Shown here: one piece after another, positions 1-64,000 of the stretch
Layout: the number at the start of each line of letters is the position of its first letter
How positions within the stretch are numbered: the stretch's first letter is position 1
DNA from: a virus
Virus record (IMG/VR): IMGVR_UViG_3300025096_003663
Location: 1-64,000 of that record
DNA: 64,000 nucleotides
Reading direction: 5' to 3' (one strand)
Position numbers and translations under genes: made by a program
Notes under the pieces: model-generated
Databases searched by the model: none
The model's input: the letters and a program-made list of their open reading frames with translations, nothing else
Told to the model about the DNA's origin: nothing

Positions 1-514
1 AAGGAGTGGGCAGAAGAAGATGCTCTAGACCGTAGCCTTCGAGCTAGAAGGAAAAAATGGGATGCCCAGAATAAAGCCGATGATAATAAATGGTACAACA
101 AATTGAATCCTTTTCGCGAAGGCGAAGAAACAGTCCATGAGGATATCGGAGGTGTGTCGGATTGGCTTCACATTGATGACGATGGTAATAAACATACATT
201 CAATAGCGAAGAAGCATATGAAGAATACAAGGATAGAGAGTGGAAAGAGAAGAACCCCGAAGAATATGAACGAAGGAAGGCATCAATAGACAAAGAGGTG
301 GGAGCCTGGCAGCAAAAAAACAGGGATGCTAATCGGGATCGGGAAGATTCTACAAAAGCATATGCAAAGGACCGAGAGGCTCGCAAGAAGGAGTGGGCAG
401 AAGAAGATGCTCTAGACCGTAGCCTTCGAGCTAGAAGGAAAAAATGGGATGCCCAGAATAAAGCCGATGATAATAAATGGTACAACAAATTGAATCCTTT
501 TCGCGAAGGCGAAG
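1..514 (+). repeat. 127-bp perfect direct repeat (1-127 = 388-514), in frame
   Basis: Identical sequence aaggagtggg...ggcgaag at an offset of 387 bp (129 codons). The first copy is cut by the window edge. Confidence 0.95.
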
Positions 515-525
515 GAGACAGTTAA
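1..525 (+). CDS. 5'-truncated charged hypothetical protein with an internal duplicated segment
   Basis: Frame 1 is open from base 1 (KEWAEEDALD...) to TAA 523-525, so the ORF-track start at 103 is an internal TTG. Confidence 0.75.
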   Translation, partial: KEWAEEDALDRSLRARRKKWDAQNKADDNKWYNKLNPFREGEETVHEDIGGVSDWLHIDDDGNKHTFNSEEAYEEYKDREWKEKNPEEYERRKASIDKEVGAWQQKNRDANRDREDSTKAYAKDREARKKEWAEEDALDRSLRARRKKWDAQNKADDNKWYNKLNPFREGEGDS

Positions 526-526
526 A

Positions 527-1048
527 ATGAAAGTAATAATAGAAAAAACCGAAATCGATGAAATCATTAGCGAGATGATAGAAGAAGGCTTTTTTGATCG
601 GTTCCGTGCCGGCAAAGCTGGTAGAGAAGCCGCCAAAGCGGCAAAGCCTGGCGTTGGTCAGCGGCTTGGGCGAGGATGGGATGCAATAATGGGCAAAAAT
701 TTAGAAGATTTGCCTGATGCTGAGATCGAGAAACTAACAGCACAAGCAAAAAGCATAACAGATAGTTATGTGAAGAAGCTAGAAGACTTAGCCGGTGATT
801 TGGAGTCTGATGCTGCCAAGATGGGCTTAGACACTGATTCCGTCGATAAAGCAATCAAGCCAATAAAGAATGCTTCAGAGTTTCTCAAGATTCTAGGGGT
901 AAAGCGGGCAATGTCGGCAGCAGAGGCATCTGCCTTGACAGAGCCGGAAAATATAGCATCAGGCGAAACAGAATCCGGCGAGGATATTTCTGCCGAAGAG
1001 CAAGCTGCCAGGAAGCGATACGGCTTAGACGAAAAAGAAGGAGAATGA
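527..1048 (+). CDS. hypothetical protein, possible internal head protein
   Basis: 173-aa ORF with an acidic leader (MKVIIEKTEIDEIISEMIEE) followed by a helical body. Confidence 0.75.
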   Translation: MKVIIEKTEIDEIISEMIEEGFFDRFRAGKAGREAAKAAKPGVGQRLGRGWDAIMGKNLEDLPDAEIEKLTAQAKSITDSYVKKLEDLAGDLESDAAKMGLDTDSVDKAIKPIKNASEFLKILGVKRAMSAAEASALTEPENIASGETESGEDISAEEQAARKRYGLDEKEGE

Positions 1049-1380
1049 TAATGAGTAGTCCAAAACAAAAGAAAAAAAGAATGATAGCTAGGAAGTTATC
1101 GAATGTAAAAGCTGCTGCCGAAAAAGCAGCAGAAGAAGCTAAAGCAGCCGTATTAAAGGCAGCAGCAGAAGCAGAGGCGAAAGCTGAACAAGCCGTCGCT
1201 CAAGCAAAAGCAAAAGCTGAACAAGCAGCAGCAGAAGCGAAAGCGAAAGCCGAACAGGCTGCAGCCGAAGCCAAAGCGAAAGCTGAAGAAGTGAAAGAAG
1301 ATGTTGAGGTTGGAATCGGTTCTCTACTCCGTCGTAAGCGACCAGCGAAGAAGCGAACTGTCACGGCAAAAGAGGAATAA
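1045..1380 (+). CDS. Ala/Lys/Glu-rich repeat protein with basic termini
   Basis: About four 11-aa AAAEAKAKAEQ-type repeats flanked by KQKKKR and RRKRPAKKR; ATGA overlap with the upstream gene. Confidence 0.8.
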   Translation: MIMSSPKQKKKRMIARKLSNVKAAAEKAAEEAKAAVLKAAAEAEAKAEQAVAQAKAKAEQAAAEAKAKAEQAAAEAKAKAEEVKEDVEVGIGSLLRRKRPAKKRTVTAKEE

Positions 1381-1383
1381 CCT

Positions 1384-1635
1384 ATGGATTTTCGTCAGAT
1401 GACAAAGAAATTTTTACTTGGTGAATCCTATGATTCACCAAACATTAATAGCTATATCCAGTCCCTTAAAGAGGTGCTGGAAGCCTTAAAACCTTCCTCT
1501 CAATCTGATAAAATGAGAGTAGAGATGGCTCAAAGTCACTTAAGGGAAATAAAGAGAAATAATAGAAGACTTCAAGAAAAAGTTGATCTCTTGGAAGAGA
1601 GAGTAAGAATTTTCGAAGAGGGTAAAAAGGAATAA
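1384..1635 (+). CDS. small coiled-coil hypothetical protein
   Basis: 83-aa ORF tightly packed between neighbours, with a heptad-like C-terminus. Confidence 0.75.
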   Translation: MDFRQMTKKFLLGESYDSPNINSYIQSLKEVLEALKPSSQSDKMRVEMAQSHLREIKRNNRRLQEKVDLLEERVRIFEEGKKE

Positions 1636-1639
1636 GCTT

Positions 1640-4468
1640 ATGGGCGGATTAGCAGGACACATGAGTCATCTGTATGACAATCCAAACCTTTCTTTCTCTA
1701 AGATGAAAGACATTTTTAATAAGGCTACAAGAGGAGAGCTCGTTGGTACAGAAAAGACCGACGGGCAGAACCTTTTCGTATCTTATAGTGTCCGAGATAA
1801 GAAAGCTAAAGCGGCAAGAAATAAGTCTAATATAAAGTCGGGAGGATTAGATCCTGCCGGACTTGCCCAAAAGTTTGCCGGTAGAGGAAACTTAGAAAGA
1901 GCTTTCGTAGACGGCTTTGCTGCTTTTGAGCAGGCTGTACAATCTATGCCGATTGAGCTACAGATAGATCTTTTTGGACCCGATGCTAATATTTTCTATA
2001 ACGCCGAAATAATGGATCCGAGAAGCCCAAATGTCGTCAACTACGATACTAAAAATTTGGTAATCCATCGAGTGGGTCATCTTGCTCTCGATAAAGAGAC
2101 TGAAGAGACTGTACCAGTAGAATCGGAAGAGCTAGTATCTCAGCTCGAACAGGCATTGGGAGCTATTCAGGACACAAAAGAGGAAGAGGATTACGGAGTT
2201 CAGGTTAATGCTATAAAAAACCTAGAAAAGTTTACTAGCGACAGCCCTACAATGAAAATCACAAAAAGGCTCGATGATCTAATGAGATCCGCTGGTCTTT
2301 CCGACGAGAATGTTGTCGGCGATTATATTATTAAAAAAGTTAGTGAAAGAATCAACGAAAGCTTTCCGGCAGCCAATAAAGATATTAAAGATATGATCCT
2401 ACAGAGGACACTTGGTCAAAAGGGAGCTAATCTAACTAAGATACTTGCTAAAATCCCGAAAGAGGAAGCTGAATATCGAGATTCAGTCCGACAGTTTATT
2501 GCTGGTAGCAAAGACTTGATTAAGGAAATAATTTATCCACTAGAAGATATAGTCCACGACTTTTCAGTCTTAGCATTAAGCGGCTTGGAGAGTGTATTCA
2601 TCTTAGATAATCAGAAAGAAGTAGAGAGACTTAGGAAAGAAGTCGCCACTGCTATTAGATCCATAGAAGGATCGGGTTCTGATGAAGCTATGTCCATCTT
2701 GAGCAAGCAGTTACAAAAACTTAAATCAATTGATAATGTCTCGACAGCCTCAGAAGGCTTTGTTTTCGATTATGATGGGAAGACTTATAAATTTACTGGC
2801 AACTTTGCCCCGATTAATCAGCTTCTCGGATTATTCCGCTTTGGGCGAGGAGATATTCCCCCAATGAAGAAAATAGATGAAGAGCAAGAACAGTTCAACA
2901 GAATAGTTGCTGTTTTTCCCGGCAAGTTCAAGCCTCCTCATTCTGGGCATCTTGGAGCTGTCGAAGAGATTTATCCGACAACAGAAGAAATGTATATTTT
3001 AATTTCTCCAAGAGAGGATAAAGGTGTTACTGCTGAAGCCTCGAAGAAAATTTGGGATATATACCTAAACAGATACGGTCTTGCCGGCAAAGCACAAGCT
3101 TTTGTATCAACCCAGCTATTCCCCGCTGCTCCAAGTCCCGTACAGGCAACCTATGAGTTTATAGAAGAGTTTGTAGAGCCGGATGATAAAGTTATTTTGG
3201 TGCTGGGTGTGAAAGATATCAAAGATGGTAGATATGCCGGAGCAGTTAGAGTCGGTCAGAATAGAGGCATAGATGTAGAGATACAGCCCATACCTCCTCA
3301 AGCCGGCGGAATAAGTGCTAGCGGAGACATGAAGCCGGCTATGGAGGCGGGCGATGAAGAGAAGTTTAAATCCCTCCTTCCCGAGAAACTAAGCCCAGAA
3401 GACAAAGATAGAATATGGAAACTAGTTAAGGGAGAGGTATCGGAAATCTCTACTGCTTCTGCCGTAGTAGGCTATGCCGATGATAAATCCGAAGATGAAA
3501 AAGAGGAAAGTTATATGATAACGAGAGAAGATATTGTTTATGAAGAAAAAGTAAGAGAAGTTATTCGTAAGAAGATCGAAAACAGAGCTTCGGTTCTTAG
3601 CGAGACTAAAGAAGAAGATACCAGTGTGATTTATGTCTCCAAGGTTCAGAAAGAGAAAATAGACAACTTTCGACTAGAACACAAACTTAGAGAGTGTATT
3701 CATAAGTTGCTGCTGCAGGAAAAAGAAGATCTTCCTCCTCACAGAAGCACCGGCATCAATGTTTTACAAGTTCTGCTAAGGACAGTTGTTTCCTCCCTCA
3801 AGACTGGCTACAAATCCCTTACCACCGACATTGAACAAAGAAATTCTTTTCGAAGCCACATCATTAATGCTGTCGTTAATTCTTTGGCTCCAATCGAACT
3901 AGACGATGAAGCAGGACAAGAGCTAAAAGAGATCGATGTAGACATAAAGGATGATATGCCAGCAGACGCCGATAAATTCATTGACGTCGGCGACGAAGAT
4001 TTTGCTTTCGATGAAGAGGAAAAAGAATCATTCCAGACGCTGCCGGGCGAAGATTTGACCGGGCGAAATGTAGCAATGCATGCATATGATAGAATTGAGA
4101 AGCAGATAGTAGATGCATACGCCGATCTAGATAACCAGCAAGATCAGAAAATGTTTTATGATTATCTTATTGCCAACCTAAAACTTTATTTTGATAGGTT
4201 TGAAGATCAATTGCAAGATGAGCTTCCAGAACCTTCCAATGCTGCTTATGAAGAAGAGAAAGAAGACGAAGAAATGGGGGCAGCGATGGGCGAGACACCA
4301 TCAGACGAAGGAATTGAAGAGCTTGAAGAAATATATTCAGATAAGCAAAGAAAATGGGCTTGTGCTCAAACCAAGGGAAGCAGAAAAAGCTTCAAAGGTA
4401 AACCCTCTCTTTCTCCGAAAGAAGCAGAGGAAATGTGCTCCGCCGACATTGAAAAACCAAAAAAATGA
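1640..4468 (+). CDS. multidomain protein: ligase-like (KxDG) nucleotidyltransferase domain + HxGH cytidylyl/adenylyltransferase domain + acidic C-terminal region
   Basis: EKTDGQN, YNAEI, EGFVF and YKF resemble ligase motifs I, III, IV and V. FPGKFKPPHSGH is an HxGH motif, and ISAS resembles the ISSS/T signature. SD aagga upstream. Confidence 0.75.
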   Translation: MGGLAGHMSHLYDNPNLSFSKMKDIFNKATRGELVGTEKTDGQNLFVSYSVRDKKAKAARNKSNIKSGGLDPAGLAQKFAGRGNLERAFVDGFAAFEQAVQSMPIELQIDLFGPDANIFYNAEIMDPRSPNVVNYDTKNLVIHRVGHLALDKETEETVPVESEELVSQLEQALGAIQDTKEEEDYGVQVNAIKNLEKFTSDSPTMKITKRLDDLMRSAGLSDENVVGDYIIKKVSERINESFPAANKDIKDMILQRTLGQKGANLTKILAKIPKEEAEYRDSVRQFIAGSKDLIKEIIYPLEDIVHDFSVLALSGLESVFILDNQKEVERLRKEVATAIRSIEGSGSDEAMSILSKQLQKLKSIDNVSTASEGFVFDYDGKTYKFTGNFAPINQLLGLFRFGRGDIPPMKKIDEEQEQFNRIVAVFPGKFKPPHSGHLGAVEEIYPTTEEMYILISPREDKGVTAEASKKIWDIYLNRYGLAGKAQAFVSTQLFPAAPSPVQATYEFIEEFVEPDDKVILVLGVKDIKDGRYAGAVRVGQNRGIDVEIQPIPPQAGGISASGDMKPAMEAGDEEKFKSLLPEKLSPEDKDRIWKLVKGEVSEISTASAVVGYADDKSEDEKEESYMITREDIVYEEKVREVIRKKIENRASVLSETKEEDTSVIYVSKVQKEKIDNFRLEHKLRECIHKLLLQEKEDLPPHRSTGINVLQVLLRTVVSSLKTGYKSLTTDIEQRNSFRSHIINAVVNSLAPIELDDEAGQELKEIDVDIKDDMPADADKFIDVGDEDFAFDEEEKESFQTLPGEDLTGRNVAMHAYDRIEKQIVDAYADLDNQQDQKMFYDYLIANLKLYFDRFEDQLQDELPEPSNAAYEEEKEDEEMGAAMGETPSDEGIEELEEIYSDKQRKWACAQTKGSRKSFKGKPSLSPKEAEEMCSADIEKPKK

Positions 4469-4476
4469 TTTTTTTC

Positions 4477-4505
4477 TTGACTTTTATAAAATGATCAGGT
4501 ATTTT
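4477..4505 (+). promoter_or_regulatory. sigma70-type promoter
   Basis: TTGACT (4477-4482), 17-bp spacer, TATTTT (4500-4505), in the intergenic gap before the Fis-like gene. Confidence 0.6.
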
Positions 4506-4551
4506 AGTGAGGTGGTTGGGCAGGAGGCATCCAACAGCAGCATGGTGAGTG

Positions 4552-4926
4552 ATGAGTTGGAATAAGAAAAAGAGAGTATCAGGAAAAAATAAATATTATA
4601 GTATTAGAAGTAAATTAAAAAGAGAAAATAAAATTACTTCTGATTTTGAGATAATGTTAAATAATTTAACTTTAGAGGATATAATAGCTCTTAAGTTAGA
4701 ATATTCAATTAATGTTTCCGGCACACCTGTATATGGTCTGCAGTTAGCTAAATCATTGAGATATGTTTGTAAAGAGGCTCTCTATAAGCTAGCACTAAGC
4801 GCCACAAGGTCTAAAAACTCTGCTGCTCGGTTTCTCGGAGTTAGCGAGAACGATTTCCGGCAAGAACTTAAAAGAATGAGAATAGAGAGCTTCTTCTTGG
4901 ATGAAGAAGATGAAAAGAAAGCATAA
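4552..4926 (+). CDS. Fis/NtrC-type HTH DNA-binding protein
   Basis: The C-terminal KEALYKLALSATRSKNSAARFLGVSENDFRQELKR matches the Fis-family HTH pattern (AL....N...AA..LG.S). Confidence 0.65.
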   Translation: MSWNKKKRVSGKNKYYSIRSKLKRENKITSDFEIMLNNLTLEDIIALKLEYSINVSGTPVYGLQLAKSLRYVCKEALYKLALSATRSKNSAARFLGVSENDFRQELKRMRIESFFLDEEDEKKA

Positions 4927-5413
4927 GATAGTAGCTATTAGCGGCGGTTTTGATCCAATACACATTGGGCACCTTAAGCTTATCCAAGAAGCATCCAAAT
5001 ACGGCAAGGTTGTTATCATTTTGAATTCTGATAGCTGGCTCGTAAGAAAAAAAGGCTATTATTTTATGACTCATGAGGAGAGAGCCCAACTTCTAGAAGG
5101 AATGAAGAAAGTTCACAAAGTCGTGCTTTCTCTGGATCAGGATGACACAGTTTGTGAAACACTTGAGAAGATAAAACCTGATTACTTTGCCAATGGCGGC
5201 ACAATAAACAAAAATACAATATCTAAAAAAGAAATAGATACTTGTAAAAAACTTAATATTGAAATGATTTGGAGCATCGGCGGCTCTAAAATCCAAAGCA
5301 GTTCGGAACTAGTTGATAAACTCAAGATTCCCAAGTCAAACAAGAAGACGGAACTGGAAGCTTTTAAAGACATAATCGATTCCTTCAATAGTGTAAATTT
5401 TCTCAAGAAATAG
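4901..5413 (+). CDS. cytidylyltransferase/adenylyltransferase family protein (TagD/RfaE-II/RibL-like)
   Basis: ISGGFDPIHIGH (HxGH), NSD, ERAQLL, KPDYFANGG and KIQSSSEL. Start may be ATG 4910. Confidence 0.85.
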   Translation: MKKMKRKHKIVAISGGFDPIHIGHLKLIQEASKYGKVVIILNSDSWLVRKKGYYFMTHEERAQLLEGMKKVHKVVLSLDQDDTVCETLEKIKPDYFANGGTINKNTISKKEIDTCKKLNIEMIWSIGGSKIQSSSELVDKLKIPKSNKKTELEAFKDIIDSFNSVNFLKK

Positions 5414-5414
5414 C

Positions 5415-5443
5415 TTGTAATATCATTTATTTTATGATAATCT
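5415..5443 (+). promoter_or_regulatory. sigma70-type promoter for tRNA-aceB-aceA
   Basis: TTGTAA (5415-5420), 17-bp spacer, TAATCT (5438-5443) with an extended -10 TG (5435-5436), 15 nt before the tRNA. Confidence 0.5.
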
Positions 5444-5458
5444 CGTAATAAGCAATGA

Positions 5459-5535
5459 GTGTTCTTAGCTCAGTTGGTTAGAGCATCCGTCTTATAAGCG
5501 GAAGGTCGTGGGTTCAAAGCCCGTAGAGCACACCA
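5459..5535 (+). tRNA. trnI: tRNA-Ile with UAU anticodon, encoded CCA
   Basis: Cloverleaf: acceptor GTGTTCT/AGAGCAC, D stem GCTC/GAGC, anticodon stem TCCGT/GCGGA, loop CT-TAT-AA (anticodon 5493-5495), T arm GTGGG-TTCAAAG-CCCGT, discriminator A, then CCA. Confidence 0.9.
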
Positions 5536-5551
5536 AGAACTGGATATCTTA

Positions 5552-7213
5552 ATGAGAATAAAAGAATTCTGTGAATTGTTGAGAAAGTCTTCTTACAGCT
5601 TCGAACACGAACAAATTTGCCGGCTACGGGAAGATTTAAACGATAAAATGGATCCGAAAAGCTGGCTTTCTCTGTTTGAAAATTATTTTAAAAATTATAC
5701 CAACGAAAAGGAAGTGGAATATATTATGGAAGGAAAAGTAATCAACGAAAACACCTCTCAATTTTTAAATTTACTATCGGAAAATTTTTCGACGAAAATA
5801 CAATTATTATTAGAGAGTAGAGAGGACAAAACATCTCCGAGTAATAGGCTTGACTTCTTAAGGGAAACAAAACATGTAAGAGAGGGAAATTGGAAGATTA
5901 ACAAAATACCAGATAAGATTTTAGACAGGAGAGTAGAAATCACTGGACCTGTTGATCGAAAAATGATAATCAATGCCCTAAACTCAGGTGCAAATGTTTT
6001 TATGGCGGATTTTGAAGATTCAAACTCCCCAACTTGGGAGAACTGTGTCAATGGTCAGGTTAATCTATATGATGCTATTCGAAAAAATATTGATTTTACA
6101 GCAGACAACGGAAAAGAGTATAAATTAAATAAAAGCCCAGCAACTCTCTTTGTAAGACCAAGAGGGCTACATCTACAAGAAAAAAACTTTTTAAATTATG
6201 ATGGTGTTCCAATCCGAGCGGCACTCTTTGATTATGGAGTATTCGTATCTCTAAACATAAGAGAAATGGTTGATAGAGGAGAACCGCCTTGCTTTTACCT
6301 ACCAAAACTAGAAAGTTATTTAGAGGCGAGAGTCTGGGCAGAGATATTTGCTTTTACAGAAGAATATTTTAGTATCCAGAAAGGAACAATAAAAGCCACA
6401 GTATTAGTTGAGACTCTGCCACTAGCATTTCAAATGGATGAAGTGCTTTATGAGCTGAGAGAGTATTCTGCTGGACTTAATTGTGGAAGATGGGATTATA
6501 TTTTCAGTTTTATGAAAAACCTATCATCAGAAACATTACCAGACAGAGACCAGCTAACCATGTCAAGGCACTTTATGAGCTCATACACAAATCTCCTAGT
6601 TCATACCTGTCATAAGAGAGGCAGCCATGCTATGGGCGGAATGGCAGCACAAATACCAATTAAGAATAATCCAGAGGCAAACGAAGCAGCCTTAGAAAAA
6701 GTCAAAGAAGATAAAGAAAGAGAAGTGATAAATGGACACGACGGCACATGGGTTGCCCACCCAGGATTAATAGCTATAGCGAAAGAAGTTTTTGATTTAC
6801 ATATGAAAGGGAAAAACCAAATAGATAGGGAAGTGGAAACTTCCGTGACCCGAGAAGATCTTCTTAAGATACCGGATGGTGATTGTACAGAAGAATGCTT
6901 TCGAAAAAATATTAATATTGGATTTACATATCTGAACAGTTGGCTCGATGGCAAGGGGTGTGTGCCCATAAACAATCTTATGGAGGATGCCGCGACAGCA
7001 GAGATATCAAGAACTCAGCTTTGGCAATGGGTAAAAAATAAAGCAGAGTTAACAAATGGGAAAATATGTGGGGAAGAATACTTCACTAAAATATTAAATG
7101 AAGAGATAGAAGATTCCCACGAGAATTATTTAGCTAAGAAAATCTTTAAGAATTTATGTTTATCTGATAATCTAGATGAGTTCTTAACAACAGTCTGTTA
7201 CAAACATTTATAG
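5552..7213 (+). CDS. aceB: malate synthase A
   Basis: DRRVEITGP, NALNSGA, MADFEDS, LFVRPRG, FYLPKLE, GLNCGRWDYIFS, AMGGMAAQIP, GHDGTWVAHP and LMEDAATAEISR are all present. Confidence 0.97.
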   Translation: MRIKEFCELLRKSSYSFEHEQICRLREDLNDKMDPKSWLSLFENYFKNYTNEKEVEYIMEGKVINENTSQFLNLLSENFSTKIQLLLESREDKTSPSNRLDFLRETKHVREGNWKINKIPDKILDRRVEITGPVDRKMIINALNSGANVFMADFEDSNSPTWENCVNGQVNLYDAIRKNIDFTADNGKEYKLNKSPATLFVRPRGLHLQEKNFLNYDGVPIRAALFDYGVFVSLNIREMVDRGEPPCFYLPKLESYLEARVWAEIFAFTEEYFSIQKGTIKATVLVETLPLAFQMDEVLYELREYSAGLNCGRWDYIFSFMKNLSSETLPDRDQLTMSRHFMSSYTNLLVHTCHKRGSHAMGGMAAQIPIKNNPEANEAALEKVKEDKEREVINGHDGTWVAHPGLIAIAKEVFDLHMKGKNQIDREVETSVTREDLLKIPDGDCTEECFRKNINIGFTYLNSWLDGKGCVPINNLMEDAATAEISRTQLWQWVKNKAELTNGKICGEEYFTKILNEEIEDSHENYLAKKIFKNLCLSDNLDEFLTTVCYKHL

Positions 7214-7222
7214 GAGCAAAAA

Positions 7223-8446
7223 ATGAGCAATGAAATAAAGAGACCATATACCGACGAAGATGTCAAAAAATTGAGAGGTTCCGTAAGAGTGGAACATACT
7301 TTGGCTCGAAACGGGGCAGAAAAGCTAAGGAAGCTTCTCAGCGAGGAGAAATATATCAATGCACTCGGTGCTGTCACCGGTAACCAAGCTGTACAGCAAG
7401 TGAGAGGCGGATTAAAGGCAATATACTGTAGTGGTTGGCAAGTGGCAGCCGACGGAAACTTGGACGGCACTATGTATCCAGACCAAAGTTTATATTCAGC
7501 TAGAAGTGTGCCCTTGGTGGTAAAAAAAATAAATAATGCTCTACAGCGAGCCGATCAGGTAGACTCAGCAGAGGATATATCTGATAAAGATTGGTTTGCC
7601 CCTATCGTAGCCGATGCCGAAGCAGGTTTCGGCGGACCTCTAAATGCTTACGAGCTTATGAAATCTATGATTGAGGCTGGAGCAGCCGGAGTTCATTTCG
7701 AAGATCAACTTTCATCAGCAAAGAAGTGTGGGCATATGGGAGGTAAGGTTCTTATTCCCACCGGTCAGTTTATCAAGACTTTGATTGCCGCCAGATTAGC
7801 ATCAGATGTATCGGATGTTCCGACAGTGTTAGTAGCACGAACTGACGCCGATTCAGCCAAGCTATTAACATCTGATATCGATGAAAGGGATCACCCATTT
7901 ATTCTATCGAAAGAGCGGACGGCAGAGGGTTTCTTCCGGATCAAAGATGGTATAGAACCAGCTATAGCCCGAGCCTTGGCATATGCACCATATGCTGATA
8001 TGATTTGGTGTGAAACATCCAAGCCAGATTTGGAGCAGGCAAAGAAGTTTTCTGAAGCGGTAAAAAAAGAATTTCCGGACAAAATGCTAGCCTACAATTG
8101 TTCTCCCTCGTTCAATTGGAGAAAACATCTTGATGAGAAGACAATAAGAAAATTCCAAAATGAGCTCGGAGCTATGGGATACAAATTTCAGTTTGTTACA
8201 TTAGCAGGATTCCACACTTTGAATAATAGTATGTTTGAGCTTTCTGTAGGATACAAAGATACCGGAATGGAAGCTTATTCTGAACTTCAGGAAAGAGAGT
8301 TTTCCAATGCTTCTCTCGGCTATACTGCCGTCAAGCATCAGCGAGAAGTCGGAGCTGGGTATTTTGATTTAGTATCGAAGACTATCAGCGGCGATGAAGT
8401 ATCGACTTTGGCACTCAAAGAATCCACTGAAGAGGAGCAATTTTAA
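7223..8446 (+). CDS. aceA: isocitrate lyase
   Basis: [32 protein letters not shown], catalytic [25 protein letters not shown] and KHQREVG; SD ggag. Confidence 0.98.
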
Positions 8447-8640
8447 TGCCCATTTATGTTTACGAGTGCCAAGAATGCTCCGTGGTAAAGGAAGAGCTAC
8501 AAAAAAGCACTGAAGAGCCTCTCACGGACTGTGAGGGGTGTAATGGGGAGAACTCTTTGAAGAGGATTATAGGACTTTCTTCCTTCCAACTCAAAGGTAC
8601 CGGATGGTATAAGGATGGATACTCTAAGGGAGGAGAATGA
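8446..8640 (+). CDS. FmdB-family zinc-ribbon protein
   Basis: [11 protein letters not shown]...CEGC...LKRII...FQLKGTGWY. Confidence 0.85.
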   Translation: MPIYVYECQECSVVKEELQKSTEEPLTDCEGCNGENSLKRIIGLSSFQLKGTGWYKDGYSKGGE

Positions 8641-8870
8641 CATACATCAAGACTACAGACGAGAACTTGAATGTTATGAGGAATATTTTAAGGATCGCAC
8701 CGTCGCTAATAAAGATATCAGAACAAATGTTAGAAGAGATAGATGCTAACAATGATATCATCCAAGAGCTTGTAAGCGACTCTTTAGCTAACAAAGATCA
8801 GATAGAATATTTGGTATTGGAAAACGAAAGACTTAGTGACGAGAACGAAAAATTAAAAATAGTACACTAA
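8637..8870 (+). CDS. hypothetical coiled-coil protein
   Basis: ATGA overlap and SD ggagga; 77 aa. Confidence 0.7.
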   Translation: MTYIKTTDENLNVMRNILRIAPSLIKISEQMLEEIDANNDIIQELVSDSLANKDQIEYLVLENERLSDENEKLKIVH

Positions 8871-8871
8871 A

Positions 8872-9795
8872 CTATTCTCTGATTTTCCATCTCTCGGCTT
8901 CTTCTTCCTCAAGGATATCCCACTCTGGAACTTCTGTTCCCCAAAGGAATACTTTCTCTTCAACAACTATTTGAGGAGTGAAGTCCATGAACACTTTCAC
9001 TTTATGGGGAGTATTACCAGCCATAAGATCTTTTACTTGCTTCAGTGTCGGCGAGATTGTTAGATGGTGAAACCTTGTATACACAGCAGAAACGACACCG
9101 ATGACTTCCATATTCTTATTTAATAAAAGAGAACCAGAACTACCTGGTGCGGCAGGAAGAGAGAATAAGGAGTGCTTTTCTTCTGGAACATTAACAAATT
9201 TGAAGTTGCCGCTGAAATACCCCTTGAACATAGGCGAACCTTCGCTAGAATAAAGGCTAAGTGGCGAAGCGACATTATAAACGATTTCTCCTAAAACTGG
9301 GTCTTCGCCAGAAAGCACGAGAGCTCTAGCTCCTTCAATTTTGCTCACTTGGATTAAACAGGCATCAAACTTTGTTGCCGAAACATATGAGATGGCGGAA
9401 TAGACTCTATTCTTCCGATCAGATACTTTCAAGAAGTGTCTTACATCATCCGGATTCGGCACCTGACCTTTAATAGCCTCAATCAGGCTCGACACATCAC
9501 AGACATGAGCAGCAGTCAATACCACAGTGCTGTCCTTATCTTGCCAGATTATACCCCCAGAGCCGGTATATCCGGTGTAAGCTTTCTTTGTTTGCTTATC
9601 AACGACGACTCCCTCTACGAATACTGTGGAATTGTAAATTCCAGCAAGAGGAAAGTCTTCTCCAACCCCAGTGGTACAAGAAGAGGAGGCACTTAAGCCC
9701 TCGACGGTGCTTTTACTAGCCGTGCAGCTAATAGCCAGAGGAAGAAGTAGAGCGAATATCGATAAATTTTTGAGGTTATTTTTAATGTTAAACAT
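8872..9795 (-). CDS. trypsin-like (S1) serine protease, predicted lipoprotein
   Basis: Catalytic triad motifs TAAH, FDACL and PGSSGS; N-terminal K-rich then hydrophobic segment ending in the lipobox-like LAISC. Confidence 0.88.
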   Translation of the reverse strand: MFNIKNNLKNLSIFALLLPLAISCTASKSTVEGLSASSSCTTGVGEDFPLAGIYNSTVFVEGVVVDKQTKKAYTGYTGSGGIIWQDKDSTVVLTAAHVCDVSSLIEAIKGQVPNPDDVRHFLKVSDRKNRVYSAISYVSATKFDACLIQVSKIEGARALVLSGEDPVLGEIVYNVASPLSLYSSEGSPMFKGYFSGNFKFVNVPEEKHSLFSLPAAPGSSGSLLLNKNMEVIGVVSAVYTRFHHLTISPTLKQVKDLMAGNTPHKVKVFMDFTPQIVVEEKVFLWGTEVPEWDILEEEEAERWKIRE

Positions 9796-9817
9796 AAAGT
9801 ATCTATCTTTGAGAAAT

Positions 9818-9850
9818 ACTAAAATACCTGAAAGATACTATTTATCTCTA
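9818..9850 (-). promoter_or_regulatory. candidate promoter of the protease gene
   Basis: The minus strand reads TAGAGA-18bp-TATTTT. The 14-mer TCAGGTATTTTAGT is identical to 4495-4508. Confidence 0.35.
9835..9845 (+). promoter_or_regulatory. candidate phage promoter motif ATACTATTTAT
   Basis: 21 nt upstream of the phoH ATG; an identical 11-mer lies at 60306-60316. Confidence 0.45.
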
Positions 9851-9866
9851 GATCCACAGGATTTTT

Positions 9867-11195
9867 ATGAATAAAATCACTTATATTCTCGATACAAGTG
9901 TTTATCTACATGACGCAAATGCAATCTATCATTTTGGAGAAAATGATATCATAGTGCCCTTGAAAGTGCTTGAGGAAATAGACAAGCACAAAAAAAGGCA
10001 AGATGGTGTCGGCGCCAATTCTAGAAAAATAATAAGAACATTTGATGCCTTGAGAGAAAAAGGTAATCTCTCTAGGGGTGTTAAAATTGACGAGAACAAG
10101 GGCATACTCAAAACGGTGAGTGTCAACCAAGTAGAAGACTTGCCGCCAGATCTAGATAAAAACATTCCAGATCACATCATCGTCGGCACTGTCCTCAAGG
10201 TATGTGCCTCCGTGGGCAGAGACAACACTGTTCTTGTTACCAGAGATATAAACCTTAGAGTGATAGGCGACTCTCTAGATATTAAAACCGAAGATTTCAA
10301 TCCTGATAAAGTAGTTGAAGACACAGATGAGCTTTTCTCAGGGTTTAAAGAGGTTTCGATAGCTCAGGAAGAGATTGATCAATTTTATTCTGGAGATGAT
10401 TTCGTCTTAGAAGAAAAAGCTTCAGAAAACCTTCAGCCTAATGAGTTCATTATGTTATCATCAAATATAAATGAAAAATCAACAGCCCTCGCGAGATTCG
10501 TTGAAAAGGGCTCTCCGCTCGCTCCGATAAGAAATATAAACAGTAACAACAGCAATGTATGGGGAGTTAGACCAAAAAACAAGGAACAGAGCTATGCACT
10601 AGATTTGTTGCTGGATCCATCTATTCCGATAATAACCCTAGTAGGAAAAGCAGGTTGCGGAAAAACCCTGCTAGCAATTGCAGCGGGACTAGAGCAAACA
10701 ATAGGCGAAAGCAAACATTATGATAGAATGGTGGTGTCCCGTCCGGTTGAGCCAATGGGGAGAGATATAGGCTTCCTCCCAGGCACAATAGAGGAAAAGA
10801 TGGCACCATGGCTAGCACCAATACAAGATAACTTGGAATTCCTAATGGGCAACGAAAAAGAGACACTCGATATGTATATCGAAACAGGTAAGATCCAAGT
10901 TGAAGCGCTAACATATATCAGAGGCAGATCCATAGCAAACTCTTACATAATAATTGATGAAGCTCAGAACTTGACATCTCATGAATTAAAGACTATAATA
11001 ACAAGAGTTGGAGAGGGAACCAAAATAATTCTTACAGGAGATGTCGAACAGATAGATAATGCTTATGTTGATGAGACTTCCAATGGGCTAGCCTATGCTG
11101 TTGAGAAATTTAAGCCCTACAATTTATCTGGACATGTTACCTTATTGACTGGTGAACGATCCCTTGTTGCAACACTAGCATCAAAAATATTATAG
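9867..11195 (+). CDS. phoH: PIN-domain PhoH family ATPase (PhoH2/YlaK type)
   Basis: PIN motifs ILDTSVY, EEID and VTRDINLR; Walker A GKAGCGKT; IGFLPG, YIRGRS, IIDEAQN and TGDVEQID. Confidence 0.93.
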   Translation: MNKITYILDTSVYLHDANAIYHFGENDIIVPLKVLEEIDKHKKRQDGVGANSRKIIRTFDALREKGNLSRGVKIDENKGILKTVSVNQVEDLPPDLDKNIPDHIIVGTVLKVCASVGRDNTVLVTRDINLRVIGDSLDIKTEDFNPDKVVEDTDELFSGFKEVSIAQEEIDQFYSGDDFVLEEKASENLQPNEFIMLSSNINEKSTALARFVEKGSPLAPIRNINSNNSNVWGVRPKNKEQSYALDLLLDPSIPIITLVGKAGCGKTLLAIAAGLEQTIGESKHYDRMVVSRPVEPMGRDIGFLPGTIEEKMAPWLAPIQDNLEFLMGNEKETLDMYIETGKIQVEALTYIRGRSIANSYIIIDEAQNLTSHELKTIITRVGEGTKIILTGDVEQIDNAYVDETSNGLAYAVEKFKPYNLSGHVTLLTGERSLVATLASKIL

Positions 11196-11204
11196 GAGAA
11201 AAAA

Positions 11205-11513
11205 ATGAAAAATAAAGAACAAACAGCAGAAGCCTTGGCTACTGATGAGAATACCAATGAATCAAAGATGGCTGTACAGCCATCAGAGGGACCACTCAAA
11301 CATATGTTGGTAGACTATGTTGGAAAAGTATACACTCCAGATAATGGAGAGGTTACGGTAGAGATGGTTATTGAAACACTCGCTTCCGAGTTTCCAGAGT
11401 TCCTTTATGTAGTAGCTAAGGAGAACTGGTTACGAGGATACCAACAAGCGATGACTGATGTAGATAACTATGACAGTAGCGAAGAAGCAGAAAAAGAGGC
11501 TCTTTCAAAATGA
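11205..11513 (+). CDS. hypothetical protein
   Basis: SD aggag; 102-aa acidic ORF. Confidence 0.75.
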   Translation: MKNKEQTAEALATDENTNESKMAVQPSEGPLKHMLVDYVGKVYTPDNGEVTVEMVIETLASEFPEFLYVVAKENWLRGYQQAMTDVDNYDSSEEAEKEALSK

Positions 11514-12205
11514 GCTTCTTACGGGAATCTAATGAAAGAATGAAGTCGGTACATTTTCTGTGGGAAAACAGAATAGATGTATATAATAAAAAAGATTTAC
11601 CCCCAGAAATAGAGATAGACTCAATATTACAAAAGATATCTTCTATTTTGCCGACATCTTTCTTGGATAATATAGATTCTGTATATGTCGGCGAATTCGA
11701 CTCCCTCAAAAAGAGGGAGGTCGATTCCGTCTATCAGGATGGGGCAATATACATCGTTCCATCCTATGTTTTCGGCAAAGAAGAGCTTCTCAGGAACATT
11801 GTCCACGAGGTTGCCCATGCTGTTGAAGAGCAGAATTCCCTTGAAATCTACGGGGATAGGGAACTTGAGGGTGAATTCGTGAAAAAAAGGATAAAACTAC
11901 TTGACAAGCTGAAGTCAATAGGTTATGATATACCATCTATAGAGTTATTTACAGATTCGGAATACTCTTCCGAGCTTGATAATTATTTTTATAAAGAAGT
12001 GGGATATCCATTGATGGCTCAACTAACAAGTAATATGTTTTCTTCACCATATGGAGCCACTTCTTTAAGAGAATATTTCGCCAACTCTTTTGAGGATTAT
12101 TTTTTGGGCAACATGAAAGATGTTAAAATTATTAGCCCAAAGGTATATGATAAAATTAACAAACTCGTAAAGAAATCGGAGGAAAAAACATATGGCAACT
12201 TTTAA
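11510..12205 (+). CDS. zincin-like metallopeptidase
   Basis: IVHEVAHAVE (HExxH) with a downstream REYFANSF carrying the third-ligand Glu. Confidence 0.7.
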   Translation: MSFLRESNERMKSVHFLWENRIDVYNKKDLPPEIEIDSILQKISSILPTSFLDNIDSVYVGEFDSLKKREVDSVYQDGAIYIVPSYVFGKEELLRNIVHEVAHAVEEQNSLEIYGDRELEGEFVKKRIKLLDKLKSIGYDIPSIELFTDSEYSSELDNYFYKEVGYPLMAQLTSNMFSSPYGATSLREYFANSFEDYFLGNMKDVKIISPKVYDKINKLVKKSEEKTYGNF

Positions 12206-12620
12206 TATAAAAACAGAGGGAAACATTATCAATGTTGAGGTGGAAGTTCCGGCTGCAGATCCAAAGCGCCTAAACAGAAACCCTTCATCCGTTGTGGTCG
12301 ATGATGTGCTGGATTATTTATCAGCTAACGGCATAGAGGTTGTTTCATGTCTAAAGCAACAAACGCTAACAAATCGAGGAAAGAACCCGAGACTCTCAGG
12401 AACTTTTAGCTTTCAAAAGAAAGAAAGCATTTCCGTGCATAAGGCGCCGAAGCCAAAGAAAGAAGAAGTGGTAGAAGATACTTCTGAAACCACGACTGAT
12501 GAGCAGACTGCCTACTCGGCAGAAACAGAAGAATCCAGCACTAAAGAGACTAAGAAGTCAAAGAAGAACAAAAAGAGAAAGAAAGTGTACAGTGAATATT
12601 CTCAACAACAAGAAGAATAA
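12192..12620 (+). CDS. hypothetical protein with a charged low-complexity tail
   Basis: SD ggagg; 142 aa; acidic then Lys-rich C-terminus. Confidence 0.7.
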   Translation: MATFNIKTEGNIINVEVEVPAADPKRLNRNPSSVVVDDVLDYLSANGIEVVSCLKQQTLTNRGKNPRLSGTFSFQKKESISVHKAPKPKKEEVVEDTSETTTDEQTAYSAETEESSTKETKKSKKNKKRKKVYSEYSQQQEE

Positions 12621-13428
12621 AAAAGAAAATCTCCATATAACTGAATATCTATCCTTTAGCGGCGTAAAAGACTGGGACTTTTGCCCTCACTACTATAAGC
12701 TTACTCGAATTGATAAGCTATATAAGTTTGAGGGAAACATCCATACCGCTTTTGGAAAGGCTGTCCATTCTTCTTTGGAGCTTCTGATATCTAAAAAGAA
12801 TCACAAGGATATAGAATATGTGGTCAAGGAAGTGGAGAGCCAATTTATTTCCATCTTCCATTCTGAAGCAGAAAGTGTTGGAGTAGACACCGAATCGAAA
12901 GACTTTAAAGATATGGTGAAACAAGGGGAGAGCCTCTTTCCTCATGTTATTCCGTTTATGAAGGCAAGGTTTGGTAATTATGAACTTGTTTCTATCGAAG
13001 AATCACTCGATGAGCCAATCGAGGGGCAAGAAGAAAGCGAGATTAAATACAAGGGCTTTGTGGATCTCGTCATAAAGACGAGCGATGGGAAATTTCATAT
13101 CATCGACTGGAAGACATGCTCTTGGGGATGGAATTGGCAAAAAAAGACAGATCCAATGACAACATATCAGTTGACCTATTATAAAAACTTTTTTGCAAAA
13201 AAATACGGTATCGACTTAAAAAAAATAGAGACATACTTTATACTCTTGAAGAGAACAGCCAAGAAAAATATTGTTGAAGCTATTAGGGTTTCGAGCGGTC
13301 AGAAGAAGACGGGCAATGCCCTCAAGCTACTGAACACCGCGATTCACAATATTGAGAACGGCAACCATATCAAGAAAAAAACATCTTGCCGTAGTTGCTC
13401 TCTTTGGCGAAACCTTTGCGAGGGATAA
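12592..13428 (+). CDS. PD-(D/E)XK exonuclease, Cas4/AddB-like with four Cys
   Basis: LSFS...CP, FGKAVH, GFVDLV, IIDWKT, QLTYY and C-terminal CRSC...C. GTG 12592 is the likely start. Confidence 0.85.
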   Translation: MNILNNKKNKKENLHITEYLSFSGVKDWDFCPHYYKLTRIDKLYKFEGNIHTAFGKAVHSSLELLISKKNHKDIEYVVKEVESQFISIFHSEAESVGVDTESKDFKDMVKQGESLFPHVIPFMKARFGNYELVSIEESLDEPIEGQEESEIKYKGFVDLVIKTSDGKFHIIDWKTCSWGWNWQKKTDPMTTYQLTYYKNFFAKKYGIDLKKIETYFILLKRTAKKNIVEAIRVSSGQKKTGNALKLLNTAIHNIENGNHIKKKTSCRSCSLWRNLCEG

Positions 13429-13429
13429 A

Positions 13430-14683
13430 TTGACAGACAAAAAAATCAAAATTCTAACAATAAGCGATCATCCATTTTCGCCATCTGGAGTAGGTACTCA
13501 AACTAGATACATCCTAGAGAAGCTCCTCCATACGGGCAAATATTCCGTAATCTCATTGGGCGGAGCAGTGAAGCATGAGCAATACAAACCCCAGAAAACA
13601 AAAGAGCATGGCGACGACTGGATAGTTCTTCCTGTTGACGGCTATGGAGATCAGAACCTTGTTAGGGCAGTTCTTAGAGATCACAAGCCAGACATGATAT
13701 GGTTTATGACAGATCCTAGGTTCTTTACCTGGCTCTGGGATATGGAAGACGAAATCAGATCAAAAGTGCCGATGATCTATTACCATGTGTGGGATAACAA
13801 GCCATATCCTTATTTTAATAAAAATTATTATGCTAGCACTGATGTAATATGTACAATATCTAAAGTTACAGACGATATTGTGAGAACCGTCTCGCCAGAT
13901 ACAGAATGCCATCGAATCCCCCATGTGGCAAATCCAGATGTCTTCAAGAAACTACCCAAAGATATCATAGAGAAATTTAAAAAACAATCAGGGCTTGATG
14001 ATAGATTTCTTGTCTTTTGGAATAGTAGAAATGCTCGTCGAAAGATGTCCGGAAGCTTGATTTGGTGGTTTAAAGATTTTCTAGATGAAGTTGGACATGA
14101 TAAAGCTCGATTGCTTATGCACACGGATCCTAAAGATAACCACGGGCAGGACTTAGAGAAGATAATTACAGAGCTCGGTCTTACTAATGGCGAAGTGATG
14201 TTTTCGACAAAGAAACTACCACCCCCAGAGTTGAATATTTTCTATAACGCGGCAGATGTTACTTGTGGGATATCGGATGCCGAAGGCTTCGGACTGTCCA
14301 CTTTTGAATCACTGGCAGCCGGTACACCTATCATTGTTTCTATGACGGGCGGGCTACAAGAGCAAGTTACCGATGGAGAAAAGTGGTTCGGAATAGGCAT
14401 TGAGCCGGCTTCTAAGGCGATTATAGGCTCTCAGGCTGTCCCATTCATCTATGAGGATAGGATAAGCCGAGAAGGCTTCATATCGGCTCTCAAAGAGATG
14501 TACAATAAAACCAACGAAGAGCGAGAAGAGCTTGGCGAACTAGGAAGAAAGCATTTGGAAGAAAATTATAATTTTGAGGAAACATTAGAGCAGTGGGATA
14601 CCCTATTGACGGATATCCACGAAAGATGTGGCTCTTGGGATACAAGAAAGAATTATAATAAATGGGAGATGTTAACCATATGA
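13430..14683 (+). CDS. GT4-family (GT-B) glycosyltransferase
   Basis: SDHP..PSGVG, RNARRK and EGFGLSTFE (Ex7E). TTG 13430 directly follows the upstream stop. Confidence 0.9.
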   Translation: MTDKKIKILTISDHPFSPSGVGTQTRYILEKLLHTGKYSVISLGGAVKHEQYKPQKTKEHGDDWIVLPVDGYGDQNLVRAVLRDHKPDMIWFMTDPRFFTWLWDMEDEIRSKVPMIYYHVWDNKPYPYFNKNYYASTDVICTISKVTDDIVRTVSPDTECHRIPHVANPDVFKKLPKDIIEKFKKQSGLDDRFLVFWNSRNARRKMSGSLIWWFKDFLDEVGHDKARLLMHTDPKDNHGQDLEKIITELGLTNGEVMFSTKKLPPPELNIFYNAADVTCGISDAEGFGLSTFESLAAGTPIIVSMTGGLQEQVTDGEKWFGIGIEPASKAIIGSQAVPFIYEDRISREGFISALKEMYNKTNEEREELGELGRKHLEENYNFEETLEQWDTLLTDIHERCGSWDTRKNYNKWEMLTI

Positions 14684-16644
14684 AAAAGAAAGTTTTAGTA
14701 ATTGGACCAGCGCTAACATCAAGCGGATACGGAGAACATGCCCGATTGATTCTTCGTGCCCTCAGAGCCCACGAGGAGCATTTCGATATTTACTTTGAAA
14801 ACATAAATTGGGGGCAGACCGGTCACACGATTGCTGACGATGAAGAGAGGAAATGGATTGATGGACTTGGCTTCAAGACAGCAGCGCTTAAGCAGAGTCA
14901 GGGCAATGTAGATATAACAATACAAGTAACAATCCCCAATGAGTGGAAGAAGCTTGCCCCTATTAATATTGGTGTCACAGCAGGTATAGAGACGACGAAG
15001 ATAGCCCCGCAATGGATTGAGAAGAGTATGGCTATGGACAAGATCATAGTTCCGTCTGAACACGCTAAATACGGGTTCGATAACACTCAATATGTGGCAA
15101 AGAACGACGAAACTGGCGAAGAAGGAGTTTTCAAAAACCAAACTCCCGTAGAAGTAGTCCATTATCCAGTCAAGGACACGAAGCCATCTAAGCTGAAGTT
15201 GGATTTAGATAGTGATTTTAATTTTCTTACAATAGCACAGTGGGGTCCAAGAAAGAACTTGGAGAATACAATAAAATGGTTTGTTGAAGAGTTTAAAGAT
15301 GAAGAAGTCGGATTAATAGTAAAAACCAGTAAAAGGCGAAATAATGTTGCAGACAGAAATAACTGTAAAGAGAGCATAGAAAAATTACTGGCTGGATATC
15401 AAGACAGGAAATGTAAGGTTCACCTTCTCCACGGCAACTTGACAGAAGAAGAAATGTCTGGATTATACACCCATCCAAAGGTAAAATCCATTGTTACAGC
15501 TACCCACGGAGAAGGCTTTGGGCTTCCTCTGTTTGAAGCAGTGTATAACGGTATACCTGTAATTGCTCCTAACTGGAGTGGGCATGTGGACTTTTTGTAT
15601 GCCGAGAAAAAAGATAAAAAAGGAAAGGTCAAGAGTAAAGCTCATTTTACAAAAGTTGATTATGATATAGCACCAGTTCAGCCCTCAGCGGTATGGAATG
15701 GTGTATTGCAGGCTGATAGTCAATGGTGTCACCCGAAAGCTGTTTCCTTTAAGGGAGCTCTTCGGGAGGTATATAAAAACTATGGACCTAAAAAGTCTGA
15801 AGCAAAGAAGTTAGCAAAACACATTATAGAAAAGTTTAACGAGAAAGACATCTATAAAAAAATTGCTACCATTGTTAATGGCGAAGAAATAATTGCCCTC
15901 GATAAATCTGAAATTCCAAAGATTTCTCTCTTGACTTCCGTATTCGATGGAGACGAGTATATAGAGCAATTTCTAGAGGATGTTACCAGACAGACAATCT
16001 TCGAAAGTAACTGTGAATTAGTATTGGTAAATCCAGCTTCACCCGGAAACGAGAAAAAGATTATAGATAAATATATCAAGAAGTTTCCTGATAATATCAA
16101 ATATTATGAGCTGGATGAAGATCCTGGGATTTATGGTACTTGGAATTATGCACTGGAAAAGGCAACAGGAGAGTTCATCACAAACGCAAATTTGGATGAT
16201 AGAAAGTCAGTCAACTCTATTGAAAAACATGCTACAGAACTCGTATTGAACTCTGATGTTGATTTAGTCTATGCCGACTCCCTAATCACCGACAAGCCAA
16301 ACGAGACATTTGAGCAGAATAGCTCATCCGGAAGAAAATATAGTTTTCCTGATTTCTCATTTGAAAATCTTAAAAAGATGAATATGCCCCATAACAATCC
16401 CATGTGGAGAAAATCTGCTCATGAGATAGCAGGCGTATTTGACTCTAAATATAAATCAGCCGGCGATTGGGAGATGTTCCTCCGAATGGCTTCAAAAGGA
16501 AGCGTGTTCAAAAAGATACACGAGACGCTTGGGCTTTACTACTTCAATCCGAAGGGGATGTCTACAAACCCAGATAACTTCGAATGGAAGCGAAAAGAGG
16601 AGCAAGAAATCTTTAACAAGTATAAGGATTCAACAGTTCCATGA
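14680..16644 (+). CDS. GT4-GT2 glycosyltransferase fusion
   Basis: N-terminal SGYG, PRKN and GEGFGLPLFEA; C-terminal ISLLTSVF, GIYGTWN, ANLDD and AGDWEMFLR. Confidence 0.9.
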   Translation: MKKKVLVIGPALTSSGYGEHARLILRALRAHEEHFDIYFENINWGQTGHTIADDEERKWIDGLGFKTAALKQSQGNVDITIQVTIPNEWKKLAPINIGVTAGIETTKIAPQWIEKSMAMDKIIVPSEHAKYGFDNTQYVAKNDETGEEGVFKNQTPVEVVHYPVKDTKPSKLKLDLDSDFNFLTIAQWGPRKNLENTIKWFVEEFKDEEVGLIVKTSKRRNNVADRNNCKESIEKLLAGYQDRKCKVHLLHGNLTEEEMSGLYTHPKVKSIVTATHGEGFGLPLFEAVYNGIPVIAPNWSGHVDFLYAEKKDKKGKVKSKAHFTKVDYDIAPVQPSAVWNGVLQADSQWCHPKAVSFKGALREVYKNYGPKKSEAKKLAKHIIEKFNEKDIYKKIATIVNGEEIIALDKSEIPKISLLTSVFDGDEYIEQFLEDVTRQTIFESNCELVLVNPASPGNEKKIIDKYIKKFPDNIKYYELDEDPGIYGTWNYALEKATGEFITNANLDDRKSVNSIEKHATELVLNSDVDLVYADSLITDKPNETFEQNSSSGRKYSFPDFSFENLKKMNMPHNNPMWRKSAHEIAGVFDSKYKSAGDWEMFLRMASKGSVFKKIHETLGLYYFNPKGMSTNPDNFEWKRKEEQEIFNKYKDSTVP

Positions 16645-17300
16645 AATTGATAGCTTTTTCTGTATGGGGCGTTGATTTAAAATACTTATCCGGCGCCATC
16701 AGGAATGCCGAACTAGCCCAATTAGTTTACCCTGATTGGGTTTGTAGGTTTTACGTCGATTCGTTGGTGCCATTTTTTGTAATTGACGAACTTTCTAAGC
16801 TTGAGAACGTGCAGATTGTGATGACGAATGAGCTTGGGGATTGGAAATCTTCTTTTTACCGATTTGGCGATATAGATGACGATGACGTGGAAGTTCTTAT
16901 TTCCAGAGATTCAGATTCCAGGCTAAGCATCAGAGAGAAGGCTGCTGTCGATCAGTGGCTATCTAGCGATAGCGGCTTCCATATTATGAAAGACCATCCA
17001 TGGCACTATACCCATCCTATATTGGCTGGCATGTGGGGAATAAAGTCGAACGTCGTACAGAATATGAAAAAAAAGATAGCAGGCTGGGACAAGACAAATA
17101 CTTATCACTCGGATCAAAATTTTCTTAGAGATATTATCTATCCTGAGATAAAAAATAATTGTCTAATACACGATGATTTCAAGGCTCAACCATTTCCTGC
17201 CCCTCGTGGCGACGTAGAATTTATTGGTCAAGTTTTTGATGAGAACGAAGAGACAGTGAGGGAACATCTTGATGCTTTAAGGGCGGTTTTAGGGAAATGA
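16641..17300 (+). CDS. putative GT-A-like glycosyltransferase
   Basis: DxD-like RDSDSR, ILAGMWG and DQNFL; located in the glycan locus. Confidence 0.5.
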   Translation: MKLIAFSVWGVDLKYLSGAIRNAELAQLVYPDWVCRFYVDSLVPFFVIDELSKLENVQIVMTNELGDWKSSFYRFGDIDDDDVEVLISRDSDSRLSIREKAAVDQWLSSDSGFHIMKDHPWHYTHPILAGMWGIKSNVVQNMKKKIAGWDKTNTYHSDQNFLRDIIYPEIKNNCLIHDDFKAQPFPAPRGDVEFIGQVFDENEETVREHLDALRAVLGK

Positions 17301-17995
17301 ACAAAATAGCCATTTATCATCATCTTGGTATGGGCGATGCAATAGAATGTAACGGCATGGTCCGCCATTTTGCTGAAAAATACGAAATCGTTGATATATT
17401 TGCTAAAGAGTCTTACCATGAGGCTTGTAGCTTCATGTATAGAGACGACGATAGAATAATCGTAAATAAAATTGATGGCAACAATGAGAAGGAAGAGGTC
17501 TCCAGATTCCTTAAGGATTATAAGGGAGAGATTATCATCCCAGGTCATCAAAACTATTTTAAAAACATACCATACTTTAAATCTCTAAGGTATGGTCCTG
17601 GAGAATCCTTCTATCACATTGCTAATGTTCCATGGCAATATAGGAATGAAAAGTTCCATATCGATAGGGACGAGAGTGAAGAGCAGAGGGTATTAAAGAA
17701 GCTAAATCCTTATGGGCAAAAGTTCTTCTTCGTTCACGATGATCCAAGCAGAGGGCATACTATAGATGTACAAAGCCCTTATATGATTTTAAAAAATGAT
17801 CCATCTGAAAGTTTCTTTAGTATGCTTGGTGTTCTGGAGGCTGCAGAAGAAGTACACTGTATGTCAAGTAGTTTTTTCTGTTTGTTGGACTGTATTGATA
17901 AAAAAATACAAGTCAAAAAAAAATTTCTACACAAATCAATAAGAAACGTAGATTTGGGTGATGATGGTATTGTTTCTGACTGGCTTGTTGTCTAA
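17297..17995 (+). CDS. putative glycosyltransferase-like protein
   Basis: The N-terminal HHLGMGD resembles the GT9/GT11-type GxGD loop; glycan locus context. Confidence 0.45.
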   Translation: MNKIAIYHHLGMGDAIECNGMVRHFAEKYEIVDIFAKESYHEACSFMYRDDDRIIVNKIDGNNEKEEVSRFLKDYKGEIIIPGHQNYFKNIPYFKSLRYGPGESFYHIANVPWQYRNEKFHIDRDESEEQRVLKKLNPYGQKFFFVHDDPSRGHTIDVQSPYMILKNDPSESFFSMLGVLEAAEEVHCMSSSFFCLLDCIDKKIQVKKKFLHKSIRNVDLGDDGIVSDWLVV

Positions 17996-18006
17996 TAGGG
18001 GCTCAA

Positions 18007-18693
18007 ATGTATGAAGCAAAGAAGTTAAATATCGCATTCTTATCGAGCGACAACTATTTTGGATTAGCTGGACTAAGGACTTTAGAACATAAAAATCTGA
18101 ACATTGTGTACAGGAATTTTGGAAAAAAAGAGTTAGAAATATCTCATTTAGATATTGATTATTTGATTTCATTCTGTTATCATAAAAAAGTCAGTAGCAA
18201 AAATCTGCTAGCTGCCAAGAAAGGGAATATAAATTTTCACCCGGCTCCATTACCTTCTTATAAGGGATTTTCTGTTTATAATTTTGGAATTTTGAACGAT
18301 GAAGAAGAATGGGGAACGACAGCTCATATGATGGAAGAAGAATTTGATTCGGGCCCTATTATAAAGACTAATTCTTTTCAAATTAGTAACGAAACTGCAT
18401 ATTCTCTAAGGGAGAAGAGTAGGCTTCACCTGCTAGAGTTACTAAACGAAGTTACAAACGACATTGTTGAAGGGAGAAAGTTTAAGCTAGTTGATAATGC
18501 AGGAGGCTCATATTATTCGAAAAAGATGATGAATGAGATGAGAATGATTAGTGCGAGTGATTCGGAAGAAACTATTGAAAAGAAGATAAGGGCTTTCTGG
18601 TGCCCGCCCCATGCCGGGGCAGTCGTTAGAATTAGAAACAGAGAATATACTCTGATAAACTCAGATATTATAAAAACTTTAGGAGACAAATAA
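18007..18693 (+). CDS. formyltransferase (probably sugar N-formyltransferase)
   Basis: INFHPAPLPSYKG, GTTAHMM..EFDSGPII and IRAF..P..GA. Confidence 0.85.
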   Translation: MYEAKKLNIAFLSSDNYFGLAGLRTLEHKNLNIVYRNFGKKELEISHLDIDYLISFCYHKKVSSKNLLAAKKGNINFHPAPLPSYKGFSVYNFGILNDEEEWGTTAHMMEEEFDSGPIIKTNSFQISNETAYSLREKSRLHLLELLNEVTNDIVEGRKFKLVDNAGGSYYSKKMMNEMRMISASDSEETIEKKIRAFWCPPHAGAVVRIRNREYTLINSDIIKTLGDK

Positions 18694-18694
18694 A

Positions 18695-19003
18695 ATGGCA
18701 GATACTTTAGGTGGATTAGTTGATAAACTTGTCACTATTGACATGAAGATGTGGAATAACCAAGAATTTCTATATGAGGTAAGGAGATTAACTTTCGATG
18801 AATTCGAAGCAAAGCACACAGATTCCAGACAGAAAAGAAAGGATCTTTTTGAGTCGATCAAAAAGTGTTGTGACTTGAATGTACAGAGAAATCAATTGAT
18901 TGATGAAATAGACGAAAAAATTGTTGAGATGCTTAAGGCTCTCCTGAAAGGAAGCGAATTGGACGACGGCAAGTTTATTCAGAGAAAACATAAAACATAC
19001 TGA
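18695..19003 (+). CDS. DUF4254-like helical protein
   Basis: LVDKL..I..K.W and LNVQRNQLIDEIDE patterns. Confidence 0.55.
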   Translation: MADTLGGLVDKLVTIDMKMWNNQEFLYEVRRLTFDEFEAKHTDSRQKRKDLFESIKKCCDLNVQRNQLIDEIDEKIVEMLKALLKGSELDDGKFIQRKHKTY

Positions 19004-19011
19004 GGCAAGTT

Positions 19012-19710
19012 ATGATACACGGTAATGAAAATTTATTATTTGGAGAACTCTATAAGCAGCTACCTAATGGCGGTCGCTTTATCGAGATAGGGAGTAGAGA
19101 CGGAAAAGATCATTGTTTTCGTCTGGCAACCAAGGATGGTTGGACAGGCTTTTGTGTGGAGGCAAACCCAGAAATTGCAAATTATTCTTTAAAAAAAACA
19201 TATGAAAACCTACCAGAGGTAAGAACATTCAACTATGCTGTCATGGCAACAAAAGGTAGCGTTGATTTCTATATTGAGGCAACTGAGAATAGCGGAGTAT
19301 CCAGTATCTTTAAAAACAGAGCATCTGGTCAAGATTCGGGGATTAGAAGAGCGATTTCCAAAACTGTTTCCGTTCCATCGATTTCGCTGTATGATTTTTG
19401 GTTATCAGTAAAAAAACCGCCTGTAGATCTACTAATGATTGATACAGAAGGATGTGATGCTGAAATTATTATGTCAACTGATTTTTCCGATTTTAAGCCA
19501 GAATTTATAATGGCGGAAACAACATTTATGTATTATTACTTGGAGCCGCATCTAAAATCAAACAATATAAAAGTTTGGGATATGATCAATGAACATCTTT
19601 CATCTTATGGATATGAACTGATATTACAGAATAACGATATAAATTACAAAAGACAATTCTGCCCAGAATTGATTGATACACCAATGAACGCAGGATGGAG
19701 GAGAATGTAG
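19012..19710 (+). CDS. FkbM-family methyltransferase
   Basis: FIEIGSRDG, VEANP and LLMIDTEGCD. Confidence 0.88.
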   Translation: MIHGNENLLFGELYKQLPNGGRFIEIGSRDGKDHCFRLATKDGWTGFCVEANPEIANYSLKKTYENLPEVRTFNYAVMATKGSVDFYIEATENSGVSSIFKNRASGQDSGIRRAISKTVSVPSISLYDFWLSVKKPPVDLLMIDTEGCDAEIIMSTDFSDFKPEFIMAETTFMYYYLEPHLKSNNIKVWDMINEHLSSYGYELILQNNDINYKRQFCPELIDTPMNAGWRRM

Positions 19711-19712
19711 AA

Positions 19713-20948
19713 ATGAGAATACCTAGAGCATGTATAGTGAGAGAGTGTGGGTACGTTGTCTTGGACGACGAGAATAAGAAAGCATACAGAGTATTGAACA
19801 AGCCATCATACGATATAGTGACATCTGAGATGTTCAAAGAGCGAGAGGGATTGTTTTGGCCAAGAATAATGGAGAAGAATGTCTCTTCTGACGATGGCTT
19901 GATAAAGAGCGACGAAAAGTTTAAGACGGTAGAAGTTGAGTATCTAGAGCATGTTGTCTATTGGACTGAAATGTCCTTTTTCGACATCAAACAATCATTA
20001 TTGTTTCTGTGTGATATTTCTAAGTATTTAGCGGAAAGCAATGTTCATATGGTTTCTCACCTGTGGAATATCAGTCTAAGCAAGGGAAAGCCCTTTTTGA
20101 TAGACTTGGGAGATTTCAGAAGAGGATCCAATTTGCTGGCGATTTATGAAACTATAGTCTCTACATTGTCGGAAAAAACAAGCCATCACATACCAGAAGG
20201 GTATCAGCCATCTAAGTGGATGAATAACCATGACTACATTCTTTACGAGCTAGAGAAAATAAGGCATGGCATCGGCTTAGAGATAAAAGATGTAAATATT
20301 CTCATAGACAAAACAAGAGATGTCGTATCGAAAATTGACATAAAGCAGAAACATATTCGTTGGGACACATACCCTACACAGAGAGACATGCCCGACACAT
20401 TGGAGGGATTGACTGCTTACGCTCCGAGAAATAGACCAAACCTGTGTAAAGTGCTGGAGAGTAAAAAGCCCGAAACACTGCTAGATTTGGGATGTTCTTA
20501 CGGGCTGTATAGCTTTTACGCTTCATCCTTTGGTACTAAGACAGTTGGTTTAGATTATAGTCATGAGATGATTTCATCAGCGAATAAAAAAGCTGACTTC
20601 CTTGATACAGATTGTAGTTTCGGCTTCATTGATTTACTTAATGTGAAAGAGTGGGGCTTAAACGGGGTATATGAATCTTTCGGAAAAAGACTCAAATCAG
20701 AAGCAGTCATAGCCCCAGCCCTACTACACCATGTTCATGGACGAGGCACCTCGGTGGAGGATATCATTCGAGAGTGGATGTCTTGTGCCGAAAAGTGGAT
20801 TATGGTGGAGCATATACCAAACGATACAACTGGTCAGATAATCTCAGCCGACAAGATTGTAGAGACATTCAAAGAAGGCGGGTTTAAGAATATATCTGTT
20901 CTAGACTCCAAGCCTCTTCCAAGGAAATGGATTTTGGCAGAAAGATGA
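19713..20948 (+). CDS. kinase-like N-terminal domain fused to a class I SAM methyltransferase
   Basis: N-terminal HLWNI...PFLIDLGDF; C-terminal LLDLGCSYG, GLDYS and ALLHH. SD ggaggag precedes ATG 19713. Confidence 0.7.
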   Translation: MRIPRACIVRECGYVVLDDENKKAYRVLNKPSYDIVTSEMFKEREGLFWPRIMEKNVSSDDGLIKSDEKFKTVEVEYLEHVVYWTEMSFFDIKQSLLFLCDISKYLAESNVHMVSHLWNISLSKGKPFLIDLGDFRRGSNLLAIYETIVSTLSEKTSHHIPEGYQPSKWMNNHDYILYELEKIRHGIGLEIKDVNILIDKTRDVVSKIDIKQKHIRWDTYPTQRDMPDTLEGLTAYAPRNRPNLCKVLESKKPETLLDLGCSYGLYSFYASSFGTKTVGLDYSHEMISSANKKADFLDTDCSFGFIDLLNVKEWGLNGVYESFGKRLKSEAVIAPALLHHVHGRGTSVEDIIREWMSCAEKWIMVEHIPNDTTGQIISADKIVETFKEGGFKNISVLDSKPLPRKWILAER

Positions 20949-22057
20949 TACCAATCTACAAGCCGTACCTTCCAAGCAATTCTTTAAGATATGCCCATGA
21001 AGCGATTGATTCAACTTGGATCTCTTCTTCTGGGAAATTTTTAGAAAAAGCAACAGAACTACTATCAGAATATCTTGGCACCAGCTATGTTCAGCTAGTA
21101 AATAACGGGACGAGTGCAACACATCTTGTCTCAAAGGCACTAGTGTATAAACATCCAAATGTTAATAAGATCATTTTACCAAACAATGTTTATGTTGCTG
21201 CTTGGAATTCTTTTCTTTATGATAAGGAGTTCGATATTGCCCTGAGCGAGCCGAACTTATCAACATGGAATATTGATCTGGAAAGTTGCCCCCCTCTAGA
21301 TGCTGATGTGGCAGTCTGCTTTGTCCACAATCTTGGGAATATAGTGAATGTTCCCAAGTTTATGAGAGAAAATCCAGGAGTTGTCTGTGTCGAAGACAAC
21401 TGTGAAGGTCTTTCTGGCGAGTACGAAGGTAACAAATCTGGCACAAAATCTCTTGCCTCTTCCCTATCTTTTTTTGGGAACAAGACAATCACATCTGGCG
21501 AGGGCGGAGCCGTTGTGGTTGCTGACGAAGATACTTACGAATATTTGAAATGTATACAAGGTCAGGGTCAAAGCAAAGAAAGGTATGTACACAGCCATCT
21601 TGGTTACAATTATAGGATGACCAATGTTCAAGCTGCAATACTAGCAGGTCAGCTAGAAATAATATCAGAGATATTGGAAATGAAATCGGGACTTTTCAAT
21701 TTTTACAGAGAAGGTCTGTCTTCTGTCGATGGAGTTTCCCTTCAAAGGCAAGAGGAGGGCACGGCTCACTCTAATTGGATGTTTTCTGTCAGAATTCACG
21801 GCTCAAGCGGGTACGAAGATTCTTCCAGATTTTTATGCGAAAGAGGCATAGAGACTAGACCAATGTTTTACCCGTCTTCGAAGCACGACCACATTAAGGC
21901 TTCTAGTCTTGTGGCGAAGGGCACTGAGACTAATGCTGAGATTCTAAATAGGGAATGTATCATACTTCCTTCTTTTCCAGAGTTAAGTAAGAAAGAGCTG
22001 GATCACATCGTTGAGTCAATTAAATCTTTGGCAATAAAAGTACAAAGCCAGAGGTAG
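20945..22057 (+). CDS. DegT/DnrJ aminotransferase, GDP-perosamine synthase-like
   Basis: MIPIYKP, WISSSG, NGTSA, VEDNCE, SFFGNKTITSGEGG (PLP Lys), GYNYRMTN and GIETRPMF. Confidence 0.9.
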   Translation: MIPIYKPYLPSNSLRYAHEAIDSTWISSSGKFLEKATELLSEYLGTSYVQLVNNGTSATHLVSKALVYKHPNVNKIILPNNVYVAAWNSFLYDKEFDIALSEPNLSTWNIDLESCPPLDADVAVCFVHNLGNIVNVPKFMRENPGVVCVEDNCEGLSGEYEGNKSGTKSLASSLSFFGNKTITSGEGGAVVVADEDTYEYLKCIQGQGQSKERYVHSHLGYNYRMTNVQAAILAGQLEIISEILEMKSGLFNFYREGLSSVDGVSLQRQEEGTAHSNWMFSVRIHGSSGYEDSSRFLCERGIETRPMFYPSSKHDHIKASSLVAKGTETNAEILNRECIILPSFPELSKKELDHIVESIKSLAIKVQSQR

Positions 22058-22060
22058 TTC

Positions 22061-22996
22061 ATGAAGTATAAGAAAATTTTAATTACTGGCGGAACTGGGA
22101 TGGTGGGCACTGCTCTTAGGAAGACTCTTCCCAACATGGTCTTCCACTCTTCCAAAGATTTTGATCTTAGAGATCCCTCAGAAGCCAAAAGGATGATGGA
22201 TAAGCATAGTCCAAATGCCGTGATCCATTTGGCTGCCAAAGTTGGAGGAGTAAAGGGCAACACTGATTATGTTGCCGACTACTACTCGGACAATATCCTC
22301 ATAAATACAAACGTGTTAAATGCTTCTCACTTATTCGGAGTAAAGAAGGCTGTCTCTCTATTATCAACATGTATATATCCAGATAAAGTCAGATATCCGA
22401 TTACAGAAGAGCAACTTCACGAAGGGGAGCCTCATTTTTCTAATTTTGGCTATGCTTATTCCAAGAGAATGATCGAGATACAGAGTAGAGCTTACAGACA
22501 GCAATATGGTTCCAACTTTATATGTGCTGTGCCGAATAATTTGTACGGAGGGCACGACAATTTTGATCTTAATAACAGCCATGTTGTACCTGCCTTGGTT
22601 CGTAAGATTTGGGAAGCAAAACTGTCAAACAACTCGTCTGTTGAAGTGTGGGGCAACGGAACTCCAGTTAGAGAGTTCACATATTCGAAAGACATAGCAG
22701 AGATACTTCTTTTCTTGCTCGACAATTACGACGATAAAGAGCCGATAAACATTGGGAATACAGAAGAGCACTCAATAGCAGATGTGGCGAAGCTTATTTG
22801 TAAGCAGTTGGATTACAGTGGAGAAATAGTCTGGAATACAGATATGCCATCTGGACAACATAGGAAGCCAAGCGACAACACGAAACTGATTGACTTGGGC
22901 TGGGATAAGAATAGATACACTCCCCTAAAAGAGGGCTTAAAAAACACCTGTGATTGGTTTATAATGAACTATCCAAATGTAAGGGGTGTTAAGTGA
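22061..22996 (+). CDS. fcl: GDP-L-fucose synthase
   Basis: GGTGMVG, HLAAKVGG, STCIYP (Cys), YAYSK, PNNLYG and SHVVPAL (His). Confidence 0.92.
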   Translation: MKYKKILITGGTGMVGTALRKTLPNMVFHSSKDFDLRDPSEAKRMMDKHSPNAVIHLAAKVGGVKGNTDYVADYYSDNILINTNVLNASHLFGVKKAVSLLSTCIYPDKVRYPITEEQLHEGEPHFSNFGYAYSKRMIEIQSRAYRQQYGSNFICAVPNNLYGGHDNFDLNNSHVVPALVRKIWEAKLSNNSSVEVWGNGTPVREFTYSKDIAEILLFLLDNYDDKEPINIGNTEEHSIADVAKLICKQLDYSGEIVWNTDMPSGQHRKPSDNTKLIDLGWDKNRYTPLKEGLKNTCDWFIMNYPNVRGVK

Positions 22997-24012
22997 AAAC
23001 GGCGATTATAACGGGAGTTACTGGACAGGACGGCTCCTACTTAGCAGAACTGCTCTTATCTAAGGGTTACAGAGTGATCGGCTTAAAAAGAAGAACCTCC
23101 TTGATAAATACGGCAAGGATAGACCATATCTTTTCCCACGAAAACCTAATCCTGGAATATTACGATCTTGAGGATTCGGGCTGTATCTACAAACTAATAA
23201 ATAAATACGAGCCCGACGAGATTTACAACCTTGCTGCACAGTCTCATGTAAGAGTGTCTTTTGATATGCCTGAGCACACAGTTAGCGGAGTGGCTATTGG
23301 ACCTCTTAAGATTCTTGAGGCGATAAGAAATATGAATCTCTGTGATAAGATAAAGTTTTATCAAGCTTCGTCATCAGAGATGTACGGTGATAATCCAGAC
23401 TACCCTTTTAACGAAACCTCAAGGCTTATGCCGGCTTCTCCTTATGCCTGTGCTAAAGTGTTCGCCCACAACATTGTCAGGAATTACAGAGAGTCCTATG
23501 GCATCCATGCCTCTAGTGGAATTCTGTTTAATCACGAATCACCTCGGCGAGGAGAAACCTTTGTTACTCGAAAGATAACCTTGGCAGCAGCCCGGATAAA
23601 GCTTGGACTACAAGATCAGCTATGTCTAGGAAACCTGGATGCTAAACGAGACTGGGGTCATGCTAAAGATTATGTCCTGGCAATGTGGAAAATGTTACAA
23701 AAAGAATCTCCGTCTGATTATGTCATCTCTACTGGGGAGACTCATTCAGTCAAAGAGTTCTTGGAGGAAGTTTTCGATTGTGCTGGGCTTGACCCATATA
23801 AATATCTAAAAATAGATGCTAGACTGTTTAGACCACACGAAGTGCCTTATCTGCTAGGTGATAGTACAAAGGCTCGAAAGGAACTTTCTTGGACACCAGA
23901 GCATAGCTTTAAGACACTAGCAAAAGATATGTATGAAGCCGATTACGAACAGGTGATCAGCTCTGAGGGACGATACGGGCATATCGAAAAAGCGCTGAGA
24001 GAGACAATTTGA
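22993..24012 (+). CDS. gmd: GDP-mannose 4,6-dehydratase
   Basis: ITGVTGQDGSYLAE, NLAAQSHV, QASSSE, SPYACAK, FNHESPRRGETFVTRKI and RDWGHA. Confidence 0.97.
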   Translation: MKTAIITGVTGQDGSYLAELLLSKGYRVIGLKRRTSLINTARIDHIFSHENLILEYYDLEDSGCIYKLINKYEPDEIYNLAAQSHVRVSFDMPEHTVSGVAIGPLKILEAIRNMNLCDKIKFYQASSSEMYGDNPDYPFNETSRLMPASPYACAKVFAHNIVRNYRESYGIHASSGILFNHESPRRGETFVTRKITLAAARIKLGLQDQLCLGNLDAKRDWGHAKDYVLAMWKMLQKESPSDYVISTGETHSVKEFLEEVFDCAGLDPYKYLKIDARLFRPHEVPYLLGDSTKARKELSWTPEHSFKTLAKDMYEADYEQVISSEGRYGHIEKALRETI

Positions 24013-24014
24013 CG

Positions 24015-24371
24015 ATGACAGAAAAGAACGAAATAGACCATCGCCCATGGGGAATGTATGAAGTTTTGTATTCCGGCGATATCTGCAAAGTAAAGAGGAT
24101 AGTCGTCAACCCAAGGCAGCGACTAAGCTTACAGTCACACTCTCAGAGAAGAGAGACCTGGATTATAGTACAAGGAGCAGCCCTCTATCAAAAGGGCGAG
24201 TTTGGACTGGGCTCCGCGACGGCAGGAGATCATATCATAATAGAGAAAAATGAAAAGCACAGGATAGAAAACTGTGGTAAAGAAGAACTGATTTTTATAG
24301 AAGTTCAGACCGGTGAATATTTTGGCGAAGACGATATTGTTCGCTATGAAGATTCTTATGGTAGGACTTAA
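24015..24371 (+). CDS. mannose-6-phosphate isomerase type II C-terminal cupin
   Basis: RPWG, KVKRIVV, LSLQSH..R.E.W, HRIEN and EVQTGEYFGEDDIVRYED. Confidence 0.9.
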   Translation: MTEKNEIDHRPWGMYEVLYSGDICKVKRIVVNPRQRLSLQSHSQRRETWIIVQGAALYQKGEFGLGSATAGDHIIIEKNEKHRIENCGKEELIFIEVQTGEYFGEDDIVRYEDSYGRT

Positions 24372-24384
24372 GGAGGAAACTAAG

Positions 24385-24558
24385 ATGAAACTTTCAGATC
24401 AAGCAGTTGGTGCCCTGATGATGGCACTCCAAAAATGTCTAATGGAACAAACAGATATTGTCCCACTGTTGGGCGAGATGGATTTTACACCAGACGATGT
24501 AGGGAACTTAATTGTAGAGAACCCACCTAAGTTTGAGGTGCCCACAAAAAATGCCTAG
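24385..24558 (+). CDS. small hypothetical protein
   Basis: Strong SD aaggagg before ATG 24385 (MKLSDQAVGALMMALQK). Confidence 0.7.
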   Translation: MKLSDQAVGALMMALQKCLMEQTDIVPLLGEMDFTPDDVGNLIVENPPKFEVPTKNA

Positions 24559-24790
24559 ATATACCTATCAGTGTGAGGTATGTGATGAATACTTCGAAAT
24601 CACCCACGGGATGAAAGAACATCCAGAACCTTGTGAATGTGGGGAGATTTTGACGAAGATTCCATCCATGCCACTCGATATGAAGCTAAAAGAAGGCAAG
24701 AAGAAGGTCGGAGACACAGTGAATACTTATATAGAAGATTCCAGAGATGACCTCGTTCAGCAAAAGAAAGAGATGGAAAGTAAGAGATGA
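24551..24790 (+). CDS. FmdB-like zinc-ribbon protein
   Basis: MPRYTYQCEVC...CECG. Confidence 0.75.
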   Translation: MPRYTYQCEVCDEYFEITHGMKEHPEPCECGEILTKIPSMPLDMKLKEGKKKVGDTVNTYIEDSRDDLVQQKKEMESKR

Positions 24791-25104
24791 ATTATTTAGT
24801 AATAGCATTGGCATTGGTTATTATCTTTATGGCTTGGTTTTGTTATAGATTACTCCGGAATCTATACAACCTGTCGGAAGGTATTCACGATGTTGTCATT
24901 GAGATAGAAGGCTTCACAAAGCACCTCGAATCAATTTACGAAATGGAAATGTTTTATGGGGATGAGACACTAGATTCACTCCTCCGACACTCTAGAGCAC
25001 TGAAAGAAAACTTGGGCGAATTCACAAGAACAAATGCAGCAGAGCTGGAGGATAGGGAGGAAATAGATGAAGAAGAAGAGACTGACTCGGAAGAGACGGA
25101 ATAA
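24787..25104 (+). CDS. hypothetical protein with an N-terminal transmembrane helix
   Basis: YLVIALALVIIFMAWFCY followed by a coiled coil and an acidic tail. Confidence 0.7.
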   Translation: MNYLVIALALVIIFMAWFCYRLLRNLYNLSEGIHDVVIEIEGFTKHLESIYEMEMFYGDETLDSLLRHSRALKENLGEFTRTNAAELEDREEIDEEEETDSEETE

Positions 25105-25768
25105 GAAAGAGAAGAGAGATTATTTCACCGAAGTCCATCAAGAAGCGATTGTAAGATATGCTCAAACAACCGATCTTAAAGAACGAGATCAATTATATGA
25201 AAAACTGATAGGTCCAGCATTCAACGAAATGGTCGATAAGATCGTCTATACCTATAAGTTTACAAACTTAGCAAATATTGATGATCTAAAAGCCGAATGT
25301 AAAATTTGGCTTACAACGATTTTGAACAAGTTTGACCCAGAGAAGGGCTCGAAAGCTTTTAGCTATTTCAGTGTTATAACTAAGAATTGGTTTATACATA
25401 AAGTAAAGCATAATAGCATTCGGCTCAAAAGAGAGGTATACTTCGAAGAAGTTGCTGATCTGGACGAGATGAAAAATCTAGTAACTCACAACGACTACTA
25501 CGACCGACGAGAAAAGAAGGAGTTTTGGGATTCTTTAGGCAAGGAACTTGATGTGTGGGAAGGCGAAGCGGTGAAAGCAAATGAAAAAAGAGTCGTCGAG
25601 GCAATAAGAATTATACTTTCGGAGCCAGAAGACATAGAAATTTTCAATAAAAAAGCTATTTATTTATATCTCAGAGAGATAACAGGTCTAAACACAAAGC
25701 AGATTGTAAATAGTTTGAACAAAGTGAGAACGAAATACAAGCTGTTTAAGGAAGACTGGGACGTATAA
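25067..25768 (+). CDS. phage sigma factor, T4 gp55-like (region 2)
   Basis: IDDLKAEC...LNKFDPEKGSKAFSYFSVITKNWFI resembles sigma region 2.2-2.4; located at the head of the structural module. Confidence 0.7.
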   Translation: MKKKRLTRKRRNKKEKRDYFTEVHQEAIVRYAQTTDLKERDQLYEKLIGPAFNEMVDKIVYTYKFTNLANIDDLKAECKIWLTTILNKFDPEKGSKAFSYFSVITKNWFIHKVKHNSIRLKREVYFEEVADLDEMKNLVTHNDYYDRREKKEFWDSLGKELDVWEGEAVKANEKRVVEAIRIILSEPEDIEIFNKKAIYLYLREITGLNTKQIVNSLNKVRTKYKLFKEDWDV

Positions 25769-25769
25769 A

Positions 25770-26069
25770 ATGAAGAGTAAATTTGTTAGCCATCTCGAAC
25801 AAGCTATCGATAATATAAGAAATGATCGATCTATAGCATCAGAGCTTCTGGGCGATGTTTCAGAATATATTGGTCAAAACAAAGAGAGACACAAAGATGT
25901 CGGTCAAGTTGCCGCTAAATATCTGGAAACTCTTCAGAGATCCAACGAGCAGCTAGTCAAACTAACAGCCATGTTACAGAGGGCAGACGACGATGAATAC
26001 GGAGACTTGACGGAAGACGATAGAGATAAGCTGTTCGAATCGTTCGAGGAGGACGGATCGAATGGCTGA
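25770..26069 (+). CDS. hypothetical helical protein
   Basis: 99-aa ORF in a tightly coupled operon. Confidence 0.7.
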   Translation: MKSKFVSHLEQAIDNIRNDRSIASELLGDVSEYIGQNKERHKDVGQVAAKYLETLQRSNEQLVKLTAMLQRADDDEYGDLTEDDRDKLFESFEEDGSNG

Positions 26070-26655
26070 TAAAAAGAAATCAACAGTGAACACTGAAATA
26101 GAATGGGGAGTATTAAACCCCAGGCAAGATAGTGTTATTAAAGACAACTTTGAGAAGAATGATGTTCAGTGGTTATCATATATAACGAATAAGTTTGTTG
26201 ACTCAATCAACTCTGATGACGATTATATCAAGAAAGGTATTATAGAGAGGATTGAGCCCGACCCCGACCGACTCTTGCCGTCTGGAGTTTATCGATGTAA
26301 GGTCAGATGGGTAGAAGGTGACGGAATCAGCACTGTTGAGTCTATGTCGTCGGAACTAGAAACTACCTCCCATTCTCTAAATAATTTACGAAGAACATAC
26401 GAAGGAGAGCTTTCAAAGAAGCCCCAGATTGGGCAAGAATGTACAATCAAAGTACCGAAAACGAACTTGAGGCACATAGACGGTGAAATCTTAGAGCTAC
26501 ATAACAGATTTTGGTATACAACGGCAGGAGCCAGCAGGAAGCGAACCAAGCCAACATCTGCTAAGAATGCGAATCAGAATGGCGGGGCAACAGGAAATAA
26601 CGGCATTTCGACGAGTACAAGCGAAGATACTCAGACTGCTGAAGGGAGCTCTTAA
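26062..26655 (+). CDS. hypothetical protein, possible gp5/VgrG-type OB-fold
   Basis: KGIIERI...YRCKVR...PQIGQECTIK resembles spike OB-fold motifs; SD gagga. Confidence 0.45.
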   Translation: MADKKKSTVNTEIEWGVLNPRQDSVIKDNFEKNDVQWLSYITNKFVDSINSDDDYIKKGIIERIEPDPDRLLPSGVYRCKVRWVEGDGISTVESMSSELETTSHSLNNLRRTYEGELSKKPQIGQECTIKVPKTNLRHIDGEILELHNRFWYTTAGASRKRTKPTSAKNANQNGGATGNNGISTSTSEDTQTAEGSS

Positions 26656-26673
26656 TAAGAGAGAGGTGCCCAA

Positions 26674-27282
26674 TTGGCGAATAATAATTTAAAGAGATAC
26701 AATAATTTATCCTACTTATATTCCCCATTCAGGGAAGAGGTGATCCAACTGATCCTATCAATACGCCAAAATCAGCTTCCGTTCGTTGTGTATGAGACAT
26801 ACAGGACACCACAAAGGCAGAAGTATCTAAACCACAGTGGCTATAGCACAAACGAGGATCCCTTTCTCAATGCCCATGTTAACGGGTTAGCAATAGATTT
26901 TATGTTAAACGAGAAAGCTGTAATATCTCCATCAAGTGACTCAATGACGATAGAACAGATAGTAGAGAAAGCATTGGACGAAAGAAATTCACCAAAAAAC
27001 TTGGTGATATATGATATAGGAACAAACCTTCTGCCGGCGGACGGCAAGGAAGCTAGGACGATTGTAGAGAACCAGAATGTTTTAGATTTCTGGCAGAACT
27101 TAGGAAAGCTGATAAAGAACCAGTTCCCAAACTTGTCTTGGAACGGAGATAAGAACAAAAAAGAGAACCAACTTATTGGTATTGACCCACCACATGTAGA
27201 ATTTAAAAAAACATCCAGTTTGATACGATCTGGTATCGCTCGACAAGAAATCAAGAGAGCGGGAGCCCCAGGGCTAAAATAG
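26674..27282 (+). CDS. M15-family (L-Ala-D-Glu-type) peptidoglycan peptidase
   Basis: ETYRTPQRQ, AHVNGLAID (HxxGxAxD), WNGD and DPPHVE. Confidence 0.75.
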   Translation: MANNNLKRYNNLSYLYSPFREEVIQLILSIRQNQLPFVVYETYRTPQRQKYLNHSGYSTNEDPFLNAHVNGLAIDFMLNEKAVISPSSDSMTIEQIVEKALDERNSPKNLVIYDIGTNLLPADGKEARTIVENQNVLDFWQNLGKLIKNQFPNLSWNGDKNKKENQLIGIDPPHVEFKKTSSLIRSGIARQEIKRAGAPGLK

Positions 27283-27295
27283 GAGAGGACGAAAG

Positions 27296-28195
27296 ATGAA
27301 ATCAAAAGCGATAAAGGGATTCAATCCAGAGCTAGATAGCGAACTAAATTCTATGCCAGACGGAAAGGGTGTACTCGGCAAAGGTATTGCGGGATCCCCC
27401 AGTATAGAAGAAATTCCATCATTAATAGTAACGGATAGAGATTCTGTTTATCCGCCAGACCCAAAAACAAATGCTCAGATGGTGTGTACGGTTGATAGAC
27501 CGAGAAGCAGAGTTAGCGGCTATTCATCAGATACCCAGGCTGGGTGTATGGATATCGTCGTCGGCAGATTAGGATATGAATCGAGAAGTGTCTCGGTAGA
27601 TCCAGATTTTACCAAGGATGCAGCAAGAATATACATAAGCCAAAAAACAGATGTTGATACCAATTTTAAGCTCATAGAGGGCGGAGTCGGAATGGCGAAA
27701 GCCAGATCTGCTATCGCCATCAAAGCTGATGGTGTCCGGATAATAGGTAGGGAAGGCATCAAAATAGTAACGGGCACAGATAAGAAAAACTCCCAAGGAG
27801 GGGACATACGGTCTATCACTGGTATCGATATTATCGCGGGCAATAAAGAGGCAGAACTTGAGCCCATGGTAAAGGGTGAAAAACTGACTGACTCTTTGGG
27901 TAAGATGGCGGATCACGTAGTTAAACTTAATGCGATTGTGGATCACTTACTGGTTACACAAATGAACTTTAATTCTTCTATCTCTAGTCACTTCCACTAT
28001 TCTCCCTTCTACGGTAATGCTACAACACCATCGGACTCGTGTGTAGCACAGGGAAGCAAGGCATCACTAGACCATCTACAGGAAACGAAGCGATCCCTTT
28101 CGTTTCATAAAAACAATGTTCTTAGCTGGAAGAATAATTGTCTATGTCCATCCGGGCAAGACTTTATCTTGAGCCGATGGAACAAATCTAACTAG
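27296..28195 (+). CDS. putative baseplate central spike C-terminal protein
   Basis: Short beta-strand repeats (IAIKADGVRIIGREGIKIVTG), PMVKG.KL and a C-terminal HxH (SHFH); located upstream of the wedge genes. Confidence 0.5.
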   Translation: MKSKAIKGFNPELDSELNSMPDGKGVLGKGIAGSPSIEEIPSLIVTDRDSVYPPDPKTNAQMVCTVDRPRSRVSGYSSDTQAGCMDIVVGRLGYESRSVSVDPDFTKDAARIYISQKTDVDTNFKLIEGGVGMAKARSAIAIKADGVRIIGREGIKIVTGTDKKNSQGGDIRSITGIDIIAGNKEAELEPMVKGEKLTDSLGKMADHVVKLNAIVDHLLVTQMNFNSSISSHFHYSPFYGNATTPSDSCVAQGSKASLDHLQETKRSLSFHKNNVLSWKNNCLCPSGQDFILSRWNKSN

Positions 28196-28205
28196 GGGTG
28201 ACTCA

Positions 28206-31200
28206 ATGGCGAAGAAAAAGAAAGCAACTACAGTAGACGAATCCCATCCCCCAAATCCGGATGATCAGTATAGCACCGTCATCCCTCCCATTGTGGAAGA
28301 TTGGACTTACCGCCCGGTTAATAAGCCTTTTTATGATCCTGAAGCTGTAGCATATGCTATTATAATTCAGTCTGGAAAGAAAATAAAGGGAGAGATATAT
28401 CTAACTCCGGATGAATCTGTTGATACTTCAACATTGCCCCGAGATAAAAATTCAGAGAAGAAGATTGTTAAGCAATCCACATTTCCTCACATCATCTCAG
28501 AAGCGAAAGAAAGAACTCTAAAATATTATAATAAAAGAGTAGATCCAGGAAACATTGAACTTCTTTCAGATTTGACGATCATCGAGCATGTACACATTTC
28601 GACACGCCCGCGAGCCCCAAACTTATTCTATGTCACCATCGATGCACCTAAATTTGATTTAATACCAGATTTGGGAAGATATATTTTGACACCCATAACC
28701 AAAGAAAGCTCTCTCTATCAACTGGCAGAGGAATATAAAGATTTCTTCCGGATTACTGATAATACAGAAAAAGGCAAAAGAGCACGAATCTCTGAAATAC
28801 TTCGAGCTAACGGCATTAATGTATTGGAAGCCGACAACTCAGAAGTAGAAGAATGGATATATAGAGTAAATTACGGGCTCGAAGATCCACCAGGTAAAGA
28901 CTCGAAATTCAATAAGGGCAGCGAAATTTACCTTCCCAACACGGAGCCTGACTTCTCTCGGGTGATATCAGGAGGGAAGGAGATAGAACTTCATATTGGA
29001 GACACTAAGCAAGATATAGGAAAATTAATAGCTCTTCTGAAAATCTATGATGAAAAAATTAGAGAATCTCAATTTGTAGTGAAGAATTTTGATATTGATC
29101 GGCAGATTAAAGAATTGGAAAATTTCCTACCTCGAATACGAACCCACTTCTTAGATAACGATTATAATTTTAGGAATTTCTTAGAAGACAATATTCGGCT
29201 AGGGCTGGATAAAGATTCCAATCTTATATACATAGGAATCAGCTCGTCCGGCAGTGTAGCATATTTAAATAAGGCAATGCCGAGCTTAGCACTCGAATCC
29301 CCTTTCAACAATCCAAGAACTATGAATTTACTCTCTTACCTACAAGAGATAGTATTGTTAAGTTCATCATCACTCCCATGGAAAGATTTCTTAAGCCGTT
29401 ATATATCTCCAGCCCCTCAAATTGTCAGTAGAGATCCTCAAAGTGTATTTGAAGATGCTCAGCAAAATACCAAAACTATTTTAGAACAGTTAGCTTCTCG
29501 CTTTGACAAGTTTTCAGCGAAAAGCAATCGGCAACTTGGTGAAGAGAATTCTATATATGGATCCGTACAGATAATGAACGGTATCTTTAATCAGCAGACA
29601 TCGGCTCTTCGAGACACTGGAGATGCAGTTATACGAGACTTAGCGAACATTAGCGAAAAGATCGAGAACCCCGGTGCCAGTGCTTGTGGAGCTGGCGCCA
29701 CGGTGTATAACGAAGTTCTTAATAAGATAGATTTCAAATCATTGGTGGCTTCAGCTATTGATTGTCTCAAGGAGCAGGTTCCATTTGATTGTGAAGATAT
29801 CGTTTTAGCAATTGCTGAAGAGAATCTAGATGCAGTTGCCGGAATCTTCCGGGCAAGAATAAATCCACAATATCACGACATACTGGAAGAAGCTTTACAG
29901 ATCGCCACATCAGGTGATTTCACTCTTTATCAAATAAAATATGAATATCAGTTTTATAAACCCTTAGAAGAAAAACTAGCTCAAGCTTCTGAAGGGCAAA
30001 TTTTCTTAGGGGCATTAGAATACGGACTCAATTCCGAGGGAGTAGATTACAATTCCTTGTTCCAAGAAGTATGTTCCTACTTATCCGATCCACGTCAAGC
30101 CTTATCAGATCTGACAGATGCGTTCTTCCTACCAACAATCTTTTTACCTGATAATCTTCCTACCGTTGATATCGATGAAATGACTACCGTTGCTTTCGAG
30201 AAAATGCTTCTTGAGCTCGTTTCATCGCTTATCGTCAAAACAGTTCAGGCAGTCATATCCACTCTCTTGAACCGATGTAGAGAAGGATCAGGATCGGGAG
30301 ATGGCTCTTCCTCTCCCGGCTACGGCTCTGGCTTGGATGTCGGAGCTGCCATTGCCGATAATGTTGGCGCACCCAACTTTAGAGAAGCAATGGAAGATTT
30401 GCTTGATTCACTTGGAACCTCTCCGTGGTCACCAGCATTGCCTACTGGTGGTGCATTCGAATTGATTGAATCCGGCACCGTCCAGCTAGCCTCCGATATC
30501 AGTTCCAGTTTGACTTCCTCTACTCTCGATATGGTAGAGACAGAAAGTAAATTCCTGGTTATGCAGAATCTTTTTACAATCTTAAAAGGGGAACTTACGA
30601 GTCCAGAGATCATAAGATTGTTAGAGGGTAGGGCATCTCCTTCTCTGCTCCAAGTGGTATTGAATATTATCCATCCTAGTTCCACCCAGCCACAGAATGA
30701 GATATTGTCTCCTCTTCGAGATTCCATCATGACGAAAGGAGATGTGGAAGAGATGTTTCAAAAAATAGCTAGCCTAGTAGATCTTGGACCTACGATTGAG
30801 CAAGTTAATATCTTAAGTAACCAACTCGGTTGCTCGTTGGACGACTTTGTTTCTTCAAGGGTGCCCCTTTGGTGTAATACACTTCCTCCCGATCAGACAA
30901 CACCTGTTGCTGAATCTGTAATTTACGATGAAAAGGAAAACTTTCTGGACTATTATCGATACTTGTGGAAGCCCAGCAACATGCTTCCTGATCCCTGTGA
31001 AGATCCAAACACCAATATCAACACCATAGTTCCCAAAGACAGCAACTCTTTCAGCTTCATGTTGGACAAGGTGCTAAAGACTATCTTTGATAATGTGTAT
31101 ATGGCTTATGATTCGTCCGTTCTTTCATTTCCAGACCCGATGTTTGTATTGACAGAAGAGCCTCGTAAGATCCCAAGAGTTCAAAGGACAGGCGCACAGG

Positions 31201-34200
31201 TGTCTATTGATTATTATAATTTTCAAAAATTACAAGAAGAAGAGCTTTCCTTTGAAATTCCGGATCAATTTGGACACGGATATGTTATAAACCCTGAATT
31301 CCAGAGATTAATATCAGACGGAATAGTACCAGCCGATGGTGATCCTAACGGACCTTATGGACCATATACGACAGAGAAACTAGATCTCATCGGTCGCCTG
31401 GCGGATATTCTACCAGAAGGTATACCCCTTACCGACTTTGGTTTAGACTCGGCAGGAAAGATGTTTGAGCTTCTTAAAGATTTTTTGGTAAGAAAACCTG
31501 CACCTCGAATTACTGTTAATGATACTGTTCCCGAGCTGGCAGCCAATTCAAAGGCAGCCCTGAAGAACATAGATAATTTAGTATTGAATTCTTCAACTCC
31601 GGGTCAAATTGAACTTGAGCTACAGCAGCCCACGGTGCTGGGAAATGTAGAATCCAAGATGATGCAGTATGTGCTACAGTTGAAGATGATGGAAAATAAT
31701 GATTTTCTACTTAAGATAGGTCAATTTCCACCAGATCTAGGAGCTCTCGCCGTCCAAGAGCCGGTACAATCTGAAAATTCTGCTTTCTTTTATGAAGAGT
31801 ACGAAGGTAATATTACCTTCCCTGCCACGGCTCACGATTTACTTCAATATGTGAGAAGTAACACTCCGTCCGCGATTTTTAATGACTTTCAACAAAAAGC
31901 AGACTTTCAGCGATTAATATATACAATAACAAGAAACGGCATAGAACATTATAGTGGAAACTTTTCTTCTCCTCCTAATGTTTTCAATGATAACCTGGTT
32001 GGAGATCTGAACGAATTTTCTGACACGGTAATGTATCACGATATTATCCGCCAGATGTTTTCTGGCATCTCTTCTCATATTCTGACATCGCCCATGCTTA
32101 GGTTTACAGGCGATATGGGCAAGTCCATCATTCGGGTACCATATTTATCTATTGTCGATTGGTCACCCCTCCCCAATGAAGACGAGGCTGCCTGTGGGCA
32201 CGATCCACACATCCTCTCCATAGATACTATTCGGCGACAGATGAAAGAGGATTACGAAAATAAGATTAATAAGATTGAATGCGACGATCTAGGGAACGAG
32301 ATAAGCTCCAATGCCCAGGGTCGTAAGGATCTCTCCTCCCTAGAGAAAGCCATTATGTCGGGATGTGTTCTCACCACCTTGAGGACTTATTCTCTAGAGC
32401 AGCTTTTAAGATCTATGTTTCCAGTCTCAGTCTTTTCAGGTTCGGATTTTATGACAGAAGTCCAGTTGAAATACATTGTTGATAAGGTTAATGATAACAT
32501 ATACGATAAAAGCGAGAGCTACTATGATGCTTTTCTGCAAGAACTGGAGAGAGTCTTTGGTGATCGAATGGAGGAATTTAGTCCTTACGGAACCATACCT
32601 TCGGTAATAGCAGACGGCAATAAATCGGGCATAAGCTGGGTTTATGCCCAAAGGGCTTTGGATGAGTTCTACGGAGCTAAGGATTTAGCAACAGAGGAAT
32701 TATCCTCAAGCCCCATAGGCAACGCCAATCTCGGCGGAGCATCCACACCAACAAACTCAGACATTTTCCAGCCAAGTTCAGACGAAGAGATTATCTCACA
32801 ACCCTCTGCCTCGCCCCCCACACCAGCGACGGGAGGCTCGTCTACTCAACCTCCGCTCTCTGCTCTAGAAGTTGGCTCGCCACCCAGTAATTTGCCTGCT
32901 CAAATAGAGGTAGTGGATACTGATGTTTCCGAGTCTTTGAATCCTGGATTATTAGAAGACCCCTGTACTGATCTGAATGTTCCGTCCCTGATTCCCACTA
33001 CTCCGCTGAGAGAAAATCTTAAATATAGAATAGCATTTCTCATCGAAGAGCAGGTTTATTCTTTGCTAGGAAAGTTACAAGATTTAATATCTTTTAAGGG
33101 CAACTTGTCTTTAGACGATAATTTTCTTACAAAAATCCTACCTCTGCTAGATACTCCTCGCTATGACGGTGACCCTCGTTTTGCCGAAACAGGAGACTAC
33201 GGGACAGTGACAGCAATCGCTCTCAAATCTCAAGCCGAAGAATATAATGATAAATTTAACCAATGGAAGGCTTCTAAAGAAGCTATATTGAGACTTTTCA
33301 GGCAAGCCCCTTTTCCTTCTGAGGCATATCGACAGGCTATGATAGATTCATTGGAGGCACCAGATCCACTGACTTTAGGAAGAAATTCAATTCCAGTTCT
33401 TGCTAGCACTGATTTGGACGGGACTACATTCTATTCTAAGCACACTGATAGTAGTGATTTATCTATGAAACGAGAACTTAAATATATGTCTGTTTCGAAT
33501 TTTAAACAGATTCTTTCAGCGAAGCTCGATGAATTCAAAACTTGGTATGAAGACGACGAAAGAGAAACAAATTGGAATGGCGAGTTTGGATTATTTAGCC
33601 ACCAAGAAGGCTCCGATAGTAAATACTATTGGGATCTTACTTCCAAGGGAGACGACGGGCAAGAAGGCAATAAGGGATTTTGGGAATGGTTTTTTGCCGA
33701 CAGTCAGTATAAGGACATGGATAAGTTCGCTCGAACATACCCCTATCCAGAATATGATGATTTTTTAGAAGGCATCCAGAAACATACCCCGATTCCAAAT
33801 GCGAGGGGGCTAGAATCATATTCCGGTGAATCCACACCGTCTTTTGACCCATCAGGCGAAGCGGGAAAACTCTTCTTAGAAAGATATATCCTTACAGAGA
33901 AGCAGGAGTCTGAAGAGACAGATGTATTTCCAGGCACAAGATTCATGTCCAGTGATCCCGATAGTCCGACCATTGCCAAAGAAAAGTTAGGTGGAGAAAT
34001 TAATTTAAGTTCTCAAGAAATACAAAATATTACCACATTTGCAGGGCAGATGAACGGGATTGCCATACAAGGGGATTCTGAACATTCTCCTGACAGCAAT
34101 GTCGCTGATAAATTTAAAAAGATATCCTTTGGACTTAGACTTAGCTATGTCTCGCCACTTTCGCCTTTCGTCCCAAAGTCTGATGAAACACACACTCTGA

Positions 34201-36143
34201 AAGTCGGCGGATACAATTGGAAACAGTCGTTCAACTCCACATGTCAAGAGAAAAGTAAATCATATGTGTTGAGAGAAGAGTATACTAAAAAATTCACAAG
34301 TTCTGAAGCAATTGGCGAGGCTCTGGAATCAACAGTAGGAACTTTACAGGGATACCAGGAGTTTGGTCCTACAGAGCCCGAAGAAGCAGAACAGTTGTCA
34401 GAACAAGTGTTGGAATCTGCAGCAAACTCTTTAGCCGAATCCGAAATAGAGAGTATGGCTGTTCACCGAGATGTAATGGTGTTCCCTATATGTTCGGTGG
34501 AATTGCCTATCCAATTATCCGACGATTTGAAATTTAAAGATTTCTTTAATTCTCTTGAAGTTGGACAAGGCTTTAAAAGCAAAAAGTTGGAAGATCTGTT
34601 CAATAACCAATATATGATACCTTTGGTTGAGCAAATGAAGAAATCTCAGCCATATAAATTACTTTTCAAATATTGTATCCCGTCCGATCCAATACTTTCA
34701 GCTACTTCGATATATTCGAATATAGTGAATGAGCTGCCTCAAGAATTTTTTAGCAAAACTAAGGAAGAGCTAAAGAGCCTCTTCGAAGTAGCTTTAAACG
34801 GCGGAGATTATACTTTCGAATCAACATCCCAAAGAGAATCTGGCGGCAATCGAGGGGCATATGCTCGTGCTTCCGCGAATTATGGAACTGACGGCAAAGC
34901 CCGAGATCCAAGTTTGTTTGACTTCGCGATAAAGACACCAAAGCTTATTTTTAAAGGACTTACAGAATTTATTGATCCAGTCATTGCCCCAGCATCAAAG
35001 ATAGTAAAGGCTGCAAATGCAGGTATGCTTATACCCCAAGTTATGAAGATTTTGAATCCGGATGGAACTGCCGGCGGCACCAACGACGAGAACTATTTCT
35101 TGACTCAAGTAGCTTTCCCTCGCGGCTCAATCCCTTTTCCAACTGGGGATATGCTTGGCGACGAGGTGACTGTCATCGATAAAGCACAAGGCTTTGGAGG
35201 AGCATCGGTAGATGAAGAGATAGTAATGTTTCGTTTTAGAGATGCTCAGCTTAAGAGCTCGGAAACCGGAAACAATTTGTTCGATAGATATATACAAAAT
35301 GTCTTTATGAAATATAAGCCACCTCTTGCCGCCATGGAGGAATACTATGAAAATGCTTCTGACTCAGCCCTTGTCCCTGAGAGCGAATCTCCGCTCTTCT
35401 CTGAAGAAACTAAAGCATTTCAGCGATTCGCACTCGGAACAGTGAAAAGGGACTTTGGATTAGTGGCTGGAGCTCTTATGAGCCAATATTCGAAAGATCT
35501 CAAAAAGGTGAGAGATGGTGTGGTGGAAGAGCTCAAAGACAGAGAGATGCTCACCGAAGAACTAGATATCCAACTTCATTTAGATGTTCTGCACCCGTTC
35601 TCCCGAGCTTTGTTTCAATTCTTACGCCAAGCTTCTGATTCGGTTACCTGTGGTGCCCGAGATGTGATAATAGGAATCTTACGAGGTGAAATAGTAGTAA
35701 ATCCTACTTATTTCAGCGGCATGGCAACCGGGTTTCTTACTGAAGTAGATATTAAAACAGAAATCGTATCTCTAAAGACAGACTCACCAATCGTGGATTG
35801 GGTTATTTGGGGCACAAACGGAGGTGCTTTCCATATTTCTAACCCGCCGATACCACAAACTATCTTTCCAGGATATCCCCTACCTTTGCCAATCACACCA
35901 GTAGCAATGTCTTCTCTTCCTTACGATATGGTACCATATGGACCAGGACCACCCCACAGTCCTCTTGGACATATTTACCATGCAGTCGTTGCAGCAGAGG
36001 GGCTGGCGAATGTGGATCTCGACATGAAAGATATCTTGAGAGAGGAAGAAGGCTTAGAAAGCAAGAAAAAGCTTCGTGGAAAACTATGTATAGATATGGA
36101 ACAAATCTCTGCCGAAGAAAGAAAACGGCGAGGCTTGGAGTGA
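28206..36143 (+). CDS. giant (2645 aa) putative baseplate/tail-associated protein
   Basis: Uninterrupted ORF between the spike-like and gp25-like genes, with a degenerate LysM-like segment and a Pro/Ser-rich linker. Confidence 0.7.
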   Translation: MAKKKKATTVDESHPPNPDDQYSTVIPPIVEDWTYRPVNKPFYDPEAVAYAIIIQSGKKIKGEIYLTPDESVDTSTLPRDKNSEKKIVKQSTFPHIISEAKERTLKYYNKRVDPGNIELLSDLTIIEHVHISTRPRAPNLFYVTIDAPKFDLIPDLGRYILTPITKESSLYQLAEEYKDFFRITDNTEKGKRARISEILRANGINVLEADNSEVEEWIYRVNYGLEDPPGKDSKFNKGSEIYLPNTEPDFSRVISGGKEIELHIGDTKQDIGKLIALLKIYDEKIRESQFVVKNFDIDRQIKELENFLPRIRTHFLDNDYNFRNFLEDNIRLGLDKDSNLIYIGISSSGSVAYLNKAMPSLALESPFNNPRTMNLLSYLQEIVLLSSSSLPWKDFLSRYISPAPQIVSRDPQSVFEDAQQNTKTILEQLASRFDKFSAKSNRQLGEENSIYGSVQIMNGIFNQQTSALRDTGDAVIRDLANISEKIENPGASACGAGATVYNEVLNKIDFKSLVASAIDCLKEQVPFDCEDIVLAIAEENLDAVAGIFRARINPQYHDILEEALQIATSGDFTLYQIKYEYQFYKPLEEKLAQASEGQIFLGALEYGLNSEGVDYNSLFQEVCSYLSDPRQALSDLTDAFFLPTIFLPDNLPTVDIDEMTTVAFEKMLLELVSSLIVKTVQAVISTLLNRCREGSGSGDGSSSPGYGSGLDVGAAIADNVGAPNFREAMEDLLDSLGTSPWSPALPTGGAFELIESGTVQLASDISSSLTSSTLDMVETESKFLVMQNLFTILKGELTSPEIIRLLEGRASPSLLQVVLNIIHPSSTQPQNEILSPLRDSIMTKGDVEEMFQKIASLVDLGPTIEQVNILSNQLGCSLDDFVSSRVPLWCNTLPPDQTTPVAESVIYDEKENFLDYYRYLWKPSNMLPDPCEDPNTNINTIVPKDSNSFSFMLDKVLKTIFDNVYMAYDSSVLSFPDPMFVLTEEPRKIPRVQRTGAQVSIDYYNFQKLQEEELSFEIPDQFGHGYVINPEFQRLISDGIVPADGDPNGPYGPYTTEKLDLIGRLADILPEGIPLTDFGLDSAGKMFELLKDFLVRKPAPRITVNDTVPELAANSKAALKNIDNLVLNSSTPGQIELELQQPTVLGNVESKMMQYVLQLKMMENNDFLLKIGQFPPDLGALAVQEPVQSENSAFFYEEYEGNITFPATAHDLLQYVRSNTPSAIFNDFQQKADFQRLIYTITRNGIEHYSGNFSSPPNVFNDNLVGDLNEFSDTVMYHDIIRQMFSGISSHILTSPMLRFTGDMGKSIIRVPYLSIVDWSPLPNEDEAACGHDPHILSIDTIRRQMKEDYENKINKIECDDLGNEISSNAQGRKDLSSLEKAIMSGCVLTTLRTYSLEQLLRSMFPVSVFSGSDFMTEVQLKYIVDKVNDNIYDKSESYYDAFLQELERVFGDRMEEFSPYGTIPSVIADGNKSGISWVYAQRALDEFYGAKDLATEELSSSPIGNANLGGASTPTNSDIFQPSSDEEIISQPSASPPTPATGGSSTQPPLSALEVGSPPSNLPAQIEVVDTDVSESLNPGLLEDPCTDLNVPSLIPTTPLRENLKYRIAFLIEEQVYSLLGKLQDLISFKGNLSLDDNFLTKILPLLDTPRYDGDPRFAETGDYGTVTAIALKSQAEEYNDKFNQWKASKEAILRLFRQAPFPSEAYRQAMIDSLEAPDPLTLGRNSIPVLASTDLDGTTFYSKHTDSSDLSMKRELKYMSVSNFKQILSAKLDEFKTWYEDDERETNWNGEFGLFSHQEGSDSKYYWDLTSKGDDGQEGNKGFWEWFFADSQYKDMDKFARTYPYPEYDDFLEGIQKHTPIPNARGLESYSGESTPSFDPSGEAGKLFLERYILTEKQESEETDVFPGTRFMSSDPDSPTIAKEKLGGEINLSSQEIQNITTFAGQMNGIAIQGDSEHSPDSNVADKFKKISFGLRLSYVSPLSPFVPKSDETHTLKVGGYNWKQSFNSTCQEKSKSYVLREEYTKKFTSSEAIGEALESTVGTLQGYQEFGPTEPEEAEQLSEQVLESAANSLAESEIESMAVHRDVMVFPICSVELPIQLSDDLKFKDFFNSLEVGQGFKSKKLEDLFNNQYMIPLVEQMKKSQPYKLLFKYCIPSDPILSATSIYSNIVNELPQEFFSKTKEELKSLFEVALNGGDYTFESTSQRESGGNRGAYARASANYGTDGKARDPSLFDFAIKTPKLIFKGLTEFIDPVIAPASKIVKAANAGMLIPQVMKILNPDGTAGGTNDENYFLTQVAFPRGSIPFPTGDMLGDEVTVIDKAQGFGGASVDEEIVMFRFRDAQLKSSETGNNLFDRYIQNVFMKYKPPLAAMEEYYENASDSALVPESESPLFSEETKAFQRFALGTVKRDFGLVAGALMSQYSKDLKKVRDGVVEELKDREMLTEELDIQLHLDVLHPFSRALFQFLRQASDSVTCGARDVIIGILRGEIVVNPTYFSGMATGFLTEVDIKTEIVSLKTDSPIVDWVIWGTNGGAFHISNPPIPQTIFPGYPLPLPITPVAMSSLPYDMVPYGPGPPHSPLGHIYHAVVAAEGLANVDLDMKDILREEEGLESKKKLRGKLCIDMEQISAEERKRRGLE

Positions 36144-36149
36144 TAAATA

Positions 36150-36521
36150 ATGTCTGGAATTTCGCCATCTCTACCTTTAAGAAGGGATCCACAGTATGCT
36201 GGATATGCCCTGAACTCCAACATGCTTGATGTAGTAAAGCAAAACTTCAAGCATTTGGTCCTCACGGCACCAGGGGAAAGGATGATGATTCCTGATTTCG
36301 GTGTCGGGATCAGGAACTTTCTTTTTGAACAAAATGACCAGTCCACATATGCCGCCATCCGTGGAAAGCTGGACGAACAGGTTCGGAAATACATTCCATT
36401 TATAGCAATCCAAGAAGTCCAGTTTGAAGGCGGAGAGATTCAGGATAATGGTGTTCAGATAGTTATAACATATGAAGTGGTTCCGCTTCAGTTCAGTGAT
36501 ACGCTTTCAATAGAAATTTAA
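36150..36521 (+). CDS. baseplate wedge protein, gp25/GPW family
   Basis: KQNFKHLVLTAPGERMMIPDFGVGIRNFLFE. Confidence 0.92.
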   Translation: MSGISPSLPLRRDPQYAGYALNSNMLDVVKQNFKHLVLTAPGERMMIPDFGVGIRNFLFEQNDQSTYAAIRGKLDEQVRKYIPFIAIQEVQFEGGEIQDNGVQIVITYEVVPLQFSDTLSIEI

Positions 36522-36537
36522 GGGAGGAGGATAACAT

Positions 36538-38331
36538 ATGCCCTCTGGCAAAAAGATATCAATAAATTATACAAGCAGGGACTTTGACACCATCAAGAGT
36601 GATCTGGTCAACTATGCTAAAAAATACTATTCTGACACTTATCAGGATTTCTCGGAAACTGGATTCGGCTCTTTGATGCTGGATACGGTTTCTTATGTGG
36701 GAGACATTCTCTCATTCTATGTAGACTACCAGGCGAACGAGGGATATCTAGCAAGTGCCATTGAATACGATAATGTGGTCCGCCATGCCCGACAACTAGG
36801 ATACCGGCTAAACAAGAGCCCTTCTTCCTATGGTACTGTAGCTTTTTATATAGTAGTCCCGGCAGTTGTAGATGGACCGAACCGAGCATATATGCCGATC
36901 CTCAAGCAGGGGTCCGTTCTCTCTTCCGACAACAACACCAGATTTACCCTAACAGAAGATGTGGATTTCGCTAATACCAAAAACAATGTCGTAGTTGCCA
37001 CAGTAAACAGCACAACCGGTCTGCCGACATCCTATGCAATCCAAGCTTACGGGCAAGTGGTTTCCGGAAGAATCGTCGAAGAGACAGTTTCAGTCGGCGA
37101 CTATGAAAGATTTAGGAAAGTCGAATTAGGCGGCACCGATATAGCGGAAATAGTTTCAATCGAAGATGCCGAAGGGAATGAGTATTTCGAGGTAGAAAAC
37201 TTATCTCAAAATGTTATTTTCCGAGCAGTAACAAATACCAACTCAGACGACAGAGAAAACACCCCATATCTTCTTAAACCACGATATATCTCCAGAAGAT
37301 TTACGACTGAAAGAGATAGAAATATAACAACAATACAGTTTGGTAGCGGAGATGAGAGCTCAGATAAGAGTTCAGCCATTTCAGAACCAAGCTCTGTAGT
37401 TATGTTTTCCTACGGCAAAGAATATATTTCAGATACAGCAATAGATCCAACAAGGCTCGTTGATTCTAACAAATTTGGAGTCGCCCCGTCTAACACATCG
37501 CTTAGAATAAGATATCGACTCAACAGTGCTGCTAGCAATAATGTGTCTGCCGGCGGTTTGACATCAATTGAGACATCTAACTTTTCTTTTGAAAACGAAA
37601 ATGATTTATCTAATATTCTCGTAGAATCTGTAGTATCTTCTGTTGAAGCAAACAATGAGAGTGCTATTGTTGGCAACATTTCGCTACCAACATCTGAAGA
37701 GATAAAAATAAGAAGCTTAGGTATGTTCTCAACACAGCATAGAGCAGTTACCAGGGAAGATTATATCAACCTCACTTATGCAATGCCAGAAAAGTTTGGA
37801 GCCGTGAAGAGAGCAAATCTTATCCAGGACAACAAATCTTTTAAGCGAAATCTAAATCTTTATATCATCTCAGAAGACGAGAACCAAAAGTTGGTACAGT
37901 CCAATCAATCTCTAAAAAGTAACTTAAAAACTTGGCTAAATAAGAACAAGATGATATCTGATTCGATTGATATACTAGATGCCAAGATAGTCAACTTTGG
38001 CATTGAGTTCGAAGCAATCGGAGAGGTAGACCAAGATAACTTTGACTTACTATCTGATGCTGTCGAGGCTCTATCTGAAAAATTCACAAAGAACTACGAC
38101 ATCTCGGAGAATATTTACATCTCAGACATCTACTCTACTCTAAAGAATGTTGATGGAATCTTGGATGTAACCAGTGCCAAAGCTGTCCTGAAAGTCGGCG
38201 GAGTATACTCTGATGTATTTTACGACTTCCAAGAGAACCTTTCGGCAGACGGAAGAATGATAAACATACCGAATAATGTCATCGTAGAACTTAAGCTGCC
38301 AGACATAGACATAAAAGGAGTTATTAGATAA
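36538..38331 (+). CDS. baseplate wedge subunit, T4 gp6/J-like
   Basis: YTSRDFDTIK..L, DFSE, SYVGDILSFY.D..ANE, ARQLGY, IQFGSG and RAVTREDY; SD ggaggagg. Confidence 0.9.
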   Translation: MPSGKKISINYTSRDFDTIKSDLVNYAKKYYSDTYQDFSETGFGSLMLDTVSYVGDILSFYVDYQANEGYLASAIEYDNVVRHARQLGYRLNKSPSSYGTVAFYIVVPAVVDGPNRAYMPILKQGSVLSSDNNTRFTLTEDVDFANTKNNVVVATVNSTTGLPTSYAIQAYGQVVSGRIVEETVSVGDYERFRKVELGGTDIAEIVSIEDAEGNEYFEVENLSQNVIFRAVTNTNSDDRENTPYLLKPRYISRRFTTERDRNITTIQFGSGDESSDKSSAISEPSSVVMFSYGKEYISDTAIDPTRLVDSNKFGVAPSNTSLRIRYRLNSAASNNVSAGGLTSIETSNFSFENENDLSNILVESVVSSVEANNESAIVGNISLPTSEEIKIRSLGMFSTQHRAVTREDYINLTYAMPEKFGAVKRANLIQDNKSFKRNLNLYIISEDENQKLVQSNQSLKSNLKTWLNKNKMISDSIDILDAKIVNFGIEFEAIGEVDQDNFDLLSDAVEALSEKFTKNYDISENIYISDIYSTLKNVDGILDVTSAKAVLKVGGVYSDVFYDFQENLSADGRMINIPNNVIVELKLPDIDIKGVIR

Positions 38332-39746
38332 TGGCTATTAAGAGATATATTGCTGATGCAGATAACACCATAACGGATGCCCTTAAATCAAACCTGATTG
38401 ACTCCGGAAGCCTAGCAAACATGGGAGAGGCAGACATCCTAGAGGTTTTCTCAATAAGAGGACAAGCCACATCTTCATCACTAGAGATTTCTCGGGCACT
38501 AACAAAGTTCCCAGTATCTACTATCATATCTGACCGAGCGGCAGGCACGATACCAAAGAGCGGAAGCACCAACTTTGTGTTACGACTTTCCAATGCTCCT
38601 CACTCGGAGACAACCCCAACAAAATTTAATTTAACAGTCCAGCCTATTTCCCGCTCTTGGGAGGAGGGATACGGGCTAGATATGGAAGAGTATAAAGACC
38701 TCGGGGCATCTAACTGGGTATCCTCATCTACAGGAGTATCTTGGACGACAGAGGGAGGGGATTATCTCACTTCTTCAAACTATAATGTATATTTTCCCGG
38801 CGGCGACGAAGATTTAGAAGTTGATATCACAAACCTCGTTGAGCAATGGATTGATGGAACCTTTTCCAACTATGGAGTGGGGGTTCATCTAACAGCCAGC
38901 GAGGAGAACTCTTCTAGAAGCTATTACACGAAAAAGTTCTTCGCCAGGGACAGCGAGTTTTACTTTAAGCGCCCATATGTCGAAGCAAGATGGGACTCTT
39001 CTGTTTCAGACGACAGGAACCAGTTTATTATCAGCAGTTCTCTTTTGCCGGCTGAGGATAATCTAAATAAGATCTATTTTTATAATAAATTTCGTGGAAA
39101 GTTTGTTAATGTGCCGGCAGTTGGAACGGGCAGCATATATGTTAGCCTCTATTCCGGTTCGGTCGGTCCTCTTGGAAGTAAACTAGATCTCCAAGGTGCC
39201 GCCACTTCCATAGAAGGAGCTTATGTCTCGGAAGGGATATATTCCGCATCGGTAGCTATTGACACGAGTTTTACTACATTATACGATGTATGGCACGATA
39301 ATGCTGGAACCGAGTTTTTTACCGGCAGTGCTATCAATCCAGTATCGTTCAATGCTTCATCGGATGACGAAGACGAAGAATACATCATTAAAATAACTAA
39401 CTTGAAATCTTCATATTCTAAGAACGAAAAATCACAGTTTAGAATGTATGCGAGAACAAAAGATTGGTCACCAAATATTTACACAATCGCCACTTCAGAC
39501 ATAGAGAATACTACAATAAACGATATGTACTACAAGCTCTATAGGAGCTCTGATTTGTATGAAGTCATTCCGTATGGCACTGGAAGCACGAACCATACGA
39601 AGCTTTCTTACGATGATAAGGGAAACTACTTCAATTTTGATATGTCTCTCCTACAAGAGGGCTACGAATATACATTCAAATTCTTGATAGAAGAGTACGG
39701 TGAATTTGTGGAACAGAAAGAAGAATTTAAATTTAGAGTTGATTAA
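38331..39746 (+). CDS. virion structural protein (beta-rich, DNRLRE-like N-domain)
   Basis: Follows the gp6-like gene; ADNTI, SRAL.KF, SWEEG.G and DITNLVEQW patterns. Confidence 0.65.
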   Translation: MAIKRYIADADNTITDALKSNLIDSGSLANMGEADILEVFSIRGQATSSSLEISRALTKFPVSTIISDRAAGTIPKSGSTNFVLRLSNAPHSETTPTKFNLTVQPISRSWEEGYGLDMEEYKDLGASNWVSSSTGVSWTTEGGDYLTSSNYNVYFPGGDEDLEVDITNLVEQWIDGTFSNYGVGVHLTASEENSSRSYYTKKFFARDSEFYFKRPYVEARWDSSVSDDRNQFIISSSLLPAEDNLNKIYFYNKFRGKFVNVPAVGTGSIYVSLYSGSVGPLGSKLDLQGAATSIEGAYVSEGIYSASVAIDTSFTTLYDVWHDNAGTEFFTGSAINPVSFNASSDDEDEEYIIKITNLKSSYSKNEKSQFRMYARTKDWSPNIYTIATSDIENTTINDMYYKLYRSSDLYEVIPYGTGSTNHTKLSYDDKGNYFNFDMSLLQEGYEYTFKFLIEEYGEFVEQKEEFKFRVD

Positions 39747-39748
39747 GA

Positions 39749-42700
39749 ATGGGAATTAAAGATTTATTTAATAACGAGAAAGATACTAAAGTAGTATCTG
39801 CTACGAACAAGAAGAATATTTCCGAGGAAATTGAGTCCGAAGGGTATTATACATCCGAAATACAGGAAAAGAACAAGTTCGAGCCCCATGTTGACTATTC
39901 GCTACCAAGAAACTTTGCTAAGTTTGGTTCGGCGAAGAAGTATTATGAAGACTCAATAACAGGAATATATACCACTTATCCATTCGATGGCTCAAAGAAA
40001 AATAAGACCCAATGGATGCTGACTGCCTCCGGTATTGATAGATATATCTTCGAGAACGAATATCCCAGAACGAACGGCTATATAGACTTTTCTTATGGCG
40101 GCTGGGGATCTACTTCATTATCTACTGGGTCAACCACAGTGTATGCTCTTCCGTCCACCACAGAGTACATTACAATATATGGTGGACCAAATAAAGATCC
40201 GAATGGTTCCGGCAAAACTCTAGCTAGCATTTTCGCCAACTCAAGCTCAAACTTTTATGATGTCTCTGATAATCGAGAATCGAATTTAGAATTTGCCGAT
40301 GGCGGTAACACTGTCGAATGGTGGATGAAGAAAGATGCCTTTGTCGCTGCTGGCCAGCAAGAAGTTGTTTTTGATTTATGGTCTAGCGGATCAACGACGG
40401 GTACCCCTGCCGGCGACTATGGTAGATTTGCTGTTCTCGTTAACAGTTCTTCGTCGCCGATTCATCTCTCTTATTTGTCTGGAATTTTTGGAATTAATGC
40501 TAGTTTTGATGGTGCACTTGCTCCTACAGCGGCATCTATAGCAGACGGCAATTGGCACCACTATGCCATCAGCGCTAATACCACACCATACGAATATTTG
40601 TCTAATACAAAAAGCATTTTGTTTGATGGAGCCGCCGAGTATATCGAAGTTGGAGCGATAGGAGGCACTGCTGATATCGGCGGCCGAACAAATACATCGC
40701 TATCTCTATGGTGCAAGATGACTTCTCTTGCAGTCGCCGCCAATGTTTATGGAAACGGCACCGCCGGAAACACGAATAGATTAAAGATATTGCCCGACGG
40801 CACGTTTCAAGTAACAATGAATAACGCTGGCGGCACTACTTTCCCCGCGACCGGAGCGGGATTAGTTGCCGCTGATACATGGTGTCATTTGGTTTTTACA
40901 TACGACAGTTCAGACACGACCAACGGTGCAAAATTATATATCAACGGGGTCATTCAGAATGGAGCGGGCGACGCAACTAATGGCGCCTTGGATATTCCGA
41001 CACAGGCACCAGCGCTGGCTAGCGGTCGCGCCGGCACAGCCGCTAGTCCATTTCCTGGGAATATAGATGAACCGAGTTTTTGGGATAGAACACTTTCCGC
41101 ATCTGAAGTTCTAGGACTTTATAACAATGGAACTCCAACAGATCTAAAGGGCATGCCTGGATTAATATGCTGGTATAGGATGGGAGACGATCCTCGCGAT
41201 AGTACAGACAGCACCGATCCCGCAGCGAGAATTTATGATCAAGTGGGCAGCAACAACGGCACTCCTGTAGATATGGAATCCACAGATATAGTTGAAGATG
41301 TGGCCGGCATCGGGCAGTGGGGGCGCATAAAAGCAGACTTGTATGTGGACGGTGTGTATAAAGATTCAGTTTCTGGGAGCGGAATCAATGAAGTAACAGG
41401 AGCACTAATCGCCAATGTTGGATCTTATTACGAGGCTAGGGCAGCAGACGATTTATCTGTTGAGTTTACTGGATCTGTTGTTCCCGGATGGTGTAAACTC
41501 TCCGCCTCTATTGACGAATTTCGTTTCTGGAAAACTGCTAGGACTGATAAGCAAATAGGAATGAATTGGTTTACTCAAGTGGGTGGCGGCACAAACATTG
41601 ACGATGCAAACACCGACCTCGGTGTCTATTATAAGTTCAACGAAGGAATCACTCAAACTGTCAGCATTGACTCGAAAGTCTTAGACTATTCTGGTCGATT
41701 CTCTGATGGTACCTGGACTGGGTATAGCGCTGGAGCAAGGAGCACTGGCTCTGCCATGGTGGATGCCGGTGCCACAGATTCAGAGTTCAAGGATCCCATT
41801 ATCTACTCTTTCCACCCAGAAGTGGTTTCACTATCGACGACCAAAGCGATGGAAGGCACAGAATATGATTATGGGAATGCTTCTAGTATTTATTACAGCA
41901 TCCCGTCTTGGATCATAGAAGAGGACGACACAAGAGGAGATTTATTAAACCTAACTCAAATAATCTCAAGCTTCTTCGACTCTCTCCAACTGAAGATCCA
42001 GGATATCCCAAGGCTCAAAGATGTTCAGTATGTCTCATCCTCTCAAAAGCCTTATCCGTTTACGAAGCGAGGAATAGAGTCGCTAGGCTTCACAGCCCCA
42101 GATTTATTTGTAGAATCAACTCTCCTCGAAAATGTAGCTTCCAGAAATGAGACAGAGAATTTCGACGAGAAAATATACAATATCAAAAATGTGATATATC
42201 AGAACATCTACAACAATCTTCTGTATATCTACAAGACAAAGGGAACTGCTAAATCTTTTAGAAACCTAATGAGATGCTACGGCATTGATGAAGAGTTGAT
42301 GAGAGTCAATCTCTACATCGACGGAGCCACTTACGATCTGGAAGACGGCTATAAGATAGAAGGCTTGGATAAGAAGTTCGTCAACTTTGCCGGACCAGAT
42401 AGATTCAATGGCTCTGTTTACCAGACAGCCTCTTCCGACATATCCAACTCGGTTTCGTTCCTCACAGCTTCCACTTTCGATCATCCAATGACTGTCGAAG
42501 TCGAGGCAATATTTCCAAAGAAATTCACAAAAGAGGACACTCTCTATTTCGAGACAAACTTTGTTTCCTCTTCTCTATTCGGCATTCATACAGCCAAAGA
42601 TGATGGAAGCGACTATACTTGGGAGACAGGAGATCCCGCCAACTTCCAAGTATATTCGGTAAGAAACTCAACTGAATCTGCTCACGGAAAGTTCGTTCTA

Positions 42701-44245
42701 AAGAGCACAAGCGAAAATTCGCCTTTCCCAACTCTGGAAACAGAGATCTACAAAGACCTCTATGATAATACTAACTGGAATTTTGCCGTAAGGCTCAAGC
42801 AAGAGTATGAGATACTAAACACGGGCTCAGTCCCGATTCCAGCTAGCGACAACTCATACATCCTAGAGTTCTATGGTGTCGAGACAGAAGGAGACTATGT
42901 AAGAAATGAGTTTATCCTAACCTCATCCCTTGCTTATGCTTCTGGTTCAAACTTTATCAAGAATAATAAGAGGCTCTACACAGGAGCTCACCGAACTAAC
43001 TTCACTGGCTCTACATTGGAGAAGACGGATGTTAAGATAACTTCTAATCGAGTTTGGTACAGCTATCTAGACAGCGAAGTCATGAGGGTCCACGGCAAAG
43101 ATTCTACAAACTACGGCACGAAATATCCGTTCGAGAACACATATGCCCTATACAAGGAGATAGGTGTTGAGATTCCCTCGATTGATACTCTCGCTCTCCA
43201 TTGGGGATATAACACCCTAAGCAGCTCGGATGGCGGCAGCGGTCCAGGATACACAGCAGGCTTCCATGTCGATGATCTATCTTCTGGCTCAACAGCAGCA
43301 AATGTTACTTATGGCTCTCTCGATGATGTCTTGAAGAAGGAACACCCAGGACGAGGAAACTTCTTCCTAGCATCAGACACCGATGCTATCACTAAAGAGT
43401 ATCTCTCGAATGCTAAGCTTCAAGGTCCGGAAACTATGCAGTCCGATGATCTGATTCAGATAATCAACGGGCAAGACGATCAAATATTCACAAGAGAATC
43501 CAGACCACAACAATTCAGGTATGCTATTGAGAAAGGAATGCACCAGGTTATTTCGGACGAAATGATAAATGTTTTCGGCTCGATCATCGACTTCAACAAT
43601 CTTATCGGAGAGCCCGTAAACAGGTACCGCCAAGATTATCAGGATCTAGGAAAGCTAAGACAGATATTCTTCAGCCGAGTAAAGAACACTCCGAATCTCA
43701 TAAAATATGTAGACTTCTTCAAATGGATCGACGGCTCCATCACAGAGATGCTACAACAGCTTATTCCAGCTACTTCAAACTTTTCACCAGATGTGGCAAC
43801 CGTTGTCGAGAGTCACATACTCGAAAGAAATAAATACTACAACAAGTTTCCGACAATAGAATTCAAAGAAAACATCCCAGAAGATGCGGCAAGAGGAATC
43901 AATGAACTTTGCTATCCCTGGAAAGAGGGTCATGCTCCACAAAACGGGAAGCAAAACACTAGCTGTTTTTGGTGGAGAAACAGAGCAACCCCAGGACAAC
44001 TCCCTCTAAACCCAGACCCAGACTCTGTTCGTTCCGGAGTAATAAGCATTGCCCACAGCTCATTTCAGAGAGAACTAAATACTCTATACCGATTTTCTGG
44101 TGACGGCATTCTAAATACTGATGAGGATGCTAATGATCTAAGTGTGGTGAAATCAGTTATTAAGTTTGGAGCCAAGGGATTTATTTCCATTTCTGCTGAT
44201 GATGTAGCTCTGGAAGAGGAGGATTGTACAGATGGGGAAGAATAA
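39749..44245 (+). CDS. large baseplate/tail protein with LamG (ConA-like) domains
   Basis: TVEWW.K, WHHYAIS, LYVDG and IDEFRFW, plus a second set SLSLWCK, WCHLVFTYD, LYING and GNIDE. YKTKGT..SFR resembles gp7/P2-I-type wedge motifs. Confidence 0.8.
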   Translation: MGIKDLFNNEKDTKVVSATNKKNISEEIESEGYYTSEIQEKNKFEPHVDYSLPRNFAKFGSAKKYYEDSITGIYTTYPFDGSKKNKTQWMLTASGIDRYIFENEYPRTNGYIDFSYGGWGSTSLSTGSTTVYALPSTTEYITIYGGPNKDPNGSGKTLASIFANSSSNFYDVSDNRESNLEFADGGNTVEWWMKKDAFVAAGQQEVVFDLWSSGSTTGTPAGDYGRFAVLVNSSSSPIHLSYLSGIFGINASFDGALAPTAASIADGNWHHYAISANTTPYEYLSNTKSILFDGAAEYIEVGAIGGTADIGGRTNTSLSLWCKMTSLAVAANVYGNGTAGNTNRLKILPDGTFQVTMNNAGGTTFPATGAGLVAADTWCHLVFTYDSSDTTNGAKLYINGVIQNGAGDATNGALDIPTQAPALASGRAGTAASPFPGNIDEPSFWDRTLSASEVLGLYNNGTPTDLKGMPGLICWYRMGDDPRDSTDSTDPAARIYDQVGSNNGTPVDMESTDIVEDVAGIGQWGRIKADLYVDGVYKDSVSGSGINEVTGALIANVGSYYEARAADDLSVEFTGSVVPGWCKLSASIDEFRFWKTARTDKQIGMNWFTQVGGGTNIDDANTDLGVYYKFNEGITQTVSIDSKVLDYSGRFSDGTWTGYSAGARSTGSAMVDAGATDSEFKDPIIYSFHPEVVSLSTTKAMEGTEYDYGNASSIYYSIPSWIIEEDDTRGDLLNLTQIISSFFDSLQLKIQDIPRLKDVQYVSSSQKPYPFTKRGIESLGFTAPDLFVESTLLENVASRNETENFDEKIYNIKNVIYQNIYNNLLYIYKTKGTAKSFRNLMRCYGIDEELMRVNLYIDGATYDLEDGYKIEGLDKKFVNFAGPDRFNGSVYQTASSDISNSVSFLTASTFDHPMTVEVEAIFPKKFTKEDTLYFETNFVSSSLFGIHTAKDDGSDYTWETGDPANFQVYSVRNSTESAHGKFVLKSTSENSPFPTLETEIYKDLYDNTNWNFAVRLKQEYEILNTGSVPIPASDNSYILEFYGVETEGDYVRNEFILTSSLAYASGSNFIKNNKRLYTGAHRTNFTGSTLEKTDVKITSNRVWYSYLDSEVMRVHGKDSTNYGTKYPFENTYALYKEIGVEIPSIDTLALHWGYNTLSSSDGGSGPGYTAGFHVDDLSSGSTAANVTYGSLDDVLKKEHPGRGNFFLASDTDAITKEYLSNAKLQGPETMQSDDLIQIINGQDDQIFTRESRPQQFRYAIEKGMHQVISDEMINVFGSIIDFNNLIGEPVNRYRQDYQDLGKLRQIFFSRVKNTPNLIKYVDFFKWIDGSITEMLQQLIPATSNFSPDVATVVESHILERNKYYNKFPTIEFKENIPEDAARGINELCYPWKEGHAPQNGKQNTSCFWWRNRATPGQLPLNPDPDSVRSGVISIAHSSFQRELNTLYRFSGDGILNTDEDANDLSVVKSVIKFGAKGFISISADDVALEEEDCTDGEE

Positions 44246-44393
44246 TATCGGAAAGAATAACTCTTTCAAAAACAAGGTGAAGGGATTCGCTGCCACTATC
44301 GGAACAGACGATGAAGACACAAATTATATATTAGCAGAGAACGGTGATGTTATTACGACAGAAGTCGGGGAAGAATTGACGATTGAATCCTAA
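44232..44393 (+). CDS. 53-aa small protein missed by the ORF track, with an ExG repeat tail motif
   Basis: ATG 44232 to TAA 44393: MGKNNIGKNNSFKNKVKGFAATIGTDDEDTNYILAENGDVITTEVGEELTIES. Confidence 0.6.
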   Translation: MGKNNIGKNNSFKNKVKGFAATIGTDDEDTNYILAENGDVITTEVGEELTIES

Positions 44394-44420
44394 TTACAAC
44401 AAACAGAACGGAGATTTCCA

Positions 44421-44909
44421 ATGGCAAATGTAAAAATATCAAACTTACCAGCAGCAGCAGATGTTACAGGCGATGACCTGCTTCCTGTTGTCGATGGCGG
44501 AACCACAACACAAAAAGCAACTTTTCAACAAGTATTGGACTATGTTACGGGCTCTACTTTTGGCGAGCTTAATGTTAGCGGCTCTCTCATAGCAGATGTA
44601 GCACTAAGCGGAGCAGTCGGATCAGAAATAACATCAACTTCCTACTCTCTATCTTCTGCCGATAGAGGGAAGACACTCCTGTTTAGTAGTTCCGCCACTC
44701 AAGGAATCACTTGTTCATCGGGGCTCGATGTCGGCTATAATACCACCTTTATTCAACTTGGGAGTGGTCAGTTGGAGTTGTCTGCCTCGGCAGGAACTTC
44801 AATACTGAATCGCCAAAGTCATACAAAAACAGCGGGACTATACGCAGCAGCAAGTGTTGTAATAATTTCAGCTAACACATATTTGTTTGCTGGCGATACC
44901 TCGGCATAG
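44421..44909 (+). CDS. short tail-fibre/appendage-like protein
   Basis: MANVKISNLPAA...DDLLPVVD...TQKAT N-terminus and YSLSSADRGK...IQLGSGQ...AGDT C-domain, both typical of phage fibre modules. Confidence 0.65.
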   Translation: MANVKISNLPAAADVTGDDLLPVVDGGTTTQKATFQQVLDYVTGSTFGELNVSGSLIADVALSGAVGSEITSTSYSLSSADRGKTLLFSSSATQGITCSSGLDVGYNTTFIQLGSGQLELSASAGTSILNRQSHTKTAGLYAAASVVIISANTYLFAGDTSA

Positions 44910-44921
44910 GAGAAACCGTTC

Positions 44922-45230
44922 GTGTCTTTTATTTTTTTACCAAACCTAAAAATCATTTCTGGAGTCACTTCGACTGGCGGAGACATTTTCGACAATCCAG
45001 TGGCTTCATCATTTACAACATTTGAATACTCTGGCTGGGATGGAACAGTCGCGAACCCAATAACAAGTTCTGATTTTTCAGTCTATCAAAACTCGGCAAC
45101 AGCCAGTTATCAGTATCCAGCCTGGGACGGCACAGTTGCCAACCCAATAACAAGTTCTGATTTTTCAGTCTATCAAAACTCGGCAACAGCCAGTTATGAG
45201 TACCCTAGCTGGGAAACTGGTTCCGCATAA
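44922..45230 (+). CDS. small repeat protein (29-aa tandem unit)
   Basis: SD aggag and GTG start; WDGTVANPITSSDFSVYQNSATASY occurs twice. Confidence 0.65.
   Translation: MSFIFLPNLKIISGVTSTGGDIFDNPVASSFTTFEYSGWDGTVANPITSSDFSVYQNSATASYQYPAWDGTVANPITSSDFSVYQNSATASYEYPSWETGSA
45054..45197 (+). repeat. 87-bp-period tandem repeat with a 57-bp identical core
   Basis: 45054-45110 is identical to 45141-45197. Confidence 0.93.
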
Positions 45231-45283
45231 TAAAATAAAATGAAAAAGAAGAGTATTTACTTGTATAATAGAAAGAGAATCAA

Positions 45284-48200
45284 ATGACAGACAGTTTCTT
45301 AAAAATAGCACCATTCCAATTATTTAGTTCATCAGTAGATACCGGCTACAATGCCGAGATCTCAGCTAGCTTTAAGCCGGGCATCGATATAACTAATATG
45401 AAAACAGATCGATACTCCGATCTGAATGATGCTCCAATGCAAGGACCGTTTACCGAGAAGTATGTGGGCGGAAGCCAATACAGACATGTCCCTCTGAACG
45501 ACGGCAACGATACACCGCTTACTCGCCCAGAGCTATACAATATTACAATGACATCCAGTGTCCTCAAAGTTATAGGACCAGATAATATTGATGTCAATCG
45601 AGCACGAGCTCCTTACTTTCGCGATGGCTTCTCCAAAAGACCAGTCAACATAGCGAATATACATACGACCGGCTCCGATGTAGGAAACTACCAGCATGAT
45701 TACCAGGTTGTACAGACGGTAAGCAGAACTACAAACAACCGAGCATTCACCGAGGCAACTGGTTCAGGCTTCGCTCAATATCTCACAACACAATTTGTGA
45801 GTGGAGCCAAAGATCCGAATCGGACACTTCCAGACTTCGATATAGACGGCAAGAATGAGTTCGTCTTCGTCAATCGTTTCAATGCCCCAGGAGGCACTCA
45901 GGTAAGCTCTAGGGGTGTTTTAGATACATATGCCGAGGAGTATGCCCCCGCCAACGATATCAACACTAGGAACTACACAGTTCGCTCTCAGCTACGTTCT
46001 GATTTAGCAAGACACACACCGAAAGCTGGTACTGGAATACCGACACAATATCATAACGACAACAGGAATCCGAAGATAGATTTTACAAAGGATCCTATAA
46101 TAGTTCCTGATCGATATGCTTCTCGAATTTTGACAGAACGAAAATTAACAGCTAGCGATGCCTCCACTGACGATGTTTATGGATATGCAGTATCTATGGT
46201 TTCCGGATCTGATGGTATTTACATCTTGGTAGGTGCCAGGGAGAACGATTCATCGGATACAAACAACGGCGCCGCTTATATTTACCAGGTAACCAACTCA
46301 GGAATATTATCTGAGCAGAAACTAACAGCAAGCGATGGCTCGCCCCAAACCAACCAGCTTTTTGGAACTTCTGTTTCTATCACTTCCGGCACCGATGGAA
46401 TTTATGCCATCGTCGGAGCGCTAGGTGATGATGAAGCAGGCACATACGATGGTGCCGCCTACATCTATCACTCAACTAGTGCTGGAGTGTTGACCGAGCA
46501 AAAGCTAACAGCTAGCGATCCTCCTCTTTCCAATTATCGCTATTTTGGCAACTCTGTTTCCATCGCCTCCGGCACTGATGGCATCTATCTCTCTGTGGGC
46601 GCCATCGGAGATGATGAAGCTGGATCTAATGATGGCGGCGCTTATCTCTATCACTCGACAAGTGCCGGCATCTTGACAGAACTTAAGCTAACAGCTAGCG
46701 ATGCACCCACTTCAGCCGCTAGAAACTTTGGCAACTCTGTTTCAGTCGCCTCCGGTACTGATGGCATTTACATCTCAGTTGGTGCATATGGCGATAGCGA
46801 AGTTGGTCCAGATTATGGTGCCGCTTATCTTTATCATTCAACAAGTGCTGGACCCTTGACTGAGCTTAAGCTAACAGCTAGCGATGCAGGCTCCTCAGCG
46901 ACACCGCGTTTTGGCACTTCCACCTCTATTGCCTCCGGCACTGACGGCATTTATTTACTTGTCGGAGCCCGAGGAGATGATGAAGTTGGTCTAAACGACG
47001 GCGCCGCTTATCTCTATCACTCAACAAGTGCTGGACCCTTGACAGAACTTAAGTTGACAGCAAGCGATGAGCCTGCTTCAGACGCTAGAAACTTTGGCAA
47101 CTCTGTTTCAGTCGCCTCCGGCACTGACGGCATCTATTCACTGGTGGGCGCCGATTTGGAACCAGACGATGTTGGAATATTACAAGGCGCCGCCTATATT
47201 TATCACTCAACAGCTACCGCTTTGATAGCCCAGAAGGTAACACCCAGCGATGGCTCGGAATCAATAGCTCAAAGGTTTGGATCGTCAGTATCGATTGTCT
47301 TGACTACCAATCAAGTGGGTGCTAGCGACGTGTATGTTCTAGCAGGCGCCAGCGGCGATGATGTCGGACCAGGCGGCACCGATGCAGGTGCCGCATATCT
47401 CTATAGCGGCTCAAACAGCCAATTGAGATATAGTAGTGAATATTCTCAGTCATATGATAACGGATTTATAACTCATGCCATACCTCGGTCTGATTTGAAA
47501 TATAGATGGATTCAAGCATCAGCCCTAACAACCGAGGCAGAATTACCAGGATATCAACACAGTAGCCCCACTCCATTCGGACCCTACGACGATATAAACT
47601 ATGTTTTAGATAGTGGAAATCCGGCACTTCATAATATAATCGGCGATGTAGTCGAGCCATCGAGGGGAGACTTCATTGGTATTTCTGGAACAGGATTAGA
47701 TAAATCAGGCATAGATATCCAGACTACACTCGGATCAATAAACCTCCTTTCCAAGACAGCAGCCACCATTTTTAATGTTTACAATGGACCTTACCAATAT
47801 TCTTCCTGGAATCAAGTAAGAAACAGCTACAACCCAATCGTCAGACAGCTTGTAAGGGAGAGTATTCTATCCCTCGCCAACCCACAGAAGACAACAACAA
47901 ACTCCTTGGGAAATCAGGTATTTTCGAAAAGAAGTGATGGGGTAACAAACTATAAAGAGCCAGTTGTGAGCGAAAATGCTCATCCCGTTGAGCATAATCT
48001 TCTGGTCCGACCAGACCTCACCTCTCAGGAGACAATCCCTTCATCTTTGAAGTATTCTTTCGCCAACAATCTATCTTCTTTTACTCGGCAGTCTATCGTA
48101 AATAAGGCTAACATCCAGCAACAGAACCAGAGCTCTATGTATGACGATATCAAAGACTACTATCTAGAGTCTCAGCCAGGCGGAGATAATCCGGTAGAGA

Positions 48201-51200
48201 AGTTGCTCGACATCAAATATTCTCAAGGATTATATCCAGCCGTAGCAAACACATTCATCAACATCACTCGGGAACGAACTGAATACTCCGAAGTTGCCGG
48301 CACTGGAAGCAATGGCTATGACAGGATTTTCGGCAAACAAAGAACTTTCTATAAAGAAGACGAGATAAGAAATTCTAATGCTCCTAACTCACAGGGCTTC
48401 GCTCCTTCCGAAAATGTTATAGATTTCAGCTCTTCTTACGATTTCAGCGAAAACATCTCAACCAACTTCATTAACGACGATTCCAGCATCGTTCGGCTTG
48501 ATGATACATTGGGTAGCAATGCTTTCTGCTTCGGCACAAATCCAGGCTCAAGCCCGTCAACCAGATTTTTACAGTGGAAAGACACTTTCTTGACATCAAG
48601 TGTGTCCTCGGATATTTCTCTGTCTTTTGAGATTACGAGAGGGACATACGGAACATTCGATGGAACAGTCACGCTAGAAGAACCTTCCTTCTTGCAGCCA
48701 GGTAAGGCAGTTTATGTACAATATAGGCTTTCAGATGGAGGAGCTTGGCAAACAGCAGATACGATACTTCCTGGCGACCTTACAGCAGGCAACTATTCTC
48801 TCACGGCTTCCTCTTTCGATCCTGGTGGACCTGCTTTTGTTAGAATTTCCCAAGAAGTATTTAGCGGACAGGGAACATCGAATGGCTACCAGTTTGATAA
48901 CTATGCCATCAGAAATCTAAATATTACAGCTTCTACTGTCGATACAAACAAGCCAGCTCTCAACTTTGACTCGATGGCAACAGACGGAATAAAATCTTTT
49001 CCAGAAAGTGCCTCTTATAGGGATTATAACGGAGAATTGATGCAGGATTCAGACGAGACTATGTTCTCCACGAGCCCGCTTCCGTCACTATCCTATTTGG
49101 AACTCTATAATATAAAAGTCAATCAGTCAAGCAGCGGCTATGTCGAGCGACTAACAGAACAAATTGCTGGCGAGAACTCTTGGTATAATACATACAATGA
49201 TTATGCTGTCGATGTAAGACCCCACACAAAGAATAAGAGCATAGTCCCAGAGTTCAGGATGTCAGATCACATCCCATACTACATTGTTGATAAGGGTAAT
49301 GATTTCAGAGCCCCAAATAAGAAAATACTATCTCTCAACGGAGCATCCATCACATCAAGTGCTGAATCAGTGTCTTCGGAACTCTTTGATAACAACTTTG
49401 TTACAAAGTATGTTCAGTCATCGAATACAGCACGATTCGCCAGCATGACAGATGAGCACGAAGATGTAGCCAGTGTCAGCAATGTAAGCTTTACTTGTAA
49501 AGGAATAAAGAAACTTCTTCCCTACAACGGATTCTACCCCAAAGACAGAACGGTTCAGATCGGAAACCTGCTTAGCGAATCCTTGTCCACGAATGTCGAA
49601 GGCACATACGAAGGAGTGGAAGGATCCTTTCCAAAACAAGGCTGGCAAGGCATCCTCAAGCCACTTATGTCGCCAGGCATTCTTTACAACTCGATCAAAT
49701 CAGGCATCGCTGTTGACTACCCGATTTACACAGGAAGTATTCCAGGGCTTGTAGCGGGCGATAATACACCATCTGATTTCAGACTCGATGTTGGACCAAA
49801 CTACCGCTTACCATTCGAAACACTCGTCGATGTAAAAGGAAATCTCCCAGAAGGAACGGAAAACCCAATCAGATTGGTATCCGCCTTTGTTACTGACGAA
49901 TCAGATTTCAACACCGATCAACTGTTCAACTACAAATCCGTATGGAACGGGCAGAAGACAGACTTATTCGAACTTGGGATGCACAACTTCCTAGCCGAAA
50001 CCGTTGACTTCTTTTTACCACAAAGCGGATTGAGCAACTTCAGGTCACAACCAGAAAACGAATGGGATAGGTTCAAGGAAGGCACCTCATACTATATGGA
50101 TATCGTTCTCCGAGATTCCGTCGAGATGAACAAGTTTATCGAATACTCAGGCAGCGGAGAAATAGTAGAGAACTTAAAATTTGGAGCTAGCGACGGGGAA
50201 TTAGATGATCGATTTGGTATATCTGTTGACACCGTAGAGGGTTCTTCGGGAGAAGGTATCTATGCTTTAGTTGGATCCGTCATCGGCAAAATGTATCTTT
50301 TTCAGAATAGATTTGATACAACAGGCTGGAAACAGTTGGAAAGTATTGAAGTATCACCATTAGACACTCCTTATATGTCTGTATCGATTGCCTCTGGAAC
50401 TGACGGCATCTATATGCTCGCCGGCAACAGTTTCGATAGCTCATTGCCTTATGCCGCCAATCAACAAGGAGCAGCATATTTATATCATTCATCCAGCACT
50501 GGAATTTCAAAGCAAGCTCTTTCAGCGAGCGATGGAGCAAGCTTTACGATGCCAAGGTTTGGGACATCGGTATCAGTAGCATCTGGGACAGACGGCATCT
50601 ATGCTCTGGTTGGTCAACCAAGGGACATTGGCGGTACCATGAATGCTGGTGCGGCTTACCTTTTCCACAGCAAGAGTAGCGAACCATTTTATATAGATAG
50701 GCTTGGACTCACGAACCAGAAATGGCAGACAAAAATAACATCAAGCGATGTTGGCTCGATAGATCTTTTTGGACAATCAGTTTCTGTTGCCTATGGTAGC
50801 GACACTGCCTATATGTTGATTGGCTCAACAGGAGATGCCGATGGCGGATCAGGAGCAGGAGCGGCTTATCTCTTTCACAGTAAAAGCGGCACACCATTTT
50901 ATGTTGATAATACTGGTCTAACAAACCAAGAGTGGCAGACAAAGATTACGGCAAGCGATTCGACGGCAGGCACGAATCTAGGAGATTCAGTATCTATTGT
51001 TTCCGGCACCGACGCATTATATATGGCAGTCGGCGGAACTGACGAGTCTACCATAGCTTCTGATGCCGGGGCAGCATATCTTTTCCATAGTCAAAGTGGA
51101 ATTCCGTTTTACATTGATAGCACTGGTCTGACAAATCAAGAATGGCAGACAAAACTAACAGCTAGCGATGCCGCTGCAGACGATAACTTCGGCAACTCAA

Positions 51201-52921
51201 TATCTAATGTAGTTGGTGCCGAAGGGATATACACTCTCGTTGGAACTCGACTTGGCTCTTCTTCTCTCGGCGAAGATGCTGGCAAGTCATATATCTACCA
51301 TAGCCGAAGTTTGGGTGTTTCAGAGCAAATAATGAGTGCTTCGGACGGACTTCCTTATCAATATTTTGGAACCTCAGTCTCCTTGATCAGCTCTTCGATT
51401 TTGCCGGATGAATTATACTCAACAATGGGAGCGTCAACAGCATCTTTCGCTGTCTCTGGATCCGGAGCGGGATATATGTTCGCTGGAACATTCGGCTCTC
51501 TGTCTGGCACAATCGGCATTCAAAATGTCCAACAAGATTACAGGCAGCACGGTAAGCTATTCGGCTTACCGCTAGAAGATGCTTACGATCCAGCTTATGC
51601 CGCTTACACCCCGCCAATGTTTTATGGCGAGGCAGTAGCAAGAATAAAGTTCACCCCAACCGTAACTGACAACTACACACTTGATGAGATCATAGAACAG
51701 GCGACGGTAGAAGAAATAATAACTGTTGACTCAAATCGAGTAGCTACAGTGAACGGCTTTGTAAAATCACTTACGACATTACAAGAGCAAAACAGAATGC
51801 CCGTCAGCTCATCAGTCAACTTATTCGGAAAGTATTTCGAGAAAGGGGCAACTTGGAATGCCGAATCGGGACAAGCAACAACTATCGACGGTGCTACAGC
51901 CCAGCCATCATGGGTCGTATCAACCAAGTTTGAAAGCCCAGTTTTGGATGTTTCTAGTAGCAAATACAACGATCTTTATTCGGCTCACCTCCCTGATGCT
52001 GATATGGCGACAAACTTCAATTTCTACCCAGGCGAGATAAACAGAACAAACCCAAGAACAATGTGGACAAGCTACGGCAAAACTCCAACTGGAACAAAAG
52101 CTGTTACATTGGAACTGAGAGAATCATTTCCCCACAAAGTGCTGGGACGAGCAAGTGCTACGACTGGCTCCCTAATGAGGCAATGTAAGTTCGATAAGGG
52201 AGTGACGAAGAAGGTCGGCACCGTCCGAGGCACCAAGGAGATCAGCGAAGCTATCGTTATGATTCCTTACTTGGACAAGGCAGTAAAGCATGTAACCACT
52301 CAGGTCGAGGGCTACAACCTCATTCGACTGAATAGGTCGATATACAATATCCAGAAGAAAAACTTTGAGAAAGAAGGTATAGCAATAAAGACAGCCGCTC
52401 GCCGAAATAACGAACAGATCGAGAGCACTACATTTACAGATATGTTCCAGGCAATGGAGAACTACAATGTGCCTCCAAATATGGATTTCCTGAAGTATGA
52501 CGACATTGCCCCGTTCGCTATGTATTTTTTCGAGTTCAACCAAACACTAGACCAGGATGATCTAACGGACATCTGGCAAGGGACTATGCCAAAGGCAGCC
52601 CTAAAGGTGGAGAAGGACGAGGTAACGATAGAACATCAAGTAGATCCGTATGAGTTCTTTGGATACATAAAGGACCAAACATTGATCGGGCAGATGAAGT
52701 TTTTCACCTTCAAAGTAAAGAAGAAGGCAAAACAAAATTATTATGAGATAACCAAGGATGCCACAGACGATAGTAGATTTAGATTTACATTCTCCAGCGA
52801 TCCTGAAGCAACAGCAGTCCCACCACAGGGAAGCTATAACTGGCCGTATGATTATTTCTCTCTTGTAGAAGGAATTGACATCGAAGCAAAATATACTTTG
52901 AAAAATGAGGATGAGGGGTAA
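45284..52921 (+). CDS. giant (2545 aa) virion protein with two FG-GAP beta-propellers and a reelin-like domain
   Basis: Two blocks of seven KLTASD...FG.SVS...VGA...GAAY repeats; Asp-box-like SDGGAW domain at about 48490-48930. Confidence 0.85.
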   Translation: MTDSFLKIAPFQLFSSSVDTGYNAEISASFKPGIDITNMKTDRYSDLNDAPMQGPFTEKYVGGSQYRHVPLNDGNDTPLTRPELYNITMTSSVLKVIGPDNIDVNRARAPYFRDGFSKRPVNIANIHTTGSDVGNYQHDYQVVQTVSRTTNNRAFTEATGSGFAQYLTTQFVSGAKDPNRTLPDFDIDGKNEFVFVNRFNAPGGTQVSSRGVLDTYAEEYAPANDINTRNYTVRSQLRSDLARHTPKAGTGIPTQYHNDNRNPKIDFTKDPIIVPDRYASRILTERKLTASDASTDDVYGYAVSMVSGSDGIYILVGARENDSSDTNNGAAYIYQVTNSGILSEQKLTASDGSPQTNQLFGTSVSITSGTDGIYAIVGALGDDEAGTYDGAAYIYHSTSAGVLTEQKLTASDPPLSNYRYFGNSVSIASGTDGIYLSVGAIGDDEAGSNDGGAYLYHSTSAGILTELKLTASDAPTSAARNFGNSVSVASGTDGIYISVGAYGDSEVGPDYGAAYLYHSTSAGPLTELKLTASDAGSSATPRFGTSTSIASGTDGIYLLVGARGDDEVGLNDGAAYLYHSTSAGPLTELKLTASDEPASDARNFGNSVSVASGTDGIYSLVGADLEPDDVGILQGAAYIYHSTATALIAQKVTPSDGSESIAQRFGSSVSIVLTTNQVGASDVYVLAGASGDDVGPGGTDAGAAYLYSGSNSQLRYSSEYSQSYDNGFITHAIPRSDLKYRWIQASALTTEAELPGYQHSSPTPFGPYDDINYVLDSGNPALHNIIGDVVEPSRGDFIGISGTGLDKSGIDIQTTLGSINLLSKTAATIFNVYNGPYQYSSWNQVRNSYNPIVRQLVRESILSLANPQKTTTNSLGNQVFSKRSDGVTNYKEPVVSENAHPVEHNLLVRPDLTSQETIPSSLKYSFANNLSSFTRQSIVNKANIQQQNQSSMYDDIKDYYLESQPGGDNPVEKLLDIKYSQGLYPAVANTFINITRERTEYSEVAGTGSNGYDRIFGKQRTFYKEDEIRNSNAPNSQGFAPSENVIDFSSSYDFSENISTNFINDDSSIVRLDDTLGSNAFCFGTNPGSSPSTRFLQWKDTFLTSSVSSDISLSFEITRGTYGTFDGTVTLEEPSFLQPGKAVYVQYRLSDGGAWQTADTILPGDLTAGNYSLTASSFDPGGPAFVRISQEVFSGQGTSNGYQFDNYAIRNLNITASTVDTNKPALNFDSMATDGIKSFPESASYRDYNGELMQDSDETMFSTSPLPSLSYLELYNIKVNQSSSGYVERLTEQIAGENSWYNTYNDYAVDVRPHTKNKSIVPEFRMSDHIPYYIVDKGNDFRAPNKKILSLNGASITSSAESVSSELFDNNFVTKYVQSSNTARFASMTDEHEDVASVSNVSFTCKGIKKLLPYNGFYPKDRTVQIGNLLSESLSTNVEGTYEGVEGSFPKQGWQGILKPLMSPGILYNSIKSGIAVDYPIYTGSIPGLVAGDNTPSDFRLDVGPNYRLPFETLVDVKGNLPEGTENPIRLVSAFVTDESDFNTDQLFNYKSVWNGQKTDLFELGMHNFLAETVDFFLPQSGLSNFRSQPENEWDRFKEGTSYYMDIVLRDSVEMNKFIEYSGSGEIVENLKFGASDGELDDRFGISVDTVEGSSGEGIYALVGSVIGKMYLFQNRFDTTGWKQLESIEVSPLDTPYMSVSIASGTDGIYMLAGNSFDSSLPYAANQQGAAYLYHSSSTGISKQALSASDGASFTMPRFGTSVSVASGTDGIYALVGQPRDIGGTMNAGAAYLFHSKSSEPFYIDRLGLTNQKWQTKITSSDVGSIDLFGQSVSVAYGSDTAYMLIGSTGDADGGSGAGAAYLFHSKSGTPFYVDNTGLTNQEWQTKITASDSTAGTNLGDSVSIVSGTDALYMAVGGTDESTIASDAGAAYLFHSQSGIPFYIDSTGLTNQEWQTKLTASDAAADDNFGNSISNVVGAEGIYTLVGTRLGSSSLGEDAGKSYIYHSRSLGVSEQIMSASDGLPYQYFGTSVSLISSSILPDELYSTMGASTASFAVSGSGAGYMFAGTFGSLSGTIGIQNVQQDYRQHGKLFGLPLEDAYDPAYAAYTPPMFYGEAVARIKFTPTVTDNYTLDEIIEQATVEEIITVDSNRVATVNGFVKSLTTLQEQNRMPVSSSVNLFGKYFEKGATWNAESGQATTIDGATAQPSWVVSTKFESPVLDVSSSKYNDLYSAHLPDADMATNFNFYPGEINRTNPRTMWTSYGKTPTGTKAVTLELRESFPHKVLGRASATTGSLMRQCKFDKGVTKKVGTVRGTKEISEAIVMIPYLDKAVKHVTTQVEGYNLIRLNRSIYNIQKKNFEKEGIAIKTAARRNNEQIESTTFTDMFQAMENYNVPPNMDFLKYDDIAPFAMYFFEFNQTLDQDDLTDIWQGTMPKAALKVEKDEVTIEHQVDPYEFFGYIKDQTLIGQMKFFTFKVKKKAKQNYYEITKDATDDSRFRFTFSSDPEATAVPPQGSYNWPYDYFSLVEGIDIEAKYTLKNEDEG
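46135..47404 (+). repeat. seven FG-GAP repeats (~183-bp period), propeller 1
   Basis: Recurring ctaacagctagcgat and tccggcactgatggcat blocks; 61-aa unit. Confidence 0.9.
50168..51481 (+). repeat. seven FG-GAP repeats, propeller 2
   Basis: Same motif, more diverged; three blades carry a PFY(I/V)D..GLTNQ.WQ insert. Confidence 0.85.
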
Positions 52922-52930
52922 TTAATATAA

Positions 52931-54031
52931 ATGACGTTCTTTGATCCGAAAGAAGATGTAATCGATATAGAGTTCACTCAGTTTGGCAAACACATGTTAG
53001 CTAAAGGGAAGTGGAATCCGGTATACTATGCCTTTTATGACGACGATATCATTTACGATTCAGAGTATGCCGGAGTCACCGAAAGCCAGAACGACATACA
53101 ATCCAGAATAACTGGAAGTGCCAGGGCAAAAAATCAATATGTCTTTAGTGGCATCGAGACAGAAATCAAGAAGCTGATGGATGACCTCCCATACGGAGAC
53201 AATGAGAAAGACAAGATAAGCCTCCAGGCGACAGACGATAGAGAATATTCATTGAGCTATCCTCTCGGCAGAAGCGACATTGGAAAAGAAAAATATCCAG
53301 CTTGGTCAATAACCTTCCTCAAAGGCGAACTGAGCAGCTCACTACCATACAGCACTTCCTCTCTCGGAACAGTGCCTCGAATCCACCTCTTCGCCAAGAA
53401 TGTAGAGTTCAATACTGAAGTTAGAAACAAATTTGCCGATACAGCCGACACAGCCGAGGATTGCCCGACCGGCTCAGCGGTGGAATCAAGTTTGAGCCAA
53501 ATAGGCGAGTCTGGAAATGATATGGTTGAGCCATCTGATCTAGTTTTTGCAAACAAAGTTTACGAAGACGGAACTTACATAAACATCGTAGAAGATTATC
53601 TTTTGATGGAAATGTTGGAAAAGAACACTCCTTTCGACGAGAAAAATGTTGATATTGAGGTATTCTTATACGAGAATAATCTCAAGACAGGCAAGGAAGT
53701 TCTCACTCCACTAAAATTCAAGAAAAAGAAACCTTCGGTAGTAGACGGCATCTTAATAGATGAAGCAGACGAAGACAGAGAACAACAAGCAGAACTAACA
53801 CCAGATTGTGTAGAATACTTTTTCAACATAAGAGTGGACGATGAAATTCCAGAGGATGTCCTTTGCCGAGCAGTTAAGAAGCGCCGAGATCTTGGACTCT
53901 ATGCTCCGCCGGTCGTATGTCCAGAGGAATTTGCTCCACTCTCACCCCCCGACGGTCCCTGTCCTCCAACCACTCAGAGCTGCCCAGATCCTGTTGAGCC
54001 AACTTGTGATGATATAGAGGAGGAAGAATAA
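52931..54031 (+). CDS. virion structural protein, N-terminus paralogous to 60336-61274
   Basis: FFD...IDIEFTQFGKHMLAKG...YAFYDDDIIY; Pro/Cys-rich acidic tail. Confidence 0.65.
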   Translation: MTFFDPKEDVIDIEFTQFGKHMLAKGKWNPVYYAFYDDDIIYDSEYAGVTESQNDIQSRITGSARAKNQYVFSGIETEIKKLMDDLPYGDNEKDKISLQATDDREYSLSYPLGRSDIGKEKYPAWSITFLKGELSSSLPYSTSSLGTVPRIHLFAKNVEFNTEVRNKFADTADTAEDCPTGSAVESSLSQIGESGNDMVEPSDLVFANKVYEDGTYINIVEDYLLMEMLEKNTPFDEKNVDIEVFLYENNLKTGKEVLTPLKFKKKKPSVVDGILIDEADEDREQQAELTPDCVEYFFNIRVDDEIPEDVLCRAVKKRRDLGLYAPPVVCPEEFAPLSPPDGPCPPTTQSCPDPVEPTCDDIEEEE

Positions 54032-54034
54032 TAG

Positions 54035-57000
54035 ATGTTGAGTATAGAAGCAATAAAAAGCACAGTTCCTGTTGCAAATATTAAGTCCATTATCTTACAA
54101 AACCCCTCGTCTACAGTGGGATCAGGCACGGGGATGGTAGTTCGAGTAAAGGCAACAGCCATTACAACAGCTAACGAATTGGGTTTTGATACTTCAGCCT
54201 CCACAGCATTTTTGTCGGTACCAAAATTAGAATTTAATTCACACCTCGGAGTAGCACTAATCCAAAGCACTAGTACCAAACTCACCTCTCTCCTTCAATC
54301 CTTTGGAACGAACCTTTTGAAATATATAGGACCGGCTAATCAGTGGAAAGGTAATGCCGCCTTTGATAGTTTTTTGAGTCATAAACTTGGCAACTCTGTG
54401 GCGATTCCTGACTTTAAAGCAAAGTTTATGGAGGTGATACATCAGCCTCTTTTCGGCAATATCGAGTCTCCGATTTTGGAGAAAATAGACAACAACGGAC
54501 AAACAATCAAAACAGTCCCATTAGAATTCGAGTTTAGTGTAGATAAGCAAACCCCCACTCATTTAACTTATTTTATTGTAAGCTTTTTAGATATTAACGG
54601 AATTGTGGAAGAAGTAAATTCACAGTCTCCCTTTCCTGACTCCGATGGAGCTCCCACTCTAGGATTGAACACAGTCGATTTGGAAAATCTCACAGGACTT
54701 TCATCTCCAGTAAAAAATGACACTATCTTTCAAGCAGGCATACTCTCTGGACACACTTCCTTTTTTCAACTTCCGAATGGAAAATTTTGGACGGGTCCGG
54801 TAGAGAAAGAGGGCGGTACTTACCAAACAGATACCAAAATTCCTCTTACTGTCCGAGAAGCTAGAAATGTGAAGATTCAAGATTTTAGAAATCTTGAGCC
54901 GCTTGAAGCGGTAGAAGTAATGAGCGATTTCACAGGAGAGAAAGAACAACTACGACTTATCTTGGAGAACTTCAAGCCTCGGATTAGGACTCTTGATCCA
55001 TCTCGAAACAAGCCTCACCCATATATTAGCGAATTATTTTCATCTATCGGTGTCCACAACAAAGTAAATCTCATGTTTATGATAAATTTTGAAGATATGT
55101 TGTTTAGCAACTCGATATATGGCGAACTGTGGAAGACAGTATATGCTGATATAAAACAGCAGATTTTTGAATTTTCGGCGATAAAATCGCTTAGGGTTTA
55201 TCGTCAGCAAGTAGAGGAAGAGAAAGGCACTAATTCCATAGGTTCGCCAGTTCAGAGACTAACACCAGTTCAAGGAACATTTCCGGAACTCATTGCTGTG
55301 TCCGGGCAAAGCCAAAACTCTTCGACACTCACAGAAGTTGCCAATTTTAAAGAAGAGACTAAAATGACACTATCGGAAGGAACCAGTATTAGGTGCTTTA
55401 GTATCACTGACAGCTCCATTCCTGAATCATCGATTTCACAGTATCGTTATTATGTAGAAATGGATTTGTATGATGGATCGTCAGATTTCCTGAAGTCGAA
55501 GGTGCAAGTTTTACAGAAATTCCTATATACACTGGAAAATTATCTTTCGGATATAATGAACTCTACTCTCCGAAATGACAGCGCCGCCGGAGACGATCAG
55601 CTTCGAAGAGAGGGATACAGCCCACAGTTTGGCAACCTTACAGAAGGCTTCGCTACGAAGATGAGGGGAAAATATCAAACTCGGCTAAAGGCAGGTGTTG
55701 CAAGCTTCTTAGAGGTCATATCCCTCTTCACACCTGATAATACACCGAGTAATACTGAGTTAGACGAAGTAGGCTTTTCCGTATCCGCCACTCAAGAGTT
55801 TATGAATATGATATTAAACCCTAGCCACACAAACCCAGAAAGCATCGGTGCTGCATTACAAATCGTCGCGACAACTATTTCCCAAATCCTGTCTTTTGTT
55901 GGCGAGGATTTAGCATCTCAAGACCCAGCCGCCATCCTACCAGCATCTTCTCCTCGGTCCACCTCAAAAAGATGCGCTATGATTTCTAAACAGTTTTCAC
56001 AAGCAGTGGATATGAGGGAATTAAGCTCTGGAGGGTACGATTACCTTTCTTCAAATTTAGCTGTAGCAACATCCGAGCCCAACAATCTAGGTCTTCGAGA
56101 CATAGGAGGTATTGCTTTTAGACAGAGAGTTCAATCGGAAACTTTAAAATACTATGTTCAGACACAACCAGATTTGACTACTGGACTAACATCTGACAAG
56201 AAAAGTTATGGAGGCACTGTTACTGTTGGGTACCGAGAAATGAGCTATTTGTCACCATCCCAAGTATTCGTCGGTCCCACTACCGACAAAACCATCGATC
56301 TTCTCGGATTCCTCAAGACCAACGAAAGGGCAATAGTGTTAGAATCACAAATAGTCAACAATACACTCAGCCAGAGAAACTCAGTTGTTGCCAGTACGGT
56401 ACCAGATCAGTTTTCTGTTACCTTCAAGAAAGCCTGGGACAACAAGGAGCGAAAGTTTTCCCCACCACAGCAAGTGTCGTTTTTTGAAGAAAATATGAAT
56501 CTAATAAAGACACCGCTACGACCACCCGGCGCCCCCGTCGTTAATGCCTCCCAATCCACAACCGAAGATGGTGAAGTGCTCGTGATCTTCGGAGGAGACG
56601 GCAAAACAAGGACAGCTCCAGCTTCCCTCTATCAGTCCTTGTTCAATAAAAGGATGGCGAATACAGAACCAGACCGTGAAAAATATGATATAAATAATAC
56701 CAGCAATTTTTTAGAGTCTATGACAACAGATCAGGTAAGGGACTTACCAAATCAAATAAAGGCATTATTTCAATCAAGCACCGGAGCCCAATCAGAAGTG
56801 AACCCAACAAATAGGGCTGAGAAAAATCTTCTTAGCGATCCAAGCCTAAGTGCCATCTCGACATTTCGATATAAAATGATTGTTGAAATTCAGTGCCTGG
56901 TGCAATTCGACAAGCTGGATGGACGATATTCGCTCTCGTCGCCAATCTGGACAACACTAGACGAGAAGCTGTTTAGCTCTTTTGTCGATAAGAAAGTGCT

Positions 57001-58069
57001 TTGCCGTCTAGTAGAGTATTCGGCACCACCAGAATTTGGGTTGAATCACCCGGAAGATTTGAAGATGCATGTGCATGATCGATATTTCACCCTCTCGCCA
57101 GATACTATGGTGACGAATCCGGTATCAGTTGGGGCAACAGAATCGACATCGTTTATCAACCACGATTACGAATTCGTGAATTCGGATTTTGACGGATCCC
57201 CTGAATTTGGAATGACATACTTACCCACCAGCCCCCCGAAGCCTGTCGATCCTAGGATTTTGAATGCCATAGATCGCCTTAAACACTTTACCAACAAGTT
57301 GAGCGAAAATTCAATCATGGATGCCTTTCATTCGATTCCAGGCAGCACAAAGAAATCATCAACGAGCCCGAGTGACTCTATGCTTCGAACTGACGAGATT
57401 GCAATTTTGTCGGCAACTCAAAAAGCCACATCTGCTAAGCTGGCGAAGCTCAATAAGACAATTGACTCAACTCGGGGATTATTAAAGGCGAAAGAGAGAG
57501 AGGCATCGCTGACAACGGCTAACATAGTGTCCAATTCTTTCACCTCTTCGGAGAAAGCACAGCTCCAGCAAAAGAGTGTTTCGATAGCTCAAGAGATGAA
57601 CTCGCTAAGGGTAAAACTAGCGAATGACGAGCAGCAGCAAAGCGCGGCAAAAGAGGCTCTAAACATAGCCAACAATAATGCCGAGTCTTTCTCTTCCGGC
57701 GGAAAGAGCTATACTTCGGTGGAAGATCCAAACAATGTCTCTCAGGTTGGTCCGCCTAATCAAACATTTACATCAACAGAACAGCTTATGACTGATTATG
57801 GCTTACTGATAAGCTCTATAGAGCATGACGCATCCCTGGGAATTGTCAAAGAAGAGAATATTGACAAACTTCAGAAGTATTCGGGCTACATTGCCGGGCA
57901 AGATGGCGACACCGAACAATTCTCAAATGAGATTGAAAGTATCAAGATCTCATCCCAAGAGCCGGACACTGTTGTTAAGAATGCTGAAGAGTTACAGCAG
58001 AAAGAGCTCGTTACCTCTTCGGGCACCGTCGTCGGGAAGAATCAAACTAATAGGGGTGTTAAGAAATGA
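54035..58069 (+). CDS. large hypothetical protein in the structural module
   Basis: 1344-aa uninterrupted ORF with a C-terminal coiled coil. Confidence 0.7.
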   Translation: MLSIEAIKSTVPVANIKSIILQNPSSTVGSGTGMVVRVKATAITTANELGFDTSASTAFLSVPKLEFNSHLGVALIQSTSTKLTSLLQSFGTNLLKYIGPANQWKGNAAFDSFLSHKLGNSVAIPDFKAKFMEVIHQPLFGNIESPILEKIDNNGQTIKTVPLEFEFSVDKQTPTHLTYFIVSFLDINGIVEEVNSQSPFPDSDGAPTLGLNTVDLENLTGLSSPVKNDTIFQAGILSGHTSFFQLPNGKFWTGPVEKEGGTYQTDTKIPLTVREARNVKIQDFRNLEPLEAVEVMSDFTGEKEQLRLILENFKPRIRTLDPSRNKPHPYISELFSSIGVHNKVNLMFMINFEDMLFSNSIYGELWKTVYADIKQQIFEFSAIKSLRVYRQQVEEEKGTNSIGSPVQRLTPVQGTFPELIAVSGQSQNSSTLTEVANFKEETKMTLSEGTSIRCFSITDSSIPESSISQYRYYVEMDLYDGSSDFLKSKVQVLQKFLYTLENYLSDIMNSTLRNDSAAGDDQLRREGYSPQFGNLTEGFATKMRGKYQTRLKAGVASFLEVISLFTPDNTPSNTELDEVGFSVSATQEFMNMILNPSHTNPESIGAALQIVATTISQILSFVGEDLASQDPAAILPASSPRSTSKRCAMISKQFSQAVDMRELSSGGYDYLSSNLAVATSEPNNLGLRDIGGIAFRQRVQSETLKYYVQTQPDLTTGLTSDKKSYGGTVTVGYREMSYLSPSQVFVGPTTDKTIDLLGFLKTNERAIVLESQIVNNTLSQRNSVVASTVPDQFSVTFKKAWDNKERKFSPPQQVSFFEENMNLIKTPLRPPGAPVVNASQSTTEDGEVLVIFGGDGKTRTAPASLYQSLFNKRMANTEPDREKYDINNTSNFLESMTTDQVRDLPNQIKALFQSSTGAQSEVNPTNRAEKNLLSDPSLSAISTFRYKMIVEIQCLVQFDKLDGRYSLSSPIWTTLDEKLFSSFVDKKVLCRLVEYSAPPEFGLNHPEDLKMHVHDRYFTLSPDTMVTNPVSVGATESTSFINHDYEFVNSDFDGSPEFGMTYLPTSPPKPVDPRILNAIDRLKHFTNKLSENSIMDAFHSIPGSTKKSSTSPSDSMLRTDEIAILSATQKATSAKLAKLNKTIDSTRGLLKAKEREASLTTANIVSNSFTSSEKAQLQQKSVSIAQEMNSLRVKLANDEQQQSAAKEALNIANNNAESFSSGGKSYTSVEDPNNVSQVGPPNQTFTSTEQLMTDYGLLISSIEHDASLGIVKEENIDKLQKYSGYIAGQDGDTEQFSNEIESIKISSQEPDTVVKNAEELQQKELVTSSGTVVGKNQTNRGVKK

Positions 58070-60306
58070 GTCACAGTAAAGTAGGTAAAAGGGCGGCATA
58101 CATCAATAAATCGCTTCTAAGAATTTCTTCTTCTGATATACCAGATCCGATTAGAAAAATTCTTAAGAGGTATTACACCACAAAAGAGGAATCTATAAAA
58201 TATGCTCAGGATTTATTTCCATCTCCGTATTTTAATTCAAGTGTGAAAGAAAACAGTCTAGATGTCGGACTAATAGCCTCCGTCCCCCTAGAAAGACTAT
58301 ACGAATTTGCTTCTGCCGTCAATACGACTGCTAGATTTTCGGACTACTATTATCGGAAAGTGCTTCCTATGGATAAAGACACATTAGAAAAATCCAACAA
58401 AGTAGGCACCACAGACTATATCGATGTAAACTCTTATTATAGCTTTTATGCTAAAATATATGAAAGTGTTCTCTCAAAAAACCCTACATTGCCAGAAAAT
58501 ATACTCCCCAGCTTTTATGCTCTATATGCTCAGGGGGTTTATGAGCAAGACAATGTAAAGCCTCTCAACAATATTGACTCAAACTTTAAATCCGATATCG
58601 CCGAGGGCTTCTTTTCTTCCTTAGCAGGCAATGAGAAAGTAAAGTCGAGATTTATGAAGTATTTCAACGACTATGGAACAGCCTTGTCTAATATGATATC
58701 TTCTGACAGCGAAAGTGCTACGACCCTCAGCAATCTGAGTCTAAATTATTCAACCTATGTCTTTACTGAATCCAGTATTCCCCTCTTTACTTCCGAGGCA
58801 ACAAAGGGAGAAATGTTTCCTATGTATAACAAGGTTTCTTTCTCTACAGATACTAACACGGCATTTTCCAACATACTGAGAGAACTCAAGATCGAGAAAG
58901 AGCTTGTCCGAGAGATAGTTGGAACTGCTGAAGACGAGTTAGTTCCTTTTGGGCAGAGTATTGAAAAATATACCCCTTCAGACTCTGGACCTCCGAATCC
59001 TTCCGATGCCTTTAGTGATCAGAAGATGAAGATGTGGGATGTAAAAGAGTGGATTACTGATAAAATTTTTAACAGTGTGCCAACCGGAGTGGAGATAGGA
59101 GAAAAGGAAAAGTTGGTATCCGCTGCCGACGAGTCCATTCAAAAGTTGTTTACGAAAATGATTCTCTCCGCCCGGATAAATGATCTTTCTAAAAACAGAC
59201 TTAGAACCTTGGAGGAGATGATGGACGGTAAGCCGTCATATTCTGAAGAAGTAATGTACAAGATAGAGAAATTTGATTATCTCGAAACAAAAAGCCCCAC
59301 CGTTCAGAGGAATCCGATTGCTACATTCTACATACCGAATTCATCAAAGCTAGATGTTTGTAACTTCATCGATACTCAAGTTAAGTATGGGAAGCGATAT
59401 AAGTATGTTGTTTATTCCTATGACCTGGTGATCGGCAGCGAGTATAGCTATCCTGATGCCTCTTCGAAGGATGGTAAAATCTTAAAGGTGACTGTGAAAT
59501 ATGACCCTAGCATTAAAATAATAGAAAACAAGATTTCCGAATTGGATGAGGTAGTCGTAGTGGATCACCCTCCTATGGCTCCGGGTATCTCTTTTGTTCC
59601 ATACCGAGAAATAAATAATAAGGTATTAATCAACCTAAACTCTTCGACTGGAGATAGGCTTTTAGTGCCTGTGACTCTCGATAACTCAGATGTTGAGAAG
59701 TTTGAGTTGATTAAAAAGTCACAAAGAAGAATAGATGATAAAATTCGCTTTAAATCTGACGATATATCTGCTATATTTGAAGTGTACCGGACTACAGAGA
59801 AGCCTAAGAGCTATCAAGATTTCGCCGGCAAAAAATATACTGTCACAGGAGAACTATCTTCGGCAGCCGCTTTTAGAGATGATATAGAGCCTAATACGGA
59901 CTATTATTATTCCTTTAGGACTAGGGATGTTCATGGCAATGTGTCGAATCCGTCTGTTGTCTACAAAATCAAGATGGAAGATCTTGGGGATGGTCCCCAC
60001 TTTCTAGATGTTGATGTGGTAGACTTCGAGGAAATGGACACTGCAGCCACCGGCAAAGAAGTAGTGAAGGCAATGAGAAGGTATGTTCAGATACTACCAA
60101 CTGTCCCCCAAGGGCTACTTAATGTAAAGGAATCTGATTTGTTAGATGTAAATACTGTCGATGGAGTGACTAGTGTAGTTCTTGGAGTAGCTGACGAATC
60201 ATTATGGAATAAGAAATTTAAAATTAGATTTACATCTAAGAAGACAGGAAGAAAGGTTGATTTAGATGTAAATTTTGTTGTAGAACATAAACTAAAACAA
60301 ACTTAA
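58066..60306 (+). CDS. hypothetical structural protein with FN3-like C-terminal domains
   Basis: FIDTQVKYGKRYKYVV and FEVYR...FRDDIEPNTDYYYSFRTRDVHGNVSNPS. Confidence 0.7.
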   Translation: MSHSKVGKRAAYINKSLLRISSSDIPDPIRKILKRYYTTKEESIKYAQDLFPSPYFNSSVKENSLDVGLIASVPLERLYEFASAVNTTARFSDYYYRKVLPMDKDTLEKSNKVGTTDYIDVNSYYSFYAKIYESVLSKNPTLPENILPSFYALYAQGVYEQDNVKPLNNIDSNFKSDIAEGFFSSLAGNEKVKSRFMKYFNDYGTALSNMISSDSESATTLSNLSLNYSTYVFTESSIPLFTSEATKGEMFPMYNKVSFSTDTNTAFSNILRELKIEKELVREIVGTAEDELVPFGQSIEKYTPSDSGPPNPSDAFSDQKMKMWDVKEWITDKIFNSVPTGVEIGEKEKLVSAADESIQKLFTKMILSARINDLSKNRLRTLEEMMDGKPSYSEEVMYKIEKFDYLETKSPTVQRNPIATFYIPNSSKLDVCNFIDTQVKYGKRYKYVVYSYDLVIGSEYSYPDASSKDGKILKVTVKYDPSIKIIENKISELDEVVVVDHPPMAPGISFVPYREINNKVLINLNSSTGDRLLVPVTLDNSDVEKFELIKKSQRRIDDKIRFKSDDISAIFEVYRTTEKPKSYQDFAGKKYTVTGELSSAAAFRDDIEPNTDYYYSFRTRDVHGNVSNPSVVYKIKMEDLGDGPHFLDVDVVDFEEMDTAATGKEVVKAMRRYVQILPTVPQGLLNVKESDLLDVNTVDGVTSVVLGVADESLWNKKFKIRFTSKKTGRKVDLDVNFVVEHKLKQT

Positions 60307-60316
60307 TACTATTTAT
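60306..60316 (+). promoter_or_regulatory. candidate late promoter motif ATACTATTTAT
   Basis: Lies at the gene boundary 19 nt before ATG 60336; identical to 9835-9845. Confidence 0.5.
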
Positions 60317-60335
60317 TACGATAGGAGTGAATAAA

Positions 60336-61274
60336 ATGGCTTTTTTGGATAATTCTGGAGATATTATATTAGATGCGGTGCTGACCGATACGGGCAGGCT
60401 CCGGCTAGCACGAGGCGACGGCTCGTTTAGAATAGCGAAGTTCGCACTAGGCGACGACGAAATCGACTACGGGAAATACAACGCCAACAATCTAAGCGGC
60501 AGCGCCTACTACGATTTAGACATCCTCAAGACACCAGTCTTCGAGGCATTCACAAACAATGCTTCAAACATGCAATCTAAACTAATCTCAATCGCTAGAA
60601 CGAATTTATTGTATCTTCCGGTAATAAAGAAAAACACCCGAGATGCCTCAACAGCTATGTATTCCGACTCTGATGTCTCTAATTTATTTTTAGTTAGTGT
60701 CGATAATACAACCACTACAGCGATTAAGAATTGGGAACCAGATACTCAGGGCATTCTCTTCCCGACGGATAGTTCCAATGCCCATATTCGCTTAGATCAG
60801 GGGCTCGATACTGATCAGCTAACTGCTGCAAACCCTATCGACGCCGATCTTAAAGAGACACAATATATCGTAGAGATGGATAATCGATTTGGATATCTAC
60901 TGTCAAAGACGAACGAGAAAGCAGATATTTCCTTTGTTGATGATGATAGCATAGCTAGTTATTTCCTATCCCAAGGGGTTGTTAGTAGCAACTTTATCAA
61001 GAATATGGAACCTAACAGTACGGACGGCAGCAATAAGGCAGGTTCCAGTTTGGCGGGACCGAGAGGAACGAAACTAACGACGAAGATTCGGGCATCTACC
61101 GATCTTTCTTCCACAACATTCTTGTTCTCCAAGCTTGGCTCGACAATGACTCTCCCGACTGGAACGGGTGGTTCGGCTGAAACTTATCTTACCATAGATA
61201 CTGTACTAAAAGTTACCGGGGCAACTACAGGATACAAAATTGATGTGCCCGTTAGGTACATTAAAAAGCAATAG
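60336..61274 (+). CDS. virion structural protein
   Basis: SD aggag at 60323-60327; MAFLDNSGDIILDAVLTDTGRLRLARG...IAKFALGDDEIDY. Confidence 0.75.
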   Translation: MAFLDNSGDIILDAVLTDTGRLRLARGDGSFRIAKFALGDDEIDYGKYNANNLSGSAYYDLDILKTPVFEAFTNNASNMQSKLISIARTNLLYLPVIKKNTRDASTAMYSDSDVSNLFLVSVDNTTTTAIKNWEPDTQGILFPTDSSNAHIRLDQGLDTDQLTAANPIDADLKETQYIVEMDNRFGYLLSKTNEKADISFVDDDSIASYFLSQGVVSSNFIKNMEPNSTDGSNKAGSSLAGPRGTKLTTKIRASTDLSSTTFLFSKLGSTMTLPTGTGGSAETYLTIDTVLKVTGATTGYKIDVPVRYIKKQ

Positions 61275-61284
61275 AGGTTAAATA

Positions 61285-62325
61285 ATGGCAACAGTTTATA
61301 AAACATTTCTCAATAACGATGTCGCTTCGACACGAACTTTACTACACGAATCGGTCCCGGTCACGGGCACCATCGTCTCAGGCACATACGCCGACACTAA
61401 CATCAAGAACTACTCCCACGGACTCTTCCAGTCTGTGTATGACTATCCATACCTTAGTTCGTCAGCGAATCACATCTTTGATATCACATGCGGATACTCT
61501 AGCACTTCTCCATTATCCGCCTCCGCTGTAACAGACGGTGTTGCTGCTAGCGACATTAAAGACAAAATCAATATGTACAACCAGATGGCTCAAGTTCTAG
61601 TAGGGCACGATGTCGAAGGAAATATCCAAGAGTTCGATCAGGACGGAGATATTTCAGGCGGCGGCACTAAGATGAAAGAAGCCTATGTTCTAAACTTCGC
61701 TCGCCTCTTGACAAAAGACGAAATAAAGAAGGGCTCGTTTTCTCTCAAGGTTGCCACAGGCTCGGCAAACGATCCGGTTGACTTCGCAGACTTGCTGACG
61801 ATATCTGACTACGGAGCGGAAAACGATTATCGAGTAAACTCACCAGCAGCAGAATATGGAATTCTGTATACATCATCTGCTACTCCAAGCTCAGACTCTG
61901 GGGTTGGACTGCTGTATTATCAAGCTGGAGTTGCTGTGCTTACAGCATCACTTTTCGACGGTGCCCTGCTGGCTGACTCTGAAACATATACTGGCTCTCT
62001 CTCGGCATCCAACATTCAGTCTAATGCTGATGCTATTCGAGCCAGGATCTACGATGTGGCATACAATAATACGACAGAACTAAACTCATCAGTTTATTTT
62101 TGCCGAGTGAATCACAACGAGTTTAACTATAGTGCTAATCCTACATACCTGAGCAGCAGTAAGATCGTAGTGAAAGACCAAGCCACGGATGCTCCTGTTT
62201 CGTATACGACTACTGTCGGACTGTATTCTGCCGATAATGAACTTTTAGCAGTCGCGAAAGTTTCGGAGCCTCTTAAGAAGGATCCGACGAATGAGCTGAT
62301 TCTTCGGGTAAGACTAGATTACTAG
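61285..62325 (+). CDS. virion structural protein
   Basis: IKKGSF, EFNYSANPT and the C-terminal YTTTVGLYSADNELLAVAKVSEPLKK. Confidence 0.75.
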   Translation: MATVYKTFLNNDVASTRTLLHESVPVTGTIVSGTYADTNIKNYSHGLFQSVYDYPYLSSSANHIFDITCGYSSTSPLSASAVTDGVAASDIKDKINMYNQMAQVLVGHDVEGNIQEFDQDGDISGGGTKMKEAYVLNFARLLTKDEIKKGSFSLKVATGSANDPVDFADLLTISDYGAENDYRVNSPAAEYGILYTSSATPSSDSGVGLLYYQAGVAVLTASLFDGALLADSETYTGSLSASNIQSNADAIRARIYDVAYNNTTELNSSVYFCRVNHNEFNYSANPTYLSSSKIVVKDQATDAPVSYTTTVGLYSADNELLAVAKVSEPLKKDPTNELILRVRLDY

Positions 62326-62336
62326 AAACATGAATT

Positions 62337-63455
62337 ATGTCGTTTTACAAATTCGATCCTAGCGATATTCTCTACAACAGGATAAGAACTTATCCTCGGG
62401 TCCACTTTGATATTCACACGGGCTCGATATATTATAACGAGAATGTCAACAAGTTTGGAACCCCAAACGGAAATGTATCACTCCAGGAGCTAGCTACACT
62501 GAAAGCATCTGGGGGAGACTATTATACTTTCGTTACGAAGGATAGTGGACTTGCAGCTTTCAATACTGTATCCACCACGGCTTTTAACGGACTGAGTTTT
62601 GGCGATGTGATTACTTCGTCTCTCCCACAAACAGCTTCGATCTCTATTGAATACCACGAAGAGGGAGACAGTCGCCTTCACATTGATGCTCTGAGAACTC
62701 ACACGGACAACTATACTTACCTAAGCAATCATTATGCTTTTAGTTCCTCTTTAGGAGATAAGGACACACAATCGCTAACATTGGTGAGCTTCCCGTCCAT
62801 TTTCTACGGCTCATCTATCAAGAAGGGGAGTGTAGATTTAAAATTTTATATCACTGGAACACTGATCGGGCAACTTAGAGATGAATACGAAAACGGCGAA
62901 CTTATACAAGTTGGTCCGCCTGGTAGCACGGGGTCGGGGAGTGTTGCCGGTGTAGCATACTACGGAGAGGGGCTTCTCCTCCTCACGGGAAGCTGGAACA
63001 TCACAGAAGAGTCTCAAGATTTTTATGACGGACTGGATTATCCAAAGTGGAAGTATTTTGCCTCGCCAGGAATTCCGCCATTCCCAGAAACAGAATCAAC
63101 GAATTATTCGATTGATCTCAGCGGCACGAACTATGTTCCAGTGGTTACAATGTTGGCTCATGCTAAAAAGGCTCATCTAAACCACTCGAACAATCCCACG
63201 GTCATTACTTATGGACAAGCTAATACCAGAGACACTGGAACTCTTGGGTTTTATGAGCGAACGGACTTAGATATTAAAAATGTAGCCAAATACCCGTATA
63301 ATGAAGATACGGGCTCTTTTAAGAAAGAAACATATGTCTCCAAAATTGGAATATACGACGAAAACAGAAACTTGATTGGGATTGCAAAACTGGCAACCCC
63401 AGTAAGAAAAAGAGAAAATGATAACTTCACTTTCAAAATGAAAATGGATTTTTAG
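62337..63455 (+). CDS. virion structural protein, paralog of 61285-62325
   Basis: IKKGSV, G..YY..G...LT.S, NHSNNPT and YVSKIGIYDENRNLIGIAKLATPVRK. Confidence 0.75.
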   Translation: MSFYKFDPSDILYNRIRTYPRVHFDIHTGSIYYNENVNKFGTPNGNVSLQELATLKASGGDYYTFVTKDSGLAAFNTVSTTAFNGLSFGDVITSSLPQTASISIEYHEEGDSRLHIDALRTHTDNYTYLSNHYAFSSSLGDKDTQSLTLVSFPSIFYGSSIKKGSVDLKFYITGTLIGQLRDEYENGELIQVGPPGSTGSGSVAGVAYYGEGLLLLTGSWNITEESQDFYDGLDYPKWKYFASPGIPPFPETESTNYSIDLSGTNYVPVVTMLAHAKKAHLNHSNNPTVITYGQANTRDTGTLGFYERTDLDIKNVAKYPYNEDTGSFKKETYVSKIGIYDENRNLIGIAKLATPVRKRENDNFTFKMKMDF

Positions 63456-63973
63456 TGTTATTAGGATTAGATATTTCAACAAGCATCACGGGATTATGTG
63501 TTCTGGATGCTAGCGGCACCATTGTTCACTCTGACTATATTGATATGAGAAAAGAGAAATCTTTTTACGAAAAAGTGAAGAAGGCAAAAGACATCATTGC
63601 CGCCACAATAAAAGAGCATAACATAAAAGAAGTCTGGATAGAACAATCTCTCCAGGCTTTCCGTCCCGGATTGAGCTCGGCGAAAACCCTGCTTACGCTG
63701 GCTAAGTTCAACGGCATCTTGTCGTGGACAATTTGGGAATCAGGAATCGAGCCAAATTATGTTGGAGCGAGCACAGCAAGAAAATCTTGTGGGATCAAAG
63801 TCCCGAGAGGAGAGAAGGCAAAAAATGTTGTAGTGAACTTTTTACTTGACAACGAGCCCTGTTTTGAGGTAGAATATACAAAGTTCGGAAATGTCAAACA
63901 ACATTTTTTTGATATTGCCGATGCTATCATAGTAGCGAAAGCAGGTTTTACATGTCACACGAAGAAAAGCTAG
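63455..63973 (+). CDS. RuvC-like Holliday junction resolvase
   Basis: LLGLDISTSITG (Asp), VWIEQ (Glu) and DIADA (Asp pair). Confidence 0.85.
   Translation: MLLGLDISTSITGLCVLDASGTIVHSDYIDMRKEKSFYEKVKKAKDIIAATIKEHNIKEVWIEQSLQAFRPGLSSAKTLLTLAKFNGILSWTIWESGIEPNYVGASTARKSCGIKVPRGEKAKNVVVNFLLDNEPCFEVEYTKFGNVKQHFFDIADAIIVAKAGFTCHTKKS
63846..63875 (+). promoter_or_regulatory. sigma70-type promoter inside the RuvC-like gene
   Basis: TTGACA (63846-63851), 18-bp spacer, TAGAAT (63870-63875). Confidence 0.5.
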
Positions 63974-64000
63974 ACACCCTCAAGAATGTCTTGTCTTTCT
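63952..64000 (+). CDS. start of the next gene (3'-truncated)
   Basis: ATG 63952, MSHEEKLDTLKNVLSF, open to the window end. Confidence 0.4.
   Translation, partial: MSHEEKLDTLKNVLSF

What the first reader, a model, noticed from the sequence alone, without database searches (positions are those of the whole stretch)
5552..8446. Complete glyoxylate shunt (aceB-aceA) in a tailed-phage genome
Seen: malate synthase A and isocitrate lyase with intact catalytic motifs, adjacent in aceBA order, flanked by phage-type genes (tRNA, FmdB ribbon, PIN-PhoH, later baseplate genes), with no aceK or iclR. Established: these two enzymes suffice to bypass the decarboxylating TCA steps and turn acetyl-CoA into C4 precursors. 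Having both on a bacteriophage is rare to my knowledge. Inference: the shunt redirects host lipid or acetate carbon into gluconeogenesis, which could also supply the GDP-sugar pathway 5 kb downstream.
Basis: partly seen in the sequence, partly recalled or inferred. Interest (0 to 1): 0.8.

Follow-up and report, generated by a model that had tools for sequence, protein, structure and literature searches.

The report
Glyoxylate shunt genes on marine phage
A large T4-like marine phage really does carry intact malate synthase and isocitrate lyase genes side by side, but the same gene pair on the same kind of phage was already published in 2017, so this is a solid and largely ordinary example.

Summary
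ORFs 5552-7213 and 7223-8446 are malate synthase A and isocitrate lyase. Both score above NCBIfam equivalog cut-offs, align full length to solved enzymes and keep the catalytic residues.

The record is an 81 kb fragment of a T4-like phage, about 45% complete. It is not a chimera:
- Contigs from other studies span the whole region at about 95.5% identity or bridge its junctions.
- Codon usage matches the rest of the phage.
- Related viral contigs share the pair and some flanking genes.

The claim of rarity needs qualifying. No genuine GenBank phage genome has both genes. In IMG/VR, however, 51 of 73 malate-synthase loci have isocitrate lyase within 3 kb. In a concatenated tree, 39 of 43 viral rows form one virus-only group.

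The kind is in print. Nishimura et al. 2017 described an aceBA operon in a complete 179 kb T4-like ocean virus that also carries GDP-sugar genes. Viromes showed aceAB in 2013.

Host, donor, expression and physiological role remain unknown. Interest is modest.

The parts
5459..5535 (+). tRNA-Ile with anticodon UAU, ending 16 nt before the aceB ORF. Probably on the same transcript.
   Evidence: ARAGORN. ATA makes up 38% of Ile codons in the rest of the phage and 53% in aceB. Contigs of the likely source run break inside it, and depth spikes there, as expected for a widely shared tRNA.
5552..7213 (+). aceB, malate synthase A, 553 aa. An alternative start at ATG 5726 (M59) would give 495 aa. Catalytic and Mg positions are R202, E287, D315 and D479.
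   Evidence: TIGR01344 685.8 bits vs cut-off 594.5. Pfam TIM-barrel and C-terminal domains. Aligns to 3cux_A (E 2e-168) and 3cuz_A (E 3e-142). The four residues are invariant in 19 sequences. Passages in PMC11347633 name Arg166 and Asp447 as catalytic in E. coli MSA. The 58-aa N-terminal extension is open in 9 of 9 relatives. GGAAGTGGA lies before ATG 5726.
7223..8446 (+). aceA, isocitrate lyase, 407 aa. The KKCGH catalytic loop is at residues 167-171 (nt 7721). The N-terminus is about 20 residues shorter than in the solved cellular enzymes.
   Evidence: NF011645 730.6 bits vs cut-off 562, with the match starting at model position 25. Aligns to 6lrp_A (E 8e-189) over residues 5-407. An AGGAG overlaps the aceB stop, 6 nt before the ATG.
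8446..8640 (+). 64-aa Zn-ribbon (FmdB-type) protein. Its ATG overlaps the aceA stop (TAATG), so it is translationally coupled.
   Evidence: PF09723 46.8 bits vs cut-off 34.4. Junction sequence with GAGGAG upstream. A homologue (54% identity) also follows aceA in L002.
8637..8870 (+). 77-aa ORF of unknown function, the last gene of the coupled unit (ATGA overlap, GGAGGA upstream). A convergent trypsin-like gene follows on the minus strand.
   Evidence: ORF list. No Pfam hit. Junction sequence.

Best explanation
This is a genuine auxiliary metabolic operon of a roughly 180 kb T4-like marine phage. It comprises aceB, aceA, a Zn-ribbon gene and orf77, transcribed with the tRNA-Ile(UAU) gene just upstream.

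Shown:
- Both enzymes are full length and carry the catalytic residues.
- Their codon usage is the phage's own.
- The four genes are tightly coupled with strong Shine-Dalgarno sites.
- The pair belongs to a deep, virus-only aceBA group.

Inferred:
- During infection the phage adds isocitrate lyase and malate synthase to the host's TCA cycle.
- Isocitrate is then split into succinate and glyoxylate, and glyoxylate plus acetyl-CoA gives malate.
- This skips both CO2-releasing steps, so acetyl units from host lipid, acetate or storage polymer become C4 acids. Those feed aspartate and nucleotide synthesis, and gluconeogenesis.
- It also lowers NADH production.

No AceK or IclR is found in the 81 kb held. 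Flux at the isocitrate branch would therefore depend on enzyme dose or on host control.
For: Enzyme identity and integrity:
- Equivalog scores are above the cut-offs.
- Both proteins align full length to solved ICL and MSA.
- R202, E287, D315 and D479 are invariant in 19 MSA sequences.
- Arg166 and Asp447 are named catalytic in E. coli MSA (passages).
- KKCGH is present.

Phage context:
- Terminase, T4 portal, prohead protease and baseplate wedge are present.

Not a chimera:
- Run X4, from another study, has one 6,471-base contig spanning 4500-9900 with 243 differences.
- Run X2, from another study, has near-identical contigs over 5488-7157 and 7138-7362. These bridge the tRNA/aceB and aceB/aceA junctions.
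- By fit to the phage's codon usage, aceA ranks 19 and aceB 35 of 38 genes.

Conservation in viruses:
- 7 of 12 other viral records have MSA above the cut-off.
- 51 of 73 IMG/VR MSA loci have ICL within 3 kb on the same strand.
- 39 of 43 viral rows lie on one side of a branch with SH-aLRT 100.

Coupling: junction sequences.

Physiological plausibility, from passages read:
- Host aceA and aceB were the most induced genes in a Pseudoalteromonas phage infection.
- The shunt is induced under iron limitation in marine heterotrophs.
- The same operon was reported in a 179 kb T4-like virus.
Against: - There is no expression or activity data.
- The host is unknown, so I cannot say whether it already has the shunt.
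- Without AceK, ICL must compete with isocitrate dehydrogenase. From memory, ICL has the weaker affinity for isocitrate in E. coli.
- The aceB start is unresolved (5552 or 5726).
- Sigma-70-like sites are not enriched (16 found, 13.9 expected). The T4 late motif is not enriched either (4 found, 3.98 expected). The timing of expression is therefore unknown.
- Several AT-rich viral rows in the trees have deviant composition, which could inflate their grouping.
- The trees used a quick search and the LG+G4 model only.
Confidence: 0.7

Rival explanations
1. Redox and iron sparing is the selected benefit, rather than carbon supply. By bypassing the two NADH-yielding decarboxylations, the phage shunt lowers the load on iron-rich complex I and cuts reactive oxygen. 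This keeps an iron-limited host productive until lysis.
For: Passages in PMC11069385 link shunt induction to iron limitation in marine heterotrophs. [quoted passage not shown] The phage and its relatives come from marine and seawater metagenomes.
Against: Nothing in the sequence separates this from the carbon-conservation reading, and the two are not exclusive. No iron-related genes turned up among the proteins I annotated.
Confidence: 0.25
2. Host-fitness gene of a lysogenic or pseudolysogenic phase, as proposed for the published 179 kb genome. AceA and AceB would promote growth of a carrier cell, and the sugar genes would remodel its surface.
For: Proposed by Nishimura et al. 2017 (section 17 read in full). 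Their grounds were LPS and capsule genes plus a zeta-toxin homologue in that genome. This record also has Gmd and an Fcl-like gene.
Against: The head and packaging genes are T4-like, and from memory such phages are lytic. The 81 kb held has no integrase and no zeta toxin. But only about 45% of the genome is held, so these absences are weak evidence.
Confidence: 0.12
3. Assembly chimera or host contamination: the two genes are bacterial DNA wrongly joined to a phage contig.
For: In the run that may be the source (X1), Logan contigs break inside the tRNA gene just upstream of aceB.
Against: - Contigs from other studies cross that break: X3 spans 4500-6376 and X4 spans 4500-9900. X2 bridges both junctions.
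- Codon usage and GC match the phage.
- Related viral contigs share aceBA and the flanking genes.
- The best cellular MSA is only 50-58% identical.
Confidence: 0.02
4. Decaying passenger genes with no present function.
For: None directly. There is no expression evidence either way.
Against: - Both frames are open and full length.
- Catalytic positions are invariant across 19 MSA sequences whose identity to the query runs from 54 to 66%.
- The pair is retained across a deep viral group of 39 rows.
- Translational coupling with strong SD sites is intact.
Confidence: 0.03

Closest known systems
aceBA operon of the environmental viral genome TARA_ERS478052_N000008 (Nishimura et al. 2017, mSphere, PMC5332604; section 17 read in full)
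   Same: - Same gene order, aceB then aceA.
- T4-like structural genes.
- Genome size of 179 kb, against about 180 kb inferred here (81,247 bases at 45% completeness).
- Marine origin and unknown host.
- Gmd and WcaG-type GDP-sugar genes in the same genome.
   Different: I could not measure sequence identity. KdsA and zeta toxin, reported there, were not found in the 81 kb held here. Here aceB carries a 58-aa N-terminal extension seen only in relatives whose cores are 86.5-100% identical.
aceA and aceB reads in Pacific Ocean viromes (Hurwitz et al. 2013, Genome Biol, PMC4053976; passages read)
   Same: The same two enzymes, attributed to marine viruses and interpreted as reprogramming of the TCA cycle and glyoxylate shunt.
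   Different: Those were virome gene families without genome context. Here both genes sit on one contig with phage hallmark genes.
Bacterial aceBAK operon of E. coli under IclR control (textbook knowledge; Cozzone 1998 as cited)
   Same: Same aceB-aceA order and the same two enzyme families. E. coli MSA 3cuz_A aligns at E 3e-142 and E. coli ICL 1igw_A at E 1e-157.
   Different: No aceK and no IclR in the held part. Instead a Zn-ribbon gene and a 77-aa ORF are coupled downstream. The ICL is about 20 residues shorter at the N-terminus.
Glyoxylate-shunt genes of giant viruses (Moniruzzaman et al. 2020, Nat Commun, PMC7136201; passages read)
   Same: Virus-encoded ICL and MS, interpreted as control of host central carbon metabolism. 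Giant-virus MAG contigs appear among the IMG/VR MSA hits.
   Different: Those infect eukaryotes. Their MSAs are only 37-49% identical to this one, and an ICL at 50% identity or more was not found within 3 kb.
Phage C48C1 (OQ984149.1, Kyanoviridae, complete 156 kb)
   Same: It is the only genuine GenBank phage genome with an ICL relative (57% identity), and it has a T4-type portal.
   Different: It has no malate synthase of type A or G. Its ICL groups with L008 and a gammaproteobacterial MAG, away from the window's group. It is annotated there as a hypothetical protein.

Membership tests
Malate synthase A (TIGR01344, EC 2.3.3.9) | Whole-protein score above the curated equivalog cut-off | tested here: met
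   685.8 bits vs 594.5. The malate synthase G model scores only 28.9 bits vs 565.
Malate synthase A (TIGR01344, EC 2.3.3.9) | TIM-barrel and C-terminal domains | tested here: met
   PF01274 322 bits and PF20659 114 bits. The N-terminal domain model PF20656 gave no hit at E 0.001 or better.
Malate synthase A (TIGR01344, EC 2.3.3.9) | Catalytic Arg166 and Asp447 of E. coli MSA, and the Mg ligands Glu250 and Asp278. The ligand labels are recalled from memory. | tested here: met
   Aligned to R202, D479, E287 and D315. All four are invariant in 19 sequences. The Arg166 and Asp447 roles come from passages in PMC11347633.
Malate synthase A (TIGR01344, EC 2.3.3.9) | Enzyme activity (glyoxylate + acetyl-CoA to malate) | not testable with these tools
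   Needs an assay or complementation.
Isocitrate lyase (NF011645 / TIGR01346, EC 4.1.3.1) | Whole-protein score above the curated equivalog cut-off, and not methylisocitrate lyase | tested here: met
   NF011645 730.6 vs 562. TIGR01346 568.6 vs 275.9. prpB 105.4 vs 354.4.
Isocitrate lyase (NF011645 / TIGR01346, EC 4.1.3.1) | KKCGH catalytic loop. The motif's role is recalled from memory. | tested here: met
   KKCGHMGGK aligns identically to 6lrp_A and 3i4e_A, at residues 167-171.
Isocitrate lyase (NF011645 / TIGR01346, EC 4.1.3.1) | Enzyme activity | not testable with these tools
   Needs an assay or complementation.
Viral aceBA operon of T4-like marine phages (Nishimura 2017) | aceB and aceA adjacent on a viral genome with T4-like structural genes | tested here: met
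Viral aceBA operon of T4-like marine phages (Nishimura 2017) | Genome of about 179 kb | tested here: inconclusive
   Only 81,247 bases are held, and CheckV estimates 45% completeness. About 180 kb is an extrapolation.
Viral aceBA operon of T4-like marine phages (Nishimura 2017) | LPS/capsule sugar genes in the same genome (Gmd, WcaG, ManC, NeuA, KdsA, WaaG) and a zeta toxin | tested here: inconclusive
   Gmd 421.6 bits. Fcl-like 278.7 bits, below its 500 cut-off. GT1 and GT2 glycosyltransferases. KdsA and zeta toxin were not found in the 81 kb, but the record is a fragment.
Viral aceBA operon of T4-like marine phages (Nishimura 2017) | Sequence relatedness to TARA_ERS478052_N000008 | not testable with these tools
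   That sequence is in no searchable collection here, and supplements are closed.
Enterobacterial aceBAK / IclR regulon | AceK kinase/phosphatase and IclR repressor | tested here: not met
   PF06315: 0 matches. PF01614: 0 matches. Both searches covered only the 81 kb held.

The most novel reading that the evidence does not exclude
The phage aceBA operon is an old, virus-only lineage that has escaped cellular AceK/IclR control. In this sublineage it has gained its own control module, made of two parts. One is the 58-residue N-terminal extension on malate synthase. The other is the pair of translationally coupled downstream genes, a Zn-ribbon (FmdB-type) protein and a 77-aa protein. Together they would gate flux at the isocitrate branch point during infection, possibly coordinated with the phage's GDP-sugar pathway.
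Probability: 0.1. Interest if true: 0.55.

Novelty: already known. Interest (0 to 1): 0.3.

Why it matters
Virus-encoded glyoxylate shunts would change how much carbon an infected marine bacterium respires and how much it keeps. That bears on ocean carbon budgets. No cultured phage carries the pair, so its function has never been tested.

- The pair is not a one-off. It marks a deep, apparently virus-only group of large marine phages.
- It is fully adapted to phage codon usage.
- A separate set of phages carries isocitrate lyase alone.

These are useful leads for anyone choosing genes for biochemical tests, but they do not change the picture.

Tried and rejected
- Single-sequence AceB scan of IMG/VR found nothing. 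The alignment-based scan later found 73 loci, so the blank was a limit of sensitivity.
- PHROGs has no family for either enzyme.
- T4 late-promoter motif: 4 found, 3.98 expected. Sigma-70-like sites: 16 found, 13.9 expected. Terminator-like sites: 7 found, 4.2 expected. No usable regulatory signal came out of these.
- T4 portal in the related records: 2 of 11. The others are fragments, so this says little.
- Donor search: the best 80 of at least 600 cellular MSA loci are 50-58% identical and span many phyla. No sister group is resolved for AceB. For AceA, the nearest named cellular rows are Myxococcota, Planctomycetota and Dormiibacterota. I name no donor.
- Host clues conflict: bS21, strong SD sites, and nearest isolated portals at only 38-39% identity from a Microcystis phage and a Flavobacterium phage.
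- Cluster look-up returned no source names.
- No RNA holder was listed among the sequencing runs. This says nothing about expression.
- A literature search for C48C1 found only an unrelated paper.
- Supplement Table S1G of PMC5332604, which lists the published genome's genes, could not be read because supplements are closed.

Rows dropped before the trees:
- One search used AceB HSPs of 380 aa or more. Of the 120 listed homologues it took the first 30 plus every fourth of the rest, and only those over 450 aa.
- One search used AceA HSPs of 280 aa or more at 50% identity or more, with a thinned subset of the listed homologues.
- One search dropped 6 near-duplicate cellular rows, going from 64 to 58.
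- One search added 34 of the 73 new loci. The rest were records already present (7), loci without both genes, short HSPs, or identical pairs.
- In one search, one locus classed as A-to-B (L104) has coordinates showing aceA starting just inside the aceB end. The true split is probably 45 and 6, not 44 and 7. One B-to-A locus (L160, a giant-virus MAG) has only a 30% identical ICL-family hit.
Full report
**What is there**

The window is the first 64 kb of an 81,247-base IMG/VR virus record that CheckV rates about 45% complete.

ORF 5552-7213 (553 aa) scores 685.8 bits on the malate synthase A equivalog TIGR01344, against a cut-off of 594.5. It scores only 28.9 bits on the malate synthase G model. 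ORF 7223-8446 (407 aa) scores 730.6 bits on the isocitrate lyase equivalog NF011645, against a cut-off of 562. It scores only 105 bits on methylisocitrate lyase, whose cut-off is 354. Pfam agrees.

**Are the enzymes intact?**

The ICL aligns over residues 5-407 to solved isocitrate lyases (6lrp_A, E 8e-189). The KKCGHMGGK loop is identical and sits at residues 167-171.

The MSA aligns to B. anthracis MSA (3cux_A, E 2e-168) and E. coli MSA (3cuz_A, E 3e-142). E. coli chain positions R165, E249, D277 and D446 correspond to UniProt Arg166, Glu250, Asp278 and Asp447. They align to R202, E287, D315 and D479. All four are invariant in a 19-sequence alignment of viral, metagenomic and cellular MSAs. 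Passages in PMC11347633 state that Arg166 and Asp447 are the catalytic residues of E. coli MSA. The Mg-ligand labels are my recollection.

**Two lineage features**

- The viral ICLs are short at the N-terminus. The match starts at model position 25, and close relatives are 406-411 aa, against 412-454 aa for the more distant proteins listed.
- This aceB has a 58-residue N-terminal extension. It stays open without indels in 9 of 9 close relatives. It is 35/58 identical in the most distant of them, whose core is 86.5% identical.
- More distant relatives are 495-507 aa. That length matches a start at ATG 5726, which is preceded by GGAAGTGGA. ATG 5552 has no Shine-Dalgarno. Which start is used remains open.

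**Is it a phage?**

Yes. The window has a baseplate wedge gene. The rest of the record has a primase, an SbcCD-like nuclease, a large terminase, a T4 gp20-type portal (Pfam 254 bits) and a prohead protease. The nearest isolated phages by portal are only 38-39% identical: Microcystis phage Mel-JY01 and the Flavobacterium phage 'immuto'. So this is a deep T4-like lineage with no cultured close relative.

**Is it a chimera?**

No.

- I laid Logan contigs of four runs on 4400-9900. In the run that may be the source (X1), contigs break inside the tRNA.
- Other studies cross that break. X4 has one 6,471-base contig over 4500-9900 with 243 differences and two compensating single-base indels. X3 covers 4500-6376.
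- X2 has near-identical contigs over 5488-7157 and 7138-7362. These bridge the tRNA/aceB junction and the aceB/aceA junction.
- By fit to the phage's own synonymous codon usage, aceA ranks 19 and aceB 35 of 38 genes. Their GC is 0.435 and 0.360, against a gene mean of 0.409 (sd 0.029).
- ATA supplies 38% of Ile codons in the phage and 53% in aceB. That fits the tRNA-Ile(UAU) gene 16 nt upstream.

**Local organisation**

- An AGGAG overlaps the aceB stop, 6 nt before the aceA ATG.
- The aceA stop overlaps the ATG of a 64-aa Zn-ribbon gene (TAATG, with GAGGAG upstream).
- That gene overlaps a 77-aa ORF (ATGA, with GGAGGA upstream).
- The four genes therefore form one translationally coupled unit. 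It ends where a convergent trypsin-like gene begins.
- AceK, IclR, integrase, KdsA and zeta toxin are absent from the 81 kb held. This is a fragment, so those absences are weak.

**How common is it?**

In 50,697 GenBank phage records, tblastn with AceA hit 9 records and AceB hit 4. Going by their titles and lengths, all but one are bacterial WGS contigs or fragments under 5 kb. The exception is Phage C48C1, a complete 156 kb Kyanoviridae genome. It has an ICL (57% identity, annotated as hypothetical) but no malate synthase of either type.

IMG/VR gives a different picture:
- A scan with AceA found 11 loci. Seven of them have MSA next to the ICL.
- A scan with an MSA alignment found 73 loci. 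Of these, 51 have an ICL hit within 3 kb on the same strand.
- The 22 without are mainly giant-virus MAGs and other hits at 37-49% identity, or loci cut at a contig end.
- AceA and AceB clusters from the large protein collection also share contig lengths (82,424; 101,733; 73,481; 39,537 and others). That suggests co-carriage, but it is an inference.

**Phylogeny**

- Single-gene FastTrees put the window among metagenome and IMG/VR sequences, with weak basal support (77 for AceB; 83 for AceA).
- A concatenated AceB+AceA tree (IQ-TREE quick, LG+G4) was built with 58 rows. It separates the 8 viral rows plus L015 from all 49 cellular rows at SH-aLRT 100.
- L015 is labelled as an Ectothiorhodospiraceae MAG contig. 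Its flanks match IMG/VR phage contigs on both sides (up to 77% amino-acid identity) and its GC is 0.375. It is a mis-binned phage fragment.
- With 34 more IMG/VR rows (92 rows in all), 39 of 43 viral rows lie on one side of a branch with SH-aLRT 100.
- The four exceptions fall among cellular lineages: L139 (GC 0.59), L129 (GC 0.51), and L105 and L127 (A-to-B gene order). They may be separate acquisitions or misclassified contigs.
- Caveats: quick searches, a single-matrix model, deviant composition in several viral rows, and cellular references picked by MSA similarity only.
- No donor can be named. The best cellular MSAs are 50-58% identical and spread over many phyla.
- The ICLs of C48C1 and the 236 kb contig L008 group elsewhere, with a gammaproteobacterial MAG (98). 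That suggests an independent gain of ICL alone.

**What is already known**

- Nishimura et al. 2017 (section 17 read in full) reported an aceBA operon in a complete 179 kb Tara Oceans viral genome. [quoted passage not shown] They called it the first aceBA operon seen in a complete viral genome.
- Hurwitz et al. 2013 (passages) found aceAB in photic Pacific viromes.
- Later papers mention viral aceA in lake sediments (passages) and glyoxylate-shunt genes in giant viruses (passages).
- The present record matches the 2017 description in gene order, phage type, extrapolated size and linked GDP-sugar genes. I could not compare the sequences themselves.

**Mechanism**

The best-supported reading is a working auxiliary metabolic operon. 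It adds ICL and MS to the host TCA cycle during infection, saving carbon as C4 acids and reducing NADH output.

- Shown: integrity, coupling, amelioration and deep conservation in viruses.
- Inferred: expression, activity, and which benefit is selected (carbon supply or redox and iron sparing).
- Host aceA and aceB were the most induced genes in a Pseudoalteromonas phage infection, according to a review (passages).
- The shunt is induced under iron limitation in marine heterotrophs (passages).
Gmd-grade genes occur in 3 of the 4 aceBA records over 50 kb and in the published genome. But in G002 Gmd is about 38 kb away, and there is no baseline frequency.
- The lysogeny-based reading of the 2017 paper has no support in the 81 kb held, though the fragment cannot exclude it.

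**Earlier notes of this scan**

They flagged the bS21 gene, the glycan locus, the tRNA-Ile(UAU) and a ligase-nucleotidyltransferase fusion in this genome. I confirmed bS21 and parts of the glycan locus. None of the notes listed covered the aceBA pair itself.

**Verdict**

The kind is already published. Interest is 0.3.

Noticed in passing
L014 (OQ984149.1 44175-45416) and L008 (IMGVR_UViG_3300032322_002561): Phage C48C1 is a complete 156 kb Kyanoviridae genome. The 236 kb IMG/VR contig behind L008 is a second case. Both carry isocitrate lyase but no malate synthase of type A or G. Their ICLs group apart from the aceBA phages. In C48C1 the gene is annotated as hypothetical. What ICL alone would do in a cyanophage-family virus is unexplained.
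   Followed up: partly
L015 (CAYMMQ010000074.1, 11 kb contig of an 'Ectothiorhodospiraceae' MAG): The flanks on both sides of its aceBA match IMG/VR phage contigs L003, L006, L009 and L012, and its GC is 0.375. It looks like a phage fragment mis-binned into a bacterial MAG.
   Followed up: yes
window 5552-5725: A 58-residue N-terminal extension on malate synthase. It occurs only in relatives whose cores are 86.5-100% identical. It is open in 9 of 9 of them, and its first 28 residues are well conserved. Its function is unknown, and it is not certain that it is translated.
   Followed up: partly
window 1384-4926; L003 19410-21212; L012 7728-10485: An 83-aa ORF and a 942-aa protein are shared with L003 and L012. 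A 125-aa ORF is shared with L003 only. In those contigs the genes sit at a different position relative to aceBA. The 942-aa protein has only weak nucleotidyltransferase hits.
   Followed up: partly
record positions 77800-77946 (beyond the window): A ribosomal protein bS21 gene lies near the head-gene cluster (PF01165, 35.5 bits). Its use as a host clue conflicts with the strong Shine-Dalgarno sites seen at 7211-7216, 8429-8440 and before 8637.
   Followed up: partly
window 5854 and 5862: Relatives about 95% identical (runs X3 and X4) have a 1-base insertion and a 1-base deletion 8 bases apart inside aceB. This compensating pair changes 2-3 residues.
   Followed up: no
L141-L143, L148, L152-L154, L160, L164 (IMG/VR GVMAG contigs): Giant-virus MAG contigs encode malate synthase A relatives at 37-49% identity. 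None has an ICL at 50% identity or more within 3 kb.
   Followed up: no
window 11510-12205: A 231-aa ORF gives a weak, sub-threshold Pfam hit to the ATLF domain family (21.6 bits against a cut-off of 27.4, with no stretch passing on its own). It is probably not meaningful.
   Followed up: no
L002 (IMGVR_UViG_3300033388_005719, 5.3 kb): Its ICL is 81% identical to the window's and is followed by the same Zn-ribbon gene. But there is no malate synthase in the 1.9 kb upstream or anywhere else on the fragment.
   Followed up: no

Follow-up and report, generated by a model that had tools for sequence, protein, structure and literature searches.

A putative phage-encoded glycan-assembly island without exporter genes that may decorate virion proteins

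Analysis of a 64,000-nt stretch of viral DNA (hereafter the window; positions 1 to 64,000 of the IMG/VR record IMGVR_UViG_3300025096_003663) suggests, tentatively, that positions 13430–24371 form a phage-encoded, exporter-free glycan-assembly island whose product is attached to virion proteins. The source record is an 81-kb fragment of a marine myovirus, about 45% complete. The island consists of 12 tightly coupled genes, all on the plus strand, as are the genes at both borders; neighboring genes overlap by 4–22 nt or are separated by gaps of 1–11 nt, and the whole is embedded in one co-directional array that continues into baseplate and giant structural genes. The ends proposed in the initial annotation are exact gene boundaries: the first gene starts with TTG at 13430, 1 nt past the stop of a PD-(D/E)XK nuclease gene and preceded by GAGGG, and 24371 is the stop of a gene for a mannose-6-phosphate isomerase (PMI) cupin. 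The nuclease gene (12499..13428; PF12705, 3e-15) is the conserved left border. The right border (24313..25768), also conserved, comprises three small ORFs and a 233-aa protein, whose homologs come after the island in L006, L008 and G001; two of the three small ORFs have an N-terminal hydrophobic segment (Kyte-Doolittle maxima 1.84 and 2.41), and the right-border ORFs have no Pfam or PHROG matches. Promoter and terminator scans found no timing signal, and the locus was not found in any RNA run.

The predicted gene inventory (Gmd, Fcl, an aminotransferase, a formyltransferase, a PMI cupin and two methyltransferases) is borne out by family and PDB matches. Gmd, a GDP-mannose 4,6-dehydratase (22993..24012), matches PF16363 over its full length (421.6 bits, 3.5e-126) and is 62% identical to its counterpart in G001, a collinear relative that is 84% complete. 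Fcl (22061..22996) has GDP-L-fucose synthases as its best solved matches in PDB (1e-85), its NF047922 score of 278.7 bits lying below the 500-bit cut-off. The PLP-dependent aminotransferase of the DegT family (20927..22057; PF01041, 6.5e-60) resembles GDP-perosamine synthases: its best PDB match is the perosamine synthetase 3bn1 (4.9e-45, residues 8–365), in comparison with which the Lys of the FFGNK motif is aligned, and its score is below the curated NCBIfam cut-off. The stand-alone type II PMI cupin (24009..24371; PF01050, 108 bits, 3.9e-31, profile positions 12–116 of 116) is found in 12 of 80 related viral loci, and monofunctional viral isomerases of this type have been described (PMC9602691).

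With good confidence, we predict from these matches that GDP-L-fucose and GDP-N-formylperosamine are made from GDP-mannose. Gmd would produce GDP-4-keto-6-deoxymannose, which Fcl would convert to GDP-L-fucose, and the aminotransferase together with a WbkC-like formyltransferase would convert to GDP-4-formamido-4,6-dideoxymannose (N-formylperosamine). The PMI cupin would convert fructose-6-P to mannose-6-P, GDP-mannose still coming from the host. No member of the NTP_transferase family, and hence no ManC, was found in the record, so GDP-mannose must be host-supplied; the description of the locus as self-contained holds downstream of GDP-mannose and is overstated otherwise.

The formyltransferase (18007..18693; PF00551) is predicted to be a WbkC-like GDP-perosamine N-formyltransferase. 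Its best solved match in a single-sequence search is the GDP-perosamine formyltransferase 5vys (2e-19); residues N76, H78 and D114 are invariant in all 26 family members, and its N-terminal part is about 30 residues shorter than that of WbkC. The family profile favors a sugar substrate over Met-tRNA, matching WbkC at 6e-32, Met-tRNA formyltransferase (Fmt) at 9e-24 and ArnA at 5e-23. In three loci (L005, L006 and L067) a GNAT acetyltransferase fills the formyltransferase slot, beside a perosamine-synthase ortholog (E from 1e-100 to 1e-110). The profile, the invariant residues and this exchange support the enzymology proposed for GDP-fucose and GDP-N-formyl-perosamine.

It is very unlikely that the enzyme acts on a non-sugar substrate (Met-tRNA, a purine precursor or dPreQ1 in DNA), so that no N-formylperosamine would be made. 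The automated names of homologs ("methionyl-tRNA formyltransferase"), a PHROG match to a PurN-like family and the related phage immuto, whose formyltransferase DpdN does act on a DNA base (PMC10516641), point in that direction; however, WbkC leads the solved matches by eight orders of magnitude, PF00551 is the sole domain of the protein, as of all 47 homologs, the Fmt C-terminal domain being absent, and BLASTP yielded no alignment with DpdN, the dPreQ1 formyltransferase. TBLASTN with immuto FolE, QueD, QueE, QueF, DpdA and DpdN found nothing in the record, G001, the complete cyanophage genome G008 or the 80 loci, and the GNAT in the same position in relatives also counts against a non-sugar substrate.

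Immuto bears as well on DNA bases as the substrate of the glycosyltransferases (DNA hypermodification), an acceptor that the initial annotation had allowed for and that we now regard as highly improbable. This acceptor would fit the cytoplasmic machinery and the known ability of phage GT-A and GT-B enzymes to place mono- to trisaccharides on 5hmC (bioRxiv 10.1101/2023.12.21.572611), but the main text of that preprint mentions neither GDP nor fucose. Digested immuto virion DNA, as described in PMC10516641, contained only dA, dC, dT and fdPreQ1, dG being fully replaced, and DNA is disfavored because this account of a syntenic phage reports no glycosylated nucleoside. Moreover, thymidylate-synthase/hydroxymethylase family genes are absent from the 81 kb and from all five module-carrying records (completeness ≥94% in two), and no C5-methylase is present.

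Two genes downstream of the formyltransferase gene encode the methyltransferases. The first, of the FkbM family (19012..19710; PF05050, 7e-16; TIGR01444, 49 bits, above cut-off), is predicted to be a SAM-dependent sugar O-methyltransferase. The second, P3 (19695..20948; 417 aa), has an N-terminal alpha/beta domain (aa 1–220) and a class I SAM methyltransferase domain (aa 250–417), the latter with methyltransferase Pfam matches at aa 250–350; its AF2 model has pLDDT 91.5, Foldseek matches are confined to the methyltransferase half, and the N-domain profile had no PDB match at E up to 10. P3 and the formyltransferase co-occur in L003, L004 and L065. A conserved 102-aa protein (18695..19003), whose single match, to DUF4254, is weak and below cut-off, is found in eight of the 80 loci and accompanies the N-acyltransferase and perosamine synthase: in the five loci examined its gene directly follows either the formyltransferase (L003, L065) or the GNAT (L005, L006, L067).

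Five glycosyltransferase (GT) domains were counted, the top of the range of three to five given initially: a GT4, a GT4–GT2 fusion and two GT-like proteins without a Pfam match. Core glycosyltransferase 1 (13430..14683), a GT4 with the GT-B fold, matches PF00534 (5.6e-13) and phrog_2170 (2e-26) and is 34% identical to immuto gp181 (2e-68). Core glycosyltransferase 2 (14662..16644) has a GT4-like half (approximately aa 1–400; PF00534 and phrog_2170 over aa 8–401), which is 33% identical to immuto gp180 (4e-59), and a GT2 half (aa 416–640; PF00535 at aa 424–587, 3.4e-13). The two remaining domains, P1 and P2, had no family match in Pfam, NCBIfam or PHROG, and both are predicted to belong to phage-specific glycosyltransferase families. 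P1 (16641..17300) is GT-A-like and has an R-D-x-D-x-R motif, with R89, D90, D92 and R94 invariant in 28 sequences; its Atlas neighbors are viral clusters named "hexosyltransferase" or "putative glycosyltransferase", and its structure resembles the first half of viral proteins bearing GT2. P2 (17297..17995) is compact and GT-B-like; its AF2 model (pLDDT 95.5) resembles the GT9 (heptosyltransferase) fold, the best Foldseek matches being the GT9 entries 3tov, WaaC and WaaF (E from 4e-5 to 7e-4, TMq ≤0.62), and the match to the protein heptosyltransferase TibC is weaker (8e-3). Relatives of P2 are encoded on 445 viral contigs; P1 is found in 65 of the 80 loci, all of which hold P2, and the two are fused in L010, L022 and L064. 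According to the Atlas clusters, both families are 91–100% viral.

Throughout a clade to which two cultured phages belong (Flavobacterium phage immuto and Microcystis phage Mel-JY01), the island has a fixed position behind the PD-(D/E)XK nuclease gene. The nuclease ortholog immediately precedes the GT4 pair in L008, L010, L019, L022 and L064, and likewise in immuto (gp183) and Mel-JY01; in L005 a Gmd gene lies between them. Since this order is kept in phages whose hosts belong to two phyla, Bacteroidota and Cyanobacteria, it argues for a phage-borne acceptor. Identities to G001 are 60% for core glycosyltransferase 1 and 57% for the fusion, 63% for TerL and 61% for the portal protein; the G001 island (26 ORFs) is otherwise different. 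Islands of relatives (89 ORFs) encode NeuB (three), CMP-sugar synthetase (two), GT29-like proteins (two) and UDP-sugar dehydrogenase (two). A sub-cassette with the formyltransferase, 102-aa protein, FkbM and P3 genes (17934..20945) is replaced in a near-identical strain: contigs of runs X3 (34,036 nt) and X5 (13,861 nt) follow the window collinearly as far as 17934 (98.2% identity) and rejoin it at 20945, with 4191 nt of other sequence in place of 3011 nt, and the X2 contig has the same cassette as the window (98.2% identity). The leading pair of GT4 genes is probably the clade core and the remainder a swappable cassette. The fixed site, the GT4 core with its cassette, the GNAT/formyltransferase exchange and the strain-level replacement are new here.

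The reported lack of transmembrane (TM) segments was confirmed for the island, and that of an exporter and an initiating transferase for the record (81 kb, approximately 45% complete), the 80 loci and complete G008. TM-like segments were defined by a crude hydropathy scan (Kyte-Doolittle 19-residue maximum above 1.6). None of the 12 island proteins has one (maximum ≤1.17), and no ORF with two or more was found in the approximately 45% complete record; no member of the initiating transferase family PF02397 occurs in the record or in any of the five relatives. At least four such segments occur in only one of 1859 ORFs of the 80 loci, and even one in just three of the 89 island ORFs of the five relatives. 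The multi-TM proteins of G001 are all small (≤223 aa), and the only polytopic proteins of G008, which carries the module, are PsbA and PsbD. The further step from missing TM segments to a cytoplasmic acceptor is weak. In O-antigen pathways, GT4 and GT2 enzymes are as a rule soluble or peripheral proteins that use lipid-linked acceptors supplied through other genes, so the absence of TM segments does not reveal what the acceptor is, and host carriers and exporters could serve the island.

A serious alternative, though less likely than virion proteins as acceptor, is that the phage glycosyltransferases remodel the host envelope, acting on host undecaprenyl-phosphate-linked intermediates at the inner membrane face. 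The host initiating transferase, flippase or ABC exporter, and ligase would then display an altered O-antigen or capsule, by which superinfection would be blocked or progeny kept off debris. Apart from the compatible soluble machinery, this is favored by the sugars (fucose, N-formylperosamine and nonulosonic acids being typical of O-antigens and capsules), by a PAP2-family membrane phosphatase encoded elsewhere in the G001 genome, which could affect lipid-carrier metabolism, and by the reading of comparable cyanophage clusters as cell-wall or host-surface modification by the authors of PMC9602691 and PMC12801897. Against it, none of the 80 loci nor complete G008 encodes an exporter or initiating enzyme, so that each swapped cassette would have to remain usable by the flippases and ligases of the host; conservation of the core GT4 pair between phages of Bacteroidota and Cyanobacteria and the viral character of the P1 and P2 families also speak against it.

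Another cytoplasmic acceptor, such as a non-structural host or phage protein, a small molecule or a free oligosaccharide, seems improbable; it could serve, for example, to inactivate a host defense factor or sequester GDP-mannose. Soluble, exporter-free machinery and weak matches of the GT4 domains to PF20706, "GT4 in conflict systems" (8e-8 and 4.9e-5), are consistent with it, but no candidate target of this kind was identified, and an exposed, selected glycan better accounts for five GT domains, two sugar-nucleotide branches and the swapping between strains.

Virion structural proteins, made by the phage itself, are in our tentative judgment the most likely acceptor; the capsid and tail proteins showed no obvious acceptor tract rich in Ser/Thr. 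The oligosaccharide would be built in the cytoplasm by the five soluble GT domains, with the FkbM enzyme and P3 methylating its sugars. The leading GT4 pair, conserved clade-wide like structural genes, would make an inner part that is conserved, as is the acceptor that bears it, and the downstream cassette (P1, P2, the N-acyl/methyl module and the sugar-nucleotide genes) a variable outer part exchanged between strains, giving the particle a variable "serotype". Such swapping between near-identical phage strains resembles that of surface-antigen genes in bacteria.

The island comprises 12 genes on the + strand of a linear virus record of 81,247 bp (about 45% complete according to CheckV), whose first 64 kb form the window and on which minus-strand genes are few. 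Among its products are a T4-type large terminase (TerL), an SbcC-like protein, a primase and a portal protein. Compared by TerL, Flavobacterium phage vB_FspM_immuto (43.7% identity) and Microcystis phage Mel-JY01 (42.4%) come closest among cultured phages, with T4-like cyanophages next (about 34%). Near-identical DNA is present in marine, seawater and sediment metagenome runs, and megablast of the locus against phage records gave no match.

The island starts with a TTG at 13430, one base past the point where a PD-(D/E)XK nuclease gene ends, and the last island gene stops at 24371; both ends proposed in the initial annotation are exact gene boundaries. All 12 genes are coupled: neighbours either overlap by 4-22 nt or are 1-11 nt apart. 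The list of functions proposed from the sequence was also correct: family and PDB matches identified Gmd, Fcl, an aminotransferase, a formyltransferase, a PMI cupin and two methyltransferases, and the glycosyltransferase (GT) domains, previously counted as three to five, are five: a GT4 (13430-14683), a GT4-GT2 fusion (14662-16644) and two GT-like proteins without a family match, P1 (16641-17300) and P2 (17297-17995). Motif scans gave no timing signal: the T4 late-promoter motif TATAAATA had 4 matches against 3.98 expected, and sigma-70 promoters (59 against 48.7 expected) and terminators (24 against 14.8 expected) showed no informative placement. None of the sequencing runs found to contain the locus is an RNA run.

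Gmd matches PF16363 with 421.6 bits (cut-off 27), and the PMI cupin (120 aa) matches PF01050 from end to end (108 bits). All 18 PDB matches of Fcl are GDP-L-fucose synthases (best 1e-85), its score against NF047922 (278.7 bits) being under the cut-off of 500. One methyltransferase belongs to the FkbM family and the other is the C-terminal domain of the 417-aa protein P3 (19695-20948). The aminotransferase is a member of the DegT family (PF01041, 203.7 bits), and its best solved match is the perosamine synthetase 3bn1 (4.9e-45, residues 8-365). Since the Lys of its FFGNK motif aligns with 3bn1, the DegT protein is an aminotransferase, and a ColD-type dehydratase was ruled out. It passes no curated NCBIfam equivalog (the best, the LegC family, scores 190 bits, below the cut-off of 420), and we therefore infer its substrate specificity, that of a GDP-perosamine-synthase-like enzyme, from context. 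Among the genes for GDP-mannose supply the search covered ManC, whose family, NTP_transferase, is absent from the record; therefore the locus would start from host GDP-mannose, the PMI cupin serving at most to drive fructose-6-P to mannose-6-P. The locus had been described as self-contained and membrane-free: the latter holds by hydropathy, the former does not, as host GDP-mannose is needed.

The formyltransferase (PF00551, 52 bits) lies in one coupled operon with Gmd and the Per-like aminotransferase. As a single sequence searched against PDB, it best matches the WbkC chains 5vys, 5vyr and 5vyt, a GDP-4-amino-4,6-dideoxymannose formyltransferase (2e-19), followed by the weaker matches ArnA (5e-10) and Met-tRNA formyltransferase (2e-9). 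A profile built from 26 of 47 homologues gave the same best match among solved structures: WbkC at 6e-32 (114 bits), Fmt at 9e-24 (88 bits) and ArnA at 5e-23. All 47 homologues carry PF00551 alone, without the Fmt C-terminal domain. N76, H78 and D114 are invariant in the 26 family members and align with N, H and D of 5vys; we take Asn-x-His and the following Asp to be the catalytic residues of the Formyl_trans_N core. Residue 47 of the query aligns with residue 78 of 5vys, so that the N-terminus of the phage protein lacks about 30 residues relative to WbkC. These matches suggest that it is a WbkC-type sugar enzyme, predicted to be a GDP-perosamine N-formyltransferase, and argue against action on Met-tRNA or another non-sugar substrate, which had been named as a finding that would speak against the perosamine route.

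The genomic context is consistent with this assignment. The formyltransferase travels with a Per orthologue in three related viral loci (L003, L004, L065). In three others (L005, L006, L067), which also hold a perosamine-synthase orthologue (E 1e-100 to 1e-110), a GNAT acetyltransferase of 141-151 aa occupies the slot of the formyltransferase, between P2 and the gene of a 102-aa protein (18695-19003 in the window). Such an exchange of N-formyl for N-acetyl at one slot is what a perosamine N-acylation step predicts. The 102-aa gene lies directly 3' of the N-acyltransferase gene in all five loci examined. A search for relatives with the single formyltransferase as query gave no related locus.

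A formyltransferase is also known from DNA modification in immuto, where its gene, DpdN, adjoins DpdA according to the record annotation. Immuto combines a syntenic glycan island with complete replacement of dG by 7-(formylamino)methyl-7-deazaguanine (fdPreQ1), as described in PMC10516641. The lineage of the window has no deazaguanine genes in the available sequence: tblastn with immuto QueD, QueE, FolE, DpdA, DpdN and QueF found none in the record, in two longer relative records (the 84%-complete G001, and G008) or in 80 related loci, and BLASTP of the formyltransferase against DpdN gave no alignment at E up to 100.

Gmd, the Per-like aminotransferase and the WbkC-like enzyme make up the same three-enzyme route from GDP-mannose as in the N-formylperosamine pathway of Brucella and Yersinia enterocolitica O:9. 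In contrast to these bacteria, the locus is phage-encoded, has no initiating transferase or Wzm/Wzt exporter, and also carries a predicted GDP-fucose branch, two methyltransferases and GTs of phage-specific families.

In the Atlas, the neighbours of P1 are viral clusters labelled hexosyltransferase or glycosyltransferase; its structure resembles the front half of viral GT2-bearing proteins, and the motif R89-D90-x-D92-x-R94 is invariant in 28 sequences. None of the 124 metagenomic members of the P2 family has a Pfam domain. The AF2 model of P2 (pLDDT 95.5) best matches the GT9 enzymes 3tov, WaaC and WaaF (E 4e-5 to 7e-4, TMq up to 0.62) and more weakly the protein heptosyltransferase TibC (E 8e-3); the predicted likeness to GT9 enzymes is a lead to function. 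P1 and P2 are fused in one ORF of 462-467 aa in three loci (L010, L022, L064). In the AF2 model of P3 (pLDDT 91.5) a class I methyltransferase follows an N-terminal domain of 220 aa. Foldseek with the whole model found the methyltransferase half only, and a profile of the N-terminal domain had no match in PDB. A kinase-like N-terminal domain, with P3 as a WbdD-type chain terminator, was considered and dropped, its sole basis being a 2e-3 match to the methyltransferase domain of WbdD. Among solved structures the first GT4 comes closest to 'Glycosyltransferase B736L', a protein of chlorovirus PBCV-1, but only at 2e-7.

Relatives of P2 are encoded on 445 IMG/VR contigs, and 80 loci were analyzed. 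P1 is present in 65 of them, a DegT aminotransferase in 64, Fcl in 60 and Gmd in 57; then follow GT4-GT2 (22 loci), PMI (12), GT4 (8), the 102-aa gene (8), the formyltransferase (4), P3 (3) and FkbM (2). Seven loci are syntenic with the window: L005, L006, L008, L010, L019, L022 and L064. In the five that reach far enough to the left (L005, L010, L019, L022, L064) the order is PhoH, two small genes, PD-(D/E)XK, GT4, GT4-GT2; the middle of the island is variable, and the right-hand small ORFs and a 233-aa gene are kept in L006 and L008. In the window these small ORFs, directly 3' of the island (24313-24558 and 24787-25104, both +), begin with a hydrophobic stretch (Kyte-Doolittle 1.84 and 2.41, respectively); they are kept in L006, L008 and G001. 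The 185.5-kb record G001, which contains L019, is collinear with the window record, with 42 of 78 ORFs in common. Identity to G001 is 63% for TerL, 61% for the portal, 60% for GT4, 57% for GT4-GT2, 39% for P2 and 26% for the aminotransferase.

The island of G001 has 26 ORFs in 22 kb. When 89 ORFs from the islands of five relatives (L005, L006, L008, L022, G001) were assigned to Pfam families, the census yielded, among the best 25 of 64 families, 12 epimerases/dehydratases, nine DegT, three NeuB, and two each of CMP-sugar synthetase, GT29-like, UDP-sugar dehydrogenase and GNAT. From their family matches, the NeuB, CMP-sugar synthetase and GT29-like sialyltransferase genes are predicted to form a nonulosonic-acid route. 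In L005 a SIS-domain protein is encoded together with an NTP-transferase, a pair of the heptose type.

Immuto and Mel-JY01, the cultured phages nearest by TerL (about 43%), have the same order of PD-(D/E)XK, GT4, GT4 and variable glycan genes, and their islands are already annotated in their records. In immuto PD-(D/E)XK is followed by gp181, 34% identical to GT4 (2e-68), and by gp180, which shares 33% identity with the front half of the GT4-GT2 fusion (4e-59), with a different cassette thereafter: two aminotransferases, a mannosyltransferase and an epimerase, without Gmd, Fcl or formyltransferase. The island of Mel-JY01 differs in having GTs and one methyltransferase only. These comparisons indicate that the island is old and positionally fixed, and is composed of a core GT4 pair and a cassette. 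From a fixed position with a core pair and an exchangeable cassette one would expect the glycan to be exposed and under selection.

Cassettes also differ between close strains. Among public contigs aligned to positions 9000-28999 of the window, one from run X2 covers 17803-22620 at 98.2% identity and so carries the cassette of the window. Contigs from runs X3 (34,036 nt) and X5 (13,861 nt) align at 98.2% as far as 17934 and resume at 20945, with the stretch 22220-27798 at 94.4%; between 17934 and 20945 they have 4191 nt of non-aligning sequence in place of 3011 nt in the window. The replaced genes are those of the formyltransferase, the 102-aa protein, FkbM and P3. X3 and X5 come from two studies, possibly of one campaign. 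A further run, X6, was excluded, having no cover over 18338-21005 and a joint ('skips 9140') with only 21 letters on the shorter side.

Membrane proteins were sought with a Kyte-Doolittle scan (19 residues, threshold 1.6), which is crude, and the record is incomplete, hence the scan was extended to relatives. All 12 island proteins have a maximum of at most 1.17, and across the 81 kb an ORF has at most one TM-like segment, so that this hydropathy scan, as distinct from a family search, gave no candidate polytopic ORF for a flippase, a polymerase or an ABC-2 permease. Even one TM-like segment is found in only three of the 89 island ORFs of the relatives, and four or more in one of 1859 ORFs of the 80 loci. 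In G008 (211 kb, 100% complete), which carries P1, P2, the aminotransferase, Fcl, Gmd and PMI, the only ORFs with at least three TM-like segments are the two Photo_RC proteins PsbA and PsbD. The initiating polyprenyl-phosphate sugar transferase PF02397 is absent from the record and from all five relatives; for the WecA type (PF00953) the hydropathy scan, which gave no polytopic ORF in the record, is the scope. Exporter or initiating genes elsewhere in the genome had been named as evidence that would tell against a cytoplasmic acceptor, and none was found in the 81 kb, the 80 loci or the complete G008. The multi-TM proteins of G001 are all small, and the largest (223 aa), far from the island, is a PAP2-family membrane phosphatase (L092:3728-4399, G001 155728-156399; PF14378, 2.7e-16, five TM-like segments), which may have a bearing on the metabolism of lipid carriers or lipid A. 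In Gtr-type serotype conversion the flippase GtrA, the bactoprenol glucosyltransferase GtrB, and GtrC are all membrane proteins. Such a system is not supported for a locus without membrane proteins by hydropathy; the GT2 half has a weak match to the PHROG 'GtrB-like' (4.6e-5).

The acceptor of the glycan was initially placed among assembling virion proteins or DNA. O-antigen GTs are generally peripheral, and therefore the absence of TM segments cannot tell apart virion proteins and the host envelope as acceptors. A phage-borne acceptor is favoured by the retention of the core GT4 pair across phages of Bacteroidota and Cyanobacteria hosts, by the virus-specificity of P1 and P2, by the lack of any exporters despite very diverse sugars and by the continuity of the island with the structural gene array. 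Against these stand three observations in favour of the host envelope: the sugars of the island are typical of O-antigen, G001 encodes the PAP2 phosphatase, and published accounts of comparable cyanophage clusters, in the text available (PMC9602691, PMC12801897), favour the host surface. The envelope is a less probable but serious alternative to virion proteins, and another cytoplasmic target is a good deal less probable still. We consider that the acceptor may well be virion proteins, with a confidence slightly short of even. Soluble virus-encoded GTs without an exporter, the type of gene set expected for virion glycosylation, are what the locus contains.

When all ORFs were scanned for Ser/Thr-rich tracts, no obvious acceptor emerged. 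Four giant ORFs (all +) surround the baseplate wedge gene: 28206-36143 (2645 aa), 39749-44245 (1498 aa), 45284-52921 (2545 aa) and 54035-58069 (1344 aa). They are partly conserved in G001; a PHROG search with those of 1498 and 1344 aa gave no match. As candidate tail parts or fibres, all four are also candidate acceptors of the glycan.

The other half of the initial proposal, glycosylated phage DNA bases, now appears very improbable. It would resemble the T4 alpha/beta-GT and 5hmC glycan systems (Pyle et al. preprint), which likewise use cytoplasmic phage GTs of GT-A/GT-B folds. Unlike those systems, the window has no hydroxymethyl-pyrimidine-forming enzyme among the families searched, and its donors are GDP-sugars. 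The ThyA/hydroxymethylase family PF00303 is absent from the record and from all five module-bearing records, and PF00145 is absent from the record. In the related immuto, moreover, virion DNA consists of dA, dC, dT and fdPreQ1 only, with no glycosylated nucleoside in the accessible part of the report (PMC10516641).

Several known systems share features with the island. Among them are putative clusters for 'cell wall synthesis and modification' or LPS in the T4-like cyanophages S-SCSM1, S-SCSM2R, P-SSM2 and S-SRM01. Like the record studied here, these lytic myoviruses encode Gmd, Fcl and a monofunctional type II MPI together with numerous soluble GTs; the available text describes no perosamine/formyltransferase branch for them (PMC9602691, PMC12801897). 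S-SRM01 has a P2 homologue within its GT cluster. The window belongs to a different phage lineage, and its island differs in its fixed position, the clade-core GT4 pair and strain-level cassette replacement. Clusters of MPI, Gmd, Fcl and many GTs have already been published for S-SCSM1 and relatives (PMC9602691). As to novelty, in the literature searched, largely titles and abstracts, we found no virus-encoded perosamine/formyltransferase branch, no core-plus-cassette architecture and no strain-level replacement of such a cassette. What the locus adds is a complete-looking N-formylperosamine branch on a phage, an architecture of fixed position, core GT4 pair and exchangeable cassette, and direct evidence of cassette replacement between near-identical strains.

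Further parallels come from virion glycosylation. In mycobacteriophages, soluble phage-encoded GTs reportedly modify capsid and tail-tube subunits in the cytoplasm without need of an exporter (Freeman et al. 2023, as cited in PMC12619734); these phages are actinobacteriophage siphoviruses with few GT genes and are not known to carry sugar-nucleotide synthesis genes. In contrast, the locus studied here has five GT domains and two sugar-nucleotide branches, and its glycoprotein is putative. Giant viruses, such as chlorovirus PBCV-1 with its Gmd/GMER and capsid glycans and the Megavirinae with their fibril glycans, have their own GDP-fucose synthesis, cytoplasmic GTs, methylated and rare bacterial-type amino sugars and clade-specific clusters. 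They infect eukaryotes and show no detectable orthology with the island beyond common families, so that the resemblance is a putative functional analogy.

A possible, still tentative, reading of the island is that of a virion 'serotype' locus, carried by a group of related large myoviruses from aquatic habitats whose hosts span at least two phyla. The two clade-core GT4 enzymes would prime a phage structural protein, and the cassette would then add N-formyl- or N-acetyl-perosamine, fucose and methylated sugars, with nonulosonic acids in relatives. Every step would be cytoplasmic and need neither exporter nor lipid carrier, and cassettes would recombine between strains otherwise 98% identical. 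If true, phages would thereby have their own equivalent of O-antigen switching in bacteria and of fibril glycosylation in giant viruses. Ever since the first cyanophage genomes, clusters that combine sugar-nucleotide and GT genes without an exporter have been described; their target is not settled in the literature consulted. Two cultured syntenic relatives make the acceptor question directly testable. If virions are the target, marine phage particles would bear variable glycan coats, and this would matter for the adsorption, grazing and stickiness of the particles and for their recognition by host defences.

Further genes lie to the left of the island. A cytidylyltransferase-like protein (4901-5413, +; PF01467, 8.5e-14), 8 kb away from the island, could function in sugar/polyol phosphate activation or in NAD metabolism. 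A tRNA-Ile gene with anticodon TAT (5459-5535, +) lies immediately 5' of malate synthase (5552-7213, +; PF01274, 322 bits, plus PF20659), which adjoins isocitrate lyase (7223-8446, +; PF00463, 331 bits), a complete glyoxylate shunt pair on a phage. The isocitrate lyase was dropped as a host tracer, being 67-73% identical to bacterial enzymes from many phyla. One of the few minus-strand genes encodes a trypsin-like peptidase with an N-terminal hydrophobic segment (8872-9795; PF13365). Closer to the island, a 231-aa protein (11510-12205, +) has a sub-threshold match to ATLF-like metalloproteases (2e-4, 21.6 bits, cut-off 27.4) and is kept in five syntenic relatives. The PhoH protein of the window is a PIN-PhoH fusion of 442 aa (9867-11195, +; PF13638, PF02562), 61% identical in G001, whereas in other glycan-module lineages PhoH is short (about 245 aa).

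Follow-up and report, generated by a model that had tools for sequence, protein, structure and literature searches.

A serine motif on the outer tail proteins of an aquatic myovirus lineage: a favoured structural turn or a possible attachment site for sugars

The window analysed here comprises 64,000 nucleotides of an uncultured marine phage (IMGVR_UViG_3300025096_003663, 1 to 64,000), which holds a glycosyltransferase (GT) and sugar locus and a module at 36,538-63,455 in which several proteins carry a recurrent serine motif. The features considered below are as follows:

13352..16644, + strand, tandem of a GT4 (443 aa) and a GT4+GT2 fusion (660 aa); Pfam PF00534, PF00535
16641..24012, + strand, accessory sugar genes; Pfam and NCBIfam matches
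36538..38331, + strand, gp6-like baseplate wedge, 597 aa; PHROG baseplate wedge subunit, E 1e-17; motif-free contrast
38331..39746, + strand, g38331, 471 aa, directly after the wedge; motif carrier
39749..44245, + strand, g39749, 1498 aa, LamG (Laminin_G_3, PF13385, E 1.5e-26); motif carrier
44421..44909, + strand, g44421, 162 aa, small virion-type protein; PHROG virion structural protein match
44922..45230, + strand, g44922, 102-aa ORF in which ~25 residues are duplicated internally
45284..52921, + strand, g45284, 2545-aa giant with two runs of FG-GAP_2 blades
54035..61274, + strand, three structural-module neighbours of 1344, 746, and 315 aa; internal controls
61285..62325, + strand, g61285, 346 aa, conserved tail-module protein; motif carrier
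62337..63455, + strand, g62337, 372 aa, C-terminal domain in common with g61285 (BLASTP E 3e-6, last 50 residues); motif carrier

Overlapping [ST][GAS][ST] matches were counted in each protein and compared with 1000 whole-protein shuffles. The first-pass annotation had proposed, from hand counts of eight such tripeptides (12, 11, 10, and 5 in g38331, g61285, g62337, and g44421, respectively), that they are concentrated in a subset of virion proteins. A recount of the eight gives 13, 10, 11, and 4, and the composition-preserving shuffles bear the proposal out, since six of the seven named proteins lie 2-3x above expectation: g38331 (14 vs. 4.8, p 0.001), g39749 (23 vs. 11.5, p<0.001), g61285 (12 vs. 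3.6), g62337 (11 vs. 2.9), g45284 (53 vs. 26.7), and g44922 (8 vs. 2.6), the last count being inflated by the internal duplication. The difference is not significant in g44421 (6 vs. 4.0, p 0.20). When the seven proteins are pooled (5496 aa), [ST][GA][ST] occurs 89 times against 32.4 expected (2.7x, z 9.7), whereas the permuted classes [GA][ST][ST], [ST][ST][GA], and [ST][GA][GA] stay at 1.0-1.2x, and a control set of six other structural proteins (6013 aa) stays at 0.8-0.9x. The three structural-module neighbours show no enrichment (13 vs. 11.5, 3 vs. 3.7, and 3 vs. 3.2, in order of decreasing length), nor do homologues of g60327 and g58066 (1.1x and 1.0x). AceB, AceA, and PhoH (at 5552, 7223, and 9867; 1402 aa) are motif-free, as had been stated, with approximately 3.6 matches expected. 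The same holds for the gp6-like wedge of the window (0 vs. 3.8), but this depletion is not kept in relatives, i.e., G002 (1 vs. 2.3), immuto (3 vs. 3.2), and Mel-JY01 (2 vs. 2.3).

The motif excess is therefore genuine, order-specific, and limited to a subset of virion proteins. Ser, Thr, and Gly abound in these proteins, and g45284 and g44922 contain repeats, which would favour an artefact, whether from composition, low-complexity patches, repeats, or a word at the DNA level. However, the [ST][GA][ST] excess withstands shuffling within 12-residue blocks (2.3x) and, as noted, the permuted classes are flat; 58 sites remain against 22.4 (z 8.0) once FG-GAP runs are masked and g44922 is dropped; no internal repeats were found in four carriers (g38331, g39749, g61285, and g62337); and 36 [ST][GA]S sites are spelled by 33 different 9-base words that use all six Ser codons. 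These results largely refute an artefact, which we regard as very improbable.

The class itself needs to be narrowed. Ser in the third place accounts for the excess ([ST][GAS]S, 72 vs. 21.0), whereas Thr in that place shows none ([ST][GAS]T, 15 vs. 17.4, 0.86x), and so only the serine half of the originally proposed [S/T]-[G/A/S]-[S/T] sequon stands. Among the 58 sites left after masking, the third place is Ser in 46 and the first is preferentially Thr (33 sites, 6.9x). Aliphatic residues are favoured at -1 (1.9x), in agreement with the earlier remark that a hydrophobic residue often precedes the motif, and also at +3 (1.6x), while acidic and basic residues are rarer than expected at -1. The best form of the enriched motif is hydrophobic-[Ser/Thr]-[Gly/Ala/Ser]-Ser, which with FG-GAP repeats masked is observed 44 times against 6.6 expected. 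This refined motif is found in g39749 (11 vs. 1.97), g38331 (7 vs. 0.94), g61285 (7 vs. 0.66), and g44421 (4 vs. 0.69, p<0.0025), and is not significant in g44922 (2 vs. 0.51). The giant g45284 matches PF14312 (FG-GAP_2) in 10 stretches (E 2.4e-74), and 32 of its 53 sites fall inside internal repeats. The blade contexts KLTAS and SGT are confirmed as had been suggested, and most of the motif copies of g45284 are part of the FG-GAP_2 blade consensus.

Motif sites are positionally conserved across 78-120 homologues per family. Ten of the 14 sites of g38331 are retained in at least 55% of 121 sequences, and mean column identity is 0.77 at motif residues vs. 0.67 elsewhere; 7 of the 12 sites of g61285 are retained in at least 55% of 81 sequences. 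Enrichment of [ST][GA][ST] averages 3.2x in 80 g61285 homologues and 4.2x in 78 homologues of g62337. At several conserved sites Gly is near-invariant (120/121, 121/121, and 120/121) and at some Asn or Glu substitutes in place 3, while at many others Gly, Ala, and Ser interchange in place 2 (e.g., A39/G19/S14 and S33/G26). The AF2 model of g38331 (pTM 0.76) is a chain of beta-sandwich domains with macroglobulin/FN3-like matches, in which 10 of the 14 sites are placed in coil adjoining strands and 2 within strands; in the g62337 model, two sites form two-residue hairpin turns joining long strands and two lie within strands. In these models, many motif sites fall at the ends of strands, in hairpin turns, or within strands.

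Flavobacterium phage immuto and Microcystis phage Mel-JY01 belong to the lineage, as does, more weakly, Rhodothermus phage RM378. Homologues of g61285 are immuto_164, a protein of Mel-JY01, and the C-terminal portion of RM378 p128, and counterpart proteins are enriched in immuto and Mel-JY01. Whole-genome scans of 16 phages gave pooled values of 2.4-3.4x in five lineage genomes, with 4-12 significant ORFs each. An unbiased scan of G002, a complete relative, found 14 of 138 ORFs enriched; these are baseplate-peripheral, fibre, and neck-region proteins, whereas the portal, the terminase, and most other head-module ORFs showed no enrichment. A coat over the whole virion is not supported. Across this widespread lineage of aquatic myoviruses, the refined motif is a feature of the outer tail proteins, at the baseplate periphery, in the fibres, and in the neck-region fibres, and its structural settings are mutually unrelated (beta-sandwich chains, propeller blades, fibre shafts, and repeat units resembling coiled coils). 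An excess of this size belongs to the lineage and not to fibres in general: 26 structural proteins of T4 show neither [ST][GAS][ST] (80 vs. 75) nor refined-motif excess (10 vs. 12.1). A milder excess is seen elsewhere. Nine phages without GT matches (T4 and eight others) pool at 1.05-1.38x, and homologous giant tail proteins in five cyanophages without GT matches, orthologues of HTVC008M gp057, reach 1.0-1.7x for [ST][GAS][ST].

The first-pass annotation had also placed soluble glycosyltransferases at 13.4-24.4 kb. A glycan locus at 13.4-24.0 kb is upheld by GT and sugar-gene matches, and it lacks any membrane-like segment (top 19-residue Kyte-Doolittle mean 1.17). The accessory genes comprise two unknowns, a formyltransferase, an FkbM methyltransferase, a methyltransferase, a DegT-type aminotransferase, an Fcl-like protein, and Gmd (454 bits vs. 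a cut-off of 415). Both GT4 domains contain E-x7-E, and among solved structures the first GT4 comes closest to chlorovirus NY-2A B736L, though only weakly (E 2.6e-7). Orthologues of the tandem are adjacent in immuto (E 3e-73 and 2e-59), Mel-JY01, and RM378; PF00534 was found in 15 of 18 records, including all three complete ones, the three misses being fragments 48-57% complete; and a relative of the first GT4 occurs in all seven phage records that hold a g61285 relative. No GT-less relative was found: GTs occur in all four named relatives and in every record with a completeness of 64% or more. The soluble GT4 tandem is a conserved core pair of the lineage. With regard to its acceptor, the available text on immuto lists dA, dC, dT, and one modified G in digested DNA and reports no sugar-bearing nucleoside (bioRxiv 10.1101/2023.04.13.536721). 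Known routes of hydroxy-/hydroxymethyl-pyrimidine glycosylation, as outlined in the accessible part of PMC13326640, begin with a thymidylate-synthase homologue. No such homologue was found in three complete relatives, and DNA is an unlikely acceptor.

In giant viruses and chloroviruses, virus-encoded enzymes glycosylate the major capsid protein in eukaryotic hosts. The phage resembles these systems in its virus-encoded Gmd and Fcl-type pathway and soluble transferases, but its candidate targets are bacteriophage tail proteins. Mycobacteriophage virions are O-glycosylated by phage-encoded glycosyltransferases (Freeman et al. 2023, Cell Host Microbe, via PMC12619734; PMC11256854, as far as the accessible text goes), with glycans reported in the accessible part of PMC12619734 at the C-termini of capsid and tail-tube subunits. 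Soluble glycosyltransferases of the phage's own and a virion protein as proposed target are common to both systems; however, the accessible text describes no internal sequon for mycobacteriophages, whereas the candidate sites here are internal and spread over outer tail proteins, and, unlike the capsid targets, the head-module ORFs of G002 are without candidate sites. Another parallel is GtfA-GtfB, described in the available portion of PMC5578698 as an intracellular two-protein transferase that initiates glycans on Ser/Thr of SAS/STS/SSS contexts in serine-rich repeat adhesins of Gram-positive bacteria, with extending transferases that vary in number and type between species. The phage likewise has a conserved GT4 tandem beside variable accessory genes, but its GT4s, with E-x7-E in both domains, have no match to the NCBIfam GtfA/GtfB families, and in contrast to the long disordered Ser repeats of the adhesins, its candidates are isolated four-residue sites in folded beta-rich proteins. 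The KLTAS/SGT copies of g45284 and the two hairpin sites of g62337 are like FG-GAP_2 and ordinary hairpin or strand-cap turns. On the other hand, the tail, baseplate, and fibre proteins of T4, likewise beta-rich, show no excess, and many sites swap Gly, Ala, and Ser.

The most likely single reading, which we hold at about even confidence, is that of a structural turn motif. A strand-favouring Thr, or Ser, would terminate a beta-strand behind an inward-pointing hydrophobic residue; the small residue and Ser would form a turn or cap, after which the next strand or helix would come. The lineage would reuse this element throughout its beta-sandwich, beta-propeller, and fibre-shaft modules, and repeats such as FG-GAP blades would multiply it further, while the GT locus would serve another acceptor or modify the tail proteins without being directed by the motif. 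The asymmetry between Thr in place 1 and Ser in place 3, together with the flank preferences, fits secondary-structure propensities; the modelled positions in g38331 and g62337, the positional conservation, the near-invariant Gly, the Asn and Glu in place 3, which are typical of turns, and the incorporation of the motif into a Pfam-recognised repeat point in the same direction. So does the milder excess in phages without GT matches, as does the weak or merely local enrichment in RM378 and S-CBS4, both of which have homologous GT4 genes. Nonetheless, the lineage-specific size of the excess and the flat T4 proteins count against the view that structure alone would maintain the motif; the Gly/Ala/Ser swaps argue against a glycine-requiring turn, and one fold is insufficient as an explanation because the motif occurs in unrelated settings. 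In addition, P-SSM2 and HTVC008M, T4-likes with GT genes, have 3 refined-motif ORFs each, vs. 0-2 in seven T4-likes without.

It is possible, though short of probable, that the motif is instead an O-glycosylation acceptor, with the soluble GT4 tandem modifying the last Ser (or the first Ser/Thr) of the refined motif in the cytoplasm, at exposed turns of outer tail proteins. The variable genes (GT2, Gmd, Fcl-like protein, aminotransferase, formyltransferase, and methyltransferases) would extend and decorate the glycan, and the coat would be restricted to the tail periphery and fibres, leaving the head bare. To this extent the earlier interpretation of sequon-directed glycosylation is partly supported: the tandem is core to the lineage and accompanies g61285 relatives, both GT4 domains keep E-x7-E and the locus lacks membrane-like segments, DNA is an improbable substrate, the four-residue pattern is sharp and confined to the outer tail, and the GtfA-GtfB precedent combines a soluble two-protein transferase with variable extending enzymes. 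GT-bearing groups have 3, 3, and (as the lineage median) 8 ORFs significant for the refined motif, vs. 0-2 in nine GT-less genomes (p 0.0045 by an exact rank test, or p 0.028 within the T4-likes), although this association comes from approximately three independent GT-bearing groups and pooled enrichment ratios show no significant association (p 0.11). Moreover, the GT status of HTVC008M, which follows the depositor's annotation and a Pfam GT2 match of only 17.5 bits, was noticed after its enrichment. In-strand sites, tight hairpins, and high positional conservation suit structure at least equally, and RM378 and S-CBS4 lack broad enrichment although they carry related GT4 genes. Lipid-linked host glycans at the membrane face are a further established substrate of soluble enzymes of the GT4 and GT2 families. 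The lineage-specific amplitude and outer-tail restriction require some lineage-specific factor, which need not be a glycosyltransferase; Ser might bear a different modification (phosphate or acyl), or the motif might be recognised by a fibre chaperone or assembly factor that is special to the lineage. We consider such a tag unlikely, as glycosyltransferases are the only conserved enzymes seen adjoining the structural module.

In this widespread aquatic lineage, the serine motif on outer tail proteins may thus be either a favoured structural turn or the place where sugars produced by enzymes of the phage itself are attached.

The tripeptide [ST][GAS][ST] is concentrated in a subset of virion proteins, as the first-pass annotation had proposed: six of the seven named carriers (g38331, g39749, g44922, g45284, g61285, and g62337, named by start coordinate) are enriched over 1000 whole-protein shuffles, whereas the seventh, g44421, is not significantly so. 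Its further statements, that AceB, AceA, PhoH, and the gp6-like wedge carry no copy and that composition alone does not obviously account for the motif, also hold. The motif excess is therefore confirmed, and it can be sharpened. Pooled over the seven proteins, [ST][GA][ST] occurs 89 times vs. 32.4 expected from shuffling, and the ratio is still 2.3 when residues are shuffled inside 12-residue blocks; thus, local composition is insufficient as an explanation. Reordered residue classes are flat ([GA][ST][ST] 1.2x, [ST][ST][GA] 1.1x, [ST][GA][GA] 1.0x), six further structural proteins of the window give 0.8-0.9x when pooled, and TGS and TAS rank first (21 vs. 4.3) and third (19 vs. 3.7) in an unbiased ranking of all tripeptides. 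Window features cited by coordinates are:

13352-16644: GT4 glycosyltransferase (GT) gene and GT4+GT2 fusion gene
18007-18693: PF00551 formyltransferase gene
36538-38331, plus strand: gp6-like baseplate wedge protein, 597 aa
44922-45230: g44922, a 102-aa ORF in which a stretch of about 25 residues is repeated almost exactly
63455-63973: RuvC-like gene

Repeats and the DNA itself were considered as sources of the excess. In g45284, 32 of 53 motif sites fall inside internal repeats, and the TAS and SGT copies are the consensus of FG-GAP_2 blades; this profile (PF14312) is found in g45284 only (10 stretches, E 2.4e-74), and no solved structure matched the FG-GAP run in a sequence search. Because these repeats and the g44922 duplication inflate the counts, the two blade runs were masked and g44922 was left out. 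In this masked set, the [ST][GA][ST] excess persists (58 vs. 22.4, z 8.0), and no internal repeats were found when sought in g38331, g39749, g61285, and g62337. An origin in a DNA word is ruled out, since the 36 [ST][GA]S sites of five proteins are spelled by 33 distinct 9-base words, in which each of the six Ser codons occurs. The gp6-like wedge has 0 copies vs. 3.8 expected although 17% of its residues are Ser or Thr. This depletion is probably due to chance, as it is absent from the wedge proteins of G002 (a complete IMG/VR relative), Flavobacterium phage vB_FspM_immuto (immuto), and Microcystis phage Mel-JY01.

The motif can be narrowed further. The pattern [S/T]-[G/A/S]-[S/T] was only partly correct: within the masked set, third-place Ser is enriched ([ST][GAS]S, 72 vs. 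21.0, 3.4x) and third-place Thr is not ([ST][GAS]T, 15 vs. 17.4, 0.86x). The remark that copies often follow a hydrophobic or aromatic residue is borne out, as hydrophobic-[ST][GAS]S reaches 6.6x (44 vs. 6.6, z 15) vs. 1.35x (35 vs. 25.9) for [ST][GAS][ST] after a non-hydrophobic residue; acidic residues are depleted at position -1 (4 vs. 7.3). Because this refinement was post hoc, i.e., made on data already seen, the refined motif, hydrophobic-[ST]-[GAS]-Ser, was tested on more distant phage material. In immuto, it occurs 4 vs. 0.47 times in the post-wedge protein, 8 vs. 1.36 in a 1265-aa protein, 4 vs. 0.61 and 6 vs. 0.80 in the two g61285/g62337-like proteins, and 8 vs. 0.95 and 30 vs. 5.4 in two annotated tail spikes. 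The immuto homologues of g61285 and g62337 are immuto_164 and immuto_165. The pooled counts are 10 vs. 12.1 for 26 structural proteins of T4 and 6 vs. 4.5 for 33 non-structural proteins of the window.

The window comprises the initial 64 kb of an 81,247-bp IMG/VR virus contig, about 45% complete (CheckV), and nearly all of its genes lie on the plus strand. Auxiliary genes (AceB, AceA, PhoH) are followed by a glycan locus (13.4-24.0 kb), a gene for a 2645-aa protein, the gp25-like and gp6-like baseplate wedge genes, and then the motif carriers. Past the window end, the contig encodes a primase, an SbcC-like protein, a terminase, and a portal. The tail module is followed by the RuvC-like gene and then, within 63952-74100 of the whole contig, by the primase and SbcC-like nuclease genes, which precede those for terminase and portal; thus, replication genes separate the tail and head modules. 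The nearest named relatives, all distant, are immuto, in which the post-wedge gene order is the same, Mel-JY01, an uncultured 484-kb phage, and Rhodothermus phage RM378. Phage records contain no megablast match to 36538-44245, tblastn with g38331 gave none either, and most motif carriers have no Pfam or PHROGs match. This lineage of aquatic myoviruses is abundant and widespread: more than 4420 homologues of g38331 occur among 8000 scored metagenomic candidates, and 80 of the 93 IMG/VR stretches confirmed for g61285 were retained.

Homologues carry the same excess. The g38331 family (120 homologues, 50-98% identity) has a mean of 9.2 [ST][GA][ST] copies vs. 2.7, 10 of the 14 query sites are shared, column for column, by 55% or more of 121 sequences, and site swaps remain in class (T/S, G/A/S, and mainly S in the last place). 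The g61285 and g62337 families reach 3.2x (80 sequences) and 4.2x (78 sequences), and homologues of the control neighbours g60327 and g58066 give 1.1x and 1.0x. Mel-JY01, which has a cyanobacterial host, repeats the pattern gene for gene: the proteins after its wedge score 8 vs. 2.4, 24 vs. 8.5, 12 vs. 4.1, 10 vs. 3.4, 12 vs. 3.1, and 8 vs. 2.9, and its wedge and replication proteins are flat.

G002 (187,750 bp) has 138 non-overlapping ORFs that reach 120 aa or more; all were scanned, and 14 are significant (p ≤ 0.01 for either pattern). The tail module at 69-95 kb holds nine of them, namely the homologues of g38331, g39749, g45284, g44421, g61285, and g62337 and three ORFs with tail-fibre PHROG matches; four lie at 34-47 kb, among them one with a head-tail-adaptor-like end, one that is FG-GAP-like, and one encoding a 1172-aa protein; the last is the GT4 itself, marginally enriched. 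No excess is seen in the portal, the terminase, or most other head-module ORFs. The scan thus places the carriers in the outer tail and neck appendages, and the glycan coat suggested for the virion would apply to this subset rather than to the whole particle. The 1172-aa protein (G002 43035-46553; 3035-6553, minus strand, of stretch L094), encoded near the head module and without a PHROG match, is built of coiled-coil-like repeat units, each with an LSSS- or VSGS-type motif (refined motif 20 vs. 3.8).

The strong excess is not general to phage tails, whereas a weak form of it is.

Refined-motif ORFs across phages (ORFs of at least 150 aa, 200 shuffles; counted at p ≤ 0.005)
Phages; enriched ORFs; pooled refined-motif ratio
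Lineage (immuto, Mel-JY01, RM378, and the IMG/VR relatives G001 and G002); 10/115, 6/155, 4/95, 8/137, and 12/125; 2.4-3.4
T4-likes with GT genes (P-SSM2, HTVC008M); 3 each; 1.51 and 1.86
No confident GT4/GT2 hit (T4, KVP40, T5, SPO1, S-PM2, P-SSM4, Syn9, P-HM1, S-SM2); 0-2 each; 0.98-1.56

P-SSM2 has one GT4 and two GT2 genes, and its enriched ORFs are annotated as tail fibre and tail collar proteins. In HTVC008M, the enriched ORFs come after the wedge genes, and an annotated glycosyltransferase (Pfam GT2 match of only 17.5 bits) adjoins a methyltransferase and a carbamoyltransferase; S-SM2 has a sub-threshold GT2 match only (18.9 bits). Exact rank tests of the GT-bearing groups (3, 3, and a lineage median of 8) against the nine others gave p 0.0045, within the T4-likes alone p 0.028, and on pooled ratios p 0.11, figures that rest on about three independent GT-bearing groups and two Pfam families searched, with the GT status of HTVC008M spotted after its enrichment. 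In a comparison within one fold, the HTVC008M protein gp057 carries the refined motif 10 vs. 2.75 times, and the orthologous proteins of five cyanophages that lack GT hits are mildly enriched (refined motif 1.1-2.0x, [ST][GAS][ST] 1.0-1.7x). There is therefore a structural baseline, which the GT-bearing HTVC008M exceeds. The siphovirus S-CBS4, with a GT4 of 25% identity, served as an independent check that neither supports nor refutes the association: one of 26 proteins, a tail fibre, is enriched (46 vs. 27.4). Its GT4, galactosyltransferase, and SAM-methyltransferase cassette (9916-12282 of stretch L199) lies between the portal and head protease/major head protein genes, a position that suggests that head proteins are glycosylated; those of S-CBS4 show no enrichment of the present motif. 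Two ORFs, P-SSM4 4016-4987 (minus strand) and Syn9 150885-152474, are rich in [ST][GAS][ST] (38 vs. 6.6 and 16 vs. 2.8) but not in [ST][GA][ST] (2 vs. 2.6 and 2 vs. 1.9), which points to Ser/Thr runs, a different phenomenon.

The glycosyltransferase locus reported near 13.4-24.4 kb is present. It comprises the GT4, the GT4+GT2 fusion, two unknown proteins, the PF00551 formyltransferase, an FkbM and a second methyltransferase, a DegT-type aminotransferase, an Fcl-like protein (279 bits, under cut-off), and Gmd (454 bits, over cut-off). The GTs are soluble, as had been supposed, in that no protein of the locus has a membrane-like stretch, and E-x7-E is kept in both GT4 domains. The adjacent GT4 pair has orthologues in immuto (E 3e-73 and 2e-59) and RM378 (first E 3e-31, second weak) and also in Mel-JY01, where the first is represented by two ORFs of 165 and 302 aa (stretch L089, 17-1433), which may reflect a frameshift, a sequencing error, or a true gene split. 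PF00534 is found in 15 of 18 records (13 of 16 IMG/VR relatives, the contig itself, and immuto), the three negative ones being fragments (48-57% complete). Among the 16 IMG/VR relatives, RM378, Mel-JY01, and immuto, no relative lacking the pair was found apart from incomplete fragments. The remaining sugar genes differ between relatives. In RM378, a UDP-galactopyranose-mutase-like gene (Rm378p124; stretch L083, 15773-16924) lies three genes downstream of the g61285 homologue, amid hypothetical genes. The PF00551 family includes DpdN, the preQ1 formyltransferase of immuto, according to the available text of its description (bioRxiv 10.1101/2023.04.13.536721). QueC is present only in immuto and was not found in the contig or in three complete close relatives; therefore, DpdN was set aside, and a sugar N-formyltransferase appears the likelier role for the window protein.

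The question then arises as to what these enzymes modify and whether the motif is their target. DNA is an unlikely acceptor, although an unknown route is conceivable. The passages on immuto nucleosides list dA, dC, and dT, give 7-(formylamino)methyl-7-deazaguanine in place of dG, and report no sugar-bearing nucleoside (bioRxiv 10.1101/2023.04.13.536721). Furthermore, no thymidylate-synthase homologue was found in three complete close relatives, and known pyrimidine glycosylations have as their starting point, in the available text of PMC13326640, hydroxymethyl- or hydroxy-pyrimidines that such homologues produce. A TET/JBP search gave no match and, with none in any control genome either, is uninformative. 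Host lipid-linked glycans are a possible acceptor. If the acceptor is protein, the motif might be an O-glycosylation address or might simply shape the fold, and it was expected that an address would occupy exposed turns. In the predicted models (DSSP strings and pLDDT), many sites do appear as coil or turn beside strands, but two per model fall within strands. The g38331 model (pTM 0.76) is a chain of beta-sandwiches in which 10 of 14 sites are coil beside strands, five of these in low-confidence loops; of the other four, two are within strands, one is at a strand end, and one is at a strand-end/helix-start. The g62337 model (pTM 0.64) has two sites that form two-residue turns between long strands and two within strands, its remaining sites being coil. 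In Foldseek searches, the g38331 model matched generic beta-sandwiches only, and g62337 had no match at E ≤ 0.001. Site placement does not decide the matter, because exposed turns suit a structural cap and an enzyme target alike.

That the motif is structural and not a sugar address appears about an even bet. The Thr-first/Ser-last asymmetry and hydrophobic flanks match strand-turn-strand propensities; Gly in place 2 is near-invariant at g38331 sites 77, 331, and 417 (120-121 of 121 sequences), and g62337 sites 28 and 173 have a hairpin DSSP pattern. However, Gly, Ala, and Ser exchange freely at many sites (they alternate at g61285 sites 78, 220, and 290, unlike a glycine-dependent two-residue hairpin turn), the motif occurs in unrelated folds, and the amplitude is lineage-specific, all of which leans away from a structural role. 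The acceptor-sequon interpretation gains partial support from the order-specific excess and the conserved soluble GT4 tandem, and it loses ground to the strand-turn-strand-like asymmetry; an O-glycosylation acceptor is a real but lesser possibility, at roughly one chance in three. Other tags or an artefact share what weight is left. Tentatively, then, the soluble GT4 tandem may O-glycosylate a hydrophobic-[ST]-[GAS]-Ser address in aquatic myoviruses whose hosts range from Bacteroidota to Cyanobacteria. The address would be set dozens of times on baseplate-peripheral and fibre proteins, and the variable genes (fucose-type and N-formyl-amino-sugar-type routes, O-methylation) would diversify the glycan. 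A tail periphery coated in this way could shield fibres from proteases, host defences, and non-productive binding.

The general O-glycosylation motif of Bacteroidota, D-(S/T)-(A/I/L/V/M/T), differs from the one described here, in which acidic residues are depleted at -1 and Gly, Ala, or Ser follows the candidate acceptor. The nearest known system is mycobacteriophage virion glycosylation, in which, in the available text of PMC12619734, glycans are placed at the C-termini of capsid and tail-tube subunits. The phages considered here likewise encode GTs (a GT4 and a GT4+GT2 fusion, in 15 of 18 records), but the candidate sites are internal and in outer tail proteins, and the portal, terminase, and most head-module ORFs are not enriched in G002; it should be noted that capsid and tube genes fall outside the present contig. 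The nearest mechanistic analogue is GtfAB of serine-rich repeat adhesins, described in the available text of PMC5578698 as an intracellular two-protein initiating transferase that acts on SAS/STS/SSS-type peptide runs and is followed by variable extending enzymes. A possible resemblance would lie in the conserved adjacent GT4 pair, the lack of a membrane-like segment, and E-x7-E in both domains. In contrast to GtfAB, the phage enzymes fall outside the GtfA/GtfB families in an NCBIfam scan (matches to BshA, MshA, glycogen synthase, and others are far under cut-offs), and the sites are isolated four-residue motifs, not a long Ser-rich repeat. In the open-access literature, we found no description of a phage O-glycosylation sequon and no paper on the virion chemistry of immuto, Mel-JY01, or RM378.

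Among the members of the lineage, immuto and Mel-JY01 have been cultured. Should the motif prove structural, it stands as a warning: a short motif that is strong, conserved, and order-specific, carried by exposed virion proteins beside GT genes, is by itself no evidence of a sequon. If it is a sugar address, no earlier sequon would have been defined for protein glycosylation in phages, and the tails of marine phages would be glycosylated much more often than one would expect from the few cases in mycobacteriophages. It would then be possible to identify modified sites from sequence, with consequences for host recognition, particle stability, and the interpretation of fibre sequences.
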